Virus record (IMG/VR): IMGVR_UViG_2602041909_000007
Reading direction: 5' to 3' (one strand)
Source of the DNA: a virus
Lineage: Duplodnaviria > Heunggongvirae > Uroviricota > Caudoviricetes
DNA: 36,618 bases
In this document: positions 1 to 36,618 of the stretch, piece by piece
Position numbering within the stretch: position 1 is the first letter of the stretch
How the letters are laid out: each line of letters opens with the position of its first letter
Notes under the pieces: model-generated
What the model was told of the DNA's origin: nothing
The model's input: the letters and a program-made list of their open reading frames with translations, nothing else
Databases searched by the model: none
Translations under genes and position numbers: made by a program

Positions 1-1293
<1,293 letters not shown>

Positions 1294-1313
1294 TATCCAA
1301 CTTTTCTTACTCT

Positions 1314-1337
1314 AAAAAGCGCCTGCGGGCGCTTTAA
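1314..1337. terminator. Stem-loop terminator downstream of serS (stronger T-tract on minus strand)
   Basis: AAAGCGCC-tgcg-GGCGCTTT hairpin; plus strand followed by TTT only, minus strand followed by TTTTT. Confidence 0.5.
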
Positions 1338-1410
1338 GAAGAGGTTTAGCTATTTGAAAATAAATGGATTTTATTTTTAAGTGTCCATATAACGTCCATC
1401 TTTGAATGCA

Positions 1411-1445
1411 AAAAGCCCACAGATTCTATGTTGTGGGCTTTGTTC
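1411..1445. terminator. Bidirectional rho-independent terminator-like hairpin
   Basis: AGCCCACA-gattctatgt-TGTGGGCT stem-loop flanked by A-run upstream and TTTGTTCTT downstream. Confidence 0.5.
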
Positions 1446-1477
1446 TTGGTGTCCTCATGAGTGAGGGAACCAAAAAG

Positions 1478-1506
1478 AAAACCCGCAGTTTTTACGCTGC
1501 GGGTTT
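1478..1506. terminator. Bidirectional rho-independent terminator-like hairpin (likely 3' end of the hok-like transcript on the minus strand)
   Basis: AAACCCGCAG-tttttacg-CTGCGGGTTT stem-loop; minus strand has a long T-run (TTTCTTTTTG) after the stem. Confidence 0.55.
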
Positions 1507-1592
1507 CTGCTTTGGGATGTGTATAGGGTGCCTTATCGACCTTACCCTGGCAACCGATTGACGGGGAAGTTGCCTTCCCCGTCGCGGTTTTC

Positions 1593-1736
1593 TTACTGTC
1601 TACACTGTAAGAACGCCGCAAACTCCGCTCCCCAGAAGCTCATCCGTATCTCGCAGAGCGAACCCCGCAACATCCAGATGATGAGGATTGCCGTCACGCA
1701 CAGTGTGGTGATGGCGATTAGCGATTTTTGCGACAT
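1593..1736 (-). CDS. Hok/Gef-family type I toxin-like small membrane peptide (47 aa)
   Basis: Not in ORF track (<60 aa). My translation: MSQKSLIAITTLCVTAILIIWMLRGSLCEIRMSFWGAEFAAFLQCRQ. One N-terminal TM helix followed by SLCEIR and EFAAF motifs, as in Hok of R1 (…RKSLCEIR…EVAAF…). AGGAG Shine-Dalgarno 9 nt upstream of ATG. Confidence 0.6.
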   Translation of the reverse strand: MSQKSLIAITTLCVTAILIIWMLRGSLCEIRMSFWGAEFAAFLQCRQ

Positions 1737-1839
1737 AGCACTTGCTCCTTTTTCGGAGAGGCGCTAACCTACGACTTGCGAAGGTTGTATGGCTAGGGCC
1801 TCGGGTTAACGTTAAAGTTGACTCGGGGCCTTTCCACAT
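1600..1839 (-). CDS. Mok-like overlapping reading frame (modulator of killing) of the hok-like locus
   Basis: 79-aa ORF in a different frame starting ~100 nt upstream of the hok-like ATG and ending 7 nt past its stop, the characteristic mok/hok overlap geometry; no independent sequence conservation assessed. Confidence 0.35.
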   Translation of the reverse strand: MWKGPESTLTLTRGPSHTTFASRRLAPLRKRSKCYVAKIANRHHHTVRDGNPHHLDVAGFALRDTDELLGSGVCGVLTV

Positions 1840-2403
1840 CCGGCCTTCAGGTATTCCCTCCAGCCATCAGCCGAAAGGCACCCGCGCGAATTCTAGCCTG
1901 GTTTTTTCCCTTGTTTCAATCCGTTGAGGCCTGTCAGTCTTCTGATATAAAATTCCCGACCGCAGACATTATTCAGTCACGCATTTGATACATGCTTCCG
2001 CCGGCGTTCGCGCCGGTTTTTCGTCCTGTTGCTGCATAGATCGTCATGTGCGATCGAGGCGCGGCATTGATCCTTTTTTCAGTTTAATTTCGACTCTCAA
2101 TTTTACGCAGGCCGCGCCGCGTCTGGCTTCGTTGTTTGACGATTTTTCTATGCGATCCTTTCGCGATCGTGTCTTACCCCACGTAAAGCATGAAAACTCT
2201 TTTAATATCATGCGGTTTCGTTGACCCCGCCATTTATGGGATCGTAAAAAACCTCTCTGAAAACTGCAAAAAATTTCAAAACGTGAAATTTCAGATCTTC
2301 GCTTTTCCCTCAGTTGCTGCGCGGGCTGGCGGTCATTTTTGCACGGCAGAAAACTGAAAAAGTGTTTCGACACAAAACCCGCGGGTTGGAGGGGGTAGCG
2401 CGG

Positions 2404-2447
2404 TTTACGTCACCTCACGCTTTACGTCACACCGTTTACGTGGTGTG
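2404..2447. repeat. Three direct repeats TTTACGT(CAC) with a CACACC/GGTGTG inverted repeat; candidate integrase arm-type sites or regulatory repeats at the prophage left junction
   Basis: tttacgtcac at 2404-2413 and 2421-2430, tttacgtggtgtg at 2435-2447, spacing 17 and 14 bp. Confidence 0.3.
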
Positions 2448-2500
2448 CGCATACAGCGCCGGAATGGCACGCAGAACGCATTAATCAGGTGGCGGATATG

Positions 2501-2525
2501 AAAACGCACGACCGGAGCCGTGCGT
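2501..2525 (-). terminator. Rho-independent terminator of the minus-strand late tail operon
   Basis: On minus strand: CGTGCG stem, 8-nt loop, CGCACG stem followed by TTTT; ~40 bp downstream of the last tail gene stop (2565). Confidence 0.5.
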
Positions 2526-2564
2526 TGCGTGATGGGGCGTTTATGGGGGTTTTATGCCCGGTGA

Positions 2565-4262
2565 TCAGGCGATAAGGTCACAGTATTTTTCGCGCAGGCT
2601 CGTAGCCTGTTGGGCGTCTGCAGCAAGTTCGCTGCTGTTTGTTGGTGCGCCGGTGTTGCTGTGGGTGTGGTTTGCAGTGTGTGTGGCCAGCAACTGAACC
2701 AGATCCAGAATATCAATCAACAACGTCAGCAGATTAAGTCCGGATTTTTCCCGTGAGTCACCGCGACCAATAAATACTGTCGGGGCTGTAAACTCCAGAC
2801 CACCGTCCGCTCGGCATGTTCTGCGACCTCCCACGTTTTCAGTAAGGTCGTGTTCAATCGTGGATGTCGCCCCTTTGAGTTTAGTCAGCAAATCCTGCGC
2901 TACCATCTGGATATGCTCACTGGCTGCGATCGCGTAATGACCGGTAGTAAGGTGCTCTATTTGTCCTGCCATTAGCTTGCTGGTTCCCAGAACGCTGGTT
3001 ATATCGTTTGCCTGTACTGTGGTTGTTCTGGTTGTTGTTGTGCGTTCCTCCTGATCGCTGTTAATGGTTCGCCGGGCTGAATGTTCTCTGATTTGCTGGT
3101 CGGTTTCTCTGTGCCAGCTTCCGTCAGCCGTGACGCGCTGAAACACTTCTGCGCGCTGTTGCTGCAGCTGTTCGCCGGGCTTTACATCAGGCAGGTTATG
3201 GCCAGCGGGTAAGATTTGCCTGATAACGGGTTTGTCCGGACGTCCTTCAATGTTGGATATTTCCACGATGGTGCCTGCCGGTGGGTAGGCAAAACATCCC
3301 GCCTCACTGCCAGCCATGGGGACGGGGAGCGGTACTGCCGGGTAAACGGGCGTGTCGCTTTTATCGTTGCCGTTCTCATCAAGCAACTGCACATCGACGG
3401 CGTAGCGTGGGCGGAAACTGTCGGCCACATCGCCCAGGGTAGTTGGCTCCGTTGGCGCAATGACGCGCGCCAGCCGGGTATGTAGCGTACCGCTGGCCAG
3501 TTCCGGGAACTGTGTTTCCATTTGTCTGCGTAATGGTGATTTGGAAACAGGGTTACCCGTGGCGGTAAGGCGCTCCCATGTCAGGGTCATTTTCTCGTTG
3601 TTGAGGGCTACACGGGTAATGCGCCCGGCCGGTAGGTTCACGCCCGGTCGCACAGTTTCCATAAACATGATGTCGATGCTGTTTCCGCCGCTTTGCCCGA
3701 GTGTGTACTGTTGCGGAATATCCGGCATTGTAATACTGGCAAATCGTGAATCAGCTGCGCTTCCCACAAATACAGAACCGTCCGGCATAGGGTGCCAGAC
3801 GTAATCGCTGATACTGAATGCTCGCCCCAGTTGGCTGAGCAGTTGTGCTCCGCTGCCGCTGTGGGTGATGTAGGGAGTTGGTATACTGGCATAATCCGCA
3901 TCCGGAGTGATAAAAACGATACCGCTTTGTCGCCCCAGATTATCGAGTACCCCCCGCAACGTCGGGTGTTGCATGGAGCAAGGGAAATCAAAATCCAGCA
4001 CAGCAGCCGCTTCACGAATAAAAAGGCGACGTGAGCCATTTTCAGCAGGTTGATCGCGCTCAATGTAGCCGGAGAAATAGCGCCATGCTTCACCGTCACG
4101 GCCGAGATCAATTTGTACCATTGCGCCGGCAAGGCTGTGTTCGGGTGACAGATTGTTAACAGAAATGAAGCCACGACCGGCAGCATTCAGGGTAAGAACA
4201 AGGTTTATATCGGCAATTTCCACCCGTTCGCCATTAATAATACAGCGTTGTATTAATTTCAT
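2565..4262 (-). CDS. Putative baseplate central spike/hub protein (gpV/gpD class, extended, 565 aa)
   Basis: Last gene of tail operon; N-terminus (IINGERVEIADINLVLTLNAAGRGF) resembles OB-fold start of P2 gpV/gpD-type proteins as I recall them; C-terminal HTANHTHS (HxH) resembles metal-binding spike tip. Assignment from memory only. Confidence 0.4.
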   Translation of the reverse strand: MKLIQRCIINGERVEIADINLVLTLNAAGRGFISVNNLSPEHSLAGAMVQIDLGRDGEAWRYFSGYIERDQPAENGSRRLFIREAAAVLDFDFPCSMQHPTLRGVLDNLGRQSGIVFITPDADYASIPTPYITHSGSGAQLLSQLGRAFSISDYVWHPMPDGSVFVGSAADSRFASITMPDIPQQYTLGQSGGNSIDIMFMETVRPGVNLPAGRITRVALNNEKMTLTWERLTATGNPVSKSPLRRQMETQFPELASGTLHTRLARVIAPTEPTTLGDVADSFRPRYAVDVQLLDENGNDKSDTPVYPAVPLPVPMAGSEAGCFAYPPAGTIVEISNIEGRPDKPVIRQILPAGHNLPDVKPGEQLQQQRAEVFQRVTADGSWHRETDQQIREHSARRTINSDQEERTTTTRTTTVQANDITSVLGTSKLMAGQIEHLTTGHYAIAASEHIQMVAQDLLTKLKGATSTIEHDLTENVGGRRTCRADGGLEFTAPTVFIGRGDSREKSGLNLLTLLIDILDLVQLLATHTANHTHSNTGAPTNSSELAADAQQATSLREKYCDLIA

Positions 4263-4834
4263 GTTTTCCCTTCCTTTTTCACGCTCCCGATGCCAATCCA
4301 GTCCAGCCCGGAGCCAATACCATCATTGATATTTTTCCAGAAAGTTTCCTGGGTATTCATTCCTTTATCCGGCGTCAGCTCACTGCCGTTCTGTGTCTGC
4401 TGCTTTGCGATTGTTTTCTGTGAGCCACTGCGTGCCGATGCTTTTTCCGGCACGCTTAATTTTTCCCTGAGAGTAAAGGTGACCTGCCAGTGCATTTTCC
4501 CCTGTTGTTCCGTGGCATCAATGCCACCAGAAAATACCCCCTGTCGCATATTGATTGCCTTCGCGGTAGCGTTGGCAATGCGATACGTTTTTTTAGCTCC
4601 GTTACTTTCTGTTGCCTCCGCAAGCTGAAAAATACGGGTCAGAATAGCTTCATCGTTAAAGTCAATAACCCCCGACACGCGCAGCTCTTTAGCCTTGTTT
4701 CCCTGCTGAGCGCTCGTGGTGCTGGTTGACTGTCCGGACATATCTTTATCCGGTAGTTGCATGGTGGCGCTGACGGTGATGTTGCGCAGCAGAATGGCTT
4801 CCCCGTCAAGCGCAAGGACAATCATCTGGGTCAT
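4259..4834 (-). CDS. Hypothetical tail-associated protein (191 aa)
   Basis: ORF translationally coupled (ATGA-type overlap) to downstream spike/hub gene; position analogous to P2 gpU but no recognisable motif. Confidence 0.35.
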   Translation of the reverse strand: MTQMIVLALDGEAILLRNITVSATMQLPDKDMSGQSTSTTSAQQGNKAKELRVSGVIDFNDEAILTRIFQLAEATESNGAKKTYRIANATAKAINMRQGVFSGGIDATEQQGKMHWQVTFTLREKLSVPEKASARSGSQKTIAKQQTQNGSELTPDKGMNTQETFWKNINDGIGSGLDWIGIGSVKKEGKT

Positions 4835-5555
4835 GTAGTGCTTCCCTTAGTGATGAGAGATCATCGCCGACGAACAGCATCACAGCTGTAAAAACCCACT
4901 CGGGGTGTGGGATGTTTTTTTGTATCAGCGCTGCGGCCTGGCTAAGGACTCCCTTGTAGCAAAAGCGCCACACCGGGCAAAATTTTTGCCGGAGTGCGGC
5001 CTGCTGATCAGCGATTTCCTGTAGAGCTTTATCTCTCGCATTCGCGAACTGACGCAGCTCTGATGACAATGTTTCCGGTGATGTGGCAGCAGGAGTAGCT
5101 GCCTGTGCAATGGTTGCAGCCAGCGACATGCTGCGAGTGGTCTGTGTCGACAGCATTATCGGTTCCGGAAGTGATGTTACCGGTCTGGCGGGGATTTGCA
5201 TTCTGCTGATGGTCAGCGAAAGTTGGCTGGAGATCATACGGGACATTCTCCCTATTTCTGGCAACGGAAATGCACCTGAAAATTGTCTGGCAAGCGATAA
5301 AAACTCAGCAACAGACGGGGCGCAGAATAACATCGCCACGACGTCTTTTTGTGTATTTTCTGTCAGATACGGTAAAAGTGCAGACACTGCATTATCCGGA
5401 CTGAGGTAGCGTCCCGATGGTGTGGTATTCCCTGTATTTACTGACCATGGGTGGAAACAAATCATTGAACTGGTGATGTTTATGGGGTGCGGGTGCAGAA
5501 TTGAGACCGCCCAGTCAGGGCGGTTATTTTTATTGTCTTTCAAATGAATATTCAT
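4806..5555 (-). CDS. Hypothetical protein (249 aa), possibly fiber-associated/chaperone
   Basis: ORF in tail operon between second fiber set and tail hub genes; no motif recognised. Confidence 0.35.
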   Translation of the reverse strand: MNIHLKDNKNNRPDWAVSILHPHPINITSSMICFHPWSVNTGNTTPSGRYLSPDNAVSALLPYLTENTQKDVVAMLFCAPSVAEFLSLARQFSGAFPLPEIGRMSRMISSQLSLTISRMQIPARPVTSLPEPIMLSTQTTRSMSLAATIAQAATPAATSPETLSSELRQFANARDKALQEIADQQAALRQKFCPVWRFCYKGVLSQAAALIQKNIPHPEWVFTAVMLFVGDDLSSLREALHDPDDCPCA

Positions 5556-5587
5556 AGGTGTGTGAGATATTGCTGGTACTTGCGCGG

Positions 5588-6646
5588 TTACTGTCGGGAG
5601 GTTGTGGGTTGGTTATATAACTCCGTTGCAAAAATTATCTCTCCTTCAGTAAATGGGATATCTCCGTCAGGCTGTGTCGTAAAACTCTGTGAGACAGTCG
5701 TCCAGCTGTTTGTGTCAGCCTGCACGTCATTCTCTGTAACTGTTTCTCCTTCATGGCTTCCGCTTTTTACACTCCAGGCCAGGCAGTTATTGGGGGCGTC
5801 CGCACTGCGATAAGTGACAGCCGCCATAACTGCGACCAGATCGCCATTGCTGTTATCTACCGCACCAAACGTAACCTGTGCCGCCTCCGGGGACGGTGAG
5901 AGCATCAGGTATCCGGCATCACTGTCAGAGGTGTTCAGTCCCGTGACGATATCTTTATCCAGCGAGTTTTTCGCACTCCCCCCGGTAAATGCGGTTACCG
6001 GGCTGTATCTGACCTCAATAGCCCCAAGCAGGGCGGGTTCCGCGCTGTTATTTTTTCCGTATGCCACTGTTCCACAGTACATATCACCCAGCATTAACGT
6101 GCCGGATGCACCCGATGAAAAAATATTGTCACCACTACCAATACTCACCTGAATTTTGTCAGTCCGGTCATCTGATACATAAAACGATGTATTTCCAGCT
6201 AATGAGCGGTTGCAGTACAGACTGGCTGAGACATAGCCGTTTTCGTTTCGCGTTGCGAAAATTTCATAGTAATAACTGGCTGCTTCATCAGGATACGGGG
6301 TTGTAAATGAATAGCCATTAATCCTGATGTGGGATGGCGAAGATGAATATTTCTTTCCCGCACTTAATGTCAGACGAAATCCCAGCTGTACAGCTGAGGT
6401 CTTTAAGTCCGGGAGTGTGCTGTACAGTGTGACATATGAGGGTGTCGTAAAAATCAGCCCCGTTCTTTCTACAGTATTTACGGCCTGAGTGCCACGACAG
6501 ACGGATGTTACAGAACCGGACATATCATTGATAAGCGTGACACCGTTTTCGTTCAGTGCTGAAATAATATTTGTTGAATAATAGTTCTCGCACAATCCCT
6601 CATTCGCCGGAATTTGTCGGAACCCTTCCAGATTAATAATATTCAA
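5588..6646 (-). CDS. Hypothetical Ser/Thr/Gly-rich protein (352 aa), possible distal receptor-binding part of second fiber
   Basis: ORF immediately downstream of the second fiber-like gene; S/T/G/N-rich composition typical of beta-rich adhesin-like domains; lower GC than flanking tail genes by eye. Confidence 0.35.
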   Translation of the reverse strand: MNIINLEGFRQIPANEGLCENYYSTNIISALNENGVTLINDMSGSVTSVCRGTQAVNTVERTGLIFTTPSYVTLYSTLPDLKTSAVQLGFRLTLSAGKKYSSSPSHIRINGYSFTTPYPDEAASYYYEIFATRNENGYVSASLYCNRSLAGNTSFYVSDDRTDKIQVSIGSGDNIFSSGASGTLMLGDMYCGTVAYGKNNSAEPALLGAIEVRYSPVTAFTGGSAKNSLDKDIVTGLNTSDSDAGYLMLSPSPEAAQVTFGAVDNSNGDLVAVMAAVTYRSADAPNNCLAWSVKSGSHEGETVTENDVQADTNSWTTVSQSFTTQPDGDIPFTEGEIIFATELYNQPTTSRQ

Positions 6647-6670
6647 AATATTCCCCTTATTTAGTTTCTA

Positions 6671-7528
6671 TTAAGCAGCAGATAAAACCGCAAACTGCAG
6701 TACTGCCCGAGCTACTGTCAGTGGCTCATTGGTTTGATATGCTGGTACAAATAAGCCCCTGTTAACTGTTACCGGCTCGCTCATCAGACGTCCGGTTTGT
6801 AATTGTATGTTGTTAATGGTTATCGGTTCGTGGATGGTGCGCCCTGACTGAACAAATTTTCTATTAATTGTTAAAGGCCCCCTTGTCTGTTCCCCGGACT
6901 GAAGCAGTACTCTGCTGATTTGCAAAGCGGGCTTTGGTGTTTCCGGTGGGAGGGCAGGTTTTTCCTGAGGAGCCATTGCCTCAGCTATCAACATTCGTAC
7001 AAATCTGGCATTAACAATCTCAAGACCCGCTGCATCATTTGGTGGTGTTGGAGTGGTTGGCGCTCCGGAAAACGACGGGCTTTCCAGAGGAGCCTTGTTA
7101 TTTAATTCAGAAAAAAAATCTACCTGCCAGCTTTGTGGCGGAGTAGTAATATGAGCGATTTGTGGCAGTCCGCTAAAAATGATGGCGAAATTCCGGATGA
7201 TAGTTTCTCCTGTGTGTTTATGTCGAACAGGACCACTTATAACTCCGCACAATGTGTTACTGGCTTGATGAACCAGGCAAATCCAGTCGTAGTTGAAATT
7301 TTCGTTATCAGCAACAATGGCACTACACACAATGCTGTTTTGATCCAGTTTTCCATAATGTAGGTTATTTACCCTGTGCGTGATTTTTTCAGGAGGAATA
7401 ATCGTATCATCTCTGGAAGGCTCTCTCTCCATCAGTGCAAAAACAATAGCGTCAGGGCGTGCCGGTAAATTACTGGCGGTGCATTCAGCAACCCATTTCT
7501 CAAATGCTTTCGTCAACAGTGCGCTCAT
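6671..7528 (-). CDS. Second tail-fiber-like protein: paralog of fiber N-terminal (baseplate attachment) domain plus C-terminal tandem repeats (285 aa)
   Basis: N-terminal ~150 aa align with N-terminus of the 566-aa fiber (shared E.W.A, PARPD..VF, F.Y.WI.L, IRNF, WQVDF); C-terminus has ~14-aa tandem repeats (LQSGEQTRGPLTIN / VQSGRTIHEPITIN / LQTGRLMSEPVTVN). Confidence 0.55.
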   Translation of the reverse strand: MSALLTKAFEKWVAECTASNLPARPDAIVFALMEREPSRDDTIIPPEKITHRVNNLHYGKLDQNSIVCSAIVADNENFNYDWICLVHQASNTLCGVISGPVRHKHTGETIIRNFAIIFSGLPQIAHITTPPQSWQVDFFSELNNKAPLESPSFSGAPTTPTPPNDAAGLEIVNARFVRMLIAEAMAPQEKPALPPETPKPALQISRVLLQSGEQTRGPLTINRKFVQSGRTIHEPITINNIQLQTGRLMSEPVTVNRGLFVPAYQTNEPLTVARAVLQFAVLSAA

Positions 7529-7534
7529 TACTTC

Positions 7535-8086
7535 TTAATTCTCGCTAATGTTCTGCGGTAATTCTGGCCATACAATCGCGGCATACGATGCTTTATCTGT
7601 AACCTGGCTGAATGTCATCTCCCGTAACGTTTTTGTATAAATACGGCAGGCTTTCAGTTTTTCCCTGTCTTCGTCGCTGATTAATCCCAGCAGCAGGTCT
7701 TTTTCCCATTCGCTGGTCATGATGCTGACCTGTTTTAACAGTGCATCACGCTCATCTTCCGCTTTAAGTTTGTAGTCGAAGATAAAATTGCCATCGCGGT
7801 AAAACCAGTAACCAGGCACGGTAATACGGCGATTAGCGGTAATATCCGGAACTTCAATAACACTGGCATTACGGGGTTCAATGCCTGTCACATCCTTACC
7901 GACCCACACCACGCGCCCGTCCCCGGTGTAAACCATTTTTATTGTGTCGCTGGCAAAGTTCTTCTGTTCTTCATGCCAGTTTTTGTCGTCTTCCGAAAAA
8001 AGCCAGGTGACACCATATTGTTTTGTCATCTGATATTGTTCTGCGGTTTTCGGATTGCCCGCAGTAATATTTTTTAAATGCAACAT
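7535..8086 (-). CDS. G: Tail fiber assembly protein (P2 gpG/Tfa family)
   Basis: Starts MLHLKNITAGNPKTAEQYQMTK..., strongly reminiscent of P2 gpG ([22 protein letters not shown]...); located directly downstream of fiber gene. Confidence 0.85.
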   Translation of the reverse strand: MLHLKNITAGNPKTAEQYQMTKQYGVTWLFSEDDKNWHEEQKNFASDTIKMVYTGDGRVVWVGKDVTGIEPRNASVIEVPDITANRRITVPGYWFYRDGNFIFDYKLKAEDERDALLKQVSIMTSEWEKDLLLGLISDEDREKLKACRIYTKTLREMTFSQVTDKASYAAIVWPELPQNISEN

Positions 8087-8088
8087 TG

Positions 8089-9789
8089 TTAAACACTCGT
8101 CACGTTATACCAGGTGCCGTTAATCAGTTTCTGAAGCGGTCGGTAATACACGCCGCCGATGTTATCTGCCGAATTACTTCCGGTTTCCTGCACATTAATA
8201 CCAGATAATCCATGGCCTGAAGGTGAGCGAAATGTCCAGGATATCTGGTTACCTCCCGGGTTGTAATACATTTCGGAACCATAACGCACATCCTGCACGC
8301 CGCCTGTTTTGGTCTGGTAACGGGCATCAAAGTTTCCGTAGTCTGACGGTGTTACCCGCCCGGTAACGTTTACAGGTTTATTGCTCTGAATGCTGCCACT
8401 CTGAAAACGCAACACATGCACGCTATTGGCATAAACATCCAGCAGGCCATCACCATTCTGTTTCAGGCCGGTATCGTTATCCCCGAAAGCAATTGAGTTT
8501 CCGCCCAGCGCGTTCTGAACGCCGATACCCAGCGCACCATTCACCTGAGAGCCGCCACCAACAGACACTTTATGCGACATGGATATTTCACCCGTCCGCA
8601 GATTAATAGTGAACGGACGCAGGGGACCAATATCGCCATTTTCGCCCTGATTTTCCCGGGTGGGAATAAGATGCAGGCACTCTTCAGAGCGACGAAAAAT
8701 CAGGCCAAAAGCTTCGTTGAAAATCCTCAGTGCATTAACACCACGGACTTTCAGCTCCCCGGTCATGGTGTCGCCGTCGCGCTCAACAGCGTCTTTTGCT
8801 TTATCCATTGCAGCTTTTACTGCCTTTGATGTGGCGGCGCGGTCTTCTGCGTCGCTGTCGGTGGAGTTGCTGTACTGCGCAAAGCCTTTCTCCTTCAGTG
8901 TTGCATCCGGATGATGGCGGGATTTTTCGTGCTCTGCCAGTGCATTGCTCTGTTCCTCGTCGGGTGTCTCCGGGCGCAGGTCCTGTGGGCCGTCTCCTGT
9001 CATTTTTGCAAGTGGCGCGACAAAGTGTCGGAAGCCGTTACCGTCTGTATAAGACGCATGTTCCTGGCGGGCGCAGAACGTAAAAACGGTATTCCATTCG
9101 CCGGTAACAAATCCCTGCCAGCTTGCATCAATCCAGAGGGTATCCCCGACCGCAGCCGGCAGGCTGTAAGGTTTGCGCAGACTGACGCGCAGACCTCCCA
9201 CATAACCCACGCCGGCGGCAACAGTAGCGGTACCATCCTGATAGCTGACCTGAAAACCATCCCCCAGAAAAGCGGCTTCACCGTAGTGATCAAACGCCAG
9301 CAGCCGGCGGGCCTCATCCATTCCTGCAAGGCGCGCAGTGAAATCAATCTGCCAGACATCGGCGCTGACATCGATATGCATTGCTGCGGCCGCGCCGTCA
9401 AACTCCATGGAAAATGTGCGGATCAGGTTGTTTCCCTGCACGCCGTTCGCTGTTTTAATTTTTTGCTGACGAGGTGTGTGTGCAATCATGCAGAGCACGC
9501 CGCTTTCTTCGTTCAGCAGACCGATCCAGTTGTATTCGAAGTCGCCGACTGTCGTGTCCAGAATGATGGAAAACGCGGTCGCGTTCGGCGACAGGAGGCC
9601 GTACTGGGTGACCGGCGCACGATACTGAATCATGGATTCATCAGGGAGTATCTCATCGCGGGGGATCTCTGCGGATTCATCCTGTCCCGGAATATATCCA
9701 AAAACAAATGTATCCGGGCGCGCAGGTTTTCCACTGATGAGCTGATTCGCACACCAGTGTTCGTACTGTTCAGTAATAATTGTGCTCAT
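8089..9789 (-). CDS. Tail fiber protein (566 aa) with P2 gpH/T4 gp37-like C-terminal receptor-binding region
   Basis: Position between gpI-like and Tfa; contains phage tail fibre repeat-like segment (KAAMDKAKDAVERDGDTMTGEL) and Gly-rich C-terminal region; N-terminal domain shared with 6671..7528 product. Confidence 0.85.
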   Translation of the reverse strand: MSTIITEQYEHWCANQLISGKPARPDTFVFGYIPGQDESAEIPRDEILPDESMIQYRAPVTQYGLLSPNATAFSIILDTTVGDFEYNWIGLLNEESGVLCMIAHTPRQQKIKTANGVQGNNLIRTFSMEFDGAAAAMHIDVSADVWQIDFTARLAGMDEARRLLAFDHYGEAAFLGDGFQVSYQDGTATVAAGVGYVGGLRVSLRKPYSLPAAVGDTLWIDASWQGFVTGEWNTVFTFCARQEHASYTDGNGFRHFVAPLAKMTGDGPQDLRPETPDEEQSNALAEHEKSRHHPDATLKEKGFAQYSNSTDSDAEDRAATSKAVKAAMDKAKDAVERDGDTMTGELKVRGVNALRIFNEAFGLIFRRSEECLHLIPTRENQGENGDIGPLRPFTINLRTGEISMSHKVSVGGGSQVNGALGIGVQNALGGNSIAFGDNDTGLKQNGDGLLDVYANSVHVLRFQSGSIQSNKPVNVTGRVTPSDYGNFDARYQTKTGGVQDVRYGSEMYYNPGGNQISWTFRSPSGHGLSGINVQETGSNSADNIGGVYYRPLQKLINGTWYNVTSV

Positions 9790-19461: not shown

Positions 19462-20475
19462 TCAGGCGATGGTGACCGCAGACTCATCTACGGCAGCATA
19501 TAAATCCGGATCGCCCAGGGCGTACCCCTCGTAACGCCAGTATGAGTTTTCGAACTGTTTGCGATCGCCCACATCTTCTGCCTTGCGGCGGCGGGAGCCT
19601 TTCAGCGTCAGGATCTGCAGGTTTGGCAGCATGGTCACCACCATACGTTTGCCCGGCATAAACGGCGGAATGATGGCCTTGCGGCCTGCAATGTTCTTCG
19701 TCAGCAACTGTGCGGCCACTTTTTCGGTAGGCTTATCCTCTTTGTTGTAGAGGCGTAGTTCTTCAGCAGCCACAAGGTCTGCGCCGACCAGTACGGTAAG
19801 TCGTGGGTCGTTGTGATACTGTGCCGGGATGTAAGTGCGGATCAGGTCTGAGGCCATGGCATCAAGACCGACATAATCGCCGCCTTCGCCCAGGGTAACG
19901 GCGTCTGTCAGAATACGGGAGGTATTGCCGGGCTGTTCTCCCCACTTTTTGGCGATTTCATGCCAGCCGATGTTGACGTCTTCGCCGTTCGGGTGACTTT
20001 CCGGGTCAGAGTTTTCCGCTGCTGTTTTACCGTTAAAGCCAATGCGCAGCATATCCAGCGCAAAGTTGGTAACGGCGGCGGAGTTCATCAGGTTGAAAAA
20101 TTCCTGCGGGCTGCCGGCATTCGCCCAGATGGCGAGTTGTTCCCAGGTGATCACGCAGCAGGAATCAGTTTCAACGAGTTTAAATTCGTTGCCTTTGATG
20201 CCCGAACCTTTAGCGAAACGACCGCTTTTCACGCGACCGGTGCGCAGTGTGGATTCGCCCACGGTGACGACCTGCCCCTGCGGGTGCGGAACGTCCATGC
20301 AGGTGATGAAACTCAGAAACTCCGTGCTTTCCAGCAGGGCTTTACGCAGAGCAATACTGCGTGGCTCGGTCAGCGAAAAGAAACGATCGCTTGATTTCCC
20401 GCAGTCACTGAATGTTTTTTGCAGTTCGCTGATGTACTGATTAACCAGCTTTTGTGCTTCTGGTGTCATGTTCAT
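19462..20475 (-). CDS. N: Major capsid protein (P2 gpN-like, 337 aa)
   Basis: Position after scaffold gene; size close to P2 gpN. Confidence 0.85.
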   Translation of the reverse strand: MNMTPEAQKLVNQYISELQKTFSDCGKSSDRFFSLTEPRSIALRKALLESTEFLSFITCMDVPHPQGQVVTVGESTLRTGRVKSGRFAKGSGIKGNEFKLVETDSCCVITWEQLAIWANAGSPQEFFNLMNSAAVTNFALDMLRIGFNGKTAAENSDPESHPNGEDVNIGWHEIAKKWGEQPGNTSRILTDAVTLGEGGDYVGLDAMASDLIRTYIPAQYHNDPRLTVLVGADLVAAEELRLYNKEDKPTEKVAAQLLTKNIAGRKAIIPPFMPGKRMVVTMLPNLQILTLKGSRRRKAEDVGDRKQFENSYWRYEGYALGDPDLYAAVDESAVTIA

Positions 20476-20489
20476 TGCGTTCTCTCCGG

Positions 20490-21380
20490 TTACACCAGGT
20501 TAAAAGTTTCGCCACCGGCCGGATTGTTGCCCGGCAGCTTCGTGGCGTCCTTGCTGAGTTCAGCAAATGCGGTTTCCATACTGGTAACCTTCTCCGCGAT
20601 GGCGTTCACTGTGGAGAACAGCTTTTCGCCCTGCTCGGTGGTCAGCGTGAAGGTTTTGTCGTCCTTGTTGTTCTGTTCTGCGTTGTCCTGCCCCTGATCG
20701 CCGGTGCTGCCTTCCGGCTTGTTATCACTGGTATCTTTCGGGGCATCCTTCGCGCTGAACTGCGCGACGTTTTCTTCCAGTTTGTCCAGGCGTTCGCCGG
20801 TTTTGTTGATAGCGTCCATCAACTGGCCGAACTGTTTTTCGTTCATATCGTTTTCCTGTTTGTTGCGTCCCACGGAGAAAAGGCCGGAAAAGAAACTGCG
20901 TTTGGCCTGCTCGTCGTCAGACTGCAGCGTGAAATTCAGTTCTTCTGCATTCCCCATGTGAATGGAATCTCCCTGCGAAAATTGCAGGCGGGTGGTGTTG
21001 ATGCTGGCCGGTGTGTCAGTCACAGCGATACCGGATACAAAGAATTTGCCTGTTCCCAGGTAGTTTTCCTTTACCTCTATGGAGGTGAAAAGTTTTTGTC
21101 CAGCCTCGTTGGCTTCGGTCAGAAAGCGGTTGGGTATCAGGCGGGCTTTCAGCTGCACTTTATCACCGACTTTTTCCGCCTTCAGTGCATCAACAAGACC
21201 ATAGTTATTGGTGAAAGCACGCCAGCCGGCGCTGGCATGAAACGGCCAGAGCATGGCGGTGTGTTCGTCCGGGTTATAAACCTCGGCGGCATCCGTCAGC
21301 CACTTTGGATCAATTTCCCGACCGTCGATGGTGGGGCCTGAAGTGGCTACGACCACCCAGTCTGTTTTCAGTTTCGACAT
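20490..21380 (-). CDS. O: Capsid scaffolding protein (P2 gpO-like, 296 aa)
   Basis: First gene of minus-strand late operon divergent from terminase; acidic, coiled-coil-rich C-terminal half; conserved GIAVTDTPAS-type segment as in gpO. Confidence 0.8.
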   Translation of the reverse strand: MSKLKTDWVVVATSGPTIDGREIDPKWLTDAAEVYNPDEHTAMLWPFHASAGWRAFTNNYGLVDALKAEKVGDKVQLKARLIPNRFLTEANEAGQKLFTSIEVKENYLGTGKFFVSGIAVTDTPASINTTRLQFSQGDSIHMGNAEELNFTLQSDDEQAKRSFFSGLFSVGRNKQENDMNEKQFGQLMDAINKTGERLDKLEENVAQFSAKDAPKDTSDNKPEGSTGDQGQDNAEQNNKDDKTFTLTTEQGEKLFSTVNAIAEKVTSMETAFAELSKDATKLPGNNPAGGETFNLV

Positions 21381-21574
21381 CTGAATTAACCCGCTGATAA
21401 AAATTAAACTGGCGTTATTTAACGGAGAAATAAAAATGTCGTCATCTGATTAATTTCCGGTACTTTCGGATATGCGTATATATCCGAAAAATACCGAAAA
21501 GCGATATTCGTTTTTAAAAAAGCCTTTGCTGAAAATGCATAAATTAAAATTGCATCAGCAGGTGAGGTTTATTT
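21381..21574. promoter_or_regulatory. Divergent late promoter region between scaffold (O) and terminase (P) with a large inverted repeat
   Basis: AT-rich 194-bp intergenic region; near-perfect palindrome TTTCGGATAT-gcgtat-ATATCCGAAA at ~21454-21479 (extended ~21449-21485). Confidence 0.5.
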
Positions 21575-23362
21575 ATGGCGTATTCTGATGAGGTGATTGC
21601 TGCTGCAAAATCGCTCTATCTGAAAAGGCACACACCAAAAGAAATACAAAAGAAACTCGGACTGAACAGCCCGCGAATTGTTTATTACTGGGCGACAAAG
21701 TTTGAGTGGTACACGCAGCTCAATACGGAAGGTGTGGAGGATGTTATCGCCCGGCGTCTCGCTGTACTGGCGGAGCGTGACCATAAAACGCCGGAAGAAC
21801 ACGATGAACTCGACCGCCTGATTGGTCATCACGTCAAACTAATGTCGGTCAGAAACAAGCACACGGAACGAATGGCTGAGATTGCGCGAATGGGAGTGGA
21901 CATCCCCCAGCCGGGCCGTTATGGAAAAGAAGAACGCGGAGAAAAAGGTGCAGGTAAGAAAGAGCGTCCCCGCAAAACTAATGACGTTTCCGGACTGACT
22001 GCTGAAAGTTTTGAGCCGTTTACGAAGAAGTTGTTTGCTTATCAGTTGCGCCTGCGTGAAAACAAATTCCGCCGTGTACGCAACCTGCTTAAATCCCGTC
22101 AGATTGGGGCGACGTATTACTTCGCGTTTGAGGCGTTTGAAGATGCGGTATTAACCGGCGACACACAGATATTTTTATCGGCATCAAAACGTCAGGCCGA
22201 AGTGTTCCGTACTTATATTGTAAAAATTGCACAAACAGAGTTTGGCATTCCCATTAAAGGCAATCCGGTTAAGTTAAGTAATTTGGCTGAACTGTATTTT
22301 CTGGCGACCAACAGCAACACGGCACAGTCAAACAGCGGCCACCTGTACATTGACGAATACCTGTGGATCCCCGGTTTTCGCCGTCTCAATGAAGTGGCGT
22401 CAGGGATGGCCACCCATAAACACTGGCGCATTACCTATTTCTCCACGCCGTCATCCAAAACACACCAGGGTTATCCGTTCTGGTCTGGCGATGAATGGCG
22501 CAAAGGTGATCCGAAACGAAAAGGGGTTGAGTTTCCGTCCTTTGATGAACTGCGTGATGGCGGGCGCGAATGCCCGGACGGTCAGTGGCGCTATGTGGTT
22601 ACGCTGGAAGATGCCATTGCCGGCGGCTTTAACCTTGCTGACATCAACGAGCTGCGCGAGCGATACAACGAAACAGCGTTCAATATGCTGTTTATGTGTG
22701 TGTTTGTGGATGACAAAGAGAGCGTCTTTAAATTCGATGACCTCGTGCGCTGTGGCGTTGATGTCAGTACGTGGGAGGATTTTCACCCGGAAGAACCCAT
22801 GCCATTTGGTAACCGTGAGGTGTGGGGTGGCTTTGACCCTGCGCGCTCCGGCGATAACGCCACGTTTGTGGTGCTGGCACCGCCGCTGGTTTCGGCAGAA
22901 CGATTCCGCGTGCTGGAAAAACACCACTGGCGCAGTATGTCATTCCAGTTTATGGCAGAGCGTATCCGCAGCATTAAGGCGCGCTATAACATGACATTTA
23001 TCGGCATTGACGTCACCGGTCTTGGCTACGGTGTCTTTGAGCTGGTTCAGGGATTTGCCCGCCGTGAAACAGTGGCCATTCATTACAGCGTTGAATCCAA
23101 AAACCGCCTGGTGATGAAGATGCTGGATCTGATTTACGCCAACCGTATTGAGTGGGATGAAGAAGCCACAGATATTCCGGCATCGTTCCTGGCCATTCGT
23201 CAGGAGTCCACTAACAGTGGCAATAAAGTCACTTTCACCGCCGAACGTAGCGAAAAAACCGGGCACGCAGACATCTTCTTTGCCATAGCTCATGCCGCAA
23301 GTAATGAACCCCTGAACTATAAGCACAAGCGCAAATCAACATGGATCCTGTCAGATGAGTAA
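21575..23362 (+). CDS. P: Terminase large (ATPase) subunit (P2 gpP-like, 595 aa)
   Basis: Size matches P2 gpP (590 aa); divergent from O; followed by portal with overlapping stop/start. Confidence 0.9.
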   Translation: MAYSDEVIAAAKSLYLKRHTPKEIQKKLGLNSPRIVYYWATKFEWYTQLNTEGVEDVIARRLAVLAERDHKTPEEHDELDRLIGHHVKLMSVRNKHTERMAEIARMGVDIPQPGRYGKEERGEKGAGKKERPRKTNDVSGLTAESFEPFTKKLFAYQLRLRENKFRRVRNLLKSRQIGATYYFAFEAFEDAVLTGDTQIFLSASKRQAEVFRTYIVKIAQTEFGIPIKGNPVKLSNLAELYFLATNSNTAQSNSGHLYIDEYLWIPGFRRLNEVASGMATHKHWRITYFSTPSSKTHQGYPFWSGDEWRKGDPKRKGVEFPSFDELRDGGRECPDGQWRYVVTLEDAIAGGFNLADINELRERYNETAFNMLFMCVFVDDKESVFKFDDLVRCGVDVSTWEDFHPEEPMPFGNREVWGGFDPARSGDNATFVVLAPPLVSAERFRVLEKHHWRSMSFQFMAERIRSIKARYNMTFIGIDVTGLGYGVFELVQGFARRETVAIHYSVESKNRLVMKMLDLIYANRIEWDEEATDIPASFLAIRQESTNSGNKVTFTAERSEKTGHADIFFAIAHAASNEPLNYKHKRKSTWILSDE

Positions 23363-24389
23363 AAAGAAAAAATCCCCCGTGCTACACGATGGCGTGGCAA
23401 AAAAAACAGCCAGCAAAATGACGTTTATTGAATTTGGTGACCCGGAACCAGTCGCTGCATGGGGCTGTTATTACGGCTCGCTCTGGGATGGCTATAACGG
23501 CTGGTACACGCCGCCCATTGAGCGCATGGATCTCGCTATGTTGGCCAATATCGCACCGTATCACGGCGCGGTATTGCGTGCGCGCGTCAATATGATCATG
23601 CAGGGTTTTCGGGGGGGCGGTGGTATGACACACGCCGCCATGGCGGCAGCGGTGACCAATCTGCTGATATTCGGGGATATGGGTCTGCTTAAAGTGCGCA
23701 ATGGCTTCGGTCTGGTAGTGCGCCTGCACACACTGCCGTCGCTGTACCTGCGGCGTAACAACGAGGGTGGCACGGTGATTGTGCAGGCGGCACTGGAAGA
23801 TCTCGTTTACCCGCCAGGCGAAGTGGTGTTCGTGGCCATTTATGACCCGCAACAGCAGGTTTACGGTGTACCGGATTATATTCACGGGATGGAATCCGCC
23901 ATGCTGAATGTGGATGCCACCCGCTTTCGCCGCAAGTATTACAAGAACGGCGCACATCTTGGTTATATCCTGTATTCCACTGACCCGGACATGGATCCCG
24001 AGCTCGAGGCGGAATTCCGTAAAAAGATAGAGGCGTCAAAAGGGGCGGGCAATTTTAAATCCATGTTTATCAATATACCGGGCGGAGACAAAGAAGGCGT
24101 TAAGGTGATCCCTATCGGGGATTCAGGTACAAAAGATGAGTTCCTGAATATAAAAACCATCAGTGCCCAGGATCAGCTCGTCGCGCACCGTTTCCCACCC
24201 GGACTTGCCGGCATCATTCCCGCAAATACGGCCGGGCTTGGTGACCCACTGAAATCCCGCGAGGCATATTACAGGGATGAGGTTATCCCGATGCGCCGCC
24301 TGATTATGGAGGGGATCAACAGCGACCCGGATATCAGACGACTGGGGGAGGTGAAATTTATTCTTGATTTTGATGAACCCATGGAGTGA
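23355..24389 (+). CDS. Q: Portal vertex protein (P2 gpQ-like, 344 aa)
   Basis: Exactly the length of P2 gpQ (344 aa); P-then-Q transcription order as in P2. Confidence 0.9.
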   Translation: MSKKKKSPVLHDGVAKKTASKMTFIEFGDPEPVAAWGCYYGSLWDGYNGWYTPPIERMDLAMLANIAPYHGAVLRARVNMIMQGFRGGGGMTHAAMAAAVTNLLIFGDMGLLKVRNGFGLVVRLHTLPSLYLRRNNEGGTVIVQAALEDLVYPPGEVVFVAIYDPQQQVYGVPDYIHGMESAMLNVDATRFRRKYYKNGAHLGYILYSTDPDMDPELEAEFRKKIEASKGAGNFKSMFINIPGGDKEGVKVIPIGDSGTKDEFLNIKTISAQDQLVAHRFPPGLAGIIPANTAGLGDPLKSREAYYRDEVIPMRRLIMEGINSDPDIRRLGEVKFILDFDEPME

Positions 24390-24454
24390 TGTGCGGTATG
24401 GGGAAAGAGCGGGTAAAATCGGTGGCAGTAAAACGCTGTTCCGGGAGGTGGAAA

Positions 24455-24712
24455 ATGCGCAGACAGAAAGCGCGATGTCATTGCTGCGGTGCACATGCAG
24501 TGATTGAGAAAACAGCCTGGAAAACCGATCAGTTTGCTGATGTGTATTACCGTTGCACCCGTCTCGAGTGCGGACATACCTGGGTGATGAATCTGACCTA
24601 CTCGCACACACTGGTGCCCAGCGGGCTGGAGAATGGTGTGTTAAAGCTGTTGATTGAGCGGATGCGTCCGGAAGAAAAACAAATGGCTCTGGAGTTGTTG
24701 CAGGCCGGATAG
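24455..24712 (+). CDS. ogr: Ogr/Delta-family zinc-finger late-gene transcription activator (85 aa)
   Basis: Start at ATG 24455 with GGAGG SD; CHCCGAH…(22 aa)…CTRLECGH matches C-x2-C…C-x4-C zinc finger of P2 Ogr (CPLCQHAAH…CQNVNCSATF). Confidence 0.7.
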   Translation: MRRQKARCHCCGAHAVIEKTAWKTDQFADVYYRCTRLECGHTWVMNLTYSHTLVPSGLENGVLKLLIERMRPEEKQMALELLQAG

Positions 24713-24732
24713 CTGACGCGCTTCGCTTGTCC

Positions 24733-24785
24733 AACCCGGAACGGGCGCACAAAGAATTTGCGCACCCGTTCCGGGTTTTCTTATT
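24733..24785 (+). terminator. Strong rho-independent terminator after ogr
   Basis: Long imperfect palindrome CCCGGAACGGGCGC-acaaagaatt-TGCGCACCCGTTCCGGG followed by TTTTCTTATT. Confidence 0.7.
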
Positions 24786-25140
24786 CAATGGCAGACAACT
24801 GATAATTTGTGTCTTCCTGCAGGCTGGTTAAAGAAATATTATCCAGTGCAGCCAGAATAACGTGCTGTGTATATAATCCGGAACATTTCATTGCCCGGAC
24901 AATATCACCAACACTGTAATTTTCTTTTGTCGGGATATATCCACCACCCGGGCCGCGTGTGGCTTTTACCAGGCTACTTTCCCGTAAATATCTGAATATT
25001 TGCTCCAGATATGACAGTGAAACGGTTTCTTTGCTTAATTGCCGGAGTGAGATTGGCTTTCCGGTGTACTGTTTCACAAATTTAATCATTACCATAACTG
25101 CAACTGATGCACGCTGGCTTCCGGAATTATCTTTCATCAT
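24781..25140 (-). CDS. Rrf2-family transcriptional regulator (120 aa)
   Basis: [29 protein letters not shown] closely matches Rrf2/IscR wHTH signature ([29 protein letters not shown]); start set at ATGATG 25140 with SD; no Cys cluster. Confidence 0.8.
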   Translation of the reverse strand: [119 protein letters not shown]

Positions 25141-25151
25141 GATTACTTCCA

Positions 25152-25439
25152 TTAATGGCATAAATTGATGGGGCGGGTCAGTGAATAAAGAGGCAATACA
25201 TTCCATCCCTTAGAGCGCCAGCTGTCTGCAACATCTTTACTTCTTGTTATCGCCGGTATTCCAATAGGATTATTTGCGTGCATCCATGCCACTGGCTCTG
25301 CTTCCAGTGATGCAAGTGCGATTTCCAGTGCGATTAACATATTGTGATCGTCTTCATCAAGACCGAACGGGATGTCTTCGCGCCACGATTTAAACTCTGT
25401 GATTTTACGTTGTAACCATTCTTTGGTAATGGTGGACAT
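25152..25439 (-). CDS. Hypothetical protein (95 aa)
   Basis: ORF with AGGAG SD before ATG at 25439; Trp-rich C-terminal region; no confident family. Confidence 0.45.
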   Translation of the reverse strand: MSTITKEWLQRKITEFKSWREDIPFGLDEDDHNMLIALEIALASLEAEPVAWMHANNPIGIPAITRSKDVADSWRSKGWNVLPLYSLTRPINLCH

Positions 25440-25453
25440 AGTTACTCCTGTTT

Positions 25454-25768
25454 TCACTTCGGGAAAAACGCCTGAATATTCTTTTTCACCTGCTGCATAT
25501 GGGGGGCGCTGTCTGCTGCTGGTTGCGCCGGTTTTTCAGGCTGTACTGGTAGCGGTGGCATCCGTATTTCGTCTTCTGACCATTCTGCCAGCGAATACGC
25601 CAACGCGGGGGTGCGTTTTATAAGAGCCAGTCCAGCCAGAAAAGCCGCGCGTTGTGCGCGGCTGCGTTCGGAGGCTGGCAGGCTGTCGAGGTAACTGCAC
25701 GCCTCCCGTTCGCTCTTGACGACGGCGGGCTTCAGATAGAAACTTATCCGTCTGGTTGGTGTCGTCAT
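25454..25768 (-). CDS. parR: ParR-like centromere-binding adaptor (104 aa)
   Basis: Immediately downstream of parM homolog; LDSLPASERSRAQRAAFLAGLAL resembles R1 ParR (LDSIPQGERSRLNRAALTAGLAL); start at ATG 25768 with AGGAG SD. Confidence 0.7.
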   Translation of the reverse strand: MTTPTRRISFYLKPAVVKSEREACSYLDSLPASERSRAQRAAFLAGLALIKRTPALAYSLAEWSEDEIRMPPLPVQPEKPAQPAADSAPHMQQVKKNIQAFFPK

Positions 25769-25772
25769 TGAT

Positions 25773-26732
25773 TTACTCCTTGTCCATTGCGTACAGCCCA
25801 TTAACCAGAGCAAACTGTGGCACCCCGTCCGCGATGAAAGTCGCATTAACTCCGCAGGCTTCGCGGATAGCGGGTGCCACAATCTCCGCTCCTCCACCTA
25901 CAACCATCACCCGCCCGTAACCCGAAAAAACCGCCAGCGCGCGGATCACGCGTTGTTTCAGTGTTTCCTCCTTTTCACGAATAACTGCCATCAGGCTGGC
26001 GTAATGCGCGTCATTGTGGATGTGCTGGCGCAGCCAGGCTTCATCGTGGCGATGTTCGATAATGGTATTGGCGATGTGGTGACTGGTGCGCATACCGTTG
26101 GTGGCCATCACCGACAGCACGGCATCGGCCATCAGAGAAACGCCTACGTGTGGATCGCAAAACACCTGGCTGATACCTGCCAGTTGCCCCTGAACCTTTG
26201 CCACATCCAGCGTGGTTCCGCCCAAATCCACAATCAGCAGGGATTCAAACGGACTCATGTCAGCCAGTGCCTTAAAACCAGCCGGAATGGATTCAGGCAT
26301 AACCCGCACGTTACGGATAGTGAATGCCTCGCCGTTCTGGTACTCCACCGGGCGCATAACGTTCGCTTTTTTGCGGTTGATGTTGGCCATGTCCGGCTGT
26401 GCGTTTGTGTCGAAATACTCGCTCAGTGGCAGGGTAACAACCACATCCACTTCCTGTGGTGTGATGCCTGATTTGACCAGCGCGTGGTGAATGGCGATTA
26501 CATTCACATCGCTGTACTGGTATTGCGTGTCGGTCGTCTGGACAAAGCGATCGCTGACCGGATCAAAACCATAGCGCACGCCATCAAGCATGTAGTTCGC
26601 GGGCTGCGTGCCACCGAACGGCGCAGACCATTCCGACTTGAAGCTGTTCGGGCTGATGGCGTTGCGGCGTTCGCCGTTCTCAGTCCATGCCAGCTTGATG
26701 TTGGTGGAGCCGTCGTCGATACAAATTTTCAT
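25773..26732 (-). CDS. parM: ParM/StbA-family actin-like segregation ATPase (319 aa)
   Basis: Near-colinear similarity to plasmid R1 ParM as recalled: IDDGSTNIKL, ISPNSFK, YSDVNV.A.HHAL, VMPESIPAG, DLGGTTLD, GGGAE, LVNG.Y. Confidence 0.9.
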   Translation of the reverse strand: MKICIDDGSTNIKLAWTENGERRNAISPNSFKSEWSAPFGGTQPANYMLDGVRYGFDPVSDRFVQTTDTQYQYSDVNVIAIHHALVKSGITPQEVDVVVTLPLSEYFDTNAQPDMANINRKKANVMRPVEYQNGEAFTIRNVRVMPESIPAGFKALADMSPFESLLIVDLGGTTLDVAKVQGQLAGISQVFCDPHVGVSLMADAVLSVMATNGMRTSHHIANTIIEHRHDEAWLRQHIHNDAHYASLMAVIREKEETLKQRVIRALAVFSGYGRVMVVGGGAEIVAPAIREACGVNATFIADGVPQFALVNGLYAMDKE

Positions 26733-26763
26733 GTCGCTTTTCCTTATGTTGATTAATTAATCG

Positions 26764-26876
26764 TTTACGGGATTTTTAAATCCCGTTTTCGCCTGTTTTG
26801 TGCGCGCTTCATATATCGCGGCGCGTTTTTTGCTCATTTACGGGATTTGTGAATCCCGTTTCTGTCTGTTTTTTGT
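26764..26876. repeat. Two ~38-bp direct repeats each containing palindrome ACGGGATTT(n)AAATCCCGT; candidate parC-like centromere / ParR binding sites
   Basis: tttacgggatttttaaatcccgtttt (26764-26789) and tttacgggatttgtgaatcccgtttc (26838-26863); first copy is intergenic upstream of parM, second lies in the last ~20 codons of the gpA-like ORF. Confidence 0.4.
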
Positions 26877-29631
26877 TTCTACTGGTCAGGCCACCCCGCA
26901 GCAGGTCTGCTTTGCGGCGGGCGCGTTCAGTTGTTTCACTGATTCTCTGTGCGTGCTCTGCGTCACGGATGGCGCGCAGCATGTCAGAAAGCACGGTAAC
27001 GGGGGTTTTCATGGTGTTCTGGTCCTGCTGAAGTGTGGATGCCAGACGTGCGGCGGCTTCGGGGTCTGATGCCCCCAGCTGTGCCAGATAGCTGGCGACC
27101 GGGTTATGGCGGATCTCCGTGCTGCTTACGCCGTGATTACGGCTCAGGTGCTGCCAGAGCTGCGTGATTCGGCTGTCCGGGCGGGTATCCGGTTTGCGTA
27201 CAATTTCAAATCCCTGTGGTGCAATGATGCTGCCGTCAACGTACAGGCTGCCGCCCCGTAACAGGTGCTGCATCTGCTGTTCACCGATATGCAGGCCGAG
27301 AGATTCGGCAGATTCCCGCCATTCTTTAGCGAGTAATTCGTGGTTATCAGGCAAAGGCCGTGGCTGTTTGCGGCTCTGTGTCCAGTTCTGCATTTCATCA
27401 CTGCTGTTTTTTGCCTGCTTGTCACGCAGCGAACGCATCAGAGCCCGGCGTTCGTGCCGTTTCAGTGAGCGCATCCATTCGTTCACTTCAACGCCGTCAG
27501 GGAGCTGCGGCCACGGTGCTGGCCGTTCTTTCGGCTGTTCTGTCCCGTTGTTGTCCGTTTCCTGTACACGGGGACAGTTATTGCCACGAGTCCAAGGGGC
27601 GGCAGGGCCGCCCTGAAGGTCAAAACCATTTTCGCGGGCGCTGTCTTCCGCTTCCGGTTTACGTCTTACCAGCTTCCAGTTATCCGGATGTGTGCACACA
27701 CGGGAAGACTCCCCGATGAGTGGTGACCAGATCCCGTAAATCTGTACGCTCTGTTCGCCGTAATCGTTCAGCTCATCTGCGAGGTCGTAGGCGGTGCGAA
27801 TCAGGTAGTCTTTGCGTGGAACAAGTACGCCGCCCTGTTTTTCAATGTAGGAGGCAAAACACCCGGCATCAGCGGCAGCGAGCACTGCATCCATTGCGTC
27901 ATCCTTCAGCCGTTGCGGGCCTTCCGGGTTGCGTGCCATCTGGCTGGCAAGGCGGCGCAGTTCACGCCACACCTGACGGGAGGGGATGCCAAAGAACTGG
28001 AACTGGCGGACCCGGTGAAGGCGCGCCCAGCCGATGGCGCGCTCCACGCTCTCGGCCATTGATTTTCCGGTTTCGTGGTCAACGCGTGGCTTGCCCGTTT
28101 TCGGGTCGATACCATCCACGGCGCGGCTGTCCAGGTTCTTTCCGATGTAGGTGGCGATGTAGCTGGTTGGCGTGCCTTTTGAGCCGTCGACGTACTCCGC
28201 TTTAAAACGCGGAGTTATGTCATCGCCCAGCTCGTGGCGGTCTTCCTGAATGGCAATATCGCAGACGTGGGACACGATGGTTTCAATCTCGTCCGGATGT
28301 GCAAAGACCATCATATGCCAGTGCACAGTGCCGTCATGGTGAGGCTCCACCGTGCGGATGCCATACCAGCGAAGACCGTCGCGGTTCAGTTTTTTGCGGA
28401 CCGCCGCAAAAAACGTGTTAACCAGGTAATCGCTGGAGTCGCGCATGGTGGCCCCGTTCCATTTGGGATTCGGATGACCGTTCTCCGTTGTTGCGTGGTA
28501 TTTTGACGGGCAGGTGACAGTCAGAAACACCGCTCTGTCGCCACGGGCTTCGGCCAGAAGTTCCAGCCCCTTCATGGTGGCCATCATTTCTGCCTTACGG
28601 TGAACCGGGTTACTTACTCCCGCGTAATACACCGTCTCGAGATCAATCGTGAACCCGTCTTCATTTTCCAGCATGAAACTTTTCAGGAAATCGCGTGTTT
28701 TCTCGCGCTGTGCGCGAAACTCGCTTAATGCGTCCTGGCTCAGATAGGGCGATGTTTTTCTGGAAACCAGACAGGCGGCGCGGAGTTGTTCTTCTCTCCA
28801 CTCGCAACGTAACAGCCACAGTTTGCGTTTCCACCATTCCGCACAGGTCAGGCGAAGGACTGCGCCCGGCAGCAGCTCCGTGTCCGGTTCGTTCCTCCGG
28901 TCTTTATCTGTTGTCAGTGCGTCATAATGTGGAGGCATGATGTGCAGGTGTAACGCCATGCGGGCCAGCATCTGATACGTCTTCAGCGTTACATCCATGG
29001 TCAGTTCGCCATCGGTCGCGCCAAAGCCATCGCAGAGTTTTTCGAAGGTGCTGCTGAACATCGCCGCCGTCATGGTGGCCAGCGTCTGTATCTGGTGTTT
29101 GTTGAGCTGCGGCAGGTAAAGCAAATCGTCCAGGCGTTCGCGTCCGGCAAGGGAGCGATAACCCGGTGTCAGCCAGCGTCCGTCAGTGCGATCCAGACGT
29201 TCGAATATTTTGCGCAGGGTTCCGCGTGCATAGCGTTCCGCCTGCCAGCTCTTTTTGCCTTTCCGGCGATCGGCTTCCTGTTTTTTGCGCAGGAAGGAGA
29301 GGTGGCGAATAAGCGGATCGCGCAGATAGGACGGCAGCAGGCGCAGCGAGGCCATGGCTTCATCCACCGCGCCGCGTGCCTGTTTTCTGGCGTCTCCTGC
29401 CAGTGTGATGGTTTTGTCCTGTTTTTCCTGTGCATCCAGGCTTTTATTAATCAGGTTGCCCAGCGGCGTGGCGGAGAACGCCGCATCAGCCTTTTCCTGT
29501 CGGCGCTCGTTCTCTGCCCGGTAGGCATCCAGCCAGGAGGAAAGCGCGGATTCAGGTGCGGGGATCCCCGTTCCTTCACGCCCCACTGCGTGGCGCGGTT
29601 GTTGCCAGTCCCTGATGTACTCTGTCGTCAT
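26809..29631 (-). CDS. A: Replication initiation endonuclease (P2 gpA-like HUH rolling-circle initiator, 940 aa)
   Basis: HUH-type motif TVHWHMMVF and catalytic-Tyr region TSYIATYIGKNLD; position in early operon upstream of head genes as in P2; ~180 aa longer than P2 gpA. Confidence 0.8.
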   Translation of the reverse strand: MTTEYIRDWQQPRHAVGREGTGIPAPESALSSWLDAYRAENERRQEKADAAFSATPLGNLINKSLDAQEKQDKTITLAGDARKQARGAVDEAMASLRLLPSYLRDPLIRHLSFLRKKQEADRRKGKKSWQAERYARGTLRKIFERLDRTDGRWLTPGYRSLAGRERLDDLLYLPQLNKHQIQTLATMTAAMFSSTFEKLCDGFGATDGELTMDVTLKTYQMLARMALHLHIMPPHYDALTTDKDRRNEPDTELLPGAVLRLTCAEWWKRKLWLLRCEWREEQLRAACLVSRKTSPYLSQDALSEFRAQREKTRDFLKSFMLENEDGFTIDLETVYYAGVSNPVHRKAEMMATMKGLELLAEARGDRAVFLTVTCPSKYHATTENGHPNPKWNGATMRDSSDYLVNTFFAAVRKKLNRDGLRWYGIRTVEPHHDGTVHWHMMVFAHPDEIETIVSHVCDIAIQEDRHELGDDITPRFKAEYVDGSKGTPTSYIATYIGKNLDSRAVDGIDPKTGKPRVDHETGKSMAESVERAIGWARLHRVRQFQFFGIPSRQVWRELRRLASQMARNPEGPQRLKDDAMDAVLAAADAGCFASYIEKQGGVLVPRKDYLIRTAYDLADELNDYGEQSVQIYGIWSPLIGESSRVCTHPDNWKLVRRKPEAEDSARENGFDLQGGPAAPWTRGNNCPRVQETDNNGTEQPKERPAPWPQLPDGVEVNEWMRSLKRHERRALMRSLRDKQAKNSSDEMQNWTQSRKQPRPLPDNHELLAKEWRESAESLGLHIGEQQMQHLLRGGSLYVDGSIIAPQGFEIVRKPDTRPDSRITQLWQHLSRNHGVSSTEIRHNPVASYLAQLGASDPEAAARLASTLQQDQNTMKTPVTVLSDMLRAIRDAEHAQRISETTERARRKADLLRGGLTSRNKKQTETGFTNPVNEQKTRRDI

Positions 29632-29637
29632 ACTGAT

Positions 29638-30003
29638 TTACTGCGTCATACCGTTCAGGGTGTCACGGCAAACGGCAGCCAGCCGCTGAATTTCCAGCAC
29701 GGTGTCTTCTGTGTCGGCATGGCGATGTGTGATGCGGATGCTGTCGGCAATCACATCGACGATTGCAGAGGATGGGCGCTGGTAAATGCCAATAACGGAC
29801 GGAGTGCCACCTTCAATGCGGTAAAGCCTGTAATTTCCCTCGTGGCTGTCAATCATGTAGCGACCATCAATAACAATCTTTCCGTCAGCGAGCTGCGGTA
29901 CAGGCAGGGATTTCAAGTACATGTCATAACGTTCACGCACGCGAACGGCAAGATCACGCTCTGTGTTGAGCAGGTATTCAAGAAAGTCGTTGGCGAGAAT
30001 CAT
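29638..30003 (-). CDS. Hypothetical early protein (121 aa)
   Basis: ORF immediately upstream of gpA-like gene in same operon. Confidence 0.45.
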   Translation of the reverse strand: MILANDFLEYLLNTERDLAVRVRERYDMYLKSLPVPQLADGKIVIDGRYMIDSHEGNYRLYRIEGGTPSVIGIYQRPSSAIVDVIADSIRITHRHADTEDTVLEIQRLAAVCRDTLNGMTQ

Positions 30004-30075
30004 TGCGGCAATCCTCTTGTTACAGATGTGCGAAGGCCTCCCGCCGCAAGGTGCAGGAAAGGCCCGGAACAGGAA

Positions 30076-30306
30076 TTAATGGAGTTTGTTTTGCTGCTGG
30101 ATGAGCTGCTGAAGCTCGCGCAGATCATCCGCCAGATAACTGAAAACAGCGGATGAGTAGAGGTTTGAAAGTTCGCAGCTACGCTCATGCAGCATATTGA
30201 TGTGCATGATTTTAGCGACGCGGAATGCGCGGGAAAGTCTGCGGTTGATTTCAGTCTGGATGTGACGACGCTCCGCGATAGCGCGGTGCTGTTTGCGGTT
30301 TGCCAT
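30076..30306 (-). CDS. Hypothetical small basic protein (76 aa)
   Basis: Compact ORF preferred over overlapping low-complexity 205-aa ORF; lies downstream of candidate promoter/operator repeats. Confidence 0.4.
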   Translation of the reverse strand: MANRKQHRAIAERRHIQTEINRRLSRAFRVAKIMHINMLHERSCELSNLYSSAVFSYLADDLRELQQLIQQQNKLH

Positions 30307-30309
30307 GGT

Positions 30310-30540
30310 GTGGTCTCTGTAGTTGCAAGTTTTGAAAACTCACCATCCAGAGGTTGCAATTCTGGGTGGCGAGGCGTATGGGGTTGCAACCACCGGCAAC
30401 TACAGAAACCGGCCCGACCGAAGTCGGCCCCATGCGCCCCACCATAATTCGTGTGCGAAAAAGACGTGGCGATACGGTACGCACAAAAAAACCGCTGGCG
30501 CGGTTGTGCGCTGTAGTTGTCAGCGGGGGTTGCAATCCCG
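30310..30540. promoter_or_regulatory. Non-coding region with four GGTTGCAA palindromic motifs and an internal minus-strand terminator
   Basis: GTTGCAA at ~30322, 30353, 30383 (spacing ~31 and ~30 bp) and ~30529; hairpin CCGC-tggc-GCGG with 8-T run on minus strand at ~30483-30505. Confidence 0.45.
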
Positions 30541-30628
30541 GCACCCGTTTTATGGGGTGCAGCGGAAATGTAACCTGATTGATTGCGGCAGGGCAAGCGG
30601 TTTTTTTGTGTGTGCATGTTCTGGTTTC

Positions 30629-30928
30629 TTAGTGGTTCAGAAAAAAATCAAAAACCTTGTCAATGCGTTGCAGCAGCTCTTGCTGTATTGCTTCCGGCGT
30701 TTCCGGTTCGCCTGGCGCCTCCAACGTCGCGCAGAAATCCTCGATTTCATGACGGAGCGTCAGGCGAATGGCGAGAGGTGTGGTTCTGGCGTGCTCCAGC
30801 TCATCCAGCAGCGCCAGCACAGCAGACGGCGAGAGCATTGCGCGAAACGCCAGTAATTTTTGAGGCGTTGCCATTCGTTGCAGGTCAGTCGCCAGTTCGC
30901 GTAATTCCTTGTGGTTGATGGCGCTCAT
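30629..30928 (-). CDS. Hypothetical early protein (99 aa)
   Basis: ORF with ATGA-type coupling to upstream gene. Confidence 0.5.
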   Translation of the reverse strand: MSAINHKELRELATDLQRMATPQKLLAFRAMLSPSAVLALLDELEHARTTPLAIRLTLRHEIEDFCATLEAPGEPETPEAIQQELLQRIDKVFDFFLNH

Positions 30929-31170
30929 GCTCTGGCTTCCTTCAGTAGCTGGTTAAACATGTTGGTAAGTGGATTGCCGCACCCGAACGGCATCGGGTTT
31001 ATCTGGTAAGAAAAGCGACCGCCTGTTTTGCGCTCTTTTCTTATGACTGAACCGCTGCGCCAGAGTCGGCGTAACTCCGCATTAATGGCTGTGGTTGGGG
31101 TATTCAGTGCTGCGGCGATTTCTCCACCGCTACACCCCGGATTGGCAGCGATATAATCCAGAACGGTCAT
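30925..31170 (-). CDS. Putative winged-helix DNA-binding protein (81 aa)
   Basis: MTVLDYIAANPGCSGGEIAAALNTPTTAINAELRRLWRSGSV pattern typical of wHTH regulators; coupled to neighbours. Confidence 0.45.
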   Translation of the reverse strand: MTVLDYIAANPGCSGGEIAAALNTPTTAINAELRRLWRSGSVIRKERKTGGRFSYQINPMPFGCGNPLTNMFNQLLKEARA

Positions 31171-31370
31171 CTGCGTGACTCCTGTACCTGTCGGATAAGG
31201 TTCACCCGCACCACATTCGTGGCGCAGAAGTAAGTGCCGTCAGTGAGATAGATGTGATGTGCATCCTTTTCTGAACGGTGTTTGTCGATTGTGGTAATCA
31301 GGCGTTCATCGACTTCGTATTCGCTCCCTCTGGAGGTGAAGCGAACGACGGTAAATTGCTTAATTGCCAT
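31167..31370 (-). CDS. Hypothetical early protein (67 aa)
   Basis: ORF coupled to neighbours in early operon. Confidence 0.4.
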   Translation of the reverse strand: MAIKQFTVVRFTSRGSEYEVDERLITTIDKHRSEKDAHHIYLTDGTYFCATNVVRVNLIRQVQESRR

Positions 31371-31699
31371 TACATTTCCTTAACCTGGAAGGCCTGCACC
31401 ATTTGGTGCAGGCGGTACATGGTGCGAAAACGCGGGCGGGTGCGACTGGTGTCAGTTTCGCGTCCGTTAACGCGGTTCAGCCAGCCGTAGCCGTACCAGC
31501 GATTGGCAATCCATACTTCAACGACGTTGTCGTTGTGATGAAAAATCGCGTTGTGCTCATTCGTTGCGACGAGAACGCCTTCATTCAGTAGCTGCTGTAG
31601 CTCTGCATCCCATGAAGGGTTGAATTGGTAGACATAAAAGCCACTTGCGCTTTTCAGAATGTGACTCATCAGAGTCATGCGGTATTTCAGTTTCCCCAT
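31370..31699 (-). CDS. Hypothetical early protein (~110 aa)
   Basis: Start set at internal ATG 31699 (MGKLKY...) to avoid overlap with upstream gene. Confidence 0.4.
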   Translation of the reverse strand: MGKLKYRMTLMSHILKSASGFYVYQFNPSWDAELQQLLNEGVLVATNEHNAIFHHNDNVVEVWIANRWYGYGWLNRVNGRETDTSRTRPRFRTMYRLHQMVQAFQVKEM

Positions 31700-31706
31700 A
31701 GCTGAC

Positions 31707-32120
31707 TTATGCGTTAAATGTGGAAGAGGCTGCGGGGTCGGTGAACACAACTCTGTCACGCGCAACAATGCGCACATCCTCCAGAGGTTTGTTTTCGTCT
31801 GTGGGGGATGGGGTGATCAGGTATCCGTTTGCCATTTCTGACAGAATGATGAATTCCTGTGACGGGTTACCGACGATAACGACCCGTTGTCCTGCGACGG
31901 GTAAAGTCGTGCCGGCACCGGCTAACTGAGCTTTGAGGGCGCTGATTTCTTTGTGTTGTTCTTCGATGAACTCGGCGGCATTTTCTATGACGCCGGCTAC
32001 CATCAGTGCATGAACGCTGAGAATGTGAGCGCCTACCTTTGTTGCTCGCTCGTGCATTTCACGCTCCATCGCGGATAACATTTTCAGAGAGGTAAGGGTG
32101 TCTTCGGTTTTTGTGTTCAT
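31707..32120 (-). CDS. Hypothetical early protein (137 aa)
   Basis: ORF in early operon. Confidence 0.5.
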   Translation of the reverse strand: MNTKTEDTLTSLKMLSAMEREMHERATKVGAHILSVHALMVAGVIENAAEFIEEQHKEISALKAQLAGAGTTLPVAGQRVVIVGNPSQEFIILSEMANGYLITPSPTDENKPLEDVRIVARDRVVFTDPAASSTFNA

Positions 32121-32212
32121 TTTCTTTCTCCGTTGTTTGGATGTACGAATACCTCCGCGAATGCGGATTGTTTTCAGGTTTTCTTATTTAATGTGGTGTT
32201 TTATTTGTGCTG

Positions 32213-32326
32213 TTATTCGTCAGAGAAAAAACGCTCAATCTTTTTCACTGAATGAATAATTCGCATAATGCCAATGGTGCAGACCACCGAAATAATCAGA
32301 ATAAGCCATGATATAAATATACTCAT
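32213..32326 (-). CDS. Small hydrophobic membrane peptide (37 aa)
   Basis: Not in ORF track. My translation MSIFISWLILIISVVCTIGIMRIIHSVKKIERFFSDE; ATG overlaps stop of upstream 80-aa ORF (ATGA), single TM helix then basic tail. Confidence 0.45.
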   Translation of the reverse strand: MSIFISWLILIISVVCTIGIMRIIHSVKKIERFFSDE

Positions 32327-32565
32327 GCGATATTCCCCAGTTTATATGGTTCAATGCGAACCCCGTATTCTGTGTCCCGGACAAGTTCGGAAAGCTCGTT
32401 AATCGCATCCAAATCGTCAGCGTAAAAGGCCACGTCATAAAGGCTTCTGATTGCCCTTGCTAATGAATCATAGGCCGCGTGTTCTGCCTGGACTCCTGAT
32501 GTGTTTAAGCGAAAATGAAAACGCTCAAGTGCTTTATTGACGAGAGTCTTGTATTCCTGGTCCAT
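32323..32565 (-). CDS. Hypothetical early protein (80 aa)
   Basis: ORF in early operon, coupled to small peptide gene downstream. Confidence 0.5.
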   Translation of the reverse strand: MDQEYKTLVNKALERFHFRLNTSGVQAEHAAYDSLARAIRSLYDVAFYADDLDAINELSELVRDTEYGVRIEPYKLGNIA

Positions 32566-32576
32566 TGCAACGCCCT

Positions 32577-32855
32577 TTAATCTGCCTTATGGGTTTCAGC
32601 TTCTGAATCCATACAAATAATTTCGATATAGGGTTCATCGCCATTAACCTGACGTGCCTTTTCAGCTTCGCTAATGATTTCTCGTACGGTCTGATACGGA
32701 AGCTCCACAGTCAGGCGCGTACCGTTCAGATAAACGTAAGTAGCTGCGTTTTTTTCGGATGGAACAACTCCGTCAATGGCTGATGCGCGTAATAACAGTT
32801 CACCGCGAAAATCAATAAAACGGATAAATACACTTTGTGCATGGTCTTTGGTCAT
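32577..32855 (-). CDS. Hypothetical early protein (92 aa)
   Basis: ORF in early operon. Confidence 0.5.
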   Translation of the reverse strand: MTKDHAQSVFIRFIDFRGELLLRASAIDGVVPSEKNAATYVYLNGTRLTVELPYQTVREIISEAEKARQVNGDEPYIEIICMDSEAETHKAD

Positions 32856-32865
32856 AAATCACCTG

Positions 32866-33264
32866 TTATAAATCAGCCTGTTTAATGAAATTCTGTCCGC
32901 GCAGCAGACGATCAACCGTGCGCAGAGCTTCGTACAACGTGAAATCCTGTCCAAACTGATTGTCGCCGTTGCTCAGAGCAAAAATGCGGTTTCCGGTAAA
33001 TGGGTTGCGTTGGCATCTGTGAACCACGATTCCTGCTTTCTCAATTAGCCAGGTGTGTTCACCAATTTGTTTTACGGGATGGCCATCAGGTGTGGCGTGT
33101 GTTTCGCTCAGGCTGTAGCGAGAGCTGCTGCGTGATGCGCTGGTGGCGAAACGGTTAGCGTGGCGTTCCGCCCCGTTGCGGAAGCGTTGCTGTGAAGAAT
33201 TTCGTTGTTGCTTCATACAAAAATATCCTGCTGCTGTTGCGAATTTGTGCCGGGTTTTAGCCAT
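32866..33264 (-). CDS. Hypothetical early protein (132 aa; alternative start at 33216)
   Basis: ORF in early operon; basic N-terminus; start uncertain. Confidence 0.4.
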   Translation of the reverse strand: MAKTRHKFATAAGYFCMKQQRNSSQQRFRNGAERHANRFATSASRSSSRYSLSETHATPDGHPVKQIGEHTWLIEKAGIVVHRCQRNPFTGNRIFALSNGDNQFGQDFTLYEALRTVDRLLRGQNFIKQADL

Positions 33265-33357
33265 GCCCGGCGCATGGTTTTGTGGTATTTTTCCACCGCC
33301 CGCAGTCTTGAAGGGGCTGTAAAGGGCGCGTGTTTAACCAACCACAAAGGAGTTGTT

Positions 33358-33825
33358 ATGGAATTAGATGCTTTTGTGTGTCTGCGAATTTTTGAAAAAC
33401 ACTGCGAGCGAGTTGCTGAATCCTATCGTGATGTGCTGGATAAAGAAACAGCCAACTCAGCATTTGTTGCTACTCGAGCATTAATTCTCCTTAAATTGGA
33501 TTTGCTACTTGTCGAGTATCGAAGAAATATTGATTCCAAGTGTGTAGTCCTCTTCGGAAAAAATGTGCTTTATCATTATCTTTTCACCCAAAAGGGTGTT
33601 TCATTGTCTGATGCCAAAAATATGTGTCTCCATGACATACTTATTGTTCTCTGGAATGATATTAATGCATATGTAATACCAGAGCATGTATCCGAGCGTA
33701 TCCAGATTCTTTATAAGCACGAGCTCTCATCTCCAATGCCTGATTTAAGTTATGAAGATGAAAGTCTGTTGCACTTTAAGGATTCTGCTTGGGATTTTTA
33801 TCCTGCCGATACACGACTGAATTAA
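33358..33825 (+). CDS. Hypothetical AT-rich accessory protein (155 aa), antisense-oriented relative to early operon
   Basis: Strong AAGGAG SD 7 nt upstream of ATG 33358; markedly AT-rich; convergent with and overlapping 3' end of 33776..34384. Confidence 0.55.
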   Translation: MELDAFVCLRIFEKHCERVAESYRDVLDKETANSAFVATRALILLKLDLLLVEYRRNIDSKCVVLFGKNVLYHYLFTQKGVSLSDAKNMCLHDILIVLWNDINAYVIPEHVSERIQILYKHELSSPMPDLSYEDESLLHFKDSAWDFYPADTRLN

Positions 33826-34384
33826 TAAACTCATTGTTTCTATCTATTTCAGCCTGGTAGGCCTCTAACTCATGCCGTAATTGTTGTTGTCTTAGTGGTA
33901 ACCTGTTGCGGCATTTCAATTCTGCTACAACGGTTTCCAAAAAATTTATCAGTTCTTCATCAGTGTATGAGCCAGCATAAATGTACGGTTTAGTGTTAGC
34001 GCATGTACAGTCTGCTGTTTCTTTAATGAGCATTGATTCGTCATCCATAATCTGTCGATAAAGTTCAAATGCTTCTTCGGCAGGAAACCTGAGCATGACG
34101 CCGCATACTGGTTCTAAAACCAATCCGAACGTTCCCTTTGCGTTATCCCGACAAAAATGGCCGTATTCATCGTCGGGATGCAGGGTGGCATCTTTCAAAT
34201 CTTCGCCATTCTGAAGCTTTGATTTAAATGCCATCAGGTCAGCGAACGTTCTGTGTAATTCGTGGTAGTCAATGCTGATTTCAACCTGTGGTTTGCCCGG
34301 AAAAACCAGCAAAAGCTTCTGGTGCGGCTTTTCGTTTTTCAGGGTTTCCAGTCGTTCCAGTAGCGCTTTATTTTTGTGATTCAT
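33776..34384 (-). CDS. Hypothetical accessory protein (202 aa)
   Basis: ORF downstream of cox-like gene; AT-rich (~43% GC by eye); 3' end overlaps the plus-strand 155-aa gene by ~50 bp. Confidence 0.5.
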   Translation of the reverse strand: MNHKNKALLERLETLKNEKPHQKLLLVFPGKPQVEISIDYHELHRTFADLMAFKSKLQNGEDLKDATLHPDDEYGHFCRDNAKGTFGLVLEPVCGVMLRFPAEEAFELYRQIMDDESMLIKETADCTCANTKPYIYAGSYTDEELINFLETVVAELKCRNRLPLRQQQLRHELEAYQAEIDRNNEFINSVVYRQDKNPKQNP

Positions 34385-34582
34385 TCTACTGTTACCTCTT
34401 TTAACTCATTCAGGCAGGGTGATATAACCCACTAACTGCCCGTGTTTGAAATAACGGCGACGAAAGTGATTTGTTATTTGTGTTAAAAATAATTTAGTCA
34501 TTTCAAAGTCCCAGCCACAGCAACCATGCGTCTCGCTATTCTTTCTGGCGAGCAAAGAATACTTCGACGCTCTTGATGTTGT

Positions 34583-35110
34583 TTATGATAAATCGCTCTC
34601 GTGATCTCTGCGTTTTTCCAGTTTTGAACTTCTACCCATATAAACCCGTTTTCCGTTAACGGTCTGGCAATCTTCTTTGTCGACTGGTGCGAACTTTCTT
34701 TTCTGGCGGTCATACGTCCAGTAACTTTTCCAGTTGTGCCATTCCGGGGGTTCGCACTCTGGTAGCTCATCAGCCAACTTGTCCCACTCTTTGGCGTTAA
34801 ACCACCATACGCCGTCTGAGTTTTCATCTTCCGGGTTTGTGCGCGTCTTGTGTCCCGGCATTTGACCGCGATGAATGGCTACGCGCAGTGCAGATTTTGT
34901 TAGCCCAATATATGCCGCGCCTTTTTCCAGAGAGCAAAGCCCGGCGATCGGACCATCCAGCCGCAAAGTCGCTCCTTTTTTGTAGGAACGCTTTTTCTTG
35001 TTTTCTTCGTGCTCGTCGTCGTTGGCGGCATCAATGGATCCGCTGAGTGCGTCACTTTCCTGAAGTGGTTGGTGGTCAGATAACTCTTTATCGGCAATGA
35101 AGTCCCGCAT
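34583..35110 (-). CDS. Cox/Apl-like excisionase-regulator with acidic N-terminal extension (175 aa)
   Basis: Divergent from repressor gene; HTH segment LEKGAAYIGLTKSALRVAIHRGQMP and GVWWFNAKEWDKL resemble P2 Cox (…KSTGAVRRMIDKGKLP…EYWVYLPAWNNGL); start codon uncertain. Confidence 0.45.
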   Translation of the reverse strand: MRDFIADKELSDHQPLQESDALSGSIDAANDDEHEENKKKRSYKKGATLRLDGPIAGLCSLEKGAAYIGLTKSALRVAIHRGQMPGHKTRTNPEDENSDGVWWFNAKEWDKLADELPECEPPEWHNWKSYWTYDRQKRKFAPVDKEDCQTVNGKRVYMGRSSKLEKRRDHESDLS

Positions 35111-35169
35111 TTGTTATCCTCTTGCGTTGGTGCGCTTGTCGCGCCTTGTGATGGTTTGTTTTGGCTTGT

Positions 35170-35226
35170 AAAGATAACCAAAAGGTTATCTTTGTGCGAG
35201 AGGTTAATACTCAAATGGTTATCTTG
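35170..35226. promoter_or_regulatory. Candidate repressor operator: perfect 10-bp inverted repeat plus third direct half-site at repressor start codon
   Basis: AAAGATAACC-aaaa-GGTTATCTTT at 35170-35193; GGTTATCTTG at 35217-35226 overlapping ATG of C-like gene; located in divergent cox/C intergenic region. Confidence 0.5.
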
Positions 35227-35556
35227 TCAATAGACTACGCAAAAAAGTTACGTCAGATACGTAAGGCGGAAGGGTTAACACAAAAGCAGTTTGCGGATAT
35301 TACTGGGTTGTCTTTGGCAACCATAAGGAATTACGAATCGGGGCAAAAGAACGCTAGAGCAAAAATCGTTGAGGCGGTTCTGCAAGTCGATCGCTTTGAA
35401 AAATACATGCTGTGGCTAATAAAAGATAAGACGCTACCTGTCGCCGGGCAGATTGCTCCGGCTCTCTCTCTTGATGGATCTATTCAGTCGGAGGGCGATC
35501 AGGTTTCAATCGGTATTACCCAAAAATCACCCCGATCAGGCCGCAATGTTGGCTGA
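35215..35556 (+). CDS. C: Immunity repressor, P2 C-type HTH (XRE-like) (113 aa)
   Basis: HTH LTQKQFADITGLSLATIRNYESGQ; C-terminal KYMLWLIKDKTLPVAGQIAPALS resembles P2 C (KYTLWFMTNQIAPESGQIAPALA) as recalled; start set at ATG 35215. Confidence 0.75.
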   Translation: MVILSIDYAKKLRQIRKAEGLTQKQFADITGLSLATIRNYESGQKNARAKIVEAVLQVDRFEKYMLWLIKDKTLPVAGQIAPALSLDGSIQSEGDQVSIGITQKSPRSGRNVG

Positions 35557-35625
35557 CTCTACACATTGAGCGAATTACATATCGCAAGGAGTGTTTAGTT
35601 AATTTATCCGTTGGAGGGGCTAATC

Positions 35626-36618
35626 ATGTCGATTAAGCAACTCAAAGACGGACGTTATCAGGTCGATGTCAGACCGCAGGGGGCGGAAGGAAAGCGGATT
35701 CGAAAAATCTTTGCCCTGAAATCAAAGGCTCAGGAGTTTGAGAAGTATGTGTTACAGAACTTTCATGACAAGCCATGGCAGGCTAAGCCAGCTGATCAGC
35801 GGCGATTATCAGAGCTGCTTGATGCGTGGTGGATGCTTGATGGGCGTAATCAGGCTTACGGGGATAGCTACAGGGTTAGGCTAGGGAAGGTTGTTCGTGA
35901 AATGGGAGATCCTCGCGCCAGTCAGATGACGCGAAAATTTATGCTTGAATATCGGTCAGAGAAATTACAGGCCGGATTAATGCCGTCCAGTATTAATCGT
36001 GACTTATGCGTACTGTCTACCATGTTCACGGTGCTGATTGAAGCTGAGGTCTTTCACAACGCGAACCCTGTACGCGGTATACGAAAACTGAAAGTTCAGA
36101 ACACAGAGATGGCCTTTCTTTCTGATGATGAGATTGAACGGCTTCTTGAGCGACTGGAGGGTGATGCGCGTCGTGTTGCCATTCTGTGTCTTTCTACTGG
36201 TGCCCGATGGAGTGAAGCATCGGAACTACGTGGAGAGCATATCGTTGGCAACCGGGTGACGTTCTTTAACACCAAAAACGGAAAATCCCGTTCGGTTCCT
36301 GTGGCGGATTCGGTCGTGCCTCTGATTAAAACCCGTCGAACGGGGTTATTGTATCAGGTTGATTATCTGAAGTTCCGGGAGATTCTTCAGGAGGTGAAAC
36401 CGGATTTGCCGAAGGGGCAGGCTACGCATGTCATGCGTCATACATTTGCCACACACTTTATGATGAATGGCGGAAATATTGTTACGTTGCAACGAATCCT
36501 GGGGCACGCAACGATTCAGCAAACAATGACGTACGCTCATTTTTCGCCGGACTTTTTACTGGACGCGATCAACTTTAATCCGCTGGCTGAAAGTGTCCAT
36601 AAACTGTCCATCGATTAG
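35626..36618 (+). CDS. int: Tyrosine integrase, P2 Int family (330 aa)
   Basis: MSIKQLKDGRYQVDVRP… and catalytic region ATHVMRHTFATHFMMNGGNIVTLQRILGHATIQQTMTYAHF closely resemble P2 Int (MAIKKLDDGRYEVDIRP…LRHSFATHFMINGGSIITLQRILGHTRIEQTMVYAHF); ATG 35626 preceded by GGAGGGG SD. Confidence 0.9.
   Translation: MSIKQLKDGRYQVDVRPQGAEGKRIRKIFALKSKAQEFEKYVLQNFHDKPWQAKPADQRRLSELLDAWWMLDGRNQAYGDSYRVRLGKVVREMGDPRASQMTRKFMLEYRSEKLQAGLMPSSINRDLCVLSTMFTVLIEAEVFHNANPVRGIRKLKVQNTEMAFLSDDEIERLLERLEGDARRVAILCLSTGARWSEASELRGEHIVGNRVTFFNTKNGKSRSVPVADSVVPLIKTRRTGLLYQVDYLKFREILQEVKPDLPKGQATHVMRHTFATHFMMNGGNIVTLQRILGHATIQQTMTYAHFSPDFLLDAINFNPLAESVHKLSID

Follow-up and report, generated by a model that had tools for sequence, protein, structure and literature searches.

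The window analysed here, 36,618 nucleotides of viral DNA (Caudoviricetes; IMG/VR record IMGVR_UViG_2602041909_000007), carries downstream of serS a compact group of minus-strand features: an open reading frame (ORF) for a Hok-like peptide with its Shine-Dalgarno (SD) sequence, an overlapping mok-like ORF, a promoter, an intrinsic terminator, and a set of complementary RNA elements (tac, ucb-like box and fbi), opposed on the plus strand by the promoter and hairpin of a predicted Sok-like antisense RNA (Table 1). Members of the hok/sok family encode a small membrane-killing peptide restrained by an antisense RNA. An initial annotation had proposed a hok/mok-like type I toxin locus at 1540-1950, and this identity is borne out by a HOK_GEF profile match, by the RefSeq name of the peptide and by the hok/sok-type RNA anatomy of the locus. 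Its extent has been redrawn: the functional unit runs on the minus strand from ~1470 (the T-run of the terminator) to 1919 (the -35 box).

Table 1. Coordinates of the hok module, its predicted antisense RNA and the neighbouring attachment site (numbered along the window).
Feature	Coordinates	Strand	Details
att core	1316..1335	.	AAAGCGCCTGCGGGCGCTTT; serS terminator stem, chromosome-prophage junction
Intrinsic terminator of full-length hok mRNA	1470..1507	-	stem 1507-1478, then T-run
fbi (fold-back inhibitory element)	1526..1541	-	GGUCGAUAAGGCACCC; complementary to mRNA 5' end
3' stem-loop	1559..1584	-	perfect 9-bp stem with 4-nt loop at 1561-1582; 11 pairs with G-U at 1559-1584
hok coding sequence	1593..1736	-	ATG start, 47 aa, MSQKSLIAITTLCVTAILIIWMLRGSLCEIRMSFWGAEFAAFLQCRQ; cysteines C28 and C45 hard-coded
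mok-like overlapping ORF	1600..1839	-	79 codons, ATG start; GAAGG at 1848-1844 as possible SD
Predicted Sok-like antisense promoter	1742..1770	+	-35 TTGCTC (1742-1747), 17-nt spacer, -10 TAACCT (1765-1770)
hok SD (AGGAG)	1745..1749	-	8 nt before ATG; paired with upstream CUCC in local hairpin
Predicted Sok-like antisense RNA	~1777..1834	+	~58 nt; 16-bp 3' hairpin at 1795-1832
ucb-like box	1825..1834	-	GAAAGGCCCC; alternative partner of mRNA 5' end; column identity 0.986
tac, 5' end of hok mRNA	1869..1883	-	GGGUGCCUUUCGGCU; position 1 of the Rfam RF01794 model falls at 1883
hok promoter	1890..1919	-	-35 TTGAAA (1919-1914), 18-nt spacer, -10 TAGAAT (1895-1890)

The hok coding sequence and its product

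Both the 47-amino acid minus-strand ORF and the strong AGGAG ahead of it lie where the initial annotation had placed them. The peptide matches Pfam HOK_GEF (PF01848) above the gathering score (34 bits vs. 22, E 2.2e-8, residues 7-45 of 47), and PHROG 251 at 78.8 bits (E 4e-22). Residues M1, C16, T18, L30, C31, E32 and E41 of the family logo correspond to M1, C13, T15, L27, C28, E29 and E38 of the peptide, whose hydrophobic residues 6-23 (LIAITTLCVTAILIIWML) fit the N-terminal hydrophobic helix of the Hok/Gef family. An identical peptide is deposited in RefSeq as WP_000078906.1 (‘Hok/Gef family protein’), and this exact sequence, named Hok/Gef in both NCBI and UniRef, is carried by 43 contigs; the locus is an ordinary, previously annotated member of a well-known family. 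Among NCBIfam models the best match is the HokA equivalog NF007290, at 37.6 bits; as this falls far under the cut-off of 89 bits, the gene is not an ortholog of hokA (b4455 of the E. coli chromosome), to whose K-12 product the peptide is 40% identical by BLASTP. In HokA, as in the toxin of the window, both cysteines are hard-coded, so that no TadA recoding is needed.

In an alignment of related loci, 43 distinct rows were scored for ORFs (a 44th, L090, was excluded for being partly masked). All 43 have an intact hok ORF (45-47 aa), and variation in its codons is mostly synonymous, exclusively so at many of them; the Hok peptide is under purifying selection across its relatives. That the ORF and the hairpin beyond it could be a chance resemblance in non-coding DNA is vanishingly improbable. 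The ORF is indeed short, falling under the size cutoff of the initial annotation, and the two promoter-like sites that a promoter scan found in the region are not above the shuffled expectation of 1.2, but profile E-values range from 2e-8 to 4e-22, the identical protein is annotated in RefSeq, and both ORF and RNA structure are conserved, with compensatory changes, over dozens of loci.

RNA elements of the hok transcript and its predicted antisense partner

The hok promoter scored 10 of 12 matches in the promoter scan; its -10 box, which reads TAGAAT, TAGATT or TAAATT among relatives, sits 6 nt ahead of a GGGUGCC 5' end, an arrangement also seen in hokW. The Rfam model RF01794 (sok / CssrC) aligns over its full length (1-157) at 1723-1883 of the minus strand, and because the match falls on the hok-sense strand it marks the hok leader; its score (38.6 bits, E 9e-7) is below the gathering score of 59, and the match is used here as positional support only. 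At the other end of the transcript, an 11-pair stem preceding CTTTTTGG emerged from a terminator scan as the sole minus-strand terminator-like site between 2600 and 1294.

Pairing between tac and fbi, one of the features anticipated for the minus-strand transcript, was recovered on folding: the minimum free energy (MFE) fold of the 410-nt full-length RNA is closed by a 15-pair tac/fbi helix joining its 5' and 3' ends (z = -8.3). Over 44 distinct sequences this helix remains 95.5% paired, and the column identity of tac is 0.981. Changes within the helix are one-sided, with no compensatory double change across the 44 sequences, so that support for the helix comes from conservation, energetics and module boundaries rather than from covariation. 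RNAalifold, applied to the 44-sequence alignment, did not return tac/fbi, returning instead the competing tac/ucb helix, which is also present when an RNA truncated at 1556 is folded to its MFE structure; its pairs are nearly invariant, and hence likewise without covariation support. Over the structure as a whole, covariation exceeds both shuffles and slid controls. The hok SD hairpin, found in folds of full-length and truncated RNA alike, is paired in 94.8% of alignment cells, and the 3' stem-loop in 99.8%, with compensatory changes in five of its ten pairs.

This last structure had been described as the folded 3' end of the message. The perfect 9-bp stem is real, but the primary transcript does not stop there, since fbi (1541-1526) and the stem of the intrinsic terminator (1507-1478) lie further downstream. 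By analogy with the R1 system, where a last stem-loop has this role at the end of the processed mRNA (PMC9841398), the 1559-1584 stem-loop is likely to be the 3' end and protective stem of the processed, translatable hok mRNA.

The out-of-frame ORF in the mok position is likewise present in the window, where it encodes 79 amino acids and runs through the hok SD, but only 24 of the 43 relatives have preserved the long frame; the 19 that lack it include phage P88 and the lom-adjacent copy of 933W/Sp5, which possess only leader ORFs of 8-19 codons. The mok-like ATG itself is conserved in 42 of the 43 rows readable at that column (L095, with AAG, is the exception), and profile searches found no family match for the product. 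In R1, mok begins ~58 nt upstream of hok, as against 103 nt in the window, and its translation up to the hok SD is required (PMC9841398). Given that requirement, the absence of a long mok frame from 19 of 43 relatives suggests that the mok-to-hok coupling step may differ in this subfamily, or that some copies may be silent.

We consider it very unlikely that the copy in the window is itself a silent or decaying one, recognizable yet toxin-incompetent, as are several chromosomal hok loci of K-12. Precedents for such decay include the interruption of K-12 hokA/mokA by IS150 and, in work as cited in a preprint (10.1101/2025.08.07.668861), the failure of those chromosomal hok loci that were tested to give post-segregational killing; loss of the long mok frame in many relatives and two tac mismatches in one of them, L014, point the same way. 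In the window, by contrast, none of the elements is damaged (promoter, tac, fbi, ucb, mok ATG, hok SD, hok ORF, 3' stem-loop, terminator and antisense promoter), including the 79-codon mok frame through the hok SD, and the purifying selection on the peptide and the reported toxicity of a 91%-identical one also argue against a silent copy.

A plus-strand promoter for a Sok-like RNA had been expected near 1840-1910. It is not there, and could not be, as transcription from that position would lead away from hok; a conserved, predicted antisense promoter lies instead at 1742-1770. Its -35 and -10 boxes rank with the best-conserved blocks of the locus (column identity 0.97 and 0.996, respectively), and variability is greatest in the Sok target region, which separates these boxes from the hairpin. 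Judged against consensus the promoter is weak (3/6 and 3/6), and the promoter scan missed it; it overlaps the hok SD and is collinear with its sokW counterpart in phage 933W, the -10 box of which has been mutated experimentally (PMC8621323; mutation deduced from primers). The ends of the predicted RNA were placed after the sokW feature annotated in AF125520. Its hairpin (-35 kcal/mol, z = -4.6) is more stable on the plus strand than as the complement in all 18 distinct variants, by a mean of 8.3 kcal/mol, and is followed by a short U-tract (UUU). Another candidate plus-strand small RNA, running from a promoter-like to a terminator-like site (~1958-2026), folds no better than shuffles (z = -1.5), and profile searches found no family matches for ORFs in the 1930-2560 spacer.

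Prophage ownership and distribution of the module

Whether the locus belongs to the chromosome or to the end of the prophage had been left undecided, and comparison of the region downstream of serS with the K-12 serS-dmsA spacer settles the matter in favour of the prophage. Identity with the spacer stops at 1335, and in strain E300010, which is 99.5% identical, the 20-nt att core ending there is found again past the integrase, at the point where K-12 sequence resumes; since this core lies to the left of the hok locus, the locus is prophage DNA and not chromosomal. The same module adjoins the same baseplate gene in prophages at the flk and raiA loci. A Mu-like transposable prophage, suggested by the varied insertion sites and by a com/methylase pair in one relative, was considered and rejected, an integrase, Cox and an att duplication being found instead. 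On the same strand, the late tail/baseplate operon immediately precedes the module.

BLAST homology with more than 90 loci begins at the hok promoter and ends just past fbi, many matches stopping 3-6 nt after it, and the module also occurs in P88-like phages and in Stx phages. A scan of species-representative genomes with an alignment of seven peptides yielded only six loci and brought little further diversity; three of the six are in implausible hosts (a Planococcaceae MAG, Vagococcus and Xanthomonas pisi) and probably represent contamination.

Relation to known hok/sok systems and likely role

The closest catalogued relatives are the cluster 72 Hok peptides (preprint 10.1101/2025.08.07.668861), which belong to the same subfamily as the peptide of the window: 72_1621 (P88-like prophage type) is 91% identical to it, and 72_1589, whose gene follows lom in 933W/Sp5, 72%. 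The cluster 72 loci share 82-88% nucleotide identity with the window locus over the whole module and have the promoter, tac, ucb, Sok promoter and fbi blocks in common with it; the window peptide differs by one extra residue (ITTLC for ITFC) and by R24 for H24. Both 72_1621 and 72_1589 were included in the toxicity panel of that preprint and neither is among the three non-toxic peptides, 72_1621 being one of the 42 of 45 homologs reported toxic. With this 91%-identical peptide as proxy, the 47-aa product of the window would be toxic as well.

The layout of the locus is collinear with that of hokW-mokW-sokW of 933W/Sakai Sp5 (AF125520; PMC8621323), which is likewise prophage-borne and for which toxin and antitoxin functions have been demonstrated experimentally (PMC8621323). 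Shared features include a TAGAAT -10 box placed 6 nt from a GGGTGC 5' end, a AAAGCCCC box, GCACCC near the 3' end, and an antisense promoter whose -10 box (TAACCT) lies inside GTAGGTTAGC and whose -35 box overlaps the hok SD. Although phage records use the name ‘MokW-like’, we rejected identity with the characterized hokW-sokW, as the hokW primers map elsewhere in 933W/VT2-Sakai and the toxins differ: HokW is a different paralog of 51 aa, beginning MKQQKAM, with mokW annotated in frame from a start 57 nt upstream, and the sokW target sequences are unrelated to the Sok targets of the window. Moreover, hokW occupies another position in the lambdoid genome (57.7 kb in VT2-Sakai), where the relative of the window locus is a second, uncharacterized copy after lom. 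Alignment of the peptide with a presumed HokW-like sequence and a presumed R1 Hok sequence gave identities of 33%, a rough guide only, and ~35%, respectively.

With the R1 hok/sok system (PMC9841398 and work cited there) the window shares tac/fbi closure of the full-length mRNA and an upstream ORF that overlaps hok and extends through its SD; R1 also has counterparts of the tac/ucb pairing that would follow 3' processing, of the probable protective stem-loop at the end of the processed mRNA, and of the predicted cis-antisense Sok-like RNA (~60 nt). R1 differs in its carrier, a plasmid rather than a prophage, and in that R1 Sok pairs across the mok start, whereas the predicted Sok-like RNA of the window would pair just downstream of the mok-like start.

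As tac/fbi, ucb, the 3' stem-loop and the predicted antisense promoter are all found together with a peptide of the Hok/Gef family, the locus is very probably a complete hok/sok-type type I toxin-antitoxin module, a moron of a P2-like prophage integrated in the E. coli serS terminator, located immediately inside the prophage end that borders att. Computation establishes membership of the family, the alternative pairings, conservation of the antisense promoter and hairpin, and ownership by the prophage; from the R1 and hokW systems, we infer how the mRNA is processed, how the half-lives of the RNAs compare, cleavage by RNase III, toxicity and biological role. On this model, a ~410-nt minus-strand mRNA (1883 to ~1472) would encode the 47-aa membrane toxin and would be locked when nascent and full-length, tac being paired with fbi near the 3' end and the hok SD held in its local hairpin. 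Slow 3' trimming to the stable stem-loop at 1584-1559 would strip fbi, upon which the 5' end would re-pair with ucb and the mRNA would open to translation and to antisense RNA. A short, constitutive plus-strand Sok-like RNA (~1777-1834) would pair with leader sequence shortly after the mok-like start codon, block translation and trigger decay of the duplex. Were the supply of Sok to stop, through prophage loss or because transcription is shut off in the course of induction or infection, the processed mRNA, being longer-lived, would be translated and Hok would collapse the membrane potential.

The most likely biological role, by analogy, is that the module selfishly stabilizes the prophage, perhaps also assisting lysis when the prophage is induced. 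It is possible, if tentatively so, that the main role of the same module lies instead in the phage life cycle, with Hok, on Sok collapse at induction, aiding or advancing lysis and release, or aborting superinfecting phages. hokW-sokW raises Sp5 release ~2-fold after mitomycin C, and the appearance of HokW is RecA-dependent (PMC8621323); R1 hok/sok lowers T4 plating, according to work as cited in the same paper; and late read-through into hok is conceivable, as the late operon lies directly upstream and the terminator scan predicted no minus-strand terminator-like site between 2565 and 1883. Against such a role, hokW is a different paralog, and nothing but the lack of a predicted terminator speaks for read-through. 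An unlikely extension is that translation in this subfamily is controlled without a canonical mok, and that the module is an induction-switched, late-phase gene assisting lysis or opposing superinfection, rather than an addiction module; this reading draws on the 19 of 43 relatives without a long upstream ORF to the hok SD, and on the lack of a predicted terminator after the late baseplate operon.

Much of this was already known: the exact peptide is in RefSeq as a Hok/Gef family protein, the subfamily has been catalogued, and a close relative has been assayed for toxicity, so that beyond correct annotation the importance of the locus is small. What is added here is the assignment of the hok module to the prophage rather than to the chromosome, explicit coordinates for the RNA elements of the subfamily (promoters, tac, ucb, fbi and Sok), and the observation that the overlapping mok frame, deemed essential in the R1 paradigm, is evolutionarily unstable in this subfamily, an instability that could merit a small experiment by students of type I toxin regulation or of prophage accessory genes.

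Identity of the 47-aa peptide

The initial annotation proposed a hok/mok-like locus, and its 47-aa ORF, AGGAG Shine-Dalgarno (SD) sequence, out-of-frame 79-aa ORF and 9-bp hairpin were each found where it had placed them (see the table). The profile search it suggested for the peptide gave a Pfam HOK_GEF match above the gathering score (34 bits vs. 22, E 2.2e-8) and a match to PHROG 251, ‘MokW-like host killing’ (78.8 bits, E 4e-22), and the peptide has each of the seven residues reported to be conserved in >80% of 1264 Hok peptides. On this profile evidence, the ORF is a Hok. The best NCBIfam match is the HokA equivalog model, but at 37.6 bits it lies far under the cut-off of 89, and the gene is therefore not a hokA ortholog; K-12 HokA is 40% identical to the peptide (BLASTP), and both cysteines are hard-coded in the two proteins alike.

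An identical peptide is recorded in RefSeq as WP_000078906.1, ‘Hok/Gef family protein’, from strain E300010, whose locus is 100% identical to the window across the module, and the exact peptide is recorded under that family name from 43 contigs. A 1267-nt query comprising the serS-proximal spacer, the hok module and the 630-nt upstream spacer matched 1688 of 5426 complete E. coli genomes (∼31%), mostly as partial matches at 80-90% identity. The original finding is thus correct, and concerns a known kind of element already annotated in public records; the details that are new are its assignment to the prophage, the coordinates of its elements, and the instability of its mok frame.

Features of the hok locus and its left flank
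Feature	Coordinates	Strand	Sequence or description	Basis
serS	1..1293	plus	product essentially the E. coli K-12 protein	
att core	1316-1335		AAAGCGCCTGCGGGCGCTTT	duplication in E300010
Intrinsic terminator	1507-1478	minus	downstream of fbi	
fbi	1541-1526	minus	GGUCGAUAAGGCACCC	MFE closing helix with 5' end
Hairpin	1561-1582		perfect 9-bp stem, 4-nt loop; 11 pairs at 1559-1584	sequence
hok ORF	1593..1736	minus	MSQKSLIAITTLCVTAILIIWMLRGSLCEIRMSFWGAEFAAFLQCRQ; 47 aa, ATG start	
mok-like ORF	1600..1839	minus	79 aa, out of frame, ATG 1839-1837	
Candidate Sok promoter	1742-1747, 1765-1770	plus	TTGCTC, 17-nt spacer, TAACCT; overlaps hok SD region	
hok SD	1749-1745	minus	AGGAG, 8 nt before hok ATG	sequence
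Predicted Sok-like RNA	~1777 to ~1834	plus		ends by homology
Sok 3' hairpin	1795-1832	plus	perfect 16-bp helix	fold
ucb-like box	1834-1825	minus	GAAAGGCCCC	truncated fold and RNAalifold
hok mRNA 5' end	begins 1883	minus	GGGUGCC, 6 nt past -10	sequence and Rfam alignment
hok promoter	1919-1890	minus	TTGAAA-18-TAGAAT	promoter scan, 10/12 matches

Prophage ownership and genomic setting

Whether the locus belongs to the chromosome or to the prophage end, a point the initial annotation held to be undecidable, is settled by E300010. The match to the K-12 serS-dmsA spacer ends at 1335, immediately past the stem of the serS terminator. The 20 nt at 1316-1335 occur a second time in E300010, just past a phage integrase, and there the K-12 spacer and dmsA resume. 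Together these place the att core, and all DNA to its right, hok included, is inserted; the hok locus is prophage DNA. The prophage has integrated into the serS terminator, whose stem is rebuilt and whose T-tract is replaced by AAGAAG at 1336-1341 (window 1294-1470). A second plus-strand hairpin with a T-run, at 1412-1441 within the prophage end, could prevent transcription past serS from crossing hok in the antisense direction.

The far end of the prophage encodes an integrase, an HTH repressor and a Cox family protein, a P2-like gene content. The hok module lies beside the same 565-aa baseplate gene at other sites, flk in STEC719 and raiA in K_EC180, and related modules occur in P88-like phages (Xuanwuvirus), Citrobacter phage Shae_phiSM, many Stx phages and some plasmids. 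Positions 2565-27000 form a prophage mosaic: megablast against 50,697 phage records found nothing for the ∼23 kb of structural genes, and the parM/replication segment (∼25570-27000) alone gave a match, to P88-like Xuanwuvirus phages (94-96% identity). Matches above gathering score to C4 antisense RNA (RF01695, 30362-30449, minus strand, 76.8 bits) and isrK (RF01394, 30485-30560, minus strand, 61.3 bits) lie in the prophage early region.

The hok promoter is separated from the baseplate gene by a ∼630-nt spacer (1930-2560), conserved in related E. coli prophages, in which no CDS is annotated. Family searches with its ORFs gave no hits, nor did blastn of the spacer against the 50,697 phage records. 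It carries three direct repeats ending in TTTACGT (2399-2441). If a plus-strand promoter-like site at 1924-1953 and a terminator-like hairpin at 2000-2017 mark its ends, a ∼65-nt RNA could be made here; its fold z-score is only -1.5.

Predicted hok mRNA and Sok-like antisense RNA

More than 90 related loci were gathered, and 44 distinct versions aligned. The stretch of BLAST homology typically opens at query position 1, 19 or 31, at the hok promoter, and in many loci ends at query positions 400-403, 3-6 nt beyond a conserved GGCACCC, indicating that the inherited unit matches the predicted transcript, from promoter to fbi (the fold-back inhibitory element). In some relatives the terminator is swapped for a different one, or parted from fbi by an inserted TM2-domain gene. 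At the K_EC180 raiA locus (L003, 6019-6453), this gene lies between fbi and the terminator segment that adjoins fbi in the window, with a com-like gene and a DNA methyltransferase gene beyond. E. coli-type modules on contigs filed as a Planococcaceae MAG, Vagococcus sp. and Xanthomonas pisi (L090, L091 and L093) are probably contaminating enterobacterial contigs in those assemblies.

Position 1 of Rfam RF01794 aligns at 1883, with a match over the full model length that is below gathering (38.6 bits, E 9e-7), and in 933W the annotated hokW locus likewise shows TAGAAT, 6 nt and then GGGTGC. RF01794 is named ‘sok antitoxin’; it matches the hok-sense strand (1723-1883, minus), and its consensus begins like the hok mRNA 5' end and finishes in AUG, so that it appears to model the hok leader strand rather than an antisense RNA.

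The tac/fbi folding proposed as a check by the initial annotation was borne out: the MFE fold of the 410-nt transcript (z = -8.3) is closed by a helix of 15 pairs that joins the 5' end (tac, 1883-1869) to fbi. This helix is 95.5% paired in the alignment, eight pairs varying one-sidedly and none showing double changes. Across the whole structure, 15 pairs have compensatory changes vs. 5.7 expected from shuffles (0/500 reaching the observed value), and 92.8% of cells are paired vs. 39-47% with partners slid, a generous control, given that the window's own fold supplied the structure. Its best-supported element is the hairpin at 1559-1584 (5/10 pairs compensatory, 99.8% of cells paired). Truncation of the RNA at 1556 is predicted to make the 5' end re-pair with the ucb-like box; the leader then becomes a long hairpin across the variable region, with a weaker hairpin at the hok SD. 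RNAalifold favours the same tac/ucb pairing. The same two-state design, with a protective last stem-loop, has been described for R1 hok mRNA (PMC9841398).

The initial annotation sought a Sok promoter on the plus strand at 1840-1910, a site that would transcribe away from hok and is therefore rejected. The candidate identified here was not detected by the promoter scan, and its hexamers match consensus at only 3/6 and 3/6 positions. TTGCTC and TAACCT are among the best-conserved blocks of the locus (column identity 0.97 and 0.996), and the 18 nt directly 3' of the predicted Sok start are the module's most variable part (0.81), consistent with a conserved promoter whose antisense product determines specificity through its 5' end. 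The sokW region of 933W, whose record annotates the antisense RNA, has a collinear arrangement; comparison of primers YO-421 and YO-597 implies that the sokW -10 (TAACC) is what was mutated to make the ‘pro-less’ construct of PMC8621323. Read on the mRNA strand, the Sok 3' hairpin has three C-A mismatches; the plus-strand version is more stable in 18/18 distinct variants, by a mean of 8.3 kcal/mol, and two alternative distal stems occur, with pairing kept in both, which points to the plus-strand RNA as the one under selection. The U-tract after this hairpin is short.

The mok-like frame, known relatives and role

The mok-like ATG is preceded by GAAGG 4 nt upstream, and its frame passes through the hok SD to end 7 nt before the hok stop, so that its translation would extend as far as the hok SD, as R1 requires; in R1, mok starts ∼58 nt upstream of hok, whereas the distance here is 103 nt. 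This ATG is present in 42 of the 43 rows readable at that column (AAG in L095), and from it most relatives read only 1-29 codons. Allowing any start in the mok frame, a long ORF overlapping hok occurs in 24 of 43 distinct sequences (9 from this ATG, at nt 45, and 15 from another at nt 17); it is missing in the other 19, including P88 and the 933W copy, and hok is intact in all. The mok-like ORF is thus real in the window, its frame is unstable in the subfamily, and coupling may differ from that in R1.

Phage records name the relatives ‘MokW-like’. The characterised hokW-sokW is nevertheless a different paralog, and identity with it is rejected, as the hokW primers map elsewhere (∼57.7 kb in VT2-Sakai, 58.7 kb in 933W). 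Both 933W and VT2-Sakai (Sp5) carry two hok loci, the annotated hokW/mokW/sokW (L097) and a second copy; that of 933W (L007, 1675-1815), just downstream of lom and unannotated in AF125520, is the relative of the window's locus, with 70% aa identity to its peptide and only an 8-codon leader ORF. The window's subfamily corresponds to ‘cluster 72’ of a preprint (10.1101/2025.08.07.668861). Its toxicity panel included two members, 72_1589 and 72_1621, the latter with 91% identity to the peptide of the window, and the three peptides scored as non-toxic include neither of them.

The classical hok/sok mechanism is the most likely one, its steps resting on the computation presented here and on the R1 and hokW experiments. 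Since the minus strand from the end of the baseplate gene (2565) to the hok promoter has no predicted terminator-like site, late read-through from that gene into hok would be possible. As candidate biological roles, the module may stabilise the prophage, assist lysis upon induction, as reported for hokW, or exclude other phages.

Follow-up and report, generated by a model that had tools for sequence, protein, structure and literature searches.

The 36,618-nt window analyzed here opens with serS (1–1293, plus strand), a chromosomal flank outside the element that is 93% identical to serS of E. coli K-12 and 99.0–99.6% identical to serS of six genomes in which the insertion site is empty. What follows is a temperate prophage of P2-like type, integrated in the serS terminator and apparently intact. 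The terminator hairpin forms the 20-bp attR core AAAGCGCCTGCGGGCGCTTT (1316–1335, strandless), which marks the left prophage end. Comparison of the empty K-12 site with the lysogen E300010 shows this core twice, once at each prophage end, and in six empty sites of the same lineage homology to the window ends at 1335. At the right, a tyrosine integrase (35626–36618, plus strand) is identified by mapping coordinates onto the near-identical, PGAP-annotated prophage of E300010. Its stop codon coincides with the last position of the window, 36618, and the attL core of the E300010 lysogen begins 83 nt past the equivalent position. The original prediction placed two stability modules of plasmid R1 type, a hok-like gene and parMR, on or beside one prophage. 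Because the attR core occupies 1316–1335, hok, which lies 258 bp inward of the prophage end, is on the prophage. Seven empty serS-dmsA sites (E. coli K-12 and the six same-lineage genomes) lack hok, which rules out the idea that it is native chromosomal DNA; the empty-site comparison that the original prediction named as a possible refutation thus speaks for it.

The prophage is P2-like (Peduoviridae). It encodes a gene A endonuclease, Cox, a C-type repressor and Ogr (from Pfam Phage_GPA and Ogr_Delta and the PGAP names in the 99%-identical E300010 prophage), its portal-terminase genes diverge from the scaffold-capsid-small terminase genes, and its capsid protein shares 58.6% identity with that of ESSI-2-like phages, which is of the P2 family. 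The non-structural half is of the phage P88 (Xuanwuvirus, Peduoviridae) type. The two share the order int-C-cox-...-gene A-parM-parR, with hok by the att site at the opposite prophage end; gpA and ParM share 98.2% and 99.7% of their amino acids, and DNA of the early region is ~94% identical. In contrast, virion proteins are only 20–36% identical to those of P88, ParR is 57% identical, hok DNA is 83% identical, and ogr adjoins the portal gene here rather than hok. P88 matches 56% of the 12.2-kb right part, at 94% identity, and megablast of the 23.7-kb structural part against P88 gave no match outside the hok stretch. The ICTV genus criterion is ~70% nucleotide similarity over the full length; with a match to P88 in the early region only, the element does not belong to Xuanwuvirus. 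Relatives of P88 include Citrobacter phage phiSM, P884B11, PhiR44_2, Chuche and 520873.

The hok toxin ORF (1593–1736, minus strand; 47 aa) carries the SLCEIR motif and scores 34 bits against Pfam HOK_GEF, above the 22-bit cut-off, though it scores under the cut-offs of the NCBIfam HokA and Hok models. PGAP labels the E300010 locus, which is 100% identical to the window hok locus, 'Hok/Gef family protein'. A promoter-like site and a terminator (1507–1478) delimit a predicted hok-type mRNA (1472–1883, minus strand), which brings the locus to within ~135 bp of the att core. The consensus promoter scan puts the -35 element of this site at 1919 and the end of the -10 element at 1890. The predicted fold is very stable (-180.1 kcal/mol, z=-7.4) and holds the 5' and 3' ends close together: the 5' sequence GGGUGCCUU (1883–1875), which is tac-like, pairs with the fbi-like 3' sequence AAGGCACCC (1534–1526). 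In a consensus fold of six homologs this closure is invariant, and a second, inner long-range helix is kept with compensatory changes. A frame of 79 codons (1600–1839, minus strand) overlaps the whole of hok in a different frame and, by analogy with R1 mok, may play a mok-like role.

A putative sok-like antisense RNA can be read from the sequence opposite the leader (1742–1835, plus strand). Its promoter-like site consists of a -35 element, TTGCTC (1742–1747), a 17-nt spacer and a -10 element, TAACCT (1765–1770); transcription is predicted to start near 1777, upstream of a hairpin at 1797–1830. This site did not pass the consensus promoter scan, which found the hok promoter. The stretch is unchanged or nearly so across seven homologs, and its promoter is presumably placed like that of R1 sok. 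By analogy, its position also resembles that of sokW, for which 71 nt of complementarity have been reported (PMC8621323). No hok/sok match in the window reaches the Rfam gathering threshold. A relaxed search places the sok model RF01794, which is in the hok-sense orientation, at 1723–1883 (minus strand) with 38.6 bits, under the gathering score of 59. As controls, the R100 locus scores 88.9 bits and the Sp5 locus 35.6 bits; hokW of Sp5, which is experimentally active, thus scores equally low.

The hok locus belongs to the phage hokW-sokW lineage, in which hok DNA is 82–89% identical across lambdoid and P2-like phages. Against hokW-sokW of Sp5/933W, locus DNA is 81.5–82.6% identical, and the toxin shares 70% of its residues with the Sp5 HokW ORF (89% with P88 Hok); the leader, fold-back ends and low Rfam score are common to both. 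The Sp5/933W loci, however, reside in lambdoid phages, whereas this one sits at the att-proximal end of a P2-like prophage. hokW-sokW of Sp5 is an experimentally demonstrated type I toxin-antitoxin (TA) system that aids phage release (PMC8621323). The role shown for hokW in Sp5 is help with lysis, not stabilization. Resemblance to hok/sok (parB) of R1/R100 extends to the SLCEIR Hok peptide, an overlapping mok-like frame, an mRNA of ~410 nt, the 5'-3' fold-back and an antisense promoter (predicted here) just upstream of the hok start. Yet the toxin is only 33% identical to that of R100, blastn gave no alignment of the locus with hok/sok of R100 (IncF), and the R100 Rfam score is far higher. Matches to the hok locus occur in only 35 of 72,556 plasmid records. 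Related prophages are accompanied by hok at five chromosomal sites, among them serS|dmsA, flk|pdxB, raiA and btuC|ihfA; in an O157:H7 prophage remnant at yecA, the hok end is gone.

The two end coordinates of the original prediction coincide with the hok stop (1593) and, in the second module, the parM start (26732). parM (25773–26732, minus strand) encodes an actin-like segregation ATPase of 319 aa, with 275 bits to Pfam StbA_N and 231 bits to ParM_C. It aligns over its full length (residues 2–316) with R1 ParM (PDB 1mwk; E=8e-93), including the nucleotide-binding motifs DDGSTNIK, DLGGTTLD and GGGAE. The adjoining parR (25454–25768, minus strand) encodes a centromere-binding adaptor of 104 aa that scores 85.7 bits with Pfam Plasmid_stab_B and matches ParR/StbB of pB171 (PDB 2jd3) weakly, at E=0.009. 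Among ParR variants the N-terminal domain and the C-terminal tail KKNIQAFFPK (KKNAMKLIN in R100) are conserved and the linker is variable. Matches to HOK_GEF, StbA_N/ParM_C and Plasmid_stab_B thus bear out the prediction that both modules are of the R1 classes. Both partition genes come after a P2-type replication gene, the gene A-type rolling-circle endonuclease (26809–29631, minus strand; 940 aa; Pfam Phage_GPA, 431.7 bits), and are co-oriented with it, 76 bp downstream, with no terminator in between.

A candidate parC/operator (26761–26875, strandless) separates the two. It is made up of a pair of 42-nt direct repeats at a distance of 73 bp. The 20-bp palindrome ACGGGATTnnnnAATCCCGT occurs in each of them (26767–26786 and 26840–26859), and its second copy falls within the 3' end of gene A. 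The window contains no further copy; 0 of 100 shuffles reached two, and the pair is conserved in six related elements. The palindromes are the likely, though conjectural, ParR site. Upstream of parM, the consensus promoter scan found no consensus sigma-70 promoter. The cassette resembles parMRC (parA/stbAB) of R1/R100 in its parM-parR order, full-length ParM alignment, Plasmid_stab_B family, C-terminal tail of the KKN... type and repeats upstream of parM. Where R1 parC is an array of ten 11-bp direct iterons surrounding the promoter, this cassette has two palindromes, and its carrier is an integrating phage, in which it follows a rolling-circle initiator gene.

The shared functional classes of these modules and R1 parA and parB could suggest that both were recently taken from an IncF/R1-like plasmid, one of the alternatives in the original prediction. 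The comparisons give this origin almost no chance. Identity to the R1/R100 proteins is 46.5% for ParM and 34% for ParR; 4994 of the best 5000 plasmid ParM matches share less than 60% identity, and the top plasmid ParM stands at ~52%. These low identities, together with the failure of hok DNA to align with its IncF counterpart, refute the idea of a recent IncF recombination. The modules, moreover, occupy two separate loci with different histories: hok is spread across lambdoid and P2-like phages, as described above, whereas parM, at 95–100% DNA identity, is found only alongside P88-type gene A. We conclude that the two modules are accessory and independent in origin.

Their pairing had been considered unusual, a view that does not survive the wider comparison. 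Every complete P88-like genome inspected has both hok and parMR, and the layout with both recurs in P88, phiSM, 520873, the pZ1323 circle and other P88-like phages, as well as in the O26 and Z1323HEC0067 prophages. A number of 'phage' records in which ParM occurs are partial prophage predictions and were left out of hok scoring. Of 5426 complete E. coli genomes, 1279 (23.6%) carry parM, among them O157, O26, O111, O145 and ST131. The pairing is therefore normal equipment of an already sequenced group, the P88 phages, and is visible in existing annotations of P88, phiSM and many E. coli prophages. Elsewhere this type of ParM is rare. Among 50,697 phage records it occurs only in P88-like phages and in phage D6, whose StbA-type ParM is 47.8% identical; D6, unlike the present element, is a true P1-like plasmid prophage of 91 kb. 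A scan of genome contigs with ParM returned two loci only, one in Salmonella and one in an odd 'Vagococcus' assembly.

Could the modules be decaying passengers that are functionless at present? The missing parM promoter consensus and the subthreshold Rfam sok score would fit such a view. We consider it very improbable. parM is under strong purifying selection (dN/dS 0.01–0.13), the ORFs are intact in 1279 genomes, the structure of the hok mRNA is conserved with compensatory changes, and the active Sp5 hokW fares no better with the Rfam model. The dN/dS of parM, the ParR domain and tail, the ParM motifs, the hok mRNA fold and the palindrome pair together argue for functional conservation.

The excised circle would have the order hok-attP-int-immunity-A-parM-parR, so the two modules would flank one contiguous lysogeny and replication block. 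The reading we favor, with a probability of roughly 0.55, is that they act on the extrachromosomal circular phase and lower the loss of the prophage without a plasmid-prophage lifestyle. After excision or infection, gpA would make circular monomers. With ParR bound to the candidate palindromes, filaments of ParM would drive the circles apart, such that both daughters keep a copy. The stable, tightly folded hok mRNA would meanwhile be silenced by its 5'-3' closure and by the short antisense Sok-like RNA. Were Sok transcription to stop, Hok would be made and damage the inner membrane. Hok/Sok may in this way act against cells from which the element has been lost, help with lysis once the prophage is induced, as hokW does in Sp5, or both. 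In favor of this reading are the SXT/R391 parallel described below, the prophage actin AlpAC of CGP3 as a precedent (PMC4446434), and a P88-like phage circle with an exact attP junction that was assembled as a replicon of its own. The two palindromes, unlike R1 parC, and the lack of a detectable consensus parM promoter speak against this reading, as do the 1441 chromosomal against two plasmid places of parM, the absence of the serS-type attP junction from IMG/VR and JGI metagenome contigs, the ordinary integration described for P88 and phiSM, and the lysis role of hokW in Sp5.

A related proposal goes further and envisions a true plasmid-like stage that follows excision or precedes integration, in which the circle is replicated by gpA, partitioned by ParMRC and guarded by segregant killing through Hok/Sok. 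The strategy by which SXT/R391 elements are maintained would then have its equivalent in a phage. We regard this proposal as possible but less likely than not. If true, it would explain why a highly conserved actin-type segregation machine is carried on an integrated prophage in about a quarter of E. coli genomes.

A still stronger version would make the element a facultative phage-plasmid that persists long term as a low-copy circle, by means of gpA, ParMRC and Hok/Sok, as an alternative to integration. The complete R1-like maintenance kit together with a rolling-circle initiator invites this idea, as does the plasmid lifestyle of D6, the other phage with this ParM type. So does a 34,461-bp circular 'plasmid' record, an entire P88-like genome closed by an exact attP junction. 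This record is ambiguous, however, in that spontaneous induction in the sequenced culture also gives a single circular contig; among the E. coli genomes searched, the copy most similar to it is integrated and belongs to another strain. In the 5426 complete genomes, parM occupies 1441 chromosomal places and two on plasmids, and the remaining PLSDB matches are replicons of 227 kb to 1.4 Mb or fragments. The integrase and att sites are intact and in use at five or more sites, and phiSM lysogens are described as chromosomal integrants. An exact-match scan of IMG/VR and JGI metagenome contigs found no serS-type attP junction. The copy in the window, integrated with attR at 1316–1335, is thus not classed as a phage-plasmid. 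A facultative phage-plasmid is unlikely on these counts. The findings do not support a stable life as an episome, and the suggestion in the original prediction that the element spends time as one is at most possible. Published work on P88 and phiSM describes ordinary integration and does not address parMR, and our literature search for P2-like phages with ParM found no study of parMR function.

Alternatively, ParM may have no part in inheritance and instead form a cytoskeleton that positions or transports replicating DNA during lytic growth, with hok as an unrelated moron that aids lysis. With parMR 76 bp downstream of gene A and no terminator between them, transcription is expected to run on into parMR from the early lytic operon. 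There is precedent in AlpAC of the integrated prophage CGP3, an actin-like protein and its adaptor (PMC4446434), and the lysis-assist result for hokW fits as well (PMC8621323). AlpC is a distant actin that serves replication and transport. Against this alternative, ParM and ParR are orthologous in architecture to the R1 pair, which has been demonstrated to push plasmid pairs apart. parMR also remains intact in the degraded O157:H7 remnant at yecA that can no longer make virions, a mild argument against a purely lytic role. We consider this alternative rather doubtful.

For the proposed role of the modules in stabilizing or organizing the transient phage circle, a parallel is found among the SXT/R391 integrative and conjugative elements (ICEs), in which hok/sok and parMR of the prophage have functional counterparts. 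The excised form of these integrating elements is kept stable by rolling-circle replication together with TA and ParMRC-like systems (PMC4489591). In R391, srpMRC, TA and replication have been shown to cut the loss of the excised circle (PMC4489591). Like the prophage, SXT/R391 combines integration, rolling-circle replication, partition (srpMRC) and TA (hipAB-type). Unlike it, SXT/R391 is an ICE rather than a phage, SrpM/SrpR are distant from R1 ParMR, and the TA system is of type II; the parallel is one of function, not of homology.

As a discovery this is modest, and its interest lies in the functional role of an R1-type ParM/ParR pair on integrating prophages. If the modules do stabilize the circle, integrating phages would share with the SXT/R391 ICEs a strategy of being integrated but plasmid-equipped.

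The pairing of a hok-like locus with a parM/parR cassette is real, borne by the element and conserved. The two modules are standard equipment of a known phage group, Escherichia phage P88 and its relatives (P88-like phages), and are no mark of recent recombination with a plasmid. Since the interval named in the original prediction, 1593-26732, is bounded by the outer ends of the hok and par ORFs, the observation itself is confirmed.

A single prophage runs from 1336 to the window end, flanked by chromosomal serS (1-1293, plus strand). Comparison of the empty K-12 site with E. coli lysogen E300010 shows that the duplicated 20-bp att core, AAAGCGCCTGCGGGCGCTTT, is the serS terminator hairpin. 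The attR core lies at 1316-1335 in the window. The integrase gene (35626-36618) ends with its stop codon on the window's last bases, and the attL core of E300010 begins 83 nt past the equivalent point. On its early side the E300010 prophage encodes integrase, a C-type repressor, Cox, small early genes, the gene A endonuclease, ParM, ParR, two cargo genes and Ogr; on the virion side are portal and large terminase, divergent from scaffold, P2-family capsid and small terminase; last come a contractile tail module and then Hok, adjoining attR. No pseudogenes are annotated in this near-identical copy, so the element looks intact. The hok and par modules are 24 kb apart on the prophage map. Once excised, the circular genome reads tail genes, hok, attP, int, immunity, gene A, parM, parR, cos, with hok and int convergent on attP and separated by ~240 bp. 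When the phage integrates, other sequence takes the place of the serS terminator's T-run (GCGCTTTTTTT to GCGCTTTAAGAAG, window 1316-1345). The phage arm has a hairpin and T-run of its own (1412-1441, plus strand), which may stop read-through from serS; otherwise such transcripts would extend antisense into the 3' region of hok.

The hok locus is carried by the phage rather than neighbouring it. It lies 258 bp inward of the att core. The window's exact SerS protein was found in six genomes, probably Escherichia albertii to judge from their accession series and 93% identity to E. coli. Their serS is 99.0-99.6% identical to that of the window; in all six the serS-dmsA site is empty (238 bp), and their homology to the window extends no further than base 1335. 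Related prophages inserted elsewhere (flk|pdxB, raiA and btuC|ihfA) also have the hok locus, at their tail-proximal end. Comparison with empty sites was the proposed test for a native chromosomal hok locus, and on these results we reject that origin. Over all its 36.6 kb the window shares 98.95% identity with the E300010 lysogen, with its prophage at the same site, whereas the host serS is 93% identical to that of E. coli, which suggests that the prophage recently spread across species.

The 47-aa hok ORF (1593-1736, minus strand) contains an SLCEIR motif and scores above the Pfam HOK_GEF cut-off. On the same strand a promoter-like site (-35 at 1919, -10 ending at 1890) predicts an mRNA start near 1883, and a terminator follows at 1507-1478 (minus strand). 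The 412-nt RNA folds at -180.1 kcal/mol, compared with -135.5±6.1 for shuffled sequences (z=-7.4), and in the predicted fold its 5' end, GGGUGCCUU, pairs with AAGGCACCC close to the 3' end. Six homologs share this closure without variation in a consensus fold, where compensatory changes preserve an inner long-range helix and 12 of 131 predicted pairs have changed on both sides. Homology among seven aligned loci ends just past the 3' closing element. A mok-like frame of 79 codons (1600-1839) overlaps hok. The placement of the sok promoter and RNA in R1, together with the 71 nt of complementarity reported for sokW (PMC8621323), guided prediction of the antitoxin: a plus-strand promoter-like site (TTGCTC-17 nt-TAACCT, 1742-1770) with a hairpin after it (1797-1830) would correspond by position to the R1 promoter and RNA. 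The Rfam sok model, which is oriented in the hok sense (on the hok strand an R100 control reaches 88.9 bits), matches the hok leader at 38.6 bits, under the gathering score of 59. Because the validated hokW-sokW locus of Stx phage Sp5 reaches only 35.6 bits, the low score marks lineage, not decay. A stretch of 640 bp (1925-2564) separates the last baseplate gene from the hok promoter and contains three TTTACGT repeats at 2405-2445; it has no gene annotated in the E300010 prophage and no Rfam match, and a match in related prophages (~91% identity over the whole query) spans it.

This lineage is that of phages. In DNA the hok locus shares 81.5-82.6% identity with hokW from the Stx phages Sp5 and 933W and 83-89% with loci of P88-like prophages; the toxin itself has 70% identity to the Sp5 HokW ORF and 33% to R100 Hok. 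No blastn alignment was obtained with R100 hok/sok, and in sensitive mode the locus matched 35 of 72,556 plasmid records. The hokW-sokW locus is a toxin-antitoxin pair of type I in which, after mitomycin C, sokW is lost and HokW produced in a RecA-dependent manner; its deletion halves Sp5 release (Takada et al., PMC8621323).

The par cassette follows gene A, whose 940-aa product matches Pfam Phage_GPA at 432 bits and whose stop codon lies 76 bp before the parM start; no terminator was found between them. ParM (25773-26732, minus strand) matches both ParM Pfam domains over the full length of each, and also the R1 ParM crystal-structure sequence (E=8e-93). The adjacent parR (25454-25768) encodes a Plasmid_stab_B (StbB/ParR) protein. 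Two 42-nt direct repeats, 73 bp apart, each contain the palindrome ACGGGATTnnnnAATCCCGT (26767-26786 and 26840-26859), the upstream copy falling within the final codons of gene A. The palindrome has only these two copies in the window, a number reached in 0 of 100 shuffles, and the pair is conserved in six related elements. R100 parC, in contrast, has ten A/C-rich direct iterons around the promoter, whereas the prophage has two palindromes upstream of parM; a centromere role for the pair is therefore a hypothesis. Downstream of parR the cargo genes encode an Rrf2-family regulator (24781-25439, minus strand) and a small PHROG-660 protein (24455-24712, plus strand), and the entire 24390-26810 stretch is common to only 37 E. 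coli genomes.

ParM is almost invariant in the phage lineage (99.7% identical to P88), and parM pairs differ at 7-28 synonymous and 0-8 non-synonymous positions (dN/dS 0.01-0.13). In ParR two parts are retained, the N-terminal 60 residues and a C-terminal tail, (K/A)(K/G)NI(Q/R)(A/T)(F/L)FP(K/E), that is similar to the ParM-binding tail of R1 ParR; divergence is concentrated in a variable linker. In sequence terms, such conservation is characteristic of a working partition pair. That the modules are dead relics we reject, given the parM dN/dS, the conserved hok fold and the equally low Rfam score of the validated Sp5 locus. ParM is nearly identical to that of P88, yet ParR is only 57% identical over the whole protein, and some genomes have 2-3 copies; the divergence may be a sign that co-resident prophages have diversified in partition specificity or incompatibility.

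The original prediction was right that modules of the R1 classes are associated with the element, and the hok locus is not native to the chromosome; its proposal of recent recombination with an IncF-like plasmid does not hold. Identity to R100 is 46.5% for ParM and 34% for ParR, and among the best 5000 plasmid ParM matches 4994 are below 60%, the top one at ~52%. With a hok locus that blastn does not align to R100 and so few plasmid matches, an IncF origin is rejected. Nor is the pairing, which had been supposed unusual for a P2-like element, out of the ordinary in the P88-like group. Both modules occupy the same positions in every complete P88-like genome inspected (P88, 520873, prophages E300010, O26 RM8426 and Z1323HEC0067, and the pZ1323PEC0009-2 circle), and P884B11, PhiR44_2, phiSM and Chuche are among the matches for hok and parM alike. 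This ParM type occurs in 16 of 50,697 phage records, 14 of them P88-like (≥95.6% aa identity) and two of them phage D6, a P1-like plasmid prophage (47.8%). Counting parM alone, full-length at ≥95% identity, we found it in 1279 of 5426 complete E. coli genomes (23.6%), at 1441 chromosomal places versus 2 plasmid ones. In O157:H7 F8797 (NZ_CP038353.1 2257700-2277600), IS elements have cost a CP-933T-like P2 remnant at yecA its head genes and hok end; int through gene A, parM and parR are still intact ORFs. A 226-kb contig labelled Vagococcus sp. (NZ_JBQPOM010000071.1) carries this enterobacterial parM (98% identity), and is probably a contaminated or mislabelled assembly. The phiSM paper describes an ordinary integrating temperate phage and lists the par gene only as 'fitness' cargo; the P88 paper mentions neither hok nor parMR.

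Seven PLSDB records contain this parM. The sizes of five, between 227 kb and 1.4 Mb, suggest prophages inserted into large replicons or fragments wrongly assigned, and one, a 26.8-kb Shigella boydii plasmid record, matches partially (53% of the query). The seventh (NZ_CP148288.1), deposited as a 34,461-bp circular 'plasmid', is the complete genome of a P88-like phage. Its ends match the boundaries of a 99.95%-identical copy integrated in a different strain (NZ_CP148378.1), apparently from the same study, as judged by strain names and accession numbers. Its junction holds one copy of the 20-bp flk|pdxB core, AAAATCCTTGTTGATGAAAA, and is thus an exact attP. This record proves precise excision, with a circle abundant enough for assembly, and fits spontaneous induction and episomal carriage alike. 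An exact attP of the serS type was absent from IMG/VR and JGI metagenomes in exact-match scans.

Replication in the P2 family yields circular monomers. By homology, hok would act as a type I toxin-antitoxin locus and ParMR by actin-type DNA pushing, and jointly they would stabilise or organise the transient circular phase of the phage. We favour this joint role by analogy with SXT/R391 ICEs, in which rolling-circle replication, srpMRC and a toxin-antitoxin system together lessen loss of the excised form (PMC4489591), and with the prophage actin AlpAC (PMC4446434). Alternatively, the role of ParMR may be purely lytic and cytoskeletal, or the prophage may have a facultative plasmid state.

The prophage is a hybrid of a P88-type early, replication and partition half and a divergent virion half. 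The non-structural half is close to P88 (gpA 98.2% and ParM 99.7% aa identity; DNA ~94%, 25454-36618), and capsid, portal, terminase and sheath in the virion half (1336-25000) are 20-36% identical to those of P88. The major capsid protein has its best match among the 50,697 phage records, at 58.6%, in a Cronobacter ESSI-2-like phage, and megablast of the structural half against phages matched only tail-fibre pieces and the hok locus. At 83% DNA identity to P88, hok is more diverged than the non-structural half, and so is not simply part of the same recent P88-type block. Here ogr adjoins the portal gene, whereas in P88-like genomes it adjoins hok and att. Rfam C4 antisense RNA (76.8 bits; 30362-30449, minus strand) and isrK (61.3 bits; 30485-30560, minus strand), both above gathering thresholds, lie within the early operon near P88-like 'derepression protein' and ash-like remnant annotations; the region resembles a c4-antirepressor immunity piece of the P1/P7 style, here in a P2-like phage.

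Follow-up and report, generated by a model that had tools for sequence, protein, structure and literature searches.

Gene content of the fibre locus

The fibre locus described here is carried by an E. coli prophage; the window is the whole stretch of DNA that was analysed (36,618 nucleotides). An earlier note on this DNA had described a second tail-fibre gene set downstream of a canonical fibre and its assembly protein (Tfa). All the open reading frames that it listed, including those of 285, 352 and 249 residues, are present on the minus strand (Table 1). The Tfa gene stops 6 nt ahead of the start of the 285-aa gene, and the successive spacers along the Tfa/285/352/249 run are 6, 24 and 32 nt.

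Table 1. Positions of the genes and features of the fibre region in the window
Feature	Position	Strand	Evidence
HP1 orf35 homologue, 565 aa, baseplate protein (context gene)	2565..4262	-	phrog_2258, E=4e-233
HP1 orf34 homologue, 191 aa, baseplate complex protein (context gene)	4259..4834	-	PF25759, E=5e-53
HP1 orf33 homologue, 249 aa, backbone tail/baseplate gene outside the second-fibre set	4806..5555	-	
Two-domain lectin-fold protein, 352 aa, stand-alone; proposed distal receptor-binding subunit	5588..6646	-	
Gene junction: AAGGGG 6653-6658, TAG 6668-6670, TAA 6671-6673; six more bases 6647-6652	6647..6673	-	sequence reading
Tandem array of five 17-residue repeats, aa 200-284; a docking or shaft role is proposed	6674..6931	-	
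Conserved joint motif, about aa 148-183, cassette recombination boundary	6980..7087	-	
Tail-collar-type N-terminal (baseplate attachment) domain, aa 1-142	7103..7528	-	BLASTP, Pfam
Short anchor fibre, 285 aa, proximal half of fibre 2	6671..7528	-	PF12571, 36.8 bits
Tail fibre assembly protein (Tfa) of fibre 1, 183 aa (context gene)	7535..8086	-	PF02413 Caudo_TAP, E=8e-22; phrog_136
Fibre 1, canonical tail fibre, 566 aa (context gene)	8089..9789	-	Pfam PF12571, PF03406, gp37_trimer; many PHROG tail-fibre families

The backbone genes follow the same order as in HP1 and ESSI2 (TMP, DUF2590, J, I, fibre, Tfa, orf33, orf34, orf35), and the 565-aa gene occupies the position of orf35 in both. HP1 and ESSI2-like phages have a single fibre and its chaperone ahead of orf33-35, whereas the HP1-like prophages of an E. 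coli lineage carry two fibre sets, the second slot being an insertion between Tfa and orf33. The positional analogy with the Z/fun locus of P2, which the earlier note had drawn, does not hold, since the backbone is HP1-type (orf27-35). A Mu-like transposable phage had been suspected from the com/mom genes and from the differing insertion sites in relatives; this identity is ruled out by the P2-type capsid, scaffold, terminase, gpA replication protein and integrase present in the window. A faint VgrG-like stretch is visible in the orf35 homologue. An Rfam scan of the prophage end (1250-2600) gave no match, and sequence searches of the 352-, 285-, 249-, 191- and 565-aa proteins against solved structures gave nothing significant.

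The 249-aa protein belongs to the HP1 orf33 family (E=6e-19 with HP1 orf33, 2e-41 with ESSI2_ev040 gp03 and 7e-40 with phrog_1677), and its gene lies, as expected for this family, between Tfa and orf34. A relative with a different cassette has a version that is 86% identical, and the first ~17 codons are the only part of the gene inside the variable cassette. Single-fibre phages also carry an orf33 homologue, which rules out that the 249-aa protein is a cassette-specific chaperone.

Neither inverted repeats longer than 21 nt, including repeats of the invertase type, nor significant direct DNA repeats are found between 4200 and 10000, and the scanned tail-region ORFs and larger prophage ORFs encode no invertase or reverse transcriptase domain. 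This agrees with the earlier claim that the locus is neither a Mu-G-type shufflon nor a diversity-generating retroelement (DGR).

The anchor fibre and its lectin-fold partner

The 285-aa protein and fibre 1 had been thought to share an N-terminal domain, and pairwise alignment bears this out: residues 1-142 of the former and 1-154 of the latter are 33% identical (BLASTP, E=2e-21). The tail-collar fibre N-terminal domain PF12571 is above its gathering score in both proteins; in the 285-aa protein, whose gene is downstream of the baseplate J/I genes, it covers residues 3-138 with 36.8 bits for a cut-off of 23. The AF2 monomer model of this protein has moderate confidence over aa 1-118 only. Related prophages have a full-length fibre 2, with which residues 1-182 share 71% identity. 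A globular tip able to bind a receptor is absent from the 285-aa protein.

The N-terminal domain is followed by the joint motif, KAPLESPSFSGAPTTPTPPNDAAGLEIVNARFVR, which is also found ahead of the repeats in three loci with Stf-type anchors (L007, L019 and L033). The DNA of the window is 90% identical to that of the lambdoid Stf-type locus L019 from 7087, the edge of the motif, to 5680, and the identity to the relative A36 stops at 7017, within the motif.

The C-terminal part of the protein consists, as had been noticed, of short tandem peptide repeats followed by the stop. They form five units, each exactly 17 residues long (consensus xPLTINRxxLQSGxxxx), with the terminal cap LQFAVLSAA. Their summed BLOSUM62 score is 190, compared to -140 +/- 25 for shuffled sequences (z=13); none of 20,000 shuffles reached the observed score, and 17 is the only period between 10 and 24 that scores positively. 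Tandem Repeats Finder detects no tandem repeat in the DNA; the periodicity is thus conserved in the protein alone. The number of repeats ranges from 4 to 7 across loci, as expected for a fibrous shaft, and the near-identical prophages L025 and L026 differ by exactly one 17-residue unit. The region is unfolded in the AF2 monomer model (pLDDT<35), which the shallow alignment may explain. A profile search of a set of 5.8 billion proteins with the repeat alignment gave 5 matches among the 8,000 word-sharing candidates that were scored.

The 285- and 352-aa genes are in the same frame, but the tandem stops TAA-TAG, the Shine-Dalgarno sequence AAGGGG and the TTG start codon of the 352-aa gene (6644-6646) between and at their ends indicate a true two-gene arrangement. 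A broken single gene or a read-through product is thus ruled out; read-through is also countered by the 352-aa family, whose members are always stand-alone and have a conserved N-terminus (MNIINLEGFRQIPAN in the window). Both ORFs are intact and 99.5-100% conserved across 11 genomes. The strain E. coli E200139 (GCF_052908285.1) matches the 3.9 kb between 4200 and 8100 of the window with 100% identity, and RIVM_C019217 also has the prophage.

The 352-aa protein is rich in S, T and G (30% in total), in line with its first description. Its model (pLDDT 88.5) has two beta-sandwich domains of the jelly-roll type which superpose on lectins, carbohydrate-binding modules (CBMs) and PL7 or GH16 enzymes, and these matches are concanavalin A-like carbohydrate-binding or carbohydrate-active folds. 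On the basis of this model, the protein is confidently predicted to have the concanavalin A-like lectin/glucanase fold. A Pfam search gave nothing at E<=0.01, including the chaperone families Caudo_TAP (PF02413) and DUF4376 (PF14301), whose members have about 175-200 aa, and the N-terminus contains neither a signal peptide nor a membrane segment.

The family, phrog_8291, is tiny, enterobacterial and unannotated: every copy is recorded as hypothetical (in RefSeq as "hypothetical protein"). All its members come from prophages, none occurs in 50,697 records of sequenced, cultured phages, and a profile scan of genome contigs with the 352-aa alignment gave no confirmed locus. No description of the module emerged from literature searches on the accessions, on phrog_8291 and HP1 orf34, or on second fibres of P2-like prophages.

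A repeat and lectin-fold pair on four anchors

The genes of the 352-aa family are accompanied by a repeat protein wherever enough sequence is available, usually directly upstream (17-19-residue repeats); the only exception is the degenerate lambdoid arrangement of L005/L006. With a repeat-domain HMM at E<=1e-30, the partner was recognized in 29 loci in addition to the window, among the loci fetched up to this test; many of these are near-identical, so that they represent about seven independent architectures rather than about thirty. The repeat ORF ends 6-25 nt ahead of the 352-family gene in 27 of these loci, and a fibre and Tfa pair separates the two in L014 and L018. Conversely, every contig recovered by a search from two repeat domains either also has a 352-family gene or stops at the repeat. 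Two distant homologues of the 352-aa protein (P0155 and P0158) are preceded by another flavour of ~18-residue repeats (SVPVKAINGTxINAGNVL ... YLLVTEV and PVK..YG ... MMISSEV), which points to a deep co-divergence of the repeat and the 352-aa family.

Pfam distinguishes four kinds of anchor to which the repeat tail is fused: P2 gpH-type (PF12571, in the window), lambda Stf-type (PF08400 N-terminus; L007, L019 and L033), Mu gp48-type (PF10076; L010, L014, L025 and L032) and P2 gpI-type (PF09684; L038). In the Mu- and P2-type loci, the pair is inside the structural operon, between a baseplate wedge gene and a fibre gene. Since the same pair is present on four kinds of anchors, it is probably a portable host-recognition module.

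Comparison with related E. coli prophages also supports the swapping of cassettes at the second fibre locus, which had been suspected. The same slot holds single-chain fibres of 430-645 aa, with or without a DUF4376 protein; these alternative fibres have the same N-terminus (71% identity) and unrelated C-termini, and many such cassettes exist. Taken alone, the 352-aa gene shares 91% identity with its counterpart in a Mu-type locus, where the repeat domain shares only 35%. Recombination probably moves the joint motif, repeats and lectin gene between baseplate anchors as a portable cassette. Of the modular second fibre initially proposed, the anchor and the separate distal protein, which travel together on four anchors, are retained, while the 249-aa chaperone, an orf33 homologue, is not.

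We consider it somewhat more probable than not that fibre 2 is a portable receptor-binding module with two components, a repeat that serves for docking and a lectin-like tip encoded separately. The 285-aa protein would plug into the baseplate by its tail-collar N-domain, a paralogue of that of fibre 1 which presumably occupies its own baseplate site, and would display its five beta-type repeats and hydrophobic cap. The 352-aa protein, translated separately, would dock on this array, probably via its highly conserved N-terminus, stay on the virion and recognize, or possibly cleave, a surface carbohydrate, which would give the phage a second specificity beside that of fibre 1. The joint motif, repeats and lectin gene would have been grafted by recombination onto the anchors of different phage types. 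The analysis establishes the structure of the genes, the paralogy, the periodicity of the repeats, the class of fold, the co-occurrence and the exchange of cassettes. It is from genomic co-occurrence that we infer an adaptor-mounted pair; the physical docking, incorporation into virions, carbohydrate binding and dual specificity are predictions.

Alternatively, the 352-aa protein could be a dedicated assembly chaperone of the repeat domain, acting in trimerization or folding like Tfa or DUF4376 proteins, and the 285-aa protein would be the whole fibre. Its gene is just downstream of a fibre C-terminus, where relatives have the DUF4376 gene, which makes this role positionally plausible; the Tfa of L038 itself joins PF02413 and DUF4376, the 352-aa protein always accompanies the repeat domain, and this domain is unfolded as a monomer in AF2. 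However, the 352-aa protein has no similarity to either chaperone family, it is twice as large as the known Tfa proteins and has two lectin-type beta-sandwich domains, and it would leave the fibre without a globular receptor-binding tip. Moreover, 352-aa alleles with 90% identity go with repeat domains that share only 35%, unlike the tight matching between Tfa chaperones and their tips. We regard a pure chaperone as unlikely, if the most serious of the alternatives. The two roles are not exclusive, since Tfa proteins of the Mu and P2 types can remain on the fibre tip.

The docking reading could be carried further, in a version that we regard as unlikely: the array may be a generic docking rail of tunable valency, with one lectin subunit per repeat (times three chains) in a "bottle-brush" fibre that would display many copies of the lectin-fold protein, and the avidity of which would be tuned by the gain or loss of repeats. 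Such a rail, found on gpH-, Stf-, gp48- and gpI-type anchors, would be a natural and universal plug-and-play connector for the retargeting of tailocins and of myo- and siphovirus tails.

The fold would also suit a virion-borne lyase or glycanase, i.e. a small polysaccharide depolymerase docked on the anchor, but the same fold matches non-catalytic CBMs and lectins with equally good scores, the identity to any enzyme is 7-13%, and no sequence family matches the 352-aa protein, so that enzymatic activity seems improbable. Least probable of all is that the 285-aa protein is a decayed, truncated fibre and the 352-aa protein an unrelated prophage cargo gene (moron) acting outside the particle: the family occurs only in prophages, all its copies are annotated hypothetical and morons often occupy variable loci beside tail fibre genes, but both ORFs are intact and conserved as described above, their boundary is clean and translationally coupled, the pair is met repeatedly, on four anchors and in four tail types, and lies within structural operons in Mu- and P2-type loci, and PADLOC, a set of models of anti-phage defence systems, assigns the 285-, 352-, 249-, 191- and 565-aa proteins to 0 families.

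Receptor-binding modules set the host range of temperate coliphages, engineered phages and tailocins. If the two-component module is real, a compact cassette (about 1.4 kb) consisting of the joint motif, the repeat rail and the 350-aa lectin-fold protein has been naturally transplanted between P2/HP1-, Mu- and lambda-type tails and could serve as a connector for retargeting that is ready to use. It would also assign a function to phrog_8291, and explain the C-terminal extensions of some gp48-like and gpI-like wedge proteins.

Relation to known receptor-binding systems

Among the closest known systems are the fibre and Tfa pairs of the Peduoviridae, P2 gpH/gpG and HP1 orf31/orf32, with which the 285-aa protein shares the tail-collar N-domain PF12571 and a place in the late tail operon. 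Unlike HP1 and ESSI2 with their single fibre, the window has a second, split fibre whose anchor ends after the repeat array; its distal part appears to be a separate, non-fibrous lectin-fold protein, and no Caudo_TAP chaperone follows it. The repeats themselves recall the triple beta-spiral shafts of the adenovirus fibre and reovirus sigma1, whose repeats of 15-17 residues likewise have hydrophobic residues at alternate positions and a Pro or Gly conserved at the turn; the likeness is one of pattern only, between unrelated sequences.

In the baseplates of the lactococcal phages TP901-1 and Tuc2009, the BppU anchor holds separate receptor-binding proteins (BppL), and BppA is an accessory carbohydrate binder. 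The C-terminal part of a baseplate-anchored adaptor thus holds a separately encoded carbohydrate-binding subunit, an arrangement which is predicted for the window. These are, however, siphovirus baseplates of Gram-positive hosts that have no sequence relationship with the present proteins, and they are not known to have a docking array of 17-residue repeats.

Branched or adaptor-mounted receptor-binding proteins also occur in coliphages: LtfA/LtfB of the T5-like phage DT57C, gp63.1/gp66 of G7C, the adaptor of SP6 and K1-5, TSP1-4 of CBA120 and gp34-37 of T4. There too, recognition is split over several polypeptides, which are joined by conserved docking domains, so that cassettes can be exchanged and a virion can have more than one specificity. 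Their docking elements differ from the one proposed here, however, and their distal subunits are either fibres or tailspikes of the beta-helix type, whereas in the window the distal subunit would be a ~350-aa protein of two beta-sandwiches, and the proposed docking element is a short tandem repeat that is also fused directly to wedge proteins (Mu gp48-like and P2 gpI).

The two-domain fold of the 352-aa protein is matched over the full length by AchV4_0026 (gp26, also 352 aa) of the Achromobacter phage AchV4 (Foldseek E=1e-14, TM 0.65); other full-length analogues of ~350 aa are found in the tail clusters of Casjensviridae-like siphophages (JS26, Kokobel1, JC01 and Enc34). AchV4_0026 has been detected in virions by LC-MS/MS (PMC7996906). 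Its similarity to the 352-aa protein is at the level of the fold only (13% identity, hhalign probability 0.2%), and the fibre encoded upstream, AchV4_0024, is without 17-residue repeats; as in the window, however, its gene comes directly after that of a short tail fibre.

The second fibre slot of an HP1-type tail

The prophage in the window belongs to the Peduoviridae and has a tail of the HP1 type; the rest of it encodes P2-type capsid, scaffold, terminase and portal proteins, the replication protein gpA, ParM and an integrase. In HP1 and Escherichia phage ESSI2_ev040, both cultured relatives, the tail genes run tape measure protein, DUF2590, J, I, fibre, Tfa, orf33, orf34, orf35 and include one fibre only, whereas the E. 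coli prophage lineage of the window has a second one, inserted between Tfa and orf33.

Features of the window
Feature	Position	Strand	Remark
serS	1-1293		window start
47-aa ORF (MSQKSLIAITTLCVTAILIIWMLRGSLCEIR...)	1593-1736	-	Hok/Gef-toxin-like
565-aa baseplate protein	2565-4262	-	
HP1_ORF34 baseplate protein	4259-4834	-	
249-aa ORF	4806-5555	-	orf33 homologue
GC-rich hairpin and T-run	5505-5525	+	
352-aa ORF	5588-6646	-	
285-aa ORF	6671-7528	-	
Caudo_TAP chaperone (Tfa)	7535-8086	-	
Fibre 1, 566 aa	8089-9789	-	
I-like protein	9786-10421	-	
Baseplate J	10418-11605	-	
DUF2590 protein		-	in tail gene row
Tape measure protein	11935-14031	-	
ParM/StbA-type plasmid segregation actin	25773-26732	-	within P2/HP1-like prophage
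gpA replication protein	26809-29631		
Integrase	35611-36618		

The query region 4200-8100 matches 215 of 20,395 replicon records, which correspond to 212 of the 5,426 genomes of the complete-genome set. Among related prophages, the N-terminal 145–182 residues of the second fibre are conserved (71% identity) and the remainder is swapped between strains for single-chain fibres of 430, 619 or 645 aa, with or without a DUF4376 protein downstream. The allele made of the 285- and 352-aa proteins occurs in only 11 complete genomes (99.7–100% identity across the 3.9-kb query). Relative to strain A36, the variable block (window 5504-7016) spans the entire 352-aa gene together with the last ~115 residues of the 285-aa protein on one side and the first ~17 orf33 codons on the other. 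The hairpin lies exactly at the right-hand boundary of this cassette, within the initial codons of the orf33 homologue, and the 249-aa ORF may owe its annotated start to the cassette. A further short E. coli allele (proteins P0028 and P0029, 350 aa) keeps the N-terminus and the joint motif, the conserved stretch that precedes the repeats described below, after which comes a C-terminal domain of ~165 aa without repeats.

The 249-aa protein had been proposed as a possible chaperone of the second fibre. This role is ruled out by its homology to HP1 orf33 (E=6e-19) and ESSI2 gp03 (E=2e-41), and the protein is 86% identical in A36, whose cassette differs; it is a backbone gene product.

The Hok/Gef-like ORF lies in the gap that separates serS from the last tail gene; in relatives a Hok/Gef gene is annotated at the corresponding place (2394-2537 of locus L002). 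A search for an antisense RNA gave no Rfam match in window 1250-2600. The tail end of the prophage adjoins serS in the window and in A36 (window 1-2565 compared with L001, NZ_CM128604.1, and L003/L004), and raiA in E200139, RM10740 and ECL27977; the raiA-side copies carry com and a DNA methyltransferase (a mom-like pair), which the serS-side copies lack.

A repeat-bearing anchor and a stand-alone lectin-fold protein

The first 142 residues of the 285-aa protein are paralogous to those of fibre 1 (33% identity, E=2e-21), and both proteins match PF12571. Residues 200–284 consist of five exact 17-residue units (ALQISRVLLQSGEQTRG / PLTINRKFVQSGRTIHE / PITINNIQLQTGRLMSE / PVTVNRGLFVPAYQTNE / PLTVARAVLQFAVLSA), with a repeat score 13 standard deviations over shuffles and period 17 alone positive; no tandem repeat was found in the underlying DNA. 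The shared N-terminus and the switch to short peptide repeats, both noticed in the earlier note, are thus borne out, as is its statement that the prophage has no invertase or reverse transcriptase, to judge from the tail-region ORFs and the larger ORFs elsewhere in the prophage; crossover repeats are absent from 4200-10000 too.

The 285- and 352-aa ORFs share a frame. They nevertheless form a true two-gene arrangement, since a TAA, a TAG, an AAGGGG Shine-Dalgarno sequence and a TTG start intervene, and since all 24 aligned homologues of the 352-aa protein stand alone, with an N-terminus identical in nearly all.

The 352-aa protein, confidently predicted to adopt a two-domain lectin fold, matches nothing in Pfam, NCBIfam or PADLOC, and its sole match among PHROG families is phrog_8291, of "unknown function". 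Its family forms 26 clusters at 90% identity (E. coli, Raoultella), 40–93% identical to the window copy. An exhaustive profile search of 1.84 billion proteins gave 19 representatives; the full-length family members among them each form a separate protein of about 350 aa, and no fusion to a fibre occurs. The family, always annotated "hypothetical protein", is present in 63 of 5,426 complete E. coli genomes; even with its distant members, it is absent from 50,697 phage records. Carrier genomes often match at more than one place (median 2, maximum 5), and the module may be present in more than one prophage of some strains. Several carriers (B7A, E2528-C1, TD225-C4, O166:H15 strains) are presumably enterotoxigenic isolates.

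Among predicted viral structures, the whole length of the protein matches siphophage proteins of ~350 aa (E=1e-14, TM about 0.65). One of them, gp26 of Achromobacter phage AchV4, also has 352 aa, is encoded directly after a short tail fibre gene and was found in virions by LC-MS/MS (PMC7996906); the relationship is at the level of the fold only.

Recurrence of the pair on different anchors

The gene adjoining each fetchable family member was inspected, and the repeat domain was scored by HMM (E<=1e-30). An ORF ending in this domain occurs in 29 loci besides the window, and its stop lies 6–25 nt ahead of the lectin-fold gene in 27 of them; in L014 and L018 a fibre and Tfa pair intervenes. The repeats are mounted on four anchors: gpH-type (PF12571) in the window, lambda Stf-type (PF08400) in lambdoid and Raoultella prophages (L007, L019, L033-36), Mu gp48-type wedge proteins (PF10076; L010-L032, L014, L025-27), one subtype of which has an Ig-like domain, and the P2 wedge protein gpI (PF09684) in L038, a bona fide P2-like prophage. 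In L038, gpI is lengthened to 300 aa by ~18-residue repeats (SVPVKAINGTxINAGNVL ... YLLVTEV) and is directly followed by a distant family member, P0155, then by a normal gpH/Tfa pair. The short contig encoding another family member, P0158, has the same repeat flavour; the deep branches of both partners therefore co-diverge.

The repeat number varies from 4 to 7, and two sister prophages differ by one exact 17-residue unit. A similar hydrophobic cap closes the arrays; it reads L-x-F-A-V/F in main-branch loci, whereas the distant branch has LLVTEV or MMISSEV. In reverse searches from two repeat domains, every contig returned either holds the lectin-fold family or ends at the repeat. The pairing has one exception, the lambdoid prophage of L005/L006: the homologue there is preceded by an Stf-N protein of 257 aa and by a 64-aa ORF that retains a degenerate PLVIK ... 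PVLTG remnant. In Mu- and P2-type tails the pair follows the wedge gene and precedes the usual fibre, so it would be an extra device there too.

Decayed copies also occur: in L029 (4983-6048) the homologue is in two pieces, and in L035 (4323-4970, P0148) unrelated sequence replaces the Stf-type N-terminus and is fused to the joint motif and repeats. In the Mu-type prophage of L020, IS1-like insA/insB ORFs (6373-7070) break the conventional tail fibre gene that comes directly after the lectin-fold gene.

DNA identity of 90% links window 7087-5680 with the lambdoid locus L019 and begins within the joint motif (KAPLxSPxFxGxPTTPTPxxDAxGxEIxNAxFVR); the cassette is therefore mobile as one piece through this motif. 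With the Mu-type locus L010, 91% identity is confined to the 352-aa gene (window 6647-5610), and the repeat domains are only 35% identical. To judge from these alignments, the lectin gene can also pass by itself from one repeat rail to another, and docking would accordingly rely on generic features of the rail.

A putative two-component receptor-binding device

The most economical reading, to which we give moderate credence, takes the pair as a receptor-binding device of two components, in which a baseplate anchor would bear a fibrous repeat rail and a separately made lectin-fold subunit would dock on this rail. The subunit, probably incorporated in the virion, would recognize a surface glycan and provide a second specificity beside fibre 1. 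It might also cleave this glycan; an enzymatic depolymerase thus counts as a variant of the same model. The 352-aa gene occupies the position of the DUF4376 gene of relatives, as expected of a pure chaperone, yet the protein's fold and size speak against that function, as does the loose matching of alleles. A decayed fibre next to an unrelated moron is contradicted by the intact, translationally coupled genes and by a pair that recurs on four anchors within structural operons.

No mention of this module was found in the searchable literature. It is a module without annotation, a rail of 17–19-residue repeats and a stand-alone protein of predicted ConA-like fold, common to HP1/P2-, Mu- and lambda-type tails. 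The two-component principle itself is not new: receptor-binding systems mounted on an adaptor or built of several subunits are well known (T4 gp34-37, DT57C LtfA/B, G7C, SP6/K1-5, CBA120 and TP901-1 BppU/BppL).

Follow-up and report, generated by a model that had tools for sequence, protein, structure and literature searches.

A conserved palindrome as the probable core of a bidirectional activator site between the divergent late operons of an HP1/K139-type prophage of E. coli

The stretch of DNA analysed here (the window, 36,618 nucleotides) is an E. coli P2-like prophage of the HP1/K139 type, in which a perfect palindrome separates two divergently transcribed sets of late genes. This palindrome is almost certainly the shared upstream control site of both back-to-back late promoters and, judging from comparisons among related loci, would represent the core of a bidirectional activator site bound by a protein of the Ogr/Delta family, a reading to which we assign a probability of about 0.68. 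In P2-like phages, and in the satellites exploiting them, Ogr-type activators provide the classic late switch. The mechanism is this known late switch, and the present site is its sequence variant. The sequence of the palindrome, its conservation, its fixed geometry and its co-occurrence with one Ogr subfamily are direct observations, from which we infer the start sites, the binding of the Ogr-like protein and the mechanism of activation.

The prophage is located between serS (1-1293) and the integrase gene (35611 onward), and its genes are arranged as in Vibrio phage K139 and Haemophilus phage HP1 rather than as in P2. The leftward late genes are, in order, those for the scaffold, major capsid, small terminase, head completion, tail completion, sheath, tube, endolysin-like, tape measure, baseplate and fibre proteins, with only small gaps between them and almost no intergenic space. 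The rightward late operon comprises the large terminase, the portal and the Ogr/Delta gene, after which a GC-rich hairpin is the likely terminator closing the operon (Table 1). The public record of K139 also presents one long operon running from scaffold to baseplate, and only two late promoters, which are divergent and located in the same gap.

Table 1. Features of the late control region and its flanking genes (positions in the window).
Feature	Position	Strand	Remarks
gpO-type scaffold gene	20490-21380	-	First gene of the ~19-kb leftward late operon, which runs down to about 2565
Putative -10 TTAAAT, leftward late promoter	21417-21422	-	Predicted start ~21410
Putative -35 ATGACG, leftward late promoter	21440-21445	-	17 bp upstream of TTAAAT; conserved gtCAT block
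Outer left half-site TTTCCGGTAC	21454-21463	.	One helical turn outside the inner left half-site
Inner dyad TTTCGGATAT-gcgtat-ATATCCGAAA	21464-21489	.	Core TTCGG-N14-CCGAA; centre 21476.5
Outer right half-site AATACCGAAA	21490-21499	.	10 bp outside the inner right half-site
Possible third, degenerate right half-site GATATTCG	21503-21510	.	Another 10 bp out; weak evidence
Putative -10 GAAAAT, rightward late promoter	21531-21536	+	Predicted start ~21543
Large terminase gene	21575-23362	+	PHROG E 8e-100
Portal gene	23355-24389	+	PHROG E 3e-112
Ogr/Delta-family zinc-finger protein gene	24455-24712	+	85 aa; Pfam PF04606, phrog_603
GC-rich hairpin followed by TTTTCTT, after ogr (AACCCGGAACGGGCGC ... 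GCGCACCCGTTCCGGGTT TTTCTT)	24733-24779	.	Found by eye

Some further features of the prophage deserve a mention. A perfect hairpin (14540-14569; CTTAATAAGCCTtcctgcAGGCTTATTAAG as read on the transcribed strand) lies within the 64 bp that separate the endolysin-like gene from the tail gene next to it. Its stem measures 10 nt, and its loop of 10 nt closes further, to 6 nt; no clean T-run follows, and the hairpin may be an internal attenuator or an RNA-stability element of the late operon. A 285-aa ORF (6671-7528), which shares an N-terminal tail-fibre domain family of ~143 residues with the full-length fibre gene (8089-9789), may be a second fibre cassette or a remnant. On the other side, the region between ogr and the gpA replication gene (24781-26732) encodes an Rrf2-family regulator, a ParR-like plasmid-stability protein and a ParM/StbA actin-like partition ATPase. 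Such cargo is unusual in integrated P2-like prophages, and may point to a plasmid-like stage or to a module of plasmid origin.

The palindrome itself consists of two perfectly inverted 10-bp arms around a 6-bp spacer. An earlier note on this DNA had given its sequence and the length of its arms correctly, but placed it at 21447-21486, a range that begins 17 bp early and misses the last 3 bp of the right arm. The same note extended the arms to about 16 bp with one mismatch, which does not hold, since the four flanking positions on each side are unpaired when read from the sequence (c63/a90, a62/a91, t61/t92 and g60/a93) and the spacer has 0/3 Watson-Crick pairs; the next-best pairings reach 9/10 matches with a 4- or 8-bp spacer. 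The palindrome does lie midway between the divergent genes, as had been described: from its centre, it is 96.5 bp to the ATG of the scaffold gene (21380, minus strand) and 98.5 bp to that of the terminase gene (21575), and the gap between the two genes measures 194 bp (21381-21574). The entire gap is quasi-symmetric about 21476.

Dinucleotide shuffling of the gap yielded a perfect 10-nt-arm repeat with a spacer of 0-10 in 25 of 3000 shuffles, and the whole window contains about nine distinct perfect 10-nt-arm inverted repeats, against 0.46 expected; the conservation described below is far stronger evidence for the palindrome than these statistics. The other perfect repeats are found at 35170-35193, 31392-31413, 28389-28414, 19383-19404, 1412-1441, 1479-1506 and 1560-1583, and include AAAGATAACCaaaaGGTTATCTTT upstream of the integrase gene, one repeat within the small-terminase gene, and three hairpins after serS near the prophage end.

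The exact dyad occurs only once in the window, and no further copies were found in it: a search allowing two mismatches gave 16 matches, where 18.7 would be expected, and gene starts show no enrichment of single half-sites. The earlier note had proposed to look for the same half-site upstream of 18131 and 17060, where no copies are present, nor would they be expected, because there is no intergenic space at these points. Being single-copy, the dyad offers no regulon within this genome that could back the assignment, although, with no other real gaps in the late region, we do not hold the lack of copies against the model. The gap also lacks the TGT-N12-ACA site of P2, in agreement with that note; six matches to this pattern exist in the window, all of them outside the gap and fewer than chance predicts.

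The comparison with relatives was based on 97 loci encoding terminase relatives, collected through the terminase protein and cited below, where needed, by their L numbers; nucleotide searches of the phage collection with the region itself, in near and distant modes, returned no match. The dyad was sought in the 260 bp upstream of the terminase gene, where random 260-mers match in 0.9% of trials. Allowing at most one mismatch, TTCGG-N14-CCGAA is present in 33 of the 33 loci with at least 63% terminase identity, and this conservation rules out a chance palindrome. Among unique sequences there are 15 central hexamers but only seven arm pairs, so that the arms are fixed and the central 6 bp are free, which is the footprint expected if a protein reads the arms and ignores the centre. 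Several relatives with 99% terminase identity have the terminase-side half of the gap replaced by unrelated sequence and retain the dyad, and their replaced flanks carry AATAAT at an unchanged offset. In some relatives with 99% terminase identity, including L028, L029, L031, L032 and others like them, a segment containing tandem TTACGGAACG repeats (gggatattacggaacgttacggaacgaaccggaaaa) has taken the place of the terminase leader, ~60-100 bp to the right of the dyad.

The dyad extends well beyond the closest relatives. It is found in Cronobacter phage ESSI-2 (GTTCGGATATaacgctTTTCCCGAAT), in Vibrio phage K139 (ATTTCGGATATaaccccATATCCGAAT, record positions 15487-15512) and in Haemophilus phage HP1 (record positions 13700-13725), and in distant dyad-bearing relatives scaffold identity drops to 33-39%. 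Absence of the palindrome from homologous intergenic regions, which the earlier note had named as grounds for rejecting its proposal, is thus not what we see: close and intermediate relatives and these three phages all have it. The same region is also present in 42 of 5426 complete E. coli genomes.

Near-identical arms in phages of very different hosts would be explained equally well by a host transcription factor conserved across the Gammaproteobacteria (Haemophilus, Vibrio, Enterobacterales), which would bind the dyad and tie late transcription to host physiology. The distribution of the pattern argues against such a factor. A scan of IMG/VR for the exact pattern gave 39 matching contigs, and in 37 of them the dyad is confined to the space between the terminase and scaffold homologs. 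In a much larger metagenome collection, nine of the 27 exact matches fall in the terminase/scaffold gap; the other 18 are close in number to a chance estimate that assumes the size of the collection, and nearly all have a GC content of 0.34-0.48, compared to 0.48-0.58 for the gap matches. Moreover, the dyad of other Vibrio/Aliivibrio prophages of the family, though located at the same point, is a different one (GTTTCTATAT-N5-ATATAGAAWC), which favours a phage-encoded factor over a host one, and we know of no E. coli operator matching the arms. A host factor is, in our view, unlikely. Changes of dyad at a constant position are also seen in other clades, which have, for example, the strong dyads CTTTTTAAAT-N5-ACTTAAAAAG, AATCGCGCTA-N6-TAGCGCGTTT or GTTTTTATAT-N5-ATATCAAAAC.

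The conserved site is not limited to the inner dyad. At the outer left position, a TTC.G block of moderate information content recurs in relatives (L001 TTACGGATAG, L105 GGTTCGGAGG, HP1 TTTGGATATC), and on the right side a CCGAA block is kept 10 bp beyond the dyad (L053 tcagCCGAAt, L003 gtagCCGATa, K139 tcacCCGAAc). The possible third right half-site is conserved in the E. coli clade only, as GATATTCG or GATAATCG, and overlaps the weak -35 position of the terminase-side promoter. HP1 presents the fullest version of this array, TTTGGATATC TTCGGATAT agcacg TTATCCGCC TATATCCTAC GATATCCAAA, with five half-sites and a GGATAT core. The gap of L051 and L052 contains the same half-sites with the right one located 10 bp further out (TTCGGTTAAGT-N12-ACTTAACCGAA); there, the outer register takes the place of the inner right half-site, and the -10 keeps its distance to the left half-site. 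This arrangement is consistent with alternative registers in an array of half-sites phased by 10 bp.

The relation of the dyad to the promoters was studied in 17 non-redundant relatives anchored on the dyad centre, taking as a -10-like hexamer any with A at position 2, T at position 6 and at least 4/6 matches to TATAAT. On the terminase side, the distance between the centre and the start of such a hexamer is exactly 55 bp in 14 of the 17 relatives, 56 bp in one, and 45 bp in two, and the hexamers involved include GAGAAT, AATAAT, CATAAT and TACACT. On the scaffold side, ATGACG or ATGACA followed, after 17 bp, by TTAAAT at 55 bp is common to the E. coli and Edwardsiella clades, and the block ccgTTAAATa is kept in the window, L037, L050, L001 and L044, again with TTAAAT 55 bp from the centre; in other clades, NANNNT hexamers are found at 55 bp (six relatives), 56 bp (one) and 45 bp (two). 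The distance of 45 bp, exactly one helical turn less, applies to both sides in L104 and L131. Information content across the gap is highest at the dyad, the outer half-sites and the -10-like hexamers. In clades further out, symmetric hexamers are still found in L079 (at about 44 bp) and L095 (at 54.5 bp), and none surround the dyad in the Sphingomonas loci.

Placing the start sites by the conservation of the hexamers alone, the centre of the dyad would be at about -66.5 from both starts, and at about -56.5 in L104 and L131. A simple scan of 21300-21650 found no consensus sigma-70 promoter, and the -35 position on the terminase side is TTCGTT; the lack of a consensus is as expected for activator-dependent promoters. 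The leftward promoter, with its fairly good -35 (ATGACG/ATGACA), might not depend strictly on an activator.

The same starts bear on the 5' ends of the transcripts. The segments 21389-21408 and 21544-21563 form an imperfect inverted repeat of 20 nt with 75% complementarity, and both late mRNAs would open with the similar leaders TTTAATTTTTATCAGCGGGT and TTAAAATTGCATCAGCAGGT. The terminase leader of the E. coli clade has ~32 nt and includes a ribosome-binding site. In the Yersinia, Cronobacter and K139-like relatives L003, L058, L098 (ESSI-2), L084, L104 and L106, the -10 (CATAAT/TATGAT) is separated from the terminase ATG by 6-7 nt, a distance that implies a leaderless terminase mRNA.

This geometry also helps to weigh other functions for the palindrome. 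The dyad is unlikely to act as an RNA hairpin or terminator, since it lies upstream of both predicted start sites and no T-run accompanies it. It could instead serve as the operator of a repressor silencing both late promoters in the lysogen, be it the immunity repressor, Cox or the Rrf2-family protein (24781-25206), given that a palindrome between divergent promoters is also typical of operators and that this Rrf2-family winged-helix gene is just downstream of ogr. Such a role fits poorly, because the dyad lies upstream of both predicted -35 positions with no overlap with the core promoters, and because no Rrf2-named gene appears in the genome records of K139 and HP1 or in the fetched region of ESSI-2, all three of which have the dyad. 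There is, in addition, no consensus promoter to be repressed, and the arms of the dyad are constant, whereas immunity repressors would normally be expected to diverge with immunity type. We regard repression as quite improbable.

A third possibility is a packaging or replication element, for instance a recognition site for the terminase; the large terminase gene adjoins the gap, and a packaging role had been raised in the earlier note. The cos sites point elsewhere by homology, since the cosL of HP1 is at position 1 of its record, beside attP and int and far from the terminase/scaffold gap, and the cos of P2 is beyond gene Q. The fixed distance of the dyad to the -10-like hexamers on both sides is, furthermore, a transcriptional signature, and we find the packaging option unsupported and highly improbable.

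The protein that most likely binds the dyad, as the association between loci suggests, is the Ogr/Delta zinc-finger protein encoded after the portal gene. Its assignment to the Ogr family, already made in the earlier note, is borne out by Pfam PF04606 (E 1.4e-12, 47.8 bits against a cut-off of 26.3), and the motif C-X2-C-X22-C-X4-C can be read directly from its sequence; translation probably begins with the ATG of 24455, which is preceded by the ribosome-binding site GGGAGGTGG. Searches against solved structures and NCBIfam gave no informative match, only a weak resemblance to the RPB9/TFIIS-type zinc ribbon, and a sequence search found no solved structure for the Ogr family. One Ogr subfamily (ECGHTF/WV.NL..SHTL.PS) follows the portal gene in every dyad-bearing locus reaching far enough downstream. 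Where a clade has another Ogr subfamily, a different dyad stands at the corresponding position; this association between subfamily and dyad type holds at the level of clades and is confounded by phylogeny. In K139 and ESSI-2, no regulator other than the Ogr-like gene is annotated after the portal, and it is also the only one found conserved across the dyad-bearing loci. Within the flanks fetched for the Sphingomonas and Aliivibrio loci, no Ogr-like ORF was found, despite their strong dyads.

HP1 has an unannotated Ogr-like ORF on the minus strand, just downstream of the portal gene (L142, NC_001697, 10447-10650), which tblastn recovers with K139 orf13 (E 3e-11); its first Cys-X2-Cys is in another frame, suggesting a frameshift or an old sequencing error. 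Following the first zinc knuckle, the subfamily has I-x-K-T, and HP1 and the L055/L084 clade have R-S there; the lineages with R-S tolerate TTTGG, TTAGG or TTAAG.

The closest parallel to this arrangement is found in P2 itself, whose late promoters pP and pO share an activator site for Ogr (or for the Delta protein of P4 or the B protein of 186). Its record has one "activator binding site; pO, pP promoters" (3057-3087); the P operon starts at 3016 and the O operon at 3127, which centres the site at -55/-56 in both directions. Both systems have weak core promoters, a phage-encoded C-X2-C-X22-C-X4-C activator, which is putative in the present case, and a single site of dyad symmetry for the two promoters, located where the large-terminase (P) and scaffold (O) genes diverge. 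The sites differ in sequence and spacing: here TTCGG-N14-CCGAA, with 9-10-bp arms of the type TTCGGATAT, a longer spacing and extra outer half-sites phased by 10 bp, and in P2 TGT-N12-ACA. They also differ in position, with a predicted centre at about -66.5 here and at -55/-56 in P2, and in the place of ogr, which ends the terminase-portal operon here and is beside int in P2. P2 Ogr is a protein of 72 aa, relative to which the protein encoded here has ~30 extra C-terminal residues. To our knowledge, TGT-N12-ACA is the sole Ogr-family site shown experimentally.

Sequence variants of this kind of site are known from other phages. The P2 late-promoter consensus TGT-N12-ACA is Ogr-dependent (PMC3931495), and the Ralstonia phages RSA1 and RSY1 have the late-promoter motif TGTTGT-N13-ACAACA at four late operons (PMC5694545). 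The Ralstonia motif and the present dyad are both lineage-specific variants of an Ogr-type dyad upstream of late operons; the former keeps the TGT/ACA core and recurs at four operons, whereas the latter has CGG/CCG and occurs once. K139 and HP1 share with the window the gene order, the dyad and the Ogr subfamily. The record of K139, by contrast, lists only the putative sigma-70 promoters P16 and P17 and leaves the dyad unannotated; in that of HP1, with its five half-sites, both the dyad and the Ogr-like ORF are unannotated. The putative -10 and -35 hexamers of P16 overlap or adjoin the dyad (L101, NC_003313, 15487-15519), and given the conserved -10-like hexamers 55 bp to either side, the annotated promoters of K139 are probably misplaced.

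Taking these observations together, conservation, the fixed -10 distances, the co-occurrence with an Ogr subfamily and the P2 parallel all support the proposal of the earlier note that the palindrome may be a distinct activator site for the Ogr-like protein. The site would consist of TTCGG(A/T)TAT-type half-sites phased by 10 bp, an inner pair within the palindrome (21464-21489) and an outer pair flanking it (21454-21463 and 21490-21499). Once made, the Ogr/Delta protein (24455-24712) would bind this array as a symmetric dimer or higher oligomer, and the bound protein would recruit or activate RNA polymerase at two weak, symmetrically placed promoters. The rightward one, with its -10 GAAAAT (21531-21536), would drive terminase, portal and ogr, and the leftward one, with -35 ATGACG, 17 bp and -10 TTAAAT (21445-21417), the genes from scaffold to baseplate. 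With its centre at about -66.5 relative to either start, the dyad would be one helical turn beyond the P2 site (-55/-56), and the outer half-sites, near -48, would come close to the calculated place of the promoter-proximal half-site of P2.

A more specific version of this mechanism can be put forward only tentatively, and we judge it slightly more likely to fail than to hold. According to it, the Ogr subfamily of HP1, K139, ESSI-2 and the E. coli prophages would have an undescribed specificity and architecture, with a tetramer-like assembly on phased TTCGGATAT half-sites, that is, CGG-N14-CCG plus outer repeats 10 bp away, one helical turn beyond the P2 position, firing two polymerases in opposite directions. 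As part of the same proposal, the I-x-K-T residues may read the C of TTCGG.

The combination of this recognition sequence, the phased half-site array and the conserved +/-55-bp geometry seems undescribed for this lineage. The public records of K139, HP1, ESSI-2 and SI7 have no annotation of the dyad, a full-text literature search with both arm sequences gave only unrelated hairpin and primer matches, and searches of the literature on Ogr, K139 and HP1 turned up no description of the motif, although the K139 genome paper (PMC135448) may mention the repeat.

As for its practical uses, the site could help to annotate the late control regions of related prophages, for which it is a signature, and to trace satellites or host genes with the same site. 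It could also be a basis for correcting public records, such as the Ogr-like gene missing from the HP1 annotation and the putative promoters of K139. The mechanism is an expected one, so that the finding is a refinement of known biology and leaves it standing. What it adds is a site conserved from Haemophilus through Vibrio to E. coli with a base-exact promoter geometry, and a putative second, sharply defined recognition sequence, which would provide a natural specificity pair for understanding how a small zinc finger reads DNA and contacts RNA polymerase.

Follow-up and report, generated by a model that had tools for sequence, protein, structure and literature searches.

CymR, known from Bacillus subtilis and Staphylococcus aureus, is an Rrf2 protein that works without an Fe-S cluster, and it needs CysK as a partner. 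In IscR of E. coli the ligands of the [2Fe-2S] cluster are three conserved cysteines at positions 92, 98 and 104, and the apo-locked variant C92A/C98A/C104A still binds type-2 sites (PMC4055776). The major-groove contacts of IscR to the type-2 site are made by Ser40, Glu43 and Gln44, which set its specificity, and Glu43 contacts the CC dinucleotides and decides between type-1 and type-2 specificity (PMC5411485). P2-family phages have a cos-proximal hotspot that extends from gpA to the portal gene, where P2 itself carries old and tin, and a survey of this hotspot found 1,650 arrangements in 18,150 occurrences (Rousset et al. 2022, PMC9122126). The gene that we describe here, rrf2, has its place between gpA and the portal gene, and thus within the hotspot as it is defined for the P2 family, and encodes a short Rrf2 protein, mini-Rrf2. 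It has already been annotated in RefSeq and catalogued in the hotspot survey (PMC9122126).

The nearest relatives of mini-Rrf2 are short proteins of Rac-like prophages and phages collected in phrog_24072, which have the same truncated architecture and the same motifs, with 37-51% identity. No function is annotated for phrog_24072 and our literature searches found no study of its proteins; a member in Citrobacter phage Chris1 (UOL51134.1) is annotated as an "iron-sulfur cluster regulator". Searches for studies of phage-encoded Rrf2 or IscR proteins in general also found none. The Rac-like members are found in the lambdoid early-left operon, between the DUF1482 gene and recE, whereas the gene studied here is cargo of the P2-family hotspot.

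The locus and its gene order

The window, that is the whole stretch of 36,618 nucleotides that was analysed, is an E. coli prophage that belongs to the P2 family and within it to the P88 type (Xuanwuvirus, Peduoviridae), and phage P88 and its relatives show 88-96% identity to its parM-parR segment. The host gene serS makes up the left flank of the window, and an integrase gene and a Cox-type gene are found at the right end. The features around rrf2 are the following.

23355-24389: portal gene, which with ogr downstream of it is the right anchor of the variable slot
24455-24712, + strand: ogr, zinc-finger late activator gene (Ogr_Delta match)
24733-24777: palindromic hairpin of 45 nt, fixed right-hand edge of the variable cargo
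24781-25140, - strand: mini-Rrf2 gene (rrf2), 119 aa, stop codon TAA at 24781-24783, pI 9.3
25141-25206, - strand: alternative upstream in-frame starts of rrf2 (ATG at 25206, 25161 and 25152)
25152-25439, - strand: orf95, 95 aa, acidic, a two-module mosaic of the Ead/Ea22/Eaa type
25454-25768, - strand: parR (Plasmid_stab_B match)
25773-26732, - strand: parM (StbA match), conserved left anchor of the slot
26809-29631, - strand: gpA, replication endonuclease of 940 aa

A tightly packed run of - strand genes leads leftward from cox over gpA, parM, parR and orf95 to rrf2, a distance of about 10 kb, and has the hairpin at its end; this order follows the annotation of a close relative together with the right-hand genes of the window itself. 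orf95 and rrf2 are the final two genes of the leftward early transcription unit, and rrf2, placed between orf95 and the ogr terminator, does not head an isc or suf operon. A spacer of 14 nt separates parR from orf95, and one of 11 nt separates orf95 from rrf2. The hairpin has a folding z of -4.8 on the + strand and -5.8 on the - strand. Read on the - strand it is a 21-bp stem straight after the rrf2 stop codon, and on the + strand it is followed by the T-tract TTTTCTTATT and therefore terminates the convergent ogr.

The first-pass annotation had singled out the interval 24781-25439, which covers rrf2 and orf95 exactly, both of them open reading frames on the - strand, and its description of a moderately AT-rich segment between parR and the ogr terminator is borne out by the composition. 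The GC content is 41.7% in rrf2 and 44.4% in orf95 as against 52-58% in the flanking genes, and GC3 is 0.39 and 0.43 as against 0.58-0.66.

The RefSeq gene call for rrf2 is 141 aa long and starts at ATG 25206, with an overlap of 55 nt with orf95, but its N-terminal extension is seen in no member of the family. We place the start at ATG 25140, because the N-termini of the family, the Shine-Dalgarno sequence GGAAG (25150-25146, 5 nt before this ATG) and a 119-aa protein in NCBI nr all agree on it. The ATG of orf95 at 25439 is also preceded, at a distance of 5 nt, by a Shine-Dalgarno sequence (AGGAG). A search of positions 23000-28000 with Rfam models at E <= 1 gave a single match of chance level, and the P2 cos sequence had no match in the window with up to three mismatches.

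A short phage family of Rrf2 proteins

The product of rrf2 scores 50.1 bits with the Pfam model for Rrf2 (PF02082), whose gathering score is 30 (E = 3.9e-13), and the alignment spans profile positions 2-87 of 132, which is the winged helix-turn-helix (wHTH) half only. It matches phrog_24072 with E = 2e-47. The NCBIfam matches stay below their cut-offs: the best of them, IscR TIGR02010, gives 58.6 bits, below its equivalog cut-off of 207.55, and the scores are 45.6 against a cut-off of 275 for PRK10857, 52.8 against 73.3 for rrf2_super and 48.5 against 195 for CymR. Both motifs that had been noticed from the sequence, SLSYLEQ in the recognition helix and RGPGGGY in the wing, are present. The wHTH signature had been called textbook Rrf2, which goes too far: the match is confined to the wHTH half, the cysteine loop and half of the dimerisation helix are deleted, and the rrf2_super and IscR cut-offs are failed.

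The solved structures closest in sequence are the E. coli IscR entries, and the fold agrees with this. An AlphaFold (AF2) model of the protein (pLDDT 82.5) has apo-IscR as its top Foldseek match (4hf0_A, TM 0.72), followed by IscR-DNA complexes, CymR, RsrR and NsrR, and each of the best 36 PDB matches is either a structure of the Rrf2 family or a putative regulator that is uncharacterised. Apo-IscR (PDB 4HF0, 4HF1, 4CHU) has the same Rrf2 wHTH with identical SLSYLEQ and RGPGGGY motifs. The overall identity is 31%, and IscR has 162 aa against the 119 aa of mini-Rrf2, which unlike IscR is phage-borne, is not encoded upstream of iscSUA and has a deletion of about 26 residues. CymR (PDB 2Y75, 3T8R) is a structural match as well, but it has a full-length dimerisation helix, which mini-Rrf2 does not.

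The deletion was mapped by alignment with 38 canonical relatives. It takes away the cysteine-rich loop and, with a near-invariant LW motif, the first half of the dimerisation helix, and in the model a helix of 8 residues (93-100) replaces the long canonical one. Of the dimerisation helix the C-terminal half is retained and conserved, as is the helix after it (LxxxLDNIxLxxL, which in IscR reads LxxFLNNITLxxL). The counterparts of IscR Cys 92, 98 and 104 are missing with the deleted region, and the sole cysteine of the protein, C86, is not conserved in the family. Since the cysteine loop is gone and the one remaining cysteine is unconserved, there is no Fe-S cysteine cluster, just as the first reading of the sequence had it.

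Which residues the short proteins have kept can be seen in an alignment of 50 sequences, E. coli IscR and 49 members of the short family. The equivalents of IscR S38, S40, Y41, L42 and E43 are invariant in it, and these include S43 and E46 of mini-Rrf2, which correspond to the DNA-contacting Ser40 and Glu43 of IscR. Q47 (Q44 of IscR) and the wing arginine R62 (R59) are conserved in at least 90% of the sequences. No cysteine is conserved across the alignment, and a C-terminal motif, PVLxAL(D/E)xV, is.

A profile built from four short proteins gathers about 75 clusters (at 90% identity) of mini-Rrf2 proteins of 104-124 aa with scores of 100-171 bits, and canonical IscR-like proteins of 150-177 aa score at most 92 bits on it. 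The short proteins are from Enterobacteriaceae: Citrobacter, Klebsiella, Kluyvera, Enterobacter, Leclercia, Salmonella and E. coli. When a library of 1.84 billion representatives at 50% identity was searched exhaustively with HMMER, about 15-20 short ones matched over their full length. Among seven near-identical copies of rrf2 there are 5 synonymous and 2 nonsynonymous variable codons; both of the nonsynonymous ones fall in the disordered tail, and the folded part varies only synonymously. We regard the short form as a maintained architecture, because it is conserved in about 75 clusters and the folded part changes at synonymous positions only, and for the same reasons a decayed IscR pseudogene can be ruled out. 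The gene is real, intact and under selection, and mini-Rrf2 belongs to an uncharacterised family that is specific to phages, so that it is not merely a host-type global regulator acquired by this phage.

Most mini-Rrf2 genes lie in the early-left operon of Rac-like prophages, in the order cI-type repressor ... DUF1482 gene, mini-Rrf2, RecE-type exonuclease, xis, int. This order is found in icd-adjacent prophages, in Citrobacter phage Chris1, in Klebsiella phage Kp4865-4 and in circular Klebsiella phage genomes of 50-70 kb that are filed as plasmids. Other mini-Rrf2 genes are found beside replication genes, or between a Band_7 gene and the integrase gene. In these other phages the position is always among early accessory genes, and there is no conserved partner gene. 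In the Rac prophage of K-12 the equivalent position, between ydaE and recE, is taken by racC; RacC was considered as a homologue on account of this shared position and was rejected, with an hhalign probability of 0.2%.

The variable slot and its cargo

The first-pass annotation had placed the locus in the variable (tin/old) slot of P2-like genomes, and the comparison with close relatives agrees with the gpA-portal hotspot (PMC9122126). We collected 80 viral contigs with a ParM at least 99% identical, 61 of which also contain the portal gene, and these 61 loci have 28 different slot contents of 1.0-4.2 kb. The pair orf95 and rrf2 fills six of the 61 slots. Others contain genes for IetA/IetS, AbiLi/AbiLii-like, RmrA-like or PDC-M11A proteins, among which several defence genes are already known, for Fic/DOC with what is a putative Phd-type antitoxin, for Gp49 with an HTH protein, for a PIN protein, for DUF4760 or ClpX-zinc-finger proteins, or for a pair of small wHTH (HVO_A0114/MarR-like) proteins. 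Like old and tin in P2 and other gpA-portal cargo, rrf2 is a gene whose presence varies among near-identical phages.

Homology with differently loaded loci resumes at 24785, at the rrf2 stop codon and the hairpin, and the other edge is found between 25283 (in the middle of orf95) and 25616 (in the middle of parR); in most relatives the C-terminal half of parR (below about 25616) is swapped along with the cargo. From these breakpoints it follows that rrf2 is the unique part of the cargo. In this P88-like prophage the gpA-portal hotspot is thereby loaded with a single AT-rich cargo gene. Of 5426 complete E. coli genomes, 1303 have a prophage of the parM type and 45 have the rrf2 cargo, chromosomal in every one of them and with an identity of 95-100% (at least 99% in 44 of the 45). 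A moron, as a self-contained insert, would bring its own promoter and terminator and a deviant composition; at rrf2 the terminator hairpin and the low GC content are seen, and no promoter-like site upstream.

The PHROG matches of the neighbour orf95 are phrog_660 and phrog_60, families of unknown function, so the profile search that had been suggested for the 95-aa neighbour did return families, and Pfam gave no match (the threshold of the Ead/Ea22-like model PF13935 is not reached). The homologues are abundant lambdoid proteins that go under the names Eaa, DUF551-containing or, wrongly, valyl-tRNA synthetase, and with them and other lambdoid early proteins of the Ead/Ea22/Eaa type orf95 has an N-terminal helical module and the ALASLEAEPVAW junction in common. 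It differs from the Ead, Ea22 and Eaa proteins in that it stays below all Pfam models and that its C-terminal module is a separate small domain, which is also part of an 86-aa protein. The AF2 model (pLDDT 84) is a helical hairpin with a small beta-beta-alpha-beta domain, and a fold search against the PDB gave no significant match. orf95 has been put together by recombination from two modules, which other loci have separately. Near-identical copies have 0 synonymous and 3 nonsynonymous variable codons, and in these small numbers there is no sign of constraint. Genes of the orf95 type are common without rrf2, and rrf2-type genes occur without orf95. We think that orf95 is a separate mosaic early gene and probably no functional partner of rrf2, and the suggestion that the regulator controls an adjacent accessory function loses its ground with the finding that each gene occurs without the other.

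Possible roles of mini-Rrf2

We tentatively favour the idea that mini-Rrf2 is a stand-alone basic protein derived from IscR, independent of Fe-S, that binds type-2-like sites at host promoters in the early phase. Its translation would most likely take place at the far end of the leftward early transcript, which would stop at the strong hairpin. Like apo-IscR it would act without a cluster, so that it would bind IscR type-2-like half-sites, which contain CC, whatever the Fe-S status of the cell, and would therefore act on host promoters, or compete with IscR there, while the early genes of the phage are on. The conserved contact residues point to DNA of this kind. The specificity for type-2 sites is however a soft point, because the E-Q pair of the recognition helix is presumably found in CymR-type proteins as well. 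With the truncated dimerisation helix the geometry of a dimer, and hence the spacing of the sites, may differ from that of IscR, and judging from the model the protein may possibly not dimerise at all. It also speaks against this reading that the prophage itself has no excess of IscR-type sites.

No promoter-like site was found upstream of rrf2, and the single such site in the neighbourhood, at 25429-25402, is within chance expectation, so that the early timing is read from the gene order only. A promoter close to parM may give some weak expression in the lysogen. The lysogenic conversion that had been proposed for the locus finds no support in its anatomy, with no upstream promoter and a position at the end of the leftward early unit.

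If mini-Rrf2 can indeed recognise IscR sites in the absence of a cluster, phages would have in it a small natural IscR, "apo-locked", with which they override a global host regulator. As a host takeover factor it would be of a new type, and it would be a useful tool to separate the functions of apo-IscR from those of holo-IscR; the gpA-portal hotspot of P2 would then carry regulators as well as defence systems. A bolder version, to which we give less credence, is that mini-Rrf2 in two unrelated lineages of temperate enterobacterial phages, the Rac-like lambdoids and the P88-like relatives of P2, is a miniaturised and permanently cluster-free IscR that mimics or jams the apo-IscR signal of the host and seizes its Fe-S biogenesis and oxidative-stress programme early in phage development. 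Suf, isc, hya and further targets of IscR would then be controlled whatever Fe-S status the cell really has.

A defensive role is a hypothetical alternative and on balance an unlikely one. Mini-Rrf2, alone or together with orf95, would shield the lysogen from other phages in the manner of old and tin, for instance by binding and silencing incoming phage DNA. It is the location that speaks for this: rrf2 sits in the gpA-portal defence hotspot, and the orf95-rrf2 arrangement is listed among the hotspot contents in Table S5A of Rousset et al. 2022, without a reported test (PMC9122126). It is AT-rich as other hotspot cargo is, and among the loci with a ParM at least 99% identical the slot is elsewhere occupied by IetAS, AbiL-like, RmrA-like and PDC-M11A genes and by Fic/Phd, Gp49/HTH and PIN genes. 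Some genes of the hotspot are not defensive, however, and most members of the family reside in the lambdoid early-left operon and not in defence islands. PADLOC gave no match for the products of rrf2, orf95 and parR, and mini-Rrf2 has no homology to old or tin, no nuclease or ATPase domain and no effector domain of any other kind. Constitutive expression in the lysogen would also need a promoter of its own, and none was found. Should the role be defensive after all, mini-Rrf2 would be a very small defence gene without an effector.

Two further explanations are, in our view, somewhat less probable still. In the one, mini-Rrf2 is a poison subunit or a decoy for host IscR, which forms heterodimers or occupies the sites without regulatory output, and the Fe-S and oxidative-stress response of the host would be blunted during phage growth. 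Early-left genes of this sort are typically inhibitors of host proteins, and the neighbours of mini-Rrf2 genes in the lambdoid early-left operon are at the positions of kilR and recE in K-12 Rac. A subunit that pairs with IscR would fit what has been kept and conserved of the dimerisation region, the C-terminal half of its helix and the helix that follows, but the LW motif is absent together with the first half of the helix, and a pure poison subunit would not need the DNA-contact residues, which are invariant.

In the other, mini-Rrf2 is directed at the phage itself and binds a phage operator, with effects on early or late transcription, partition or lysogeny and with host genes left untouched. 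Small early regulators are common in phages, and here a DNA-binding fold is found in the early operons of several unrelated temperate phages. These phages have unrelated regulatory circuits though, P2-type here and lambdoid elsewhere, and the gene is dispensable in P88-like phages, as the 45 genomes with rrf2 against the 1303 with a parM-type prophage show. Nor is an IscR-like palindrome enriched in the window. The type-2 core consensus CCNYA-N7-TRNGG (PMC4055776) has one match in it, inside a structural gene, against 1.55 expected, and within the window the proposed search for Rrf2-type palindromic sites gave nothing convincing at other spacings either. When type-2 half-sites were counted at spacings of 0-15, spacing 10 alone was above the shuffled sequences (7 against 1.7); the six listed pairs with this spacing are all in coding sequence, and since it is also one of 16 tests we do not count the excess as evidence. 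The type-1 and long type-2 consensus sequences were tried and set aside: the best matches are 20/25 at 33809 and 21/24 at 24521 in ogr, and none is in a promoter region. There are palindromes upstream of parM, but they are conserved with or without rrf2.

That orf95 and rrf2 are a pair of the toxin-antitoxin type, with orf95 as the toxin and the wHTH protein as a DNA-binding antitoxin, is very improbable: they are two small genes 11 nt apart in one operon, one product is predicted to bind DNA and such modules occur in the same slot of relatives, but genes of the orf95 type open the slot in many other configurations and are abundant without rrf2, mini-Rrf2 genes elsewhere have other neighbours, orf95 has no toxin-like domain or fold match and its variable codons are 0 synonymous against 3 nonsynonymous, and we reject the pairing because the two genes are unlinked elsewhere.

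Four unannotated proteins encoded at 2565-6646 were considered as a second defence locus and rejected. None of the four matches PADLOC; one matches HP1_ORF34, and they are apparently the products of tail or baseplate genes.

Cargo between parR and the portal side

The variable slot that lies between parR and the portal side, and which corresponds to the old and tin region of P2, is occupied by recognised defence systems in near relatives of the window prophage. The handles below denote loci in viral contigs with ParM at least 99% identical to that of the window.

Defence systems in the slot of near relatives
IetAS: L009-L011, L045, L064
AbiL-like: L017, L085
RmrA-like plus PIN: L020, L027
PDC-M11A: L084

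Two contigs with the same portal/ogr module as the window, L058 and L059, carry a different two-gene cassette between parR and ogr, which encodes a 128-aa protein, for which a Pfam search gave no match, and a 125-aa HVO_A0114/MarR-like wHTH protein. With these contigs, a small wHTH is seen as hotspot cargo for a second time.

Mosaic structure of parR and orf95

While ParM is at least 99% identical across 80 viral contigs, ParR ranges from 52 to 100%. The homology of most relatives ends in the middle of parR (25454-25768), with a breakpoint near 25616. ParR is thus split, its N-terminal half remaining with parM and its C-terminal half moving with the cargo. The neighbouring orf95 (25198-25439 in the window) is itself a recombinant. 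L024 and L077 have its two modules in different genes: the N-terminal one opens the first slot gene, and the C-terminal one forms part of a separate 86-aa gene.

Palindromes, repeats and the cos site

Two palindromes, 73 bp apart, are found near parM, and the stretch holding both is conserved in all eight relatives aligned over it. We regard them as candidate ParR (parC) sites.

Palindromes near parM
26859-26840, minus strand: ACGGGATTcACAAATCCCGT, 20 bp, within the 3' end of gpA
26786-26767, minus strand: ACGGGATTtAAAAATCCCGT, 20 bp, shortly upstream of parM

The analogy with P2 would place cos in the interval from the portal side to the hotspot, where the sole intergenic space is 68 bp (24713-24780) and contains a hairpin; a search with the P2 cohesive-end sequence, allowing up to three mismatches, gave no match. 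The rrf2 coding sequence holds a near-perfect inverted repeat, ATATCTG-N11-CAGATAT (24988-25012, the codons of YLEQIFRYL), which is probably a coincidence.

The tail end and the chromosomal location

Four genes on the minus strand (2565-6646), in the tail-end part of the prophage, carry no annotation beyond hypothetical. A second defence locus here is disfavoured by the match of one of the four to the HP1 ORF34 baseplate protein and by the PADLOC models, which matched none of the four proteins; the genes are probably structural.

The best RefSeq match, NZ_CP087377, is about 99% identical to the window over 1525-30617, and beyond 30617 the early region of the window differs from it or is only 86-91% alike. 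The window prophage adjoins serS (window side 1-1293) and that of NZ_CP087377 adjoins pdxB; the two are different copies of the prophage, not one.

Follow-up and report, generated by a model that had tools for sequence, protein, structure and literature searches.

A conserved R1-type parMR pair in the gpA replication module of P88-like temperate phages

Results

An R1-type parMR pair between the replication and packaging genes of a P2-like prophage

The window—the whole 36,618-nt stretch of viral DNA analysed here (IMG/VR record IMGVR_UViG_2602041909_000007)—carries a prophage flanked by the host gene serS, with its own integrase at the other side. Two adjacent minus-strand genes, parM and parR, lie between a gpA-type replication gene and the packaging genes, which confirms the position in an integrase-bearing P2-like prophage that the first-pass annotation had given them. 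The features are as follows:

1-1293, serS, host gene
24781..25453, minus strand, start of the cargo slot, a 101-aa ORF and an Rrf2-family regulator (Rrf2, 3.9e-13), outside the par module
25454..25768, minus strand, parR, 104 aa, ribbon-helix-helix adaptor with putative centromere binding, allele class A (PF10784)
25773..26732, minus strand, parM, actin-like segregation ATPase, 319 aa (Pfam StbA_N and ParM C-terminal domain)
26767..26786, palindrome 2, read as ACGGGATTTAAAAATCCCGT in the parM sense, between gpA and parM (-54 to -35 relative to the parM ATG), candidate ParR site (operator/centromere)
26809..29631, minus strand, gpA-type replication endonuclease, 940 aa (PF05840, 1.9e-129), upstream of parM
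26840..26859, palindrome 1, read as ACGGGATTCACAAATCCCGT in the parM sense, within the final gpA codons, second candidate ParR site
34583-35110, Cox-like gene
35161-35556, HTH repressor-like gene
35611-36618, integrase
Downstream of parMR, portal and terminase genes

Judged from its protein identities to Xuanwuvirus P88, the prophage is a mosaic relative to this P88-like member of the Peduoviridae, because its early/replication region is 98-99.7% identical (gpA 98%, ParM 99.7%) but its portal and terminase are only 30% and 36% identical.

ParM is full length and under strong purifying selection

By alignment, the product of parM is a full-length R1-type ParM with intact nucleotide-binding motifs. 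Both Pfam domains of the family were found—PF06406 (StbA_N) at 1.8e-82 over residues 1-157 and PF21523 (ParM C-terminal) at 6.3e-69 over residues 159-316—and phmmer matched R1 ParM (PDB 1mwk) at 8.3e-93 over residues 2-316, while BLASTP gave 47% identity to R1-type ParM across 318 aa. The ParM homologue named by the first-pass annotation was thus borne out, with its coordinates exact. The conserved actin-fold ATPase residues are in place as well, since all R1-equivalent motifs are present: the phosphate-1 loop IDDGSTN (the D6/D7-G-S-T loop of R1), the catalytic Glu (R1 E148) within VMPESIPAG, and IVDLGGTTLD (R1 D170) and VGGGAE, both aligned with the R1 residues. These nucleotide-binding and hydrolysis motifs are unvarying in nine ParMs of the prophage clade. 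The gene is under strong purifying selection, with a median dN/dS of 0.067 in 45 pairs, and it is intact at its length of 319 aa in 78/78 IMG/VR loci; gp17 of phage P88 is 99.7% identical to the window protein. Truncated variants make up about one-fifth of the database cluster members (clusters P0006, P0010 and P0017), and loss of ParM is thus tolerated in some resident prophages.

ParR combines a conserved architecture with deep allelic divergence

The ATG of parR, which lies within a longer 147-aa mechanical ORF, is 4 nt past the parM stop. Its product had been predicted to be a ParR-like ribbon-helix-helix protein, which agrees with a match to Pfam Plasmid_stab_B (PF10784, 1.9e-24, residues 6-70) and with the full-length match of a 12-sequence ParR family profile to pB171 ParR/StbB (PDB 2jd3, 5.7e-18), the sole solved structure matched by this profile; the single-sequence match to pB171 ParR is weak (E 0.009). 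The motif that had led to this prediction, YLDSLPASERSRAQRAAFLAGLAL, aligns with TLDSIPQGERSRLNRAALTAGLAL in R1 ParR, which is 34% identical to the window protein. ParR starts with a DNA-binding domain and ends in a conserved tail, VKKNIQAFFPK, with a hypervariable linker between the two. The tail aligns with TKKNAMKLIN of R1 ParR, and its Asn hardly varies, being present in at least 90% of sequences. As a motif, (K/R)(K/Q)N-x3-(L/F)(F/I)P, it is kept from R1 through all prophage ParRs and in both alleles, and it is putatively the part that binds ParM.

ParR is intact in 76/78 loci, and P88-like phages carry two deep parR allele classes, with 41 distinct sequences in the 78 loci. The window and P88 belong to opposite classes, and their ParRs are 53% identical. 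We rejected a recombination boundary of the cargo slot as the reading of a megablast break inside parR, in view of the two deep allele classes and the hypervariable linker.

Two palindromes upstream of parM form a small candidate centromere

The two 20-bp palindromes, which together comprise four half-sites, are putative ParR-binding sites. Palindrome 1 lies 73 bp upstream of palindrome 2, and the pattern that they share occurs twice in the window, only there, against 0.11 occurrences expected. Palindrome 1 belongs to a direct repeat of 42 nt, whose copies at 26834-26875 and 26761-26802 are 83% identical. Palindrome 2 is conserved across P88-like loci and palindrome 1 less strictly so, being imperfect in P88 itself. 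Repeats of the GGGA..CCC type are found at the equivalent position upstream of parM in Hafnia, Plesiomonas, Serratia and Enterobacter prophages, the half-site AAATCCC is similar to the R1 parC iterons of AAAACCC type, and the A-tracts of the palindrome region are phased at ~10.5 bp (the observed power was reached in 1/1000 shuffles).

Tandem-repeat and direct-repeat searches yielded the two palindromes with their flanking 42-nt repeat, but no R1-like iteron array and no further cluster of half-sites. The candidate centromere is small, and the palindromes might be an operator only. We rejected allele-specific centromeres, because both parR alleles go with the same palindromes, without co-variation. 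A scan of the gpA-parM gap found no terminator-like site on the minus strand, and a consensus scan found no sigma-70 promoter upstream of parM, where -35 and -10 candidates inspected by hand were unconvincing. From these signals, gpA and parMR are probably co-transcribed; we infer the timing of parMR expression only from the absence of such consensus signals.

parMR accompanies gpA at the fixed border of the variable slot

Among 5426 complete E. coli genomes, parM is present in 1279 and the same gpA type in 1321, parMR being found in ~97% of the genomes with this gpA type. Upstream of parM, 75/77 loci share one sequence type over 1200 nt, whereas over the same length downstream of parR, 67 loci split into 25 types. 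The G+C content of parMR (0.55-0.57) is close to that of gpA (0.58) and differs from that of the cargo (0.42-0.44), and the 24781..25453 stretch occurs together with parMR in only 37/5426 genomes.

A scan of genome contigs with a single protein gave only two near-identical loci, and divergent relatives were therefore taken from the protein database. ParMs of 54-62% identity stand in the same gpA-parM-parR-cargo-portal order in prophages of Hafnia, Plesiomonas, Serratia and Enterobacter. In these four genera, ParM is better conserved than gpA (29-55%). The closest true plasmid ParM is 53% identical to that of the window, relatives at or below this value are from plasmids or integrative and conjugative elements (ICEs), and the prophage ParMs form a clade without sequences from plasmid or ICE contexts, although with a neighbour-joining bootstrap of only 51/100.

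Taken together, co-occurrence with gpA, flank types, G+C content, distance from plasmid ParMs and synteny assign parMR to the conserved backbone, at the border where the slot does not vary. Its co-occurrence with gpA, its G+C content and the contrast in identity to P88 (ParM 99.7% and gpA 98%, portal 30% and terminase 36%) link it to replication rather than structural genes. This overturns the suggestion that parMR is plasmid-derived cargo in the tin/old-equivalent variable slot, which starts right after parR. A defence-system or P2 hotspot cargo reading was also rejected, since PADLOC returned zero matches for ParM, ParR and three neighbouring genes and variability begins only after parR.

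Discussion

Partition systems are usually read as a plasmid signature; here, an R1-type pair is backbone in an integrating phage lineage that ~24% of complete E. coli genomes contain. The observation holds but is no novelty, because the module is already annotated in P88 and occurs in about one-quarter of complete E. coli genomes. P88 was also flagged as a partition-gene carrier by Pfeifer et al. 2021, in the one sentence on ParM in P2-like phages that our literature search found (PMC7969092); the P88 paper nowhere mentions partition. One practical consequence is that plasmid and phage-plasmid detection tools that score partition genes will flag such prophages, as happened to P88 (PMC7969092).

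On balance, we lean towards the view that parMR forms a functioning DNA-moving module of type II (ParMRC-like) and is a constant component, not accessory cargo, of the gpA replication module of P88-like (Xuanwuvirus-type) P2-like temperate phages. Most likely it moves or segregates the short-lived phage circles that arise on infection, or on excision with gpA replication. P2 replication gives monomeric double-stranded circles, which are the packaging substrate and, in effect, plasmid-like molecules. In the mechanism that we propose, ParR dimers would bind the two 20-bp palindromes via their N-terminal ribbon-helix-helix domain, the conserved ParR C-terminal tail would capture the ends of ATP-ParM filaments, and filament growth between two ParR-bound phage circles would push them apart. 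The substrate would be the extrachromosomal circular genome, which exists transiently between infection and integration, and again once derepression has led to excision and gpA-driven replication. Probably, parMR lies on the early cox-B-A transcript, in which case it would be made only in these infection and excision-replication states. The benefit would be the spread of copies through the cell and to both daughters, with better lysogenisation and less abortive loss; an alternative or additional benefit may be more efficient replication. Several observations count against this reading: the candidate centromere has two palindromes where R1 has ten iterons, palindrome 1 overlaps coding sequence and is imperfect in P88, truncated ParM variants make up about one-fifth of the database cluster members, and the prophage ParM clade has a bootstrap of only 51/100.

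More tentatively, a broader reading can be proposed, in which an old and large branch of integrating P2-like phages depends on its own actin-like cytoskeleton. A minimal ParMRC with only two palindromic ParR sites, built into the gpA replication module, would actively distribute the monomeric circles, and lysogenisation and/or a facultative carrier/episomal state would require it. If true, this would be a natural minimal-centromere type II system, the enterobacterial counterpart of CGP3 AlpAC, and the two-palindrome candidate centromere would be a natural case for how little DNA ParR-ParM needs.

The best of the competing explanations, which we regard as possible though doubtful, is that parMR organises lytic replication in the manner of AlpAC, with ParR and ParM tethering replicating circles at, or transporting them to, a favourable site for efficient gpA rolling-circle replication and packaging, inheritance by daughter cells being irrelevant. 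It overlaps the segregation reading and is inseparable from it by sequence alone. The tight linkage of parMR to gpA and their probable co-transcription are consistent with such a role, a minimal cis site would be enough for tethering, and AlpAC of CGP3 provides a precedent in an integrated prophage (PMC4446434, PMC5539076). However, the window proteins are close to the plasmid-segregating R1 ParM and ParR (47% and 34%), whose demonstrated activity is bipolar pushing, and P2, 186 and all phages of the database apart from D6 and the P88-like group manage their replication without any ParM.

It is unlikely that these phages are true phage-plasmids, persisting for many generations as low-copy plasmid prophages through gpA replication and ParMRC as an alternative to integration. 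P2 gpA is a rolling-circle initiator and not a copy-controlled plasmid replicon. In the 5426 complete E. coli genomes, parM occupies 1441 chromosomal places and only 2 on plasmids, so that integration is near-universal, and the window copy itself adjoins serS and has an integrase. One circular 34.4-kb "plasmid" record is an entire P88-like genome including the integrase, which favours the plasmid reading, but it could be replicative DNA from spontaneous induction. The remaining "plasmid" matches are prophage pieces in very large or IS-rearranged replicons; among the candidates for episomal copies that we rejected, a 26.7-kb Shigella "plasmid" proved to be a linear piece of prophage riddled with IS1 and an IncC plasmid match is a prophage piece bounded by IS26. 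No intact attP junction was found in the complete E. coli genomes in a search that covered one integrase type and that misses a junction at the start of a circular record. Further support for the plasmid reading comes from other phages: P88 was included in the phage-plasmid screen of Pfeifer et al. 2021, where episomal and integrative states were suggested (PMC7969092), much as the first-pass annotation proposed a capacity for extrachromosomal maintenance here, the P2-like phage KS14 is a plasmid prophage that uses ParA (PMC3091744), and the phage-plasmid D6 uses a related ParM (47.8% identity). Overall, the assemblies speak against stable maintenance as a plasmid, although a transient episome could escape them.

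An accessory function expressed in the lysogen, in which the prophage would supply ParR, with or without ParM, in trans, for example to regulate or to disturb the partition of incoming related phages or plasmids (incompatibility/exclusion), is improbable. It is suggested by the position of parMR next to a P2-type hotspot that usually carries lysogen-expressed exclusion genes, and by the polymorphism of parR, whose 41 sequences and two deep classes are reminiscent of conflict-driven diversification. Yet parM is almost invariant, the presence of parMR is not variable, the palindromes are identical for both parR alleles, PADLOC gave no matches and no consensus promoter of its own was detected; moreover, R1 ParR is only 34% identical, which makes cross-talk with common plasmids unlikely. 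Scarcely credible, finally, is recent plasmid cargo or a decaying remnant without a phage role, as its position equal to that of P2 orf91/tin/old and database annotations naming a plasmid protein might suggest, given the 53% identity of the closest plasmid ParM, a dN/dS of ~0.07, a G+C content equal to that of the backbone, the ~97% co-occurrence with this gpA type and synteny kept across five genera.

Comparison with known systems

The closest counterpart of the segregation module proposed here is gp17/gp18 of Xuanwuvirus P88, annotated as "plasmid segregation protein ParM" and "partition protein", which is the same pair, likewise placed immediately after the same gpA, and comes with the same two palindromes. 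The window differs in having the other parR allele class, other cargo after parR and an unrelated structural/packaging module.

The likeness to R1 ParMRC extends to a full-length ParM match (47% identity) that keeps every nucleotide-binding motif, to the order parC-parM-parR (parC being a candidate here), and to a ParR with a ribbon-helix-helix N-terminal domain and a C-terminal KKN-x3-hydrophobic tail. However, R1 parC consists of ten direct 11-bp iterons in two blocks of five around the promoter, whereas the window has a pair of 20-bp palindromes at a distance of 73 bp, of which one falls within gpA, and no consensus promoter; and R1 is a low-copy theta plasmid, whereas the replicon in the window is an integrating rolling-circle phage. 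In par2 of pB171, the ParR (StbB, 2jd3) is matched over its full length by our ParR family profile (5.7e-18). The pB171 centromeres are arrays of many short repeats.

Among phages maintained as plasmids, the P1-like plasmid prophage D6 (StbA/ParM type) has a ParR in addition to its 47.8% identical ParM, and its annotation reads "similar to phage P88 StbA". KS14 is a P2-like phage living as a plasmid, with ParA and a RepB-type initiator (PMC3091744). Unlike these two plasmid-maintained phages, the element in the window is chromosomal and has an integrase.

Two systems of integrating elements are closer in logic than in sequence. In Corynebacterium, the integrated prophage CGP3 likewise encodes an actin-like filament protein and a DNA-binding adaptor, AlpAC, which connects circular phage DNA to actin-like filaments and is required for efficient replication; the adaptor binds sites upstream of its own operon, and the pair is induced early (PMC4446434). 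AlpAC differs from parMR in its distant actin-like family, its Gram-positive host, its gene order and an adaptor unrelated to ParR. The second system, srpMRC of SXT/R391, belongs to conjugative elements and not to a phage, its SrpM is no more than a distant relative of R1 ParM, and its SrpR has no homology to ParR (PMC4489591). Nevertheless, these integrating elements conserve srpMRC as a partition locus of the actin type, which stabilises the transient excised circle and whose expression is confined to that of the excision and transfer functions (PMC4489591), the same logic as we propose for parMR in P88-like phages.

Identity and context of the parMR module

The partition genes of this prophage form an R1-type pair, which the first-pass annotation placed exactly, directly downstream of the replication gene:

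25773-26732, minus strand: parM, 319 aa, two Pfam ParM domains end to end (1.8e-82 and 6.3e-69)
25454-25768: parR, 104 aa, start 4 nt past the parM stop
26809-29631: P2 gpA-type replication endonuclease, 940 aa, upstream of parMR

R1 ParM (PDB 1mwk) aligns to residues 2-316 of the window protein (8.3e-93), which is 47% identical to R1-type ParM. The actin-fold ATPase residues are all present—the phosphate-binding loop IDDGSTN, the catalytic glutamate in VMPESIPAG (E148 in R1), DLGGTTLD (D170 in R1) and GGGAE—and these motifs are invariant among nine related prophage ParMs. The downstream gene, initially called ParR-like, matches Pfam PF10784 (1.9e-24), and a twelve-sequence ParR profile covers the whole length of the solved pB171 ParR (5.7e-18). 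Its coordinates agree with the RefSeq annotation of an identical E. coli locus, and the longer 147-aa ORF called there mechanically is artefactual, as it starts from a GTG further upstream. PHROGs lists both families as "partition protein."

The window is an integrated P2-like prophage, as proposed at first reading, since host serS lies at its start (1-1293) and a Cox-like gene, an HTH repressor-like gene and a tyrosine integrase gene lie at its end. Downstream of parMR come a 101-aa ORF, an Rrf2-family regulator and an Ogr/Delta zinc-finger gene, then portal and terminase genes on the opposite strand. The phage is a mosaic of a P88-like early region and a divergent portal/terminase: compared with the Xuanwuvirus phage P88, gpA is 98% and ParM 99.7% identical, but the portal only 30% and the terminase only 36%, so parMR tracks the replication module and not the virion module.

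The portal and terminase genes (21575-24389) are closest to those of a Plesiomonas prophage (75%), and the tail genes of a 100%-matching E. coli locus are annotated as DUF2586 and DUF2590, not P2-type. The window prophage sits beside serS, whereas an E. coli prophage with a 100% match over the par region (L003) sits beside pdxB, and the early/immunity region (29638-36618 compared) diverges from about position 30000 on; identical par-cargo blocks thus occur in prophages with different integration modules. Within 24386-24777, the Ogr/Delta gene separates the portal gene from the cargo slot, as it does in Hafnia and Plesiomonas prophages; the inverted repeat after it (24733-24777, 21-nt arms) resembles a terminator working in both directions, which the convergent Rrf2 gene would share.

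parMR is a backbone element of P88-like phages

That P88-like phages carry parMR is already known: the module is annotated in P88, NCBI names it on more than 1000 genomes, Pfeifer et al. (PMC7969092) flagged it in P88, and the annotators of phage D6 remarked on similarity to "phage P88 StbA." Partition is absent from the paper describing P88, and our literature search found no functional study of parMR in such phages. The deep synteny, two-palindrome site and parR dimorphism reported here have apparently not been described previously.

The suggestion that parMR is plasmid-derived cargo in a slot equivalent to P2 tin/old did not hold. Such a hypervariable slot exists, and matches tin/old in position, but parMR is its fixed edge and not part of its exchangeable content. 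First, megablast finds parM, the 5' part of parR and gpA as a single conserved block in P88 and other Xuanwuvirus records. Second, parM (at least 80% coverage) occurs in 1279 of 5426 complete E. coli genomes and this gpA type in 1321, whereas the stretch left of parR is common to only 37. Third, when 1200 nt either side of parMR were surveyed in 80 IMG/VR loci, the upstream flank was of one sequence type in 75 of 77 loci and the downstream flank of 25 types among 67. Finally, G+C is 0.58 in gpA, 0.55 in parM and 0.57 in parR, against 0.44 and 0.42 in the pair of genes that follows. The window's own cargo (24781-25457) comprises the 101-aa ORF (PHROG 660/60, unknown function) and the Rrf2-family regulator, neither of which gave a PADLOC match; this cargo type recurs in 6 of 66 IMG/VR loci.

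The module is also long established in these phages and under selection. Within P88-like phages ParM is 95.6-99.7% identical (93-97% for DNA), its gene has a median dN/dS of 0.067 (Nei-Gojobori), and it is intact at all 78 surveyed loci. In the plasmid collection, ParM of at least 99% identity occurs in six records, of which one is a circular phage genome and the others are prophage copies; the best plasmid ParM beyond these is 53% identical. Relatives at 54-62%, in Hafnia, Plesiomonas, Serratia and Enterobacter, all show the order gpA-parM-parR (PF10784)-variable genes-portal/terminase, which places the module at the equivalent position in related prophages, while relatives at 49-53% lie in plasmid or ICE contexts. 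A neighbor-joining tree of 108 ParMs groups 16 prophage tips with no plasmid- or ICE-context member, with a bootstrap of only 51/100. Between genera, ParM is more conserved than gpA.

Sizeable clusters of shortened ParMs (P0006, P0010 and P0017; 261, 229 and 188 aa; 414, 649 and 555 members), some on megabase contigs, suggest that a minority of resident prophages carry an inactivated parM. A contig labelled Vagococcus sp. (L004, NZ_JBQPOM010000071.1) encodes a ParM with 98% identity to that of the E. coli phage, which probably reflects assembly contamination or mislabelling.

A candidate centromere and a dimorphic ParR

No R1-like iteron array was found upstream of parM. A 20-bp palindrome, ACGGGATT-N4-AATCCCGT, has two copies near parM and no others across the 36.6 kb of the window, where 0.11 would be expected:

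-54 to -35 from the parM ATG: intergenic copy, inside the 76-bp gpA-parM gap
73 bp upstream of the intergenic copy: coding copy, within the last gpA codons

Either palindrome sits in a 42-nt direct repeat; both are conserved across P88-like loci, the intergenic copy more strictly, and the local A-tracts show a phasing of ~10.5 bp. In Hafnia, Plesiomonas, Serratia and Enterobacter, a pair of GGGA...CCC-type repeats is found at the corresponding place. The iterons of R1 parC, as read from an R1-type plasmid, are of the AAAACCC type and look similar to the AAATCCC half-site, and the ParR β-strand region is similar too (RRISFYLKP in the window, RTIAFKLNP in R1). We infer that the palindromes are candidate ParR-binding sites. 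A perfect 12-bp palindrome, GATTAATTAATC (26751-26762; -30 to -19 from the parM ATG), whose core ATTAATCAA also lies upstream of parM in Hafnia and Plesiomonas prophages, may act as a weak -10 element or as a site for some other protein.

Beside a near-invariant ParM, ParR shows 41 distinct sequences among 78 loci. Two deep N-terminal classes exist, A (the window; 20 loci) and B (P88; 55 loci), with a dS of 0.65-0.78 between them compared with about 0.12 for parM. The linker is hypervariable (at least five types), and the C-terminal tail, (K/A)(K/G)NI(Q/R)x(F/L)FP, which lines up with the end of R1 ParR that binds ParM, is kept. No palindrome difference between the two alleles was seen among surveyed loci. 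One two-copy genome carries A and B parR, another two identical B copies.

Proposed role of parMR

Neither a terminator between gpA and parM nor a consensus promoter ahead of parM was detected, so parMR is probably transcribed with the early operon, i.e., at times when the phage DNA exists outside the chromosome. If the module works as its R1 homologue does, palindrome-bound ParR would capture ParM filaments and phage circles would be pushed apart. We lean, with modest confidence, toward parMR acting on the phage genome during its transient extrachromosomal state, to the benefit of segregation or distribution. A role purely in lytic replication is possible, if doubtful, and has a parallel in AlpAC of CGP3, on which efficient replication of the phage DNA depends (PMC4446434).

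A true dual plasmid/integrated lifestyle, akin to the phage-plasmid maintenance raised at first reading, is less probable still. In its favor, one circular entry of 34,461 bp, submitted as a plasmid of E. coli (NZ_CP148288.1; L002, L022), is an entire P88-like phage genome that encodes integrase, Cox, gpA, parMR, a Hok/Gef protein and a methyltransferase, although spontaneous induction could just as well have yielded this circle as replicative DNA. The remaining "plasmid" matches are fragments of prophages carried on replicons that are very large or rearranged by IS elements; the conjugative IncC plasmid pC-Ec2-KPC (L107, NZ_MK439959.1), for example, carries a rearranged P88-like prophage, including gpA-parM-parR, between IS26 copies. 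In complete E. coli genomes the module maps to the chromosome in 1441 places and to a plasmid in 2, and a probe for the attP junction of one integrase type found it intact in no record, though a junction at the start of a circular record would escape. A stable plasmid prophage is therefore unlikely as the normal condition. A trans function expressed in the lysogen seems remote, and inert cargo, given the selection on parM, is scarcely credible.

For a parMR that would serve the transient extrachromosomal genome, the closest functional precedents are srpMRC of SXT/R391, which stabilises the excised ICE (PMC4489591), and AlpAC of CGP3.

Follow-up and report, generated by a model that had tools for sequence, protein, structure and literature searches.

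Paired palindromic repeats at the 5′ edge of a prophage parM–parR cassette as a candidate ParR-binding cis site

Introduction

Actin-type partition systems have been described on plasmids such as R1 and pSK41. Their type II centromeres are tandem repeats, either continuous or split, located upstream of the operon (PMC5016525). R1 parC spans 159 bp, with a 39-bp promoter region flanked on each side by five 11-bp iterons, each of which binds about one ParR dimer (PMC2241845). The pSK41 centromere has a unit of ≈20 bp, on which two ribbon–helix–helix dimers occupy 10-bp sub-repeats (PMC5016525). In both cases parC lies directly upstream of parM, and the published ParR–parC complexes contain ≈10–12 dimers (PMC2241845, PMC5016525). 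For omega and ParG, which are likewise ribbon–helix–helix centromere proteins, inverted and direct repeats are equivalent binding sites, and in R1 the C-terminal tail of ParR is the region that binds ParM (PMC5016525).

Passages of two reports describe a related arrangement in prophage CGP3 of Corynebacterium glutamicum, the AlpA–AlpC–alpS system, in which an actin-like protein is paired with an adaptor that binds alpS sites; there it is called ParMRS-like and is said to be required for efficient viral DNA replication (PMC4446434, PMC5539076). As a functional precedent for partition-like machinery in an integrated prophage, the Alp system comes closest. It differs from the cassette described here, whose proteins are true R1-type ParM and ParR, in its actin-like family, its adaptor and its host.

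For P2-like phages, Rousset et al. 2022 refer, in the passages that concern this locus, to a “putative plasmid partitioning system” in the gpA–gpQ hotspot of about one quarter of the phages, and speculate that it might permit plasmid maintenance; according to the same passages, the hotspot is otherwise filled with defence systems (PMC9122126). These passages concern the genes only and mention no cis site. Our literature search found no paper on the cis site of this cassette. Annotation of the cassette genes is routine; in prophage Sp13 of strain Sakai, for instance, the label is stbA.

Here, we describe the region upstream of parM in a 36,618-nt stretch of viral DNA (IMG/VR record IMGVR_UViG_2602041909_000007), referred to in the following as the window. 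An original prediction, made from the letters of the window, had proposed that a pair of palindrome-containing repeats in this region is a candidate R1-like parC.

Results

The window carries an R1-type parM–parR pair

The parM gene (25773–26732, minus strand) encodes a 319-residue actin-like ATPase and is preceded by a ribosome-binding site, AAGGAA, at 26740–26745. The protein matched the Pfam StbA_N domain (1.8e-82) and the ParM C-terminal domain (6.3e-69), and matched the structure of R1 ParM (1MWK) at 8e-93. It is followed by parR (25454–25768, minus strand), encoding a 104-residue protein that matched Pfam PF10784 (4.4e-24) and whose profile matched the pB171 ParR structure (2JD3) with E = 9e-4 over the ribbon–helix–helix region. 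By these sequence matches, ParM and ParR are genuine R1-type proteins. The next minus-strand genes in the window are a 101-residue ORF and an Rrf2-like gene. The genes that follow parR differ between phage P88, the window, locus L088 and record NZ_CP148288; because of this variation, ParR is the only DNA-binding protein that is constant in the cassette.

ParM is 98–100% identical in nearly all relatives, at loci whose DNA differs by ≈5%. Nucleotide diversity in parM was 0.057 at third codon positions versus 0.003–0.005 at positions 1 and 2, an excess that indicates strong purifying selection. The search of IMG/VR returned 249 ParM relatives, from which 80 loci with 99–100% identity were kept, and the GTDB representative genomes contained two loci, both at 98%. 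Plasmid ParM proteins were at most 52% identical. No ParM was found between 99% and 52% identity in the plasmid collection, or between 95% and 48% in the phage collection, and the IMG/VR, GTDB, phage and plasmid searches thus gave no intermediate lineage in which co-evolution of site and protein could be followed.

In ParR, the N-terminal ribbon–helix–helix region is joined by a hypervariable linker to the conserved C-terminal tail KKNIQAFFPK. ParR alleles are only 45–93% identical, with the variation confined to the Pro/Gln-rich linker at residues ≈65–92, while the strand RRISFYLKP is invariant and the helices that follow it and the tail (KNIQxxFP) are conserved. The tail KKNIQAFFP resembles those of plasmid ParR proteins, such as the R1-like KKNAMKLIN. 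At 104 residues, the phage protein is shorter than the plasmid ParRs (116–147 residues), with the alignment gap at the helical region after the ribbon–helix–helix domain. As it appears to lack this region, the phage ParR may not form the same array as its plasmid counterparts. In a low-confidence model of the ParR monomer (mean pLDDT 61), the helices extend to residue 60 and are followed by disorder and, at the C-terminus, by a further helix, which weakly hints at a disordered linker and a helical C-terminus.

Neither ParM nor ParR matched any PADLOC defence model, and the idea that the cassette is itself a defence system was rejected on that basis.

Two palindromic repeats lie between gpA and parM

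A repeat search identified two direct repeats of 42 nt each, at 26761–26802 (proximal to parM; TCGTTTACGGGATTTTTAAATCCCGTTTTCGCCTGTTTTGTG, minus strand) and 26834–26875 (distal; TCATTTACGGGATTTGTGAATCCCGTTTCTGTCTGTTTTTTG, minus strand, repeat family D1). They are 83% identical, start 73 bp apart and together (26761–26875) occupy the interval 29–143 bp upstream of the parM start codon at 26732. Each repeat holds a 20-bp palindrome of the form ACGGGATT-N4-AATCCCGT with 8-bp arms: ACGGGATT-TTTA-AATCCCGT at 26767–26786 in the proximal copy and ACGGGATT-TGTG-AATCCCGT at 26840–26859 in the distal one. A palindrome can also be described as two inverted 8-bp half-sites with their centers 12 bp apart. 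In ribbon–helix–helix operators, the half-site centers are 7–12 bp apart, and the 12 bp of the phage palindromes falls within this range. When up to three mismatches were allowed, the palindrome was found twice in the 36.6-kb window, where 0.11 occurrences were expected, and the same search of 100 shuffled sequences never gave two. Elsewhere in the window the half-sites occur singly and scattered.

The two repeats are separated by a 31-bp spacer (26803–26833), which contains the gpA stop codon as well as a GC-rich hairpin followed, on the plus strand, by a T6 run. The spacer occurs as two diverged alleles, containing CGCGATATATGAAG and CCATAAAACATGAAG, respectively. On the parM side of the proximal repeat, before the ribosome-binding site, is a perfect 12-bp AT-rich palindrome, GATTAATTAATC, at 26751–26762; its allele GGTTAATTAACC, present in L008, L009, L010, L012 and L067, retains the symmetry.

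The gpA gene (29631–26809, minus strand) encodes a 940-residue protein that matched Pfam Phage_GPA (1.9e-129). Its TGA stop codon, at 26811–26809, sits between the two repeats, so that the distal repeat encodes the last ≈22 codons of gpA, which read KKQTETGFTNPVNEQKTRRDI up to the stop. The original prediction had thus correctly placed the second copy over the final codons of gpA and the pair upstream of parM, where it adjoins a genuine R1-type parM–parR pair. The paired repeats themselves are also present as described, except that they are 73 rather than 74 bp apart.

The repeats belong to the parM–parR cassette

The replication genes and parM–parR form a segment that shares 93–98% identity with Xuanwuvirus (P2-like) phages, Escherichia phage P88 among them. 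Over its first 25 kb, the window has no close DNA-level similarity to these phages. The cassette is located in the variable gpA–gpQ hotspot of a P2-like prophage with a P88/Xuanwuvirus-like replication region. A 700-bp region covering the junction was found in 1371 of 5426 complete E. coli genomes, about a quarter, in agreement with the prevalence of about a quarter given in the passages of Rousset et al. 2022 for what is the same cassette in the same location. The carriers include O157:H7 Sakai (prophage Sp13), EDL933, O104:H4, ST131 and O127:H6 (E2348/69). At 1531 of 1533 places the cassette was integrated in a chromosome. Record NZ_CP148288.1 is a complete P88-like genome with parM–parR that was deposited as a circular 34.5-kb “plasmid”. 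This single record is compatible with an episomal state, although it could reflect induction.

Two kinds of natural variants separate the repeats from gpA. In the first (L089, L090 and L091), a gpA that is 93–95% identical to that of the window is followed by other cargo, namely an AAA ATPase with a Dam methylase, an S8 peptidase with an AAA ATPase, or hypothetical genes, and there is no trace of the palindromes. In the second (L049, L088 and L136), parM–parR stands behind a different gene but has both repeats with it, and homology begins exactly where the distal repeat has its outer edge, at ≈26873–26875, which marks the 5′ edge of the cassette. Since gpA relatives can lack the repeats and parM–parR found elsewhere carries both, the repeats belong to the parM–parR cassette and not to gpA. 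This makes the two repeats followed by parM and parR the mobile unit. A P2-type replication origin or other gpA-associated element was rejected as an identity for the repeats, which are missing beside the same gpA in L089, L090 and L091.

The same variants show where gpA ends. In the gpA-only relatives, homology stops at ≈26909–26925 (“...TERARRKA”) and continues into three unrelated short tails. Furthermore, frameshifted gpA tails occur in ≈12 of ≈110 haplotypes, showing that the tail is without coding constraint. The last ≈33 codons of gpA (26812–26912, minus strand) are thus junction and cassette DNA that is read through, and not conserved gpA. The longer stretch of ≈230 residues at the C-terminus of gpA had no DNA-level match in any P2-like phage outside the P88 group. 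Most of it is kept whatever the cargo and is genuine gpA. The suspicion in the original prediction that the gpA C-terminus is in part read-through of regulatory DNA therefore holds for the last ≈33 codons, with their swapped and frameshifted tails, but not for most of the ≈230-residue stretch. It had also named a finding that would speak against a centromere, namely phages without parM–parR that keep the repeats as gpA terminators; the three relatives of this kind lack the repeats.

Both copies and their spacing are kept, but the arms vary at the level of synonymous sites

A scan of IMG/VR for the palindrome gave at least 120 loci, some of those listed being cut by contig ends. Among the matches listed, all were this cassette except for five unrelated chance hairpins. 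In the plasmid collection, a blastn search returned six prophage-bearing records and one 22-bp chance match. An interspersed repeat family was rejected, as the palindrome outside the cassette was found only as unrelated chance hairpins among the matches listed.

The upstream regions fall into 77 distinct haplotypes. Both copies of the repeat are present next to gpA in 72 of the 77 and in other contexts in three more. The remaining patterns include L021, in which a 73-bp deletion between the repeats has left one hybrid repeat in front of intact parM and parR genes, and L110, which has one copy beside a truncated parM. The palindromes are 73 bp apart in nearly all loci; among the matches listed, one locus has 72 bp.

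The palindrome centers are hypervariable (π 0.17), whereas the arms are mostly kept across haplotypes. Diversity in the arms (π 0.056) was nevertheless close to that at synonymous sites (0.057–0.071), and segregating sites made up 20% of the palindromes versus 26–33% of third codon positions. Purifying selection on the arms beyond the synonymous level was not found, in a comparison of low power (32 sites, ≈5% total divergence). The substitutions in the arms are single transitions that create G–U pairs on either strand without consistency, and no compensatory double changes were found among the haplotypes. Neither observation favors an RNA structure, whichever strand is considered. In L049 and L078, both copies carry the same rare change, a pattern suggestive of gene conversion between the two.

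No association was found between ParR and palindrome alleles, the haplotypes being shuffled. Such tracking is not expected, because the ParR recognition strand is invariant. The invariant RRISFYLKP strand fits a half-site core that is common to all ParR alleles.

The region resembles parC in position but not in architecture

The repeats lie within 150 bp upstream of parM, directly in front of the operon, as parC does in R1 and pSK41, and the operon encodes an actin-like ParM followed by a ribbon–helix–helix ParR with a conserved C-terminal tail. The likeness to R1 parC further includes the homologous partner proteins, an A-rich sense strand and a split into two blocks, of 2 × 55 bp around 39 bp in R1 and 2 × 42 bp around 31 bp in the phage. 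In contrast, R1 parC has ten 11-bp direct iterons and a central promoter, whereas the phage region has two 20-bp palindromes, or four inverted half-sites, and its best promoter match (8/12) is located outside the spacer.

Searches for hidden iterons were negative or gave no significant signal. Autocorrelation of the phage region showed no 10–11-bp periodicity, with z = −0.6 at 10 bp and 0.8 at 11 bp; the corresponding scores of four plasmid parC regions were 3.9, 4.1, 4.4 and 2.8. Tandem Repeats Finder returned nothing in the phage region, and allowing up to two mismatches revealed no degenerate half-sites in addition to the four perfect ones. Phasing of A-tracts was not significant, with 170 of 1000 shuffles doing as well (p ≈ 0.17). 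Nor was another centromere found in the cassette: downstream of parR and inside the genes there were no repeats beyond chance-level pairs.

The closest plasmid ParM proteins (52%) are those of pSL264 (IncL/M) and p4_4.2 (IncF), which have the same operon order as the phage and a similar ParR β-strand (NRKCSFYIYP, compared to TRRISFYLKP in the phage). Unlike the phage, these plasmids have clear 10-bp iterons resembling GTATTTTTCT (z = 4.1–4.4), on both sides of −35-like (TTTACA/TTTACC) and −10-like (TAATAAT/TGATAAT) hexamers that were read by eye. Of the four plasmid loci, L002 and L003 show these hexamers between the iteron blocks. The pSK41 centromere is comparable in that its unit has about the size of one phage palindrome, but its contiguous direct repeats form a superhelical array, while the phage has two isolated palindromes 73 bp apart.

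In light of this comparison, the region stands where parC would and may function as one does. Since no tandem direct array of 10–11-bp or 20-bp iterons is present, we do not class it as a parC of the R1 type. The proposal of an R1-like parC is thus supported in part, by the position and by co-inheritance with parM–parR, but not by the architecture, which has no iterons, only four half-sites and no σ70-like promoter.

Hairpins and transcription around the repeats

The hairpin in the spacer, at ≈26802–26831, had not been noted in the original prediction. It forms a series with the two palindromes, and all three are followed on the plus strand by a T-rich run. They therefore have the stem-loop with GC pairs and the U-run of an intrinsic terminator, on the plus strand only. 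One way to read the region is consequently as three tandem plus-strand terminators, which would insulate the replication operon against antisense transcription arriving from the cargo side. The plus-strand RNA fold is stable (−42.6 kcal/mol, z = −3.9), which favors this reading, and a terminator scan flagged the distal palindrome. However, this was the only hit, compared to a mean of 1.3 in shuffled sequences, and the minus strand folds about equally well (z = −4.1), which makes the fold a property of the palindromes. The hairpins are not at the 3′ end of a transcription unit: there is no plus-strand promoter upstream and no plus-strand gene between 24712 and 26760. The nearest plus-strand unit, comprising the terminase (21575–23362), portal (23355–24389) and Ogr/Delta-like (24386–24712) genes, already ends ≈2 kb from the repeats at a strong hairpin with 21-nt arms (24733–24777). 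The original prediction had remarked on just this, that the hairpin/T-tract motifs face the plus strand without an incoming plus-strand gene, and the location of the end of that unit agrees with it. In addition, terminators need no common sequence, whereas two of the hairpins have identical 8-bp arms and conserved flanks; common haplotypes place A–C mismatches in the plus-strand stem (the AATCCTGT allele); and the A-rich sense strand is equally typical of R1-type parC. We therefore consider an array of terminators unlikely.

A consensus scan and a separate hexamer scan found no σ70 consensus promoter between or near the repeats. The best promoter-like match was TTTAAA-17-ATTAAT (8/12), which lies downstream of the spacer and has its first hexamer in the variable center of the proximal palindrome. 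No Rfam family was found in the region, even at E ≤ 1.

Discussion

The palindromic repeats upstream of parM are statistically unusual, unique to the cassette and co-inherited with parM–parR. A functional ParM–ParR pair needs a DNA site, and the palindromes are the only repeated or symmetric elements in the unit. Because ParR is the sole constant DNA-binding protein and the pair is genuine, of R1 type and under selection, an operator or centromere for ParR is the best reading. On balance, we think it probable, from the sequence comparisons above, that the repeats are the cis-acting 5′ control region of the mobile parM–parR cassette, serving as a ParR-bound operator or small parC-like centromere. 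Several observations count against it: the absence of an iteron array, the presence of four half-sites only, the lack of an evident σ70 promoter, the lack of detectable constraint on the arms and the single-copy locus L021.

We infer that each 20-bp palindrome would be bound by ParR, probably with one dimer on each 8-bp arm, making a dimer of dimers. The distance of 73 bp corresponds to ≈7 helical turns, which would place the two palindromes on the same face of the DNA, and the bound ParR tetramers might then cooperate or loop out the 31-bp spacer. Such a complex could repress transcription of parM–parR. It could also display the conserved C-terminal tails of ParR to ParM filaments and so provide the phage genome, once excised or during replication, with a small centromere of the parC kind. 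More speculatively, the two palindromes could amount to a minimal, palindromic bipartite centromere, a new type II architecture on which the trimmed ParR assembles as two tetramers and couples the genome to ParM; we regard this stronger version as possible but doubtful.

Another possibility is that the palindromes are ParR operators for autoregulation only, and that ParM is kept for some other role in the prophage, with neither DNA partition nor a centromere. The need for a centromere is not obvious in a cassette that is nearly always integrated, and its hotspot otherwise holds defence systems, according to the passages cited above (PMC9122126). Four half-sites are also closer to an operator pair than to a segrosome array. 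The layout can be likened to the operator pairs of the Arc, Mnt and CopG type. On the other hand, the ParR C-terminal tail is conserved in all alleles while the linker varies, and the corresponding tail binds ParM in R1 (PMC5016525). ParM is under strong purifying selection, neither protein resembles a known defence system by PADLOC, and one full P88-like genome with parM–parR was deposited as a circular plasmid. An operator without partition thus seems rather improbable.

The repeats might instead act as RNA hairpins in a minus-sense transcript running from gpA into parM, with effects on processing, stability or translational control of parM, and with no protein reading the DNA. Read-through is likely, as parM has no recognizable promoter and lies behind gpA or another ORF of the same orientation in every context; the minus-sense fold is as strong as noted above, and some arm substitutions make G–U pairs in the minus sense. 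However, the GGGACT allele creates mismatches in the minus sense and G–U pairs in the plus sense, so that no strand is favored, and the missing compensatory changes and Rfam match also speak against such a structure. Moreover, the hairpins are 35–130 nt from the ribosome-binding site and would not sequester it. We give this explanation little weight.

Equally little weight is given to a neutral origin, in which a single palindromic site was duplicated locally and the resulting repeats have no present function: the repeat diversity equals that of synonymous sites and L021 has lost a copy with its genes intact, but constraint would be hard to detect at this low power, the cassette boundary coincides with the edge of a repeat, and both copies are kept at a fixed spacing in nearly all haplotypes and in three independent contexts.

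The presence of the cassette genes in the hotspot was already known (Rousset et al. 2022), and what is plausibly new here is the candidate cis site. Until binding or partition is shown, the advance is modest and holds nothing that would surprise a specialist. One point concerns annotation, as the last ≈33 codons of the 940-residue “replication endonuclease” in these prophages are cassette DNA and not gpA.

The cassette is found in ≈25% of complete E. coli genomes and is under clear purifying selection, and a candidate cis site makes its role in the prophage testable. If ParR does not work through the palindromes, the repeats would be an ordinary operator or a structural by-product. If it does work through two isolated palindromes, an actin-type segrosome could need far fewer specific sites for its nucleation than those of R1 and pSK41, and if the bipartite centromere is real, about a quarter of E. 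coli P2-like prophages could persist, or be positioned, as episomes.

Variation at the gpA junction and in the parMR cassette

The recombination junction of the hotspot is the 3′ end of gpA (26812–26912), as seen in the window and in three loci, L089, L090 and L091, that have a 93–95% identical gpA with other cargo and without the repeats. The short C-terminal tail of gpA differs by cargo type among these loci, and gpA tails with frameshifts are common. Because of these cargo-specific and frameshifted tails, the annotated lengths of gpA vary for trivial reasons.

Upstream of parM, matching rare changes were found in both repeat palindromes of the same locus. L049, in which parM, parR and both repeats lie behind a different upstream gene, carries the rare substitution ACAGGATT in both of its palindromes, and in L078 the right arm is altered at the same position in both copies. 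These shared changes suggest gene conversion between the two palindrome copies. In the stretch from the proximal repeat to the ribosome-binding site of parM lies a perfect 12-bp palindrome, GATTAATTAATC (26751–26762). The related loci L008, L009, L010, L012 and L067 have the allele GGTTAATTAACC, in which the change is symmetric on both sides of the palindrome, and intermediates changed on one side only also occur. The surrounding sequence, ACGATTAATT, also resembles the H-NS high-affinity motif.

The linker of ParR, approximately residues 65–92 of the product of 25454–25768, is hypervariable between cassettes that are otherwise near-identical; ParM is at least 98% identical in nearly all relatives. 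Overall, the ParR alleles share 45–93% identity; their ribbon-helix-helix region is conserved, as is the C-terminal tail.

Cargo genes and small RNAs

Downstream of parR, the window carries two cargo genes on the minus strand: a 101-aa ORF (25152–25457; PHROG 660/60) and a gene resembling Rrf2-family regulators (24781–25206). In contrast, P88, a P2-like Escherichia phage, and L088, which has parM-parR and both repeats behind a different upstream gene, have other genes at this place. An inverted repeat at 24733–24777, with 21-nt arms that are 90% complementary and a 3-nt loop, separates the Rrf2-like gene from a convergent ogr-like gene on the plus strand, and is probably a bidirectional terminator that ends both units.

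In the early region of this P2-like prophage, two minus-strand Rfam matches exceeded their gathering scores: C4 antisense RNA (30362–30449; 76.8 bits) and isrK (30485–30560; 61.3 bits). Both adjoin a gene that is called "derepression protein" in P88. In phages P1 and P7, C4 serves as the immunity RNA.

Unusual records and mosaic composition

The cassette was also found in two unusual records. NZ_CP148288.1 contains the complete 34,461-bp genome of a P88-like phage, including an integrase, parMR and the repeats. It was submitted as a circular, non-mobilizable "plasmid" from E. coli Z1323PEC0009, and could be a phage in an episomal state or one that had been induced. The second, NZ_JBQPOM010000071.1, labeled "Vagococcus sp. 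WN89Y", has the cassette on a 226-kb contig, and its ParM shares 98% identity with that of E. coli; the record is likely an enterobacterial contig, either a contaminant or mislabeled as Vagococcus.

The replication and parMR part of the window is 93–98% identical to P88. The late and structural part (1–25000) has almost no match of at least 85% identity to P88-like phages or to any phage-collection record, with at most 3% covered. The prophage, which combines a P88-like replication and parMR part with a late part almost without matches, is therefore a mosaic.

Follow-up and report, generated by a model that had tools for sequence, protein, structure and literature searches.

The 322-bp gap at positions 30307..30628 of the window (the whole 36,618-nucleotide stretch of phage DNA analysed here) is most probably, at an estimated 85%, a self-contained RNA immunity cassette of the P1 immI / P4 CI / Gifsy-1 IsrK type. 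The cassette sits in the early operon of a P88-like (P2-family) prophage, between minus-strand ORFs of 99 aa (30629..30928) and 76 aa (30076..30306), where a preliminary description of this DNA had correctly placed a gap. That description offered an operator array controlling a restart promoter, an origin-like iteron set or a structured small RNA as explanations of the gap, and the last of these is right, as the gap contains two RNAs that match the Rfam families C4 and isrK above their gathering scores. These RNAs are an ordinary member of a known system that annotation overlooks, and no new type of mechanism is involved. The features of the cassette and of the genes that follow it are, in the direction of transcription:

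30567..30596, minus strand: promoter-like element, read from the sequence and from a position conserved in other lineages
30485..30560, minus strand: IsrK-like / c4-a1b1-type RNA (Rfam isrK match and terminator scan)
30535..30528, minus strand: a1, UUGCAACC, in the loop of IsrK hairpin 2
30519..30511, minus strand: b1, CAACUACAG, in the IsrK-like RNA
30450..30484, minus strand: spacer of 35 nt between the IsrK terminator and C4
30362..30449, minus strand: C4-family antisense RNA (Rfam C4 match)
30405..30397, minus strand: b′, CUGUAGUUG, in the loop of C4 hairpin 2
30391..30384, minus strand: a′, GGUUGCAA, at the C4 junction
30352..30359, minus strand: a2, UUGCAACC, in the mRNA leader, complementary to a′
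30314..30326, minus strand: b2, GCAACUACAGAGA, complementary to b′
30076..30306, minus strand: 76-aa epsilon-like gene (Pfam, PHROG, BLASTP)
29638..30003, minus strand: 121-aa ORF, downstream in the same transcription unit
26809..29631, minus strand: gpA-type rolling-circle replication protein (Pfam Phage_GPA, 431.7 bits)

Two structured RNAs and a promoter-like element

The Rfam C4 model (RF01695), for which the gathering score is 45, matches over its full length (model positions 1-87 of 87) with 76.8 bits (E 1.7e-13), and the isrK model (RF01394; gathering score 50), also complete (model positions 1-77 of 77), matches 30560..30485 on the minus strand with 61.3 bits (E 6.5e-11). Covariance models, named in the preliminary description as a check for structured RNA, therefore place both RNAs above curated thresholds. 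The two matches are adjacent and on the same strand, with C4 starting 35 nt after the IsrK terminator. The C4 RNA has a long closing stem around two hairpins, a family structure that is reproduced by the MFE fold, and pairing in its three helices is kept at 99.9-100% across 50 relatives, in which both partners of 5 pairs have changed; in the window, the closing stem has one C.A mismatch. Mature C4 is processed from a longer transcript, in P1 by RNase P, and by analogy with the characterised relatives, and with indirect support from STnc1160 of Gifsy-1, the C4 RNA encoded here may likewise be processed from read-through RNA.

The IsrK-like RNA is made up of hairpin 1 (30560..30541), hairpin 2 with a1 in its loop, b1 and an intrinsic terminator, with stems that are paired in 98-100% (50 relatives). 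The terminator stem at 30505..30490 closes the RNA, and the U-run reaches 30485. This is the internal terminator of the gap, and the IsrK-like RNA lies directly upstream of the C4 read-through segment. The terminator had been described as a minus-strand CCGC-tggc-GCGG followed by T8; a terminator scan confirmed its presence, as AACCGC-GCCA-GCGGTT at 30505..30490 on the minus strand, but the T-run after GCGG is 7 rather than 8. A third Rfam model, c4-a1b1 (RF03163), reached 14.6 bits at 30573..30520, overlapping the isrK match and below its gathering score of 46.7. As the same model passes on Gifsy-1 (48.1 bits), where it also overlaps the isrK match, both models describe the same element, and the copy in the window fits the isrK model better than c4-a1b1.

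Upstream of the IsrK-like RNA, a promoter-like element is apparent with a -35 sequence TTGCCC (30596..30591), an 18-nt spacer and a -10 sequence TACATT (30572..30567). The 5′ end of IsrK, 30560, is the 7th nucleotide downstream of this element, with 6 nt between. The element is weak, with agreement at 8/12 consensus positions, and as the scan threshold was 9/12 it is absent from the output of the sigma-70 scan of 29500..31500, which reported no promoter. Its position and the comparison with other loci suggest a promoter, given that every locus compared, P4 and Gifsy-1 included, has a TTGnnn-17/18-TAnnnT element equally far from the isrK 5′ end. In Gifsy-1, the activity of PisrK has been demonstrated experimentally (PMC4825925). 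Conservation among P88-like phages starts at ~30612, just upstream of the promoter-like element, and the flanks beyond differ. The restart promoter of the preliminary description has a possible counterpart, one that is located upstream of the terminator, not downstream, and that falls below the scan threshold. IsrK and C4 are separated by 35 nt in P88-like phages; the distance is 24-25 nt in most of the other lineages and rises to 107 nt in P4. The sigma-70 scan found no promoter-like site within the 35-nt spacer of the window.

Two sets of pairing sites and their covariation

Repeated motifs had been reported at ~30322, 30353, 30383 and ~30529. The clustering is real, and exact copies of GGTTGCAA are present at 30352, 30382 and 30528, the copy at 30382 being included in a true palindrome, GGTTGCAACC; the copy at ~30322, however, is inexact, as it reads AGTTGCAA, i.e. 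aGTTGCAAg, with 7/8 bases matching GGTTGCAA. The 7-mer GTTGCAA is found at 30322, 30353, 30383 and 30529, with spacings of 31, 30 and 146 bp. Over the whole window there is no enrichment, with 5 copies of the GGTTGCAA 8-mer observed and 2.55 expected (15/100 shuffles reach 5) and 12 copies of GTTGCAA observed and 10.55 expected. Local clustering is strong: the 322-bp gap has four same-strand copies of GTTGCAA, where the frequency of this 7-mer in the rest of the window predicts 0.035 (Poisson P ~6e-8); all four lie within 214 bp, three of them 30-31 bp apart. There is also a second repeated element, absent from the preliminary description, with CAACTACAG (RNA strand) at 30519..30511 and 30325..30317 and its complement, CTGTAGTTG, at 30405..30397.

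The TTGCAACC motifs are the "a" sites of RNA-RNA pairing, with a1 in the IsrK hairpin loop, a′ in C4 and a2 after C4, and the second set, CAACUACAG / CUGUAGUUG, comprises b1, b′ and b2. The ~30-bp spacing of the motifs thus results from the layout of the RNAs and not from helical phasing. In the window, a′ pairs with a1 and with a2 over 8 bp each, b′ pairs with b1 over 9 bp, and the b′-b2 match extends over 12 bp with one G:U. This last match ends 7 nt before the ATG at 30306, and b2 overlaps the Shine-Dalgarno-like sequence at that distance from the ATG, which is GAGA in the window and GAGG in relatives.

Covariation was evaluated in 50 distinct P88-like sequences (alignment A1). Among them, the a core occurs as 5 alleles and the b core as 13, combined in 17 ways, and in all of these sequences the a and b sites change together with their partners. 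The b′-b1 helix is 100% paired, with compensatory changes at 7/9 pairs and a covariation score of 0.721, compared with <=0.124 in slid controls; b′-b2 is 97.3% paired, with 6/9 pairs changed on both sides, and a′-a2 is 90.8% paired, with 4/8 pairs changed on both sides. The a′-a1 pairing was checked sequence by sequence, alignment A1 having a gap inside a1. Three-way complementarity of a′/a1/a2 and of b′/b1/b2 is present in 12/12 lineages despite differing sequences, with an a′-a2 match of 7-8 bp in each and with 0-13 nt between the end of b2 and an ATG. Sequence differences are concentrated in the sites, as the gap is 84.7% identical to that of P88_4B11 whereas the surrounding 1.6-kb region is 94.6% identical.

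The first gene downstream encodes a protein of 76 aa that its sequence identifies as homologous to epsilon, the 'derepression' protein of P4. Its sole Pfam match is PF25738 Derepression (29.5 bits; gathering score 27), it belongs to PHROG 3688 (E 3.5e-45), and BLASTP aligns it to P4 epsilon with 29% identity over 66 aa (E 1e-8). There is no icd or ant1/ant2 homologue downstream. A scan with the 76-aa protein located 2 loci in genome contigs and 80 in viral contigs. The 121-aa ORF that follows has no Pfam match, and NCBIfam returned nothing useful for the neighbouring small proteins. The terminator scan found no terminator-like site on the minus strand between the 76-aa gene and the 121-aa and gpA genes, and between 30362 and ~30100 the mRNA is rich in C and poor in G (C/G 1.3-1.9). 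Phages whose immunity repressors share only 33-38% identity have epsilon-like proteins that are 89-97% identical, a contrast that makes it doubtful that the epsilon-like protein is a specific anti-repressor of its own repressor, and this function was down-weighted.

Transcription of the minus strand would be initiated at the weak promoter-like element of the cassette and at an upstream early promoter. The first product would be a short IsrK-like RNA, stopped at the intrinsic terminator and presenting a1 (UUGCAACC) and b1 (CAACUACAG), and read-through of the terminator would generate transcripts with the C4-family RNA exposing a′ (GGUUGCAA) and b′ (CUGUAGUUG). Both targets would then be met again in the leader of the 76-aa epsilon-like gene, a2 first and then b2 over the ribosome-binding site. 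Given the location of b2 and the behaviour of characterised relatives, pairing of C4 with a2/b2 probably blocks translation of the epsilon-like gene. By the same analogy, the untranslated C-rich mRNA is probably ended by Rho, which would leave the 121-aa gene and replication gene A silent, and the short IsrK RNA, which carries the same targets and so can titrate C4, probably acts as a decoy that relieves the block. Specificity would be set by the a and b sequences, which differ between otherwise near-identical phages. As a counterpoint, if each read-through transcript also makes C4, lytic expression of gene A may be hard to explain.

A broader proposal, advanced tentatively and with more doubt than conviction, is that P88-like prophages have, as a second line of immunity, a P4-type layer made of RNA alone, which gates the epsilon-like derepressor and gene A and has its specificity in a two-part a/b 'barcode' with at least 5 a and 13 b alleles. 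The barcode appears to diversify much faster than the flanking genes and to reassort freely; if so, there would be many cross-immunity groups among otherwise near-identical prophages, and the shared order of RNA cassette, epsilon gene, small ORF and replication gene would mean that P4 and helper-type phages exchanged the whole block.

Alternative readings of the gap

The cluster of four GTTGCAA copies in 214 bp (P ~6e-8), together with a MarR-type winged-helix gene 300 bp upstream and replication gene A downstream, could be taken to indicate that the motifs function as DNA, three helical turns apart, either as operators for the 81-aa winged-helix protein or the repressor or as origin iterons. 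This is very improbable. The sites of the relatives are not palindromic, and their middle copy is invariably the reverse complement of those on either side (for example, TTTCCAC / GTGGAAA / TTTCCAC and TTCGCAG / CTGCGAA / TTCGCAG), and in Stx2_131990 b1 and b2 differ and both pair with b′ through G:U, a feature that would be meaningless for a DNA site. The same arrangement is found in lambdoid, P1-like, N15-like and P4 elements that have neither the winged-helix gene nor gpA, the alleles vary between phages with flanking genes that are ~95% identical, and the RNA structures in whose loops or junctions the sites lie are supported by covariation. With the motifs in conserved single-stranded positions of conserved RNA structures, the operator array is unsupported and, on the same evidence, so is the origin-like iteron set. 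A protein-coding gap, with the 205-aa ORF (30000..30617, minus strand) as a real gene, has if anything a still smaller chance of being correct. Mechanical ORFs do cross the gap, and the earlier statement that it holds no credible ORF stands once the 205-aa and 97-aa frames have been tested and rejected. The corresponding gp51 of P88_4B11 is annotated as a 'transcriptional regulator' and matches PF10554 Phage_ASH with 26.5 bits (gathering score 26), the old P4 'cI protein' ORF has 59.7 bits on PF10554, and a frame of 187-318 codons without stops spans the gap in 46/50 relatives. In the window, however, the 205-aa ORF has no Pfam match, the 97-aa ORF reaches 16 bits on PF10554 against the required 26, and all four gap ORFs either lack a match or are sub-threshold in Pfam. 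The 205-aa ORF and gp51 are identical at both ends and unrelated over residues ~28-90, because the window has an additional nucleotide at a1 and one fewer at a2 and ~190 nt are therefore read in another frame. Three relatives (L053, L056, L061) have stops in the 205-aa frame within the RNA segment, and variable columns are evenly distributed across codon positions (31/38/37, p=0.67), unlike those of the 76-aa gene, which have a third-position excess (15/12/29, p=0.012); frame and codon-position tests thus reject coding. The 205-aa ORF would, moreover, overlap the whole of the conserved 76-aa gene in another frame, and the product of the corresponding region of P4 is an RNA, CI, not a protein (PMC4825925).

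A Gifsy-1-style activation is unlikely but deserves more weight. The read-through RNA would adopt a silent fold that IsrK opens in trans, ribosomes would start at the AUG in the conserved AAUUAUGG (30445), and translation through 'C4' would switch on the 76-aa gene by coupling, with the C4-like segment serving mainly as mRNA and not as a processed antisense repressor. Such a mechanism has been demonstrated in Gifsy-1 by mutagenesis, native gels and toeprinting (PMC4825925), and the Gifsy-1 locus has the same layout of isrK, C4 and a2/b2. All 50 relatives retain the AUG in AAUUAUGG, and MFE folds of the longer transcript of the window contain alternative pairings, of b′ with b2 in cis and of the C4 3′ strand with the conserved GGAUGGUGAG, the latter placing a2 in a loop. 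The ORF that starts at AUG 30445 has, however, no conserved length or stop position. In the window it runs for 64 codons and stops 53 nt into the 76-aa gene. In most relatives its 147-149 codons extend across all of the 76-aa gene, and in L061 it has 16 codons; the reading frame of the window also differs from that of the relatives owing to the +1 / -1 indel pair. There is no third-codon-position bias in the variation (31/38/37, p=0.67), and the C4 segment matches the covariance model full length, with compensatory changes in its stems. The Gifsy-1-style and C4 models are compatible, in that an IsrK acting as an anti-C4 decoy gives the same genetic behaviour.

Distribution and comparison with known immunity systems

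An isrK-then-C4 tandem was present in 10/10 further loci examined (P88, P88_4B11, three lambdoid phages, mEp460-like phages, two phage-plasmids, an N15-like plasmid and a P1-like plasmid) and in the prototypes P4 (CI RNA region) and Gifsy-1, and ~1,259 of 5,426 complete E. coli genomes, about a quarter, have a similar region. RefSeq E. coli genomes and phage P88 have no annotation here, and other records have a spurious CDS designated 'transcriptional regulator', 'ash family protein' or 'hypothetical protein'; recognising the cassette corrects both the missing and the spurious annotations. A literature search of incomplete coverage, and so weak evidence of novelty, found no paper on the cassette in P88-like or P2-like phages. 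The pairing-site alleles of the P88-like phages form a large natural set that would be a resource for tests of antisense specificity and prophage cross-immunity.

The P4 immunity region has the order PLE - seqA - CI RNA - seqC - kil/eta - epsilon - orf151 - orf106 - alpha. As in the window, there is an isrK match (to seqA, 8692..8615) followed by a C4 match (to CI, 8507..8420), and the sites have the same layout, with a1/a′/a2 as GUGAGAA / UUCUCAC and b1/b′/b2 as UUCACAGG / CCUGUGAA. In P4, as here, b2 overlaps the Shine-Dalgarno sequence of the ORF that follows, and the order is RNA cassette, epsilon-family gene, small ORF and replication initiator. The P4 promoter lies as far from the 5′ end of the first RNA as the promoter-like element does in the window. 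The CI RNA pairs with seqA and seqC, preventing expression of the replication genes (PMC4825925). Unlike in the window, seqC and epsilon of P4 are separated by an additional ORF, its seqA-CI spacer has 107 nt rather than 35 nt, its RNAs are only 62-69% identical to those of the window, and its replication protein is the alpha primase-helicase, not a gpA rolling-circle nuclease. There is no detectable similarity between P4 Orf151 and the 121-aa ORF of the window. The cassette is the sole immunity system of P4, whereas the window also encodes an HTH protein repressor (35161..35556) and a Cox-like regulator.

In P1 and P7, the immI operon has the order a1 b1 - c4 - a2 b2 - icd - ant1/2, and its a/b sites and heteroimmunity were reportedly described by Citron & Schuster in 1990/1992. 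The immI operon of P1 resembles the window in that its C4, derived from its own operon transcript, has a′/b′ elements, with a1/b1 upstream and a2/b2 downstream, and in the location of b2 at the ribosome-binding site of the first downstream gene; a P1-like plasmid shares this layout and, in addition, the 'a' allele of the window, GUUGCAA. The c4 RNA of P1 and P7 pairs around the ribosome-binding site and in this way prevents synthesis of the anti-repressor (PMC12197685; PMC8546580), and differences between the a/b alleles of P1 and P7 result in heteroimmunity (PMC12197685). The genes downstream in immI are, however, icd/ant and not an epsilon-family gene, the genome of the window is of the P2 type, and its cassette is inside an early lytic operon, upstream of the replication gene.

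Gifsy-1 of Salmonella (isrK - orf45 (STnc1160) - anrP) has isrK (79.3 bits) and C4 (69 bits) matches in tandem, a terminator with partial read-through and, as in the window, a b2 near the ribosome-binding site, here followed by an anti-repressor-type gene. Its short IsrK, acting in trans on the read-through RNA, turns on the anti-repressor gene that follows, and transcription from the isrK promoter also yields STnc1160, a stable processed RNA from the segment downstream of isrK (PMC4825925). The published model has alternative folds and a translated 45-codon ORF over the C4 segment, with no mention of c4 (PMC4825925). Gifsy-1 is, however, a lambdoid phage with an anti-repressor of the AnrP/Ant type, and the window has no equivalent ORF of conserved length. 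An isrK and C4 tandem is similarly located upstream of an icd-like gene in an N15-like Klebsiella plasmid that encodes a protelomerase, which differs from the window in its downstream genes (icd-like and others) and replicon type. In N15, anti-immunity reportedly involves a small processed CA RNA that controls icd/antA-C (Ravin et al., 1999). Recognition of the cassette in the window links P1 c4, P4 CI, N15 CA and Gifsy-1 IsrK/STnc1160 as one type of cassette, plugged before different effector genes in different phage families.

Setting and RNA families of the gap

The window comes from a temperate phage of P2 type that belongs to the P88 group (Xuanwuvirus, Peduoviridae). Phages P88 and P88_4B11 share 94-95% identity with it over the 1.6 kb around the site described here, and similar DNA is found in 1,259 of the 5,426 complete E. 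coli genomes searched. The early operon, with many small ORFs, runs leftwards on the minus strand from the right-end genes as far as a 99-aa ORF. The gap that follows (30307..30628), noted in a preliminary description made from the sequence alone, is real, and the suggestion made there of a structured small RNA is borne out by an Rfam scan of the window, which gave exactly two matches above gathering scores, isrK and C4, both in the gap and on the minus strand. Both RNAs belong to curated families.

Features of the isrK-C4 cassette and its surroundings, listed leftwards
Window right end: integrase and Cox-like gene
35161..35556, plus, window right end: HTH_3 repressor
30629..30928, minus: 99-aa ORF, last of the early operon before the gap
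Minus: promoter-like TTGCCC-18-TACATT, the -10 ending 6 nt before the IsrK 5' end
30560..30485, minus: isrK (RF01394), 61.3 bits, gathering score 50
30535..30528, minus: a1, UUGCAACC in the loop of IsrK hairpin 2
After a1 in IsrK, minus: b1, CAACUACAG
30449..30362, minus: C4 antisense RNA (RF01695), 76.8 bits, gathering score 45
C4 hairpin 2 loop, minus: b', CUGUAGUUG filling the loop
30391..30384, minus: a', GGUUGCAA in a single-stranded junction of C4
30359..30352, minus: a2, UUGCAACC, three nucleotides past C4
30326..30314, minus: b2, GCAACUACAGAGA, ending 7 nt before the 76-aa gene ATG
30076..30306, minus: 76-aa ORF, first after the gap
After the 76-aa ORF, minus: 121-aa ORF
After the 121-aa ORF: gpA-type replication protein, 940 aa, Phage_GPA 431.7 bits

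A third Rfam model, c4-a1b1 ('a1, b1 targets of C4 antisense RNA'), matches weakly and overlaps isrK. The minus-strand terminator reported in the preliminary description (AACCGC-GCCA-GCGGTT) was recovered by scan and is the IsrK terminator, with seven rather than eight U residues after GCGG. In its minimum free energy (MFE) fold the C4 segment shows the long closing stem and the two inner hairpins typical of the family. Past a2 lies an invariant GGAUGGUGAG, complementary to the stem's 3' strand (CUCGCCACC; 30340..30375, minus), so that, in the MFE fold, an unprocessed transcript could form an alternative hairpin with a2 in its loop, an arrangement that resembles the published alternative structures A and B of Gifsy-1. 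Other Rfam matches near the cassette, ryfA in two phage-plasmids (L007, 1025..1323, and L008, 649..947, both minus) and an ALIL (IS3 frameshift) pseudoknot in an Stx2 phage (L004, 4066..4182, minus), are unrelated to it.

In P88-like phages conservation has a sharp onset at about 30612, a short way upstream of the promoter-like element, and the other lineages examined, P4 and Gifsy-1 among them, have a similar -35/-10 pair equally far from the isrK 5' end. The window's own element, which matches at only 8 of 12 positions, was not reported by a promoter scan. Gene content upstream of the cassette differs among P88-like phages; at least five unrelated sequences adjoin its left edge (window ~30612..30646, minus; alignment columns 1-40), and the block in P88 includes a lipoprotein/SPFH-domain gene. 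By these comparisons, the junction looks like an insertion hotspot for cargo genes. A P88-like enterobacterial prophage segment with an intact cassette and an 84% identical epsilon-like gene also lies on a contig labelled as from a Gram-positive organism, 'Vagococcus sp. WN89Y' (L015, NZ_JBQPOM010000071.1), probably through assembly contamination.

Pairing sites and their covariation

Of the four palindromic copies claimed for the gap, exact GGTTGCAA is present at 30352, 30382 and 30528, the second of them within the palindrome GGTTGCAACC; at 30322 the sequence is AGTTGCAA, and its GTTGCAA is the start of b2. Window-wide the motif occurs at chance frequency (8-mer, 5 found and 2.55 expected; 7-mer GTTGCAA, 12 and 10.55), but same-strand GTTGCAA is clustered within the 322-bp gap, with 4 copies versus 0.035 expected (P about 6e-8). 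The preliminary description missed a second repeat, CAACTACAG in RNA sense, at 30519..30511 and 30325..30317, with its complement at 30405..30397. As judged from sequence, these motifs are RNA pairing sites, a' and b' in C4 being complementary to a1 and b1 in IsrK and to a2 and b2 in the leader of the 76-aa gene, where b2 covers the Shine-Dalgarno-like GAGA. That the 'a' motif looks palindromic is a chance feature of the window's allele.

The 76-aa protein, used as a search handle, led to 82 further loci and 50 distinct upstream sequences of P88-like relatives, in which variation is concentrated in the six pairing sites. Because of this concentration identity to P88_4B11 falls to 84.7% in the gap, versus 94.6% over the 1.6-kb region around it. 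There are five 'a' cores (UUGCAAC, UUUCCAC, UUCGCAG, UUCUCAA and UUGGAAC) and thirteen 'b' cores, in 17 combinations. Across the alignment b'-b1 is 100% paired with seven of nine pairs changed on both sides, and its covariation score is 0.721 versus at most 0.124 with the partner slid. Pairing is 97.3% for b'-b2 (6/9 pairs compensatory), 90.8% for a'-a2 (4/8) and 99.9-100% for the C4 stems, in which five pairs are changed on both sides.

At least 90% of these relatives have GAGG in place of the window's GAGA (30314..30317, minus), TTGCCA in place of its -35 TTGCCC (30591..30596, minus), and no counterpart to a C.A mismatch in its C4 closing stem (30433, minus); these differences may slightly weaken the window's copy.

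Ten further loci whose similarity to the gap ranges from weak to strong were fetched, from P88, P88_4B11, Stx2 and other lambdoid phages, two ~48-94-kb phage-plasmids, an N15-like Klebsiella plasmid encoding protelomerase and a P1-like Enterobacter plasmid. In all ten, isrK is followed by C4 at 24-35 nt, and the experimental prototypes P4 and Gifsy-1 likewise match both models, in P4 on the seqA region and CI RNA, and in Gifsy-1 with C4 (69 bits) on the 'orf45'/STnc1160 segment downstream of isrK. At this Gifsy-1 locus (L013, 34131..34214 and 34240..34329, both minus) the published segment is a full Rfam C4 match. Despite differing sequences, complementarity is kept in 12 of 12 lineages, over 7-8 bp between a' and each of a1 and a2 and over 6-15 bp between b' and each of b1 and b2, and b2 ends 0-13 nt before an ATG.

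DNA sites or a protein-coding frame

The preliminary description had also proposed that the motifs are DNA operators or iterons. This is very unlikely, as non-palindromic alleles place the sites in reverse-complement arrangement, the sites are positioned in RNA loops, and the cassette is also present in phage families that have neither the neighbouring winged-helix gene nor gpA. In some lineages complementarity is by G:U only; in Stx2_131990, b1 and b2 differ and both pair with b' through G:U, which fits RNA pairing and is meaningless for a DNA site.

A 205-aa ORF (30000..30617, minus) crosses the gap, and its P88_4B11 counterpart, gp51, is annotated 'transcriptional regulator' and just passes Pfam PF10554 (Phage_ASH; 26.5 bits, threshold 26), on which an obsolete P4 'cI protein' ORF scores 59.7 bits. 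The window's ORF, however, has no Pfam match, and only its ends are identical to gp51; residues ~28-90 are unrelated because the window has one extra nucleotide at a1 and one fewer at a2. Three relatives have stops in this frame within the RNA segment, and variable columns are evenly spread over codon positions (31/38/37, p=0.67); the 76-aa gene has the expected third-position excess (15/12/29, p=0.012). An ORF from an AUG inside C4, equivalent to Gifsy-1 orf45, is conserved in neither length nor frame. We conclude that, as first described, the gap holds no credible ORF and is non-coding, a protein-coding role being barely conceivable. Given that the frame changes from one relative to the next and that codon-position bias is lacking, PF10554 would seem to be in large part a model of translated RNA, and the 'ash family protein' and 'transcriptional regulator' calls over the cassette would be artefacts. 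PF10554 ('Ash protein family') matches lie over the cassette in the window (30251..30617, minus), P4 (L012, 8168..8584, minus) and loci L003 (1514..2131) and L010 (2059..2235); an N15-like 'ash family protein' scores 21.9 bits and the window's 97-aa ORF 16 bits.

The epsilon-like gene and comparison with P4

The 76-aa protein matches Pfam PF25738 'Derepression', the P4 epsilon family (29.5 bits, threshold 27), and is 29% identical to P4 epsilon over 66 residues (E 1e-8). P88-like phages whose repressors share only 33-38% identity (window 35161..35556, plus, versus L001 6891..7295, 38%, and L002 8038..8319, 33%) have epsilon-like proteins that are 89-97% identical, which makes a specific anti-repressor role against the phage's own repressor doubtful; the two probably do not co-evolve.

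This type of control is textbook knowledge for P1 and P4. By analogy with the c4 systems of P1/P7 (PMC12197685; PMC8546580), P4 CI (as summarised in PMC4825925) and Gifsy-1 IsrK (PMC4825925), read-through past the IsrK terminator would yield a transcript processed to a C4-type RNA, which would pair with a2 and b2 and block initiation at the 76-aa gene, with probable polarity on the 121-aa gene and gene A. The sequence of the leader and 76-aa gene is rich in C and poor in G (C/G 1.3-1.9), and a scan of the minus strand found no terminator-like site before gene A; both observations are compatible with Rho-dependent polarity when the 76-aa gene is untranslated, but are no proof of it. The short IsrK, bearing the same targets, could titrate C4. 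In Gifsy-1 the isrK and c4-a1b1 models overlap on one element and IsrK may likewise act as an anti-C4 decoy; the 2016 paper on Gifsy-1 IsrK makes no mention of c4 (PMC4825925).

In the literature searched, no account of the cassette in P88-like or P2-type phages was found, and in the public records examined it is unannotated or mis-annotated. We tentatively propose, at a probability of about one in three, that this very common family of E. coli prophages shares with satellite P4 a layer of RNA immunity, formed by the cassette, which is hypervariable, reassorts and gates replication. With an epsilon-family gene at this position the window has the same order as P4, namely RNA cassette, epsilon-family gene, small ORF and replication initiator; P4 differs in that an additional ORF follows seqC and in its replication protein.

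Follow-up and report, generated by a model that had tools for sequence, protein, structure and literature searches.

Temperate phages commonly carry small hydrophobic genes in their early regions. One of them encodes gp07 of phage P88 (YP_009113050.1), which is annotated as a 'membrane protein' and overlaps gp06, a DUF4754 gene, by 4 nt; it is the ortholog of the peptide to be discussed here. The papers on P88 and PhiSM are silent on the peptide gene, and literature searches on DUF4754, on the peptide sequence and on the peptide accessions found nothing. In the P2 family of phages, the slot before the tR1-like hairpin of the early region is occupied by fil and dhr in phage 186 and by B in P2. 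The annotation of 186 fil reads 'overexpression blocks cell division'. In P2, the repressor C keeps the early promoter off in the lysogen.

Beyond this phage family, other small membrane proteins invite comparison. Gp11 of the temperate Staphylococcus aureus phage PhiNM1 is a small, early-encoded membrane protein, which binds MurG and DivIC and blocks division (PMC11237401). Blr of E. coli is reported as a component of the divisome (Karimova 2012, as cited in PMC7648144 and PMC10470546), and the latter paper presents it as a substrate of RseP, a class that is usually oriented N-in/C-out. Type I toxins comprise fewer than 60 amino acids, span the membrane with one transmembrane (TM) helix and end in a charged or bulky C-terminus (PMC2887945).

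The locus and its annotation

The stretch of DNA analysed, here called the window, is 36,618 nucleotides long (virus record IMGVR_UViG_2602041909_000007). It is a P88-like prophage of E. coli (Xuanwuvirus, P2 family). The nearest phages in sequence comparison are P88, further members of Xuanwuvirus and the Citrobacter phage PhiSM; the last forms plaques on E. coli K-12 and can lysogenise it (PMC6456863). A first-pass annotation, made from the letters of the window, had claimed a frame of 37 codons whose start overlaps the stop of an upstream ORF of 80 amino acids. This frame is indeed present at 32213..32326; its strand, which the claim had left unstated, is the minus strand. It starts with ATG, stops with TAA and encodes MSIFISWLILIISVVCTIGIMRIIHSVKKIERFFSDE. 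The relevant features are the following:

32213..32326, minus strand: gene of the 37-aa small membrane protein, ortholog of P88 gp07, with the ATG at 32326-32324 and the TAA at 32215-32213.
32264..32320, minus strand: codons 3-21, the predicted TM helix IFISWLILIISVVCTIGIM, as obtained by Hessa scan and AlphaFold2.
32222..32263, minus strand: codons 22-35, a basic amphipathic juxtamembrane segment, RIIHSVKKIERFFS, predicted to be cytoplasmic from the hydrophobic moment and K/R counts.
32333..32338, minus strand: Shine-Dalgarno-like GGGGAA, 6 nt upstream of the ATG and within the 3' end of the DUF4754 gene.
32323..32565, minus strand: gene of the 80-aa DUF4754 protein (Pfam PF15946, E = 4.7e-41; phrog_2549), the obligate upstream partner of the peptide gene.
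32121..32212, minus strand: A-rich intergenic spacer of 92 nt after the peptide gene; the hairpin follows.
32154..32167, minus strand: 5-bp hairpin UCCGC-AUUC-GCGGA, then GG-UAUUC.
32577..32855, minus strand: 92-aa early gene (phrog_3800), upstream in the same operon.
32866..33216, minus strand: DUF4761 gene (Pfam PF15958, E = 1.5e-68), upstream in all divergent loci.

The ATG of the peptide shares an ATGA with the TGA (32325-32323) of the 80-aa ORF.

The gene had been introduced as unannotated, which is not the case. PGAP lists it as WP_000021649.1, 'hypothetical protein', on NZ_CM128601.1 and likewise calls it in STEC316; P88 has gp07, and many copies of the peptide are found in UniRef and NCBI. 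The P88 gp07-type peptide is already in the databases as a hypothetical or membrane protein; what its family lacks is a curated model.

The 601 bases around the ORF find a match in 1364 of 5426 complete E. coli genomes (~25%), nearly all of them at 80-90% identity. The sole match of 100% is NZ_CM128601.1 (RefSeq). Its genes are ordered as dmsA / int, an HTH repressor (C), Cox, a 202-aa ORF, an ECs1072-family gene on the opposite strand, DUF4761, a 92-aa ORF, DUF4754, the 114-nt CDS of the peptide and, further downstream, the replication endonuclease (A). Judged by its genes, this order is that of the early operon of a P2-family prophage. Together with the gene order in P88, it bears out the original reading of a single-TM peptide gene that is coupled to the 80-aa gene in an early operon. 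The block that recurs among the loci starts with DUF4761 and continues with an optional gene, DUF4754 and the peptide; downstream of the hairpin, the gene content differs between loci. As an aside, the P2-like prophage of BL21(DE3) is of the 186 type, its early region is deleted and the peptide gene is absent.

Conservation of the frame

Short ORFs are abundant in this region: no fewer than 75 ORFs of at least 25 amino acids overlap positions 30000-34500. The ORF by itself is therefore no evidence of a gene, and conservation has to carry the case. Of course, conservation could also deceive. The frame might have arisen by chance and might owe its persistence to an overlapping RNA or DNA element or to recent ancestry; in fact, most of the related loci are 76-90% identical and hence share a recent ancestor.

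A total of 80 loci were collected from IMG/VR via the DUF4754 gene and 91 more via divergent DUF4754 alleles; the contigs of three divergent peptide alleles were also included. The frame is uninterrupted over 30-45 codons, and its start overlaps the DUF4754 stop as ATGA, in 83/83 loci, in 91/91 further loci and in 183/183 locus copies overall, the last figure counting copies, while distinct contigs are fewer because many were fetched twice. At the same distance upstream of the ATG, every allele has a purine-rich run (GGGGAA, GGGAAA, GAGGAG, GAGGTG, GGAGTG or AAGGGG). This Shine-Dalgarno-like run is kept although the C-terminal residues of DUF4754, which are encoded there, vary.

The ratio pN/pS was calculated from the first 33 codons of 35 unique sequences. 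It is 0.22 in the frame of the ORF, as opposed to 1.55 and 1.21 for the two remaining sense frames, which are interrupted by stops in 35/35 and 34/35 of the sequences. The antisense frame with the lowest value (0.35) contains stops in 24/35. Four-fold degenerate sites vary freely: G19 is encoded by GGG, GGC, GGT or GGA, A17 by GCC, GCA or GCT, and S13 by TCG, TCA or TCT. Within the main clade, the first 30 residues are nearly invariant.

The pattern persists at depth. Four deeply diverged alleles are pairwise 60-73% identical in nucleotides and 46-63% in amino acids, with a pN/pS of 0.31-0.48. Their variable sites are distributed over codon positions 1, 2 and 3 as 21, 8 and 27 (chi-square p ~0.006). 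Conservation of the second codon position is what marks a frame that encodes a hydrophobic protein. Across the same deep pairs, the DUF4754 proteins are 28-39% identical, compared with the 46-63% of the peptide, which is thus the better conserved of the two.

To judge from these alignments, the substitutions follow a coding pattern under purifying selection. Loss of the frame, or of the synonymous-site pattern, in homologous phages had been named at the outset as the observation that would speak against a gene; the comparison was run, and what it revealed is a conserved frame with a coding pattern. A chance ORF is hard to reconcile with a frame that stays open in alleles of only 60-73% nucleotide identity and changes mainly at codon positions 3 and 1. 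Nor do the alternative frames offer a substitute, since even the best antisense one is broken in 24 of the 35 sequences and the others are broken in 34 or 35. Moreover, PGAP and the phage annotators call the gene independently. We consider a chance origin extremely improbable.

The partner gene and the downstream hairpin

In every locus examined, the peptide gene directly follows DUF4754 with a 4-nt overlap. The DUF4754 protein is predicted to be an acidic three-helix bundle (pLDDT 89). When its model was compared by Foldseek with the PDB and BFVD, nothing appeared at E <= 0.001, only generic helical bundles; a PDB sequence search with DUF4754 likewise yielded nothing. A similarity to the C-terminus of P2 B, at E = 0.002 in BLASTP, was discarded, since the probability assigned by hhalign is 2.2%. 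A scan of a genome collection with DUF4754 led to one locus, on a contig labelled Vagococcus.

One locus (L088) is instructive as to the relation of the two genes. It combines a DUF4754 gene of the type seen in the window with a peptide of the type seen in another locus (L087), and the similarity switches right at the ATGA junction. DUF4754 and the peptide are separate modules of recombination. Since this locus mixes the types, their products are not tightly co-adapted, which weakens the model of a strict complex.

The peptide gene is separated from the next gene by a spacer, 92 nt long here and kept at ~80-92 nt in divergent loci, which is A-rich. Between the end of the peptide ORF and the hairpin lie 45 nt, A-rich and poor in G. 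Across loci, the hairpin has the form UCCGC-N4-GCGGA, followed by GG(G)nUUC. In an alignment of 16 distinct variants, 97.5% of the cells pair, and two of the five pairs show compensatory changes, from C-G to U-A; the covariation score was reached by 0/500 shuffles. The annotated terminator of P2 after gene B reads CGCAC..GUGCG-GGGCUUCUUUUU, and tR1 of 186, after dhr, reads GGCG..CGCC-GGGCAUUCUUUU. Compared by position and sequence, the hairpin is the counterpart of these two elements. In P88-like phages, the U-tract that follows it on the sense strand is degenerate; it is intact in one sub-lineage. The peptide is the last cistron before this tR1-like hairpin and thus closes the first segment of the early transcript.

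The proximity of this hairpin raises the question of whether it is the translation, and not its product, that matters. An ORF coupled to DUF4754 could keep ribosomes moving up to the spacer and the hairpin, and thereby tune Rho-dependent or intrinsic termination, or the stability of the mRNA, at the equivalent of tR1. The peptide ORF does stop 45 nt before a conserved hairpin, with the A-rich, G-poor stretch in between, and the annotation of 186 notes that A is apparently translated only if translation proceeds through to the end of orf84. A mere spacer ORF, however, would need neither an amino-acid sequence under purifying selection, with codon position 2 the most conserved, nor the TM helix and positive-inside architecture that is common to all 44 alleles (see below). 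Such a role, with an irrelevant product, is very improbable.

The membrane peptide, its possible function and known systems

The architecture of the peptide is uniform. In 44/44 alleles, the 19-mer of lowest energy begins at residue 3, the Hessa-scale sums ranging from -1.9 to -4.8 kcal/mol; in the peptide of the window, residues 3-21 form the predicted TM helix, for which a simple sum on the Hessa scale is -3.2 kcal/mol. The N-terminal flank of two residues is free of charged residues, and the 15 residues past the helix contain 2-5 K/R, again in 44/44 alleles. By the positive-inside rule, these two traits predict an N-out/C-in topology. The first-pass annotation had seen one hydrophobic helix and a basic C-terminus. 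The helix stands, and so does a basic stretch made up of R22, K28, K29 and R32; the extreme C-terminus, SDE, however, is acidic.

Residues 22-35 have a hydrophobic moment of 0.73 in the peptide of the window and of 0.55-0.56 in divergent alleles. Values this high (0.55-0.73) suggest that the segment forms an amphipathic helix. AlphaFold2 predicts one continuous helix from residue 2 to 35 (pLDDT 86). Among the 44 alleles, S6, W7 and I24 are invariant, and L10, I11, A17, G19, I23 and K28 are nearly so; R22, I30 and E31 are kept in 41/44. By inspection, S2, S6, S13 and A/T17 share one face of the helix, which suggests a surface for helix packing. Past residue 34 the tail is variable and occurs in forms of 37 (..FFSDE), 41 (..LFTGEERRK) and 45 (..FSLTNNSTNKTPD) amino acids.

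A lipoprotein or a cleaved signal peptide was also considered, the hallmarks being a positively charged n-region and a lipobox with an invariant Cys at its end. None of the 44 alleles has a K/R ahead of its hydrophobic segment, and C16 is not invariant: it is replaced by M or F in 7/44 alleles and by Y or A in the database variants P0019 and P0021. Because the n-region carries no charge and the Cys varies, the idea was rejected. Taking coding and membrane claims jointly, the 37-codon frame is very probably a genuine gene for a single-pass membrane protein.

Its kinship is soon told. When 1.84 billion representative proteins were searched exhaustively with a profile, 17 were matched at E <= 0.001, all of them members or fragments of the peptide's own family. 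Known families of Kil, Sie or toxin proteins were thus not among the matches at this threshold. No model of PHROGs, NCBIfam or PADLOC matches the peptide, and Pfam offers only a sub-threshold DUF2975 (13.8 bits against a cut-off of 27). Similarity over the whole length was also seen in 23 clusters at 76-92% identity. The source names of the 17 proteins are nearly all E. coli, with a few Salmonella or 'Enterobacteriaceae'. As far as these searches reach, the family is narrow and confined to one phage lineage.

What could such a peptide be good for? The best explanation as a whole, which we favour with modest confidence, is that the gp07 ortholog is an inner-membrane protein acting as a host-directed accessory factor. 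Its transcription would start at the early promoter that C represses, and its translation would depend on coupling to DUF4754. Under this presumed control, the peptide should appear early during lytic growth but be absent from the lysogen. It would insert into the inner membrane N-out/C-in and, as a non-structural accessory factor, bind a protein or complex of the host's inner membrane via its small-residue face (S2, S6, S13, A/T17). The amphipathic tail on the cytoplasmic side may serve to tether the acidic three-helix protein DUF4754 to the membrane. The likeliest class of targets would be the envelope or cell-division machinery. The idea of a host-directed factor is suggested by the early coupled expression, the strict pairing with DUF4754, the conserved packing face and the amphipathic cytoplasmic tail. 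The more specific version with this target and this partner, which draws on the analogy to 186 Fil and PhiNM1 Gp11, is tentative and, in our opinion, rather unlikely.

The idea can be carried further. DUF4754 and the peptide might be a two-part early module for host takeover that is specific to P88-like phages: the TM helix, with its Blr-like core, would dock to the divisome or another envelope complex of E. coli, the amphipathic tail would recruit DUF4754, and division or envelope synthesis would be transiently blocked in the course of lytic growth. We regard this as quite improbable. If it were true, it would define a new family of phage divisome inhibitors, carried by roughly one in four complete E. 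coli genomes. If the peptide targets an essential complex of envelope or division, it would parallel PhiNM1 Gp11 on the Gram-negative side and might point to an antibacterial target. More modestly, the obligate pairing with DUF4754 places two uncharacterised domains in a common context. The peptide itself is a strongly supported phage membrane protein of less than 50 amino acids; as a well-validated hypothetical gene it is no surprise.

The comparison with type I toxins (Hok, Ldr, Fst and TisB class) leads to a different view. The peptide might oligomerise via an Ile/Ser heptad face, depolarise or permeabilise the inner membrane in the way of a viroporin or pinholin, and thus shut down host metabolism or exclude competitors. 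It does have the size and shape set out in PMC2887945, i.e., fewer than 60 amino acids, one TM helix and a charged C-terminal tail, and small or polar residues recur on one face at heptad spacing (S6 and S13; S2, I9, C16, I23 and I30), as seen partly by inspection. Its gene, however, does not stand alone; it overlaps the preceding one by 4 nt inside an operon. Neither a promoter of its own nor an antisense RNA was found: no Rfam family of antitoxins or sRNAs matches at the locus, and promoter-like matches on the opposite strand number 4, no more than the 5.7 expected by chance. Homology to these toxins, in the exhaustive search, and tandem duplication are likewise missing. In addition, an early depolarisation of the host would presumably hurt the phage's own replication. 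A membrane-damaging toxin thus appears improbable.

Superinfection exclusion during early lytic growth, in the manner of T4 Imm, is another conceivable task; the peptide would block the injection of DNA by a secondary phage or the function of a receptor. By analogy, an early inner-membrane protein whose family is restricted to one lineage fits an accessory gene of an arms race. Against this, the peptide has no homology to known exclusion proteins such as T4 Imm, P22 SieA and HK97 gp15, nor a match in the defence libraries (PADLOC, PHROGs, exhaustive search). Its sequence is strongly conserved, whereas exclusion genes usually diversify. Nor is the gene placed for expression in the lysogen: from what is known of P2, the repressor C should keep the operon off, which makes an exclusion role exerted from the lysogen unlikely. 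Exclusion during lytic growth is not a probable function either.

Holins and pinholins need little discussion. They belong to a late lysis cassette beside endolysin and spanins; the peptide gene is found between cox and A in the early operon.

A host-directed factor of the inner membrane, the reading that we prefer, calls for comparison with inhibitors and components of the division machinery. With Fil of 186 and the Kil-type inhibitors of lambda, the peptide shares the position in the early operon upstream of the first terminator, not sequence homology (BLASTP, exhaustive search). Fil (75 aa) and Dhr (66 aa) of 186 sit at the same place in the P2-family early operon, are non-structural and end just before tR1. 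In contrast to the peptide, Fil has no full TM helix. BLASTP of the peptide against Fil and Dhr of 186 and against Orf78, B and Orf80 of P2 gave no match, and a scan of the early regions of 186 and P2 revealed no small hydrophobic ORF. A hydrophobic, basic stretch of 10 residues in the C-terminal part of Fil, IIRIVHFVIK, resembles IMRIIHSVKK of the peptide with p ~0.03-0.05, the likeness being weaker in divergent alleles. As evidence of kinship the motif was dismissed, since it is not significant after multiple testing and fades with the divergent alleles; it was retained as a lead.

Blr of E. coli (41 aa) is similar in size and also has a single TM helix, with a core of WIVLVVSVI, which in the peptide is WLILIISVV. 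Over a TM core of 10 residues, a Smith-Waterman comparison, made post hoc, yields p = 0.0014 against shuffles. The family HMM scores Blr at E = 8e-5 as a single comparison, which becomes ~0.3 when scaled to the ~4,300 proteins of K-12; 1/2000 shuffled decoys scored as high. Blr is absent from the matches of the exhaustive search at E <= 0.001. The class to which Blr belongs is usually N-in/C-out, whereas the peptide is predicted to be N-out/C-in. With a similarity that is not significant at proteome scale and a predicted topology that is opposite, kinship to Blr appears doubtful.

PhiNM1 Gp11 resembles the peptide in being a small early membrane protein; it acts in another host, comes from another phage family and has no sequence relationship to the peptide. 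The true relatives are the orthologs P88 gp07 (YP_009113050.1), WP_000021649.1 and WP_161620296.1. They agree with the peptide in length, position, the 4-nt overlap with DUF4754 and the hairpin downstream. P88 gp07 is ~83% identical over the aligned part (tblastn) and differs in nothing essential; its name is a descriptive one. With these orthologs, the peptide is an uncharacterised small membrane protein of phage early operons, which is widespread in E. coli.

The spacer and what follows the peptide gene

The 37-codon single-TM peptide gene is followed by a spacer that contains a conserved element.

Conserved element 3' of the peptide gene
32154-32167, in the spacer 32121-32212: conserved hairpin

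Two of its five base pairs covary, and it is homologous to terminator tR1 of phage 186, which follows dhr, and to the P2 terminator. Its U-tract is degenerate on the operon strand. The terminator scan predicts this hairpin as a terminator of the plus strand, because the upstream A-rich tract reads as a T-tract in that direction.

In one sub-lineage (L177-L184, IMG/VR contigs) another very small hydrophobic ORF, 31-34 aa long, begins 12 nt past the peptide gene; MKNVKAILTIATVWLIFQVCALIWLALKIWG is an example.

Additional ORF in L177-L184
about 1878-1980 (locus coordinates): second hydrophobic ORF

From its N-terminal lysines, the topology of the product is predicted to be opposite to that of the peptide. 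A canonical terminator, made of a hairpin and a T-tract, lies 3' of this ORF.

A recombinant locus, a contig labelled Vagococcus sp. and an eroded prophage

In L088 (GCA_900536625.1, 1-4126) the DUF4761-DUF4754-peptide block is found 3' of a Mu-type transposase gene, which replaces int, C and cox upstream of the block. The locus combines a DUF4754 gene of the window type with a peptide of the type seen in the related locus L087; the recombination joint therefore falls at the ATGA overlap of the two genes.

A DUF4754 gene with its coupled peptide is also present in a 226-kb contig labelled Vagococcus sp. (L003, NZ_JBQPOM010000071.1), the DUF4754 identity to the window being 79%. Since the P2-like prophage is enterobacterial, contamination or mislabelling of this assembly is suggested.

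In E. coli B (BL21(DE3), NC_012971, 872-893 kb) the P2-like prophage is of the 186 type, with CI and CII. Most of its early region is gone, and the interval from the replication remnant to the portal gene holds a pair of retron St85 genes, for the reverse transcriptase and the effector.

An insertion and RNA elements in the window

An insertion that is absent from P88 separates cox from the DUF4761 gene at 33358-34384.

Genes of the insertion, overlapping in opposite orientation
33776-34384, minus: 202-aa ORF
33358-33825, plus: ECs1072-family gene

This insertion could represent a moron or accessory cargo; the PADLOC search yielded no convincing match for it.

Rfam identified two RNA elements immediately upstream of a 76-aa gene (PF25738), the “derepression protein” of the P88 annotation.

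RNA elements (Rfam)
30076-30560, minus: region with both elements
30362-30449, minus: C4 antisense RNA, 76.8 bits
30485-30560, minus: isrK, 61.3 bits

Together with the 76-aa gene, they resemble a module of satellite phage P4 that comprises CI-RNA and an epsilon-type antirepressor. In the window this arrangement sits in a helper-type phage of the P2 family.
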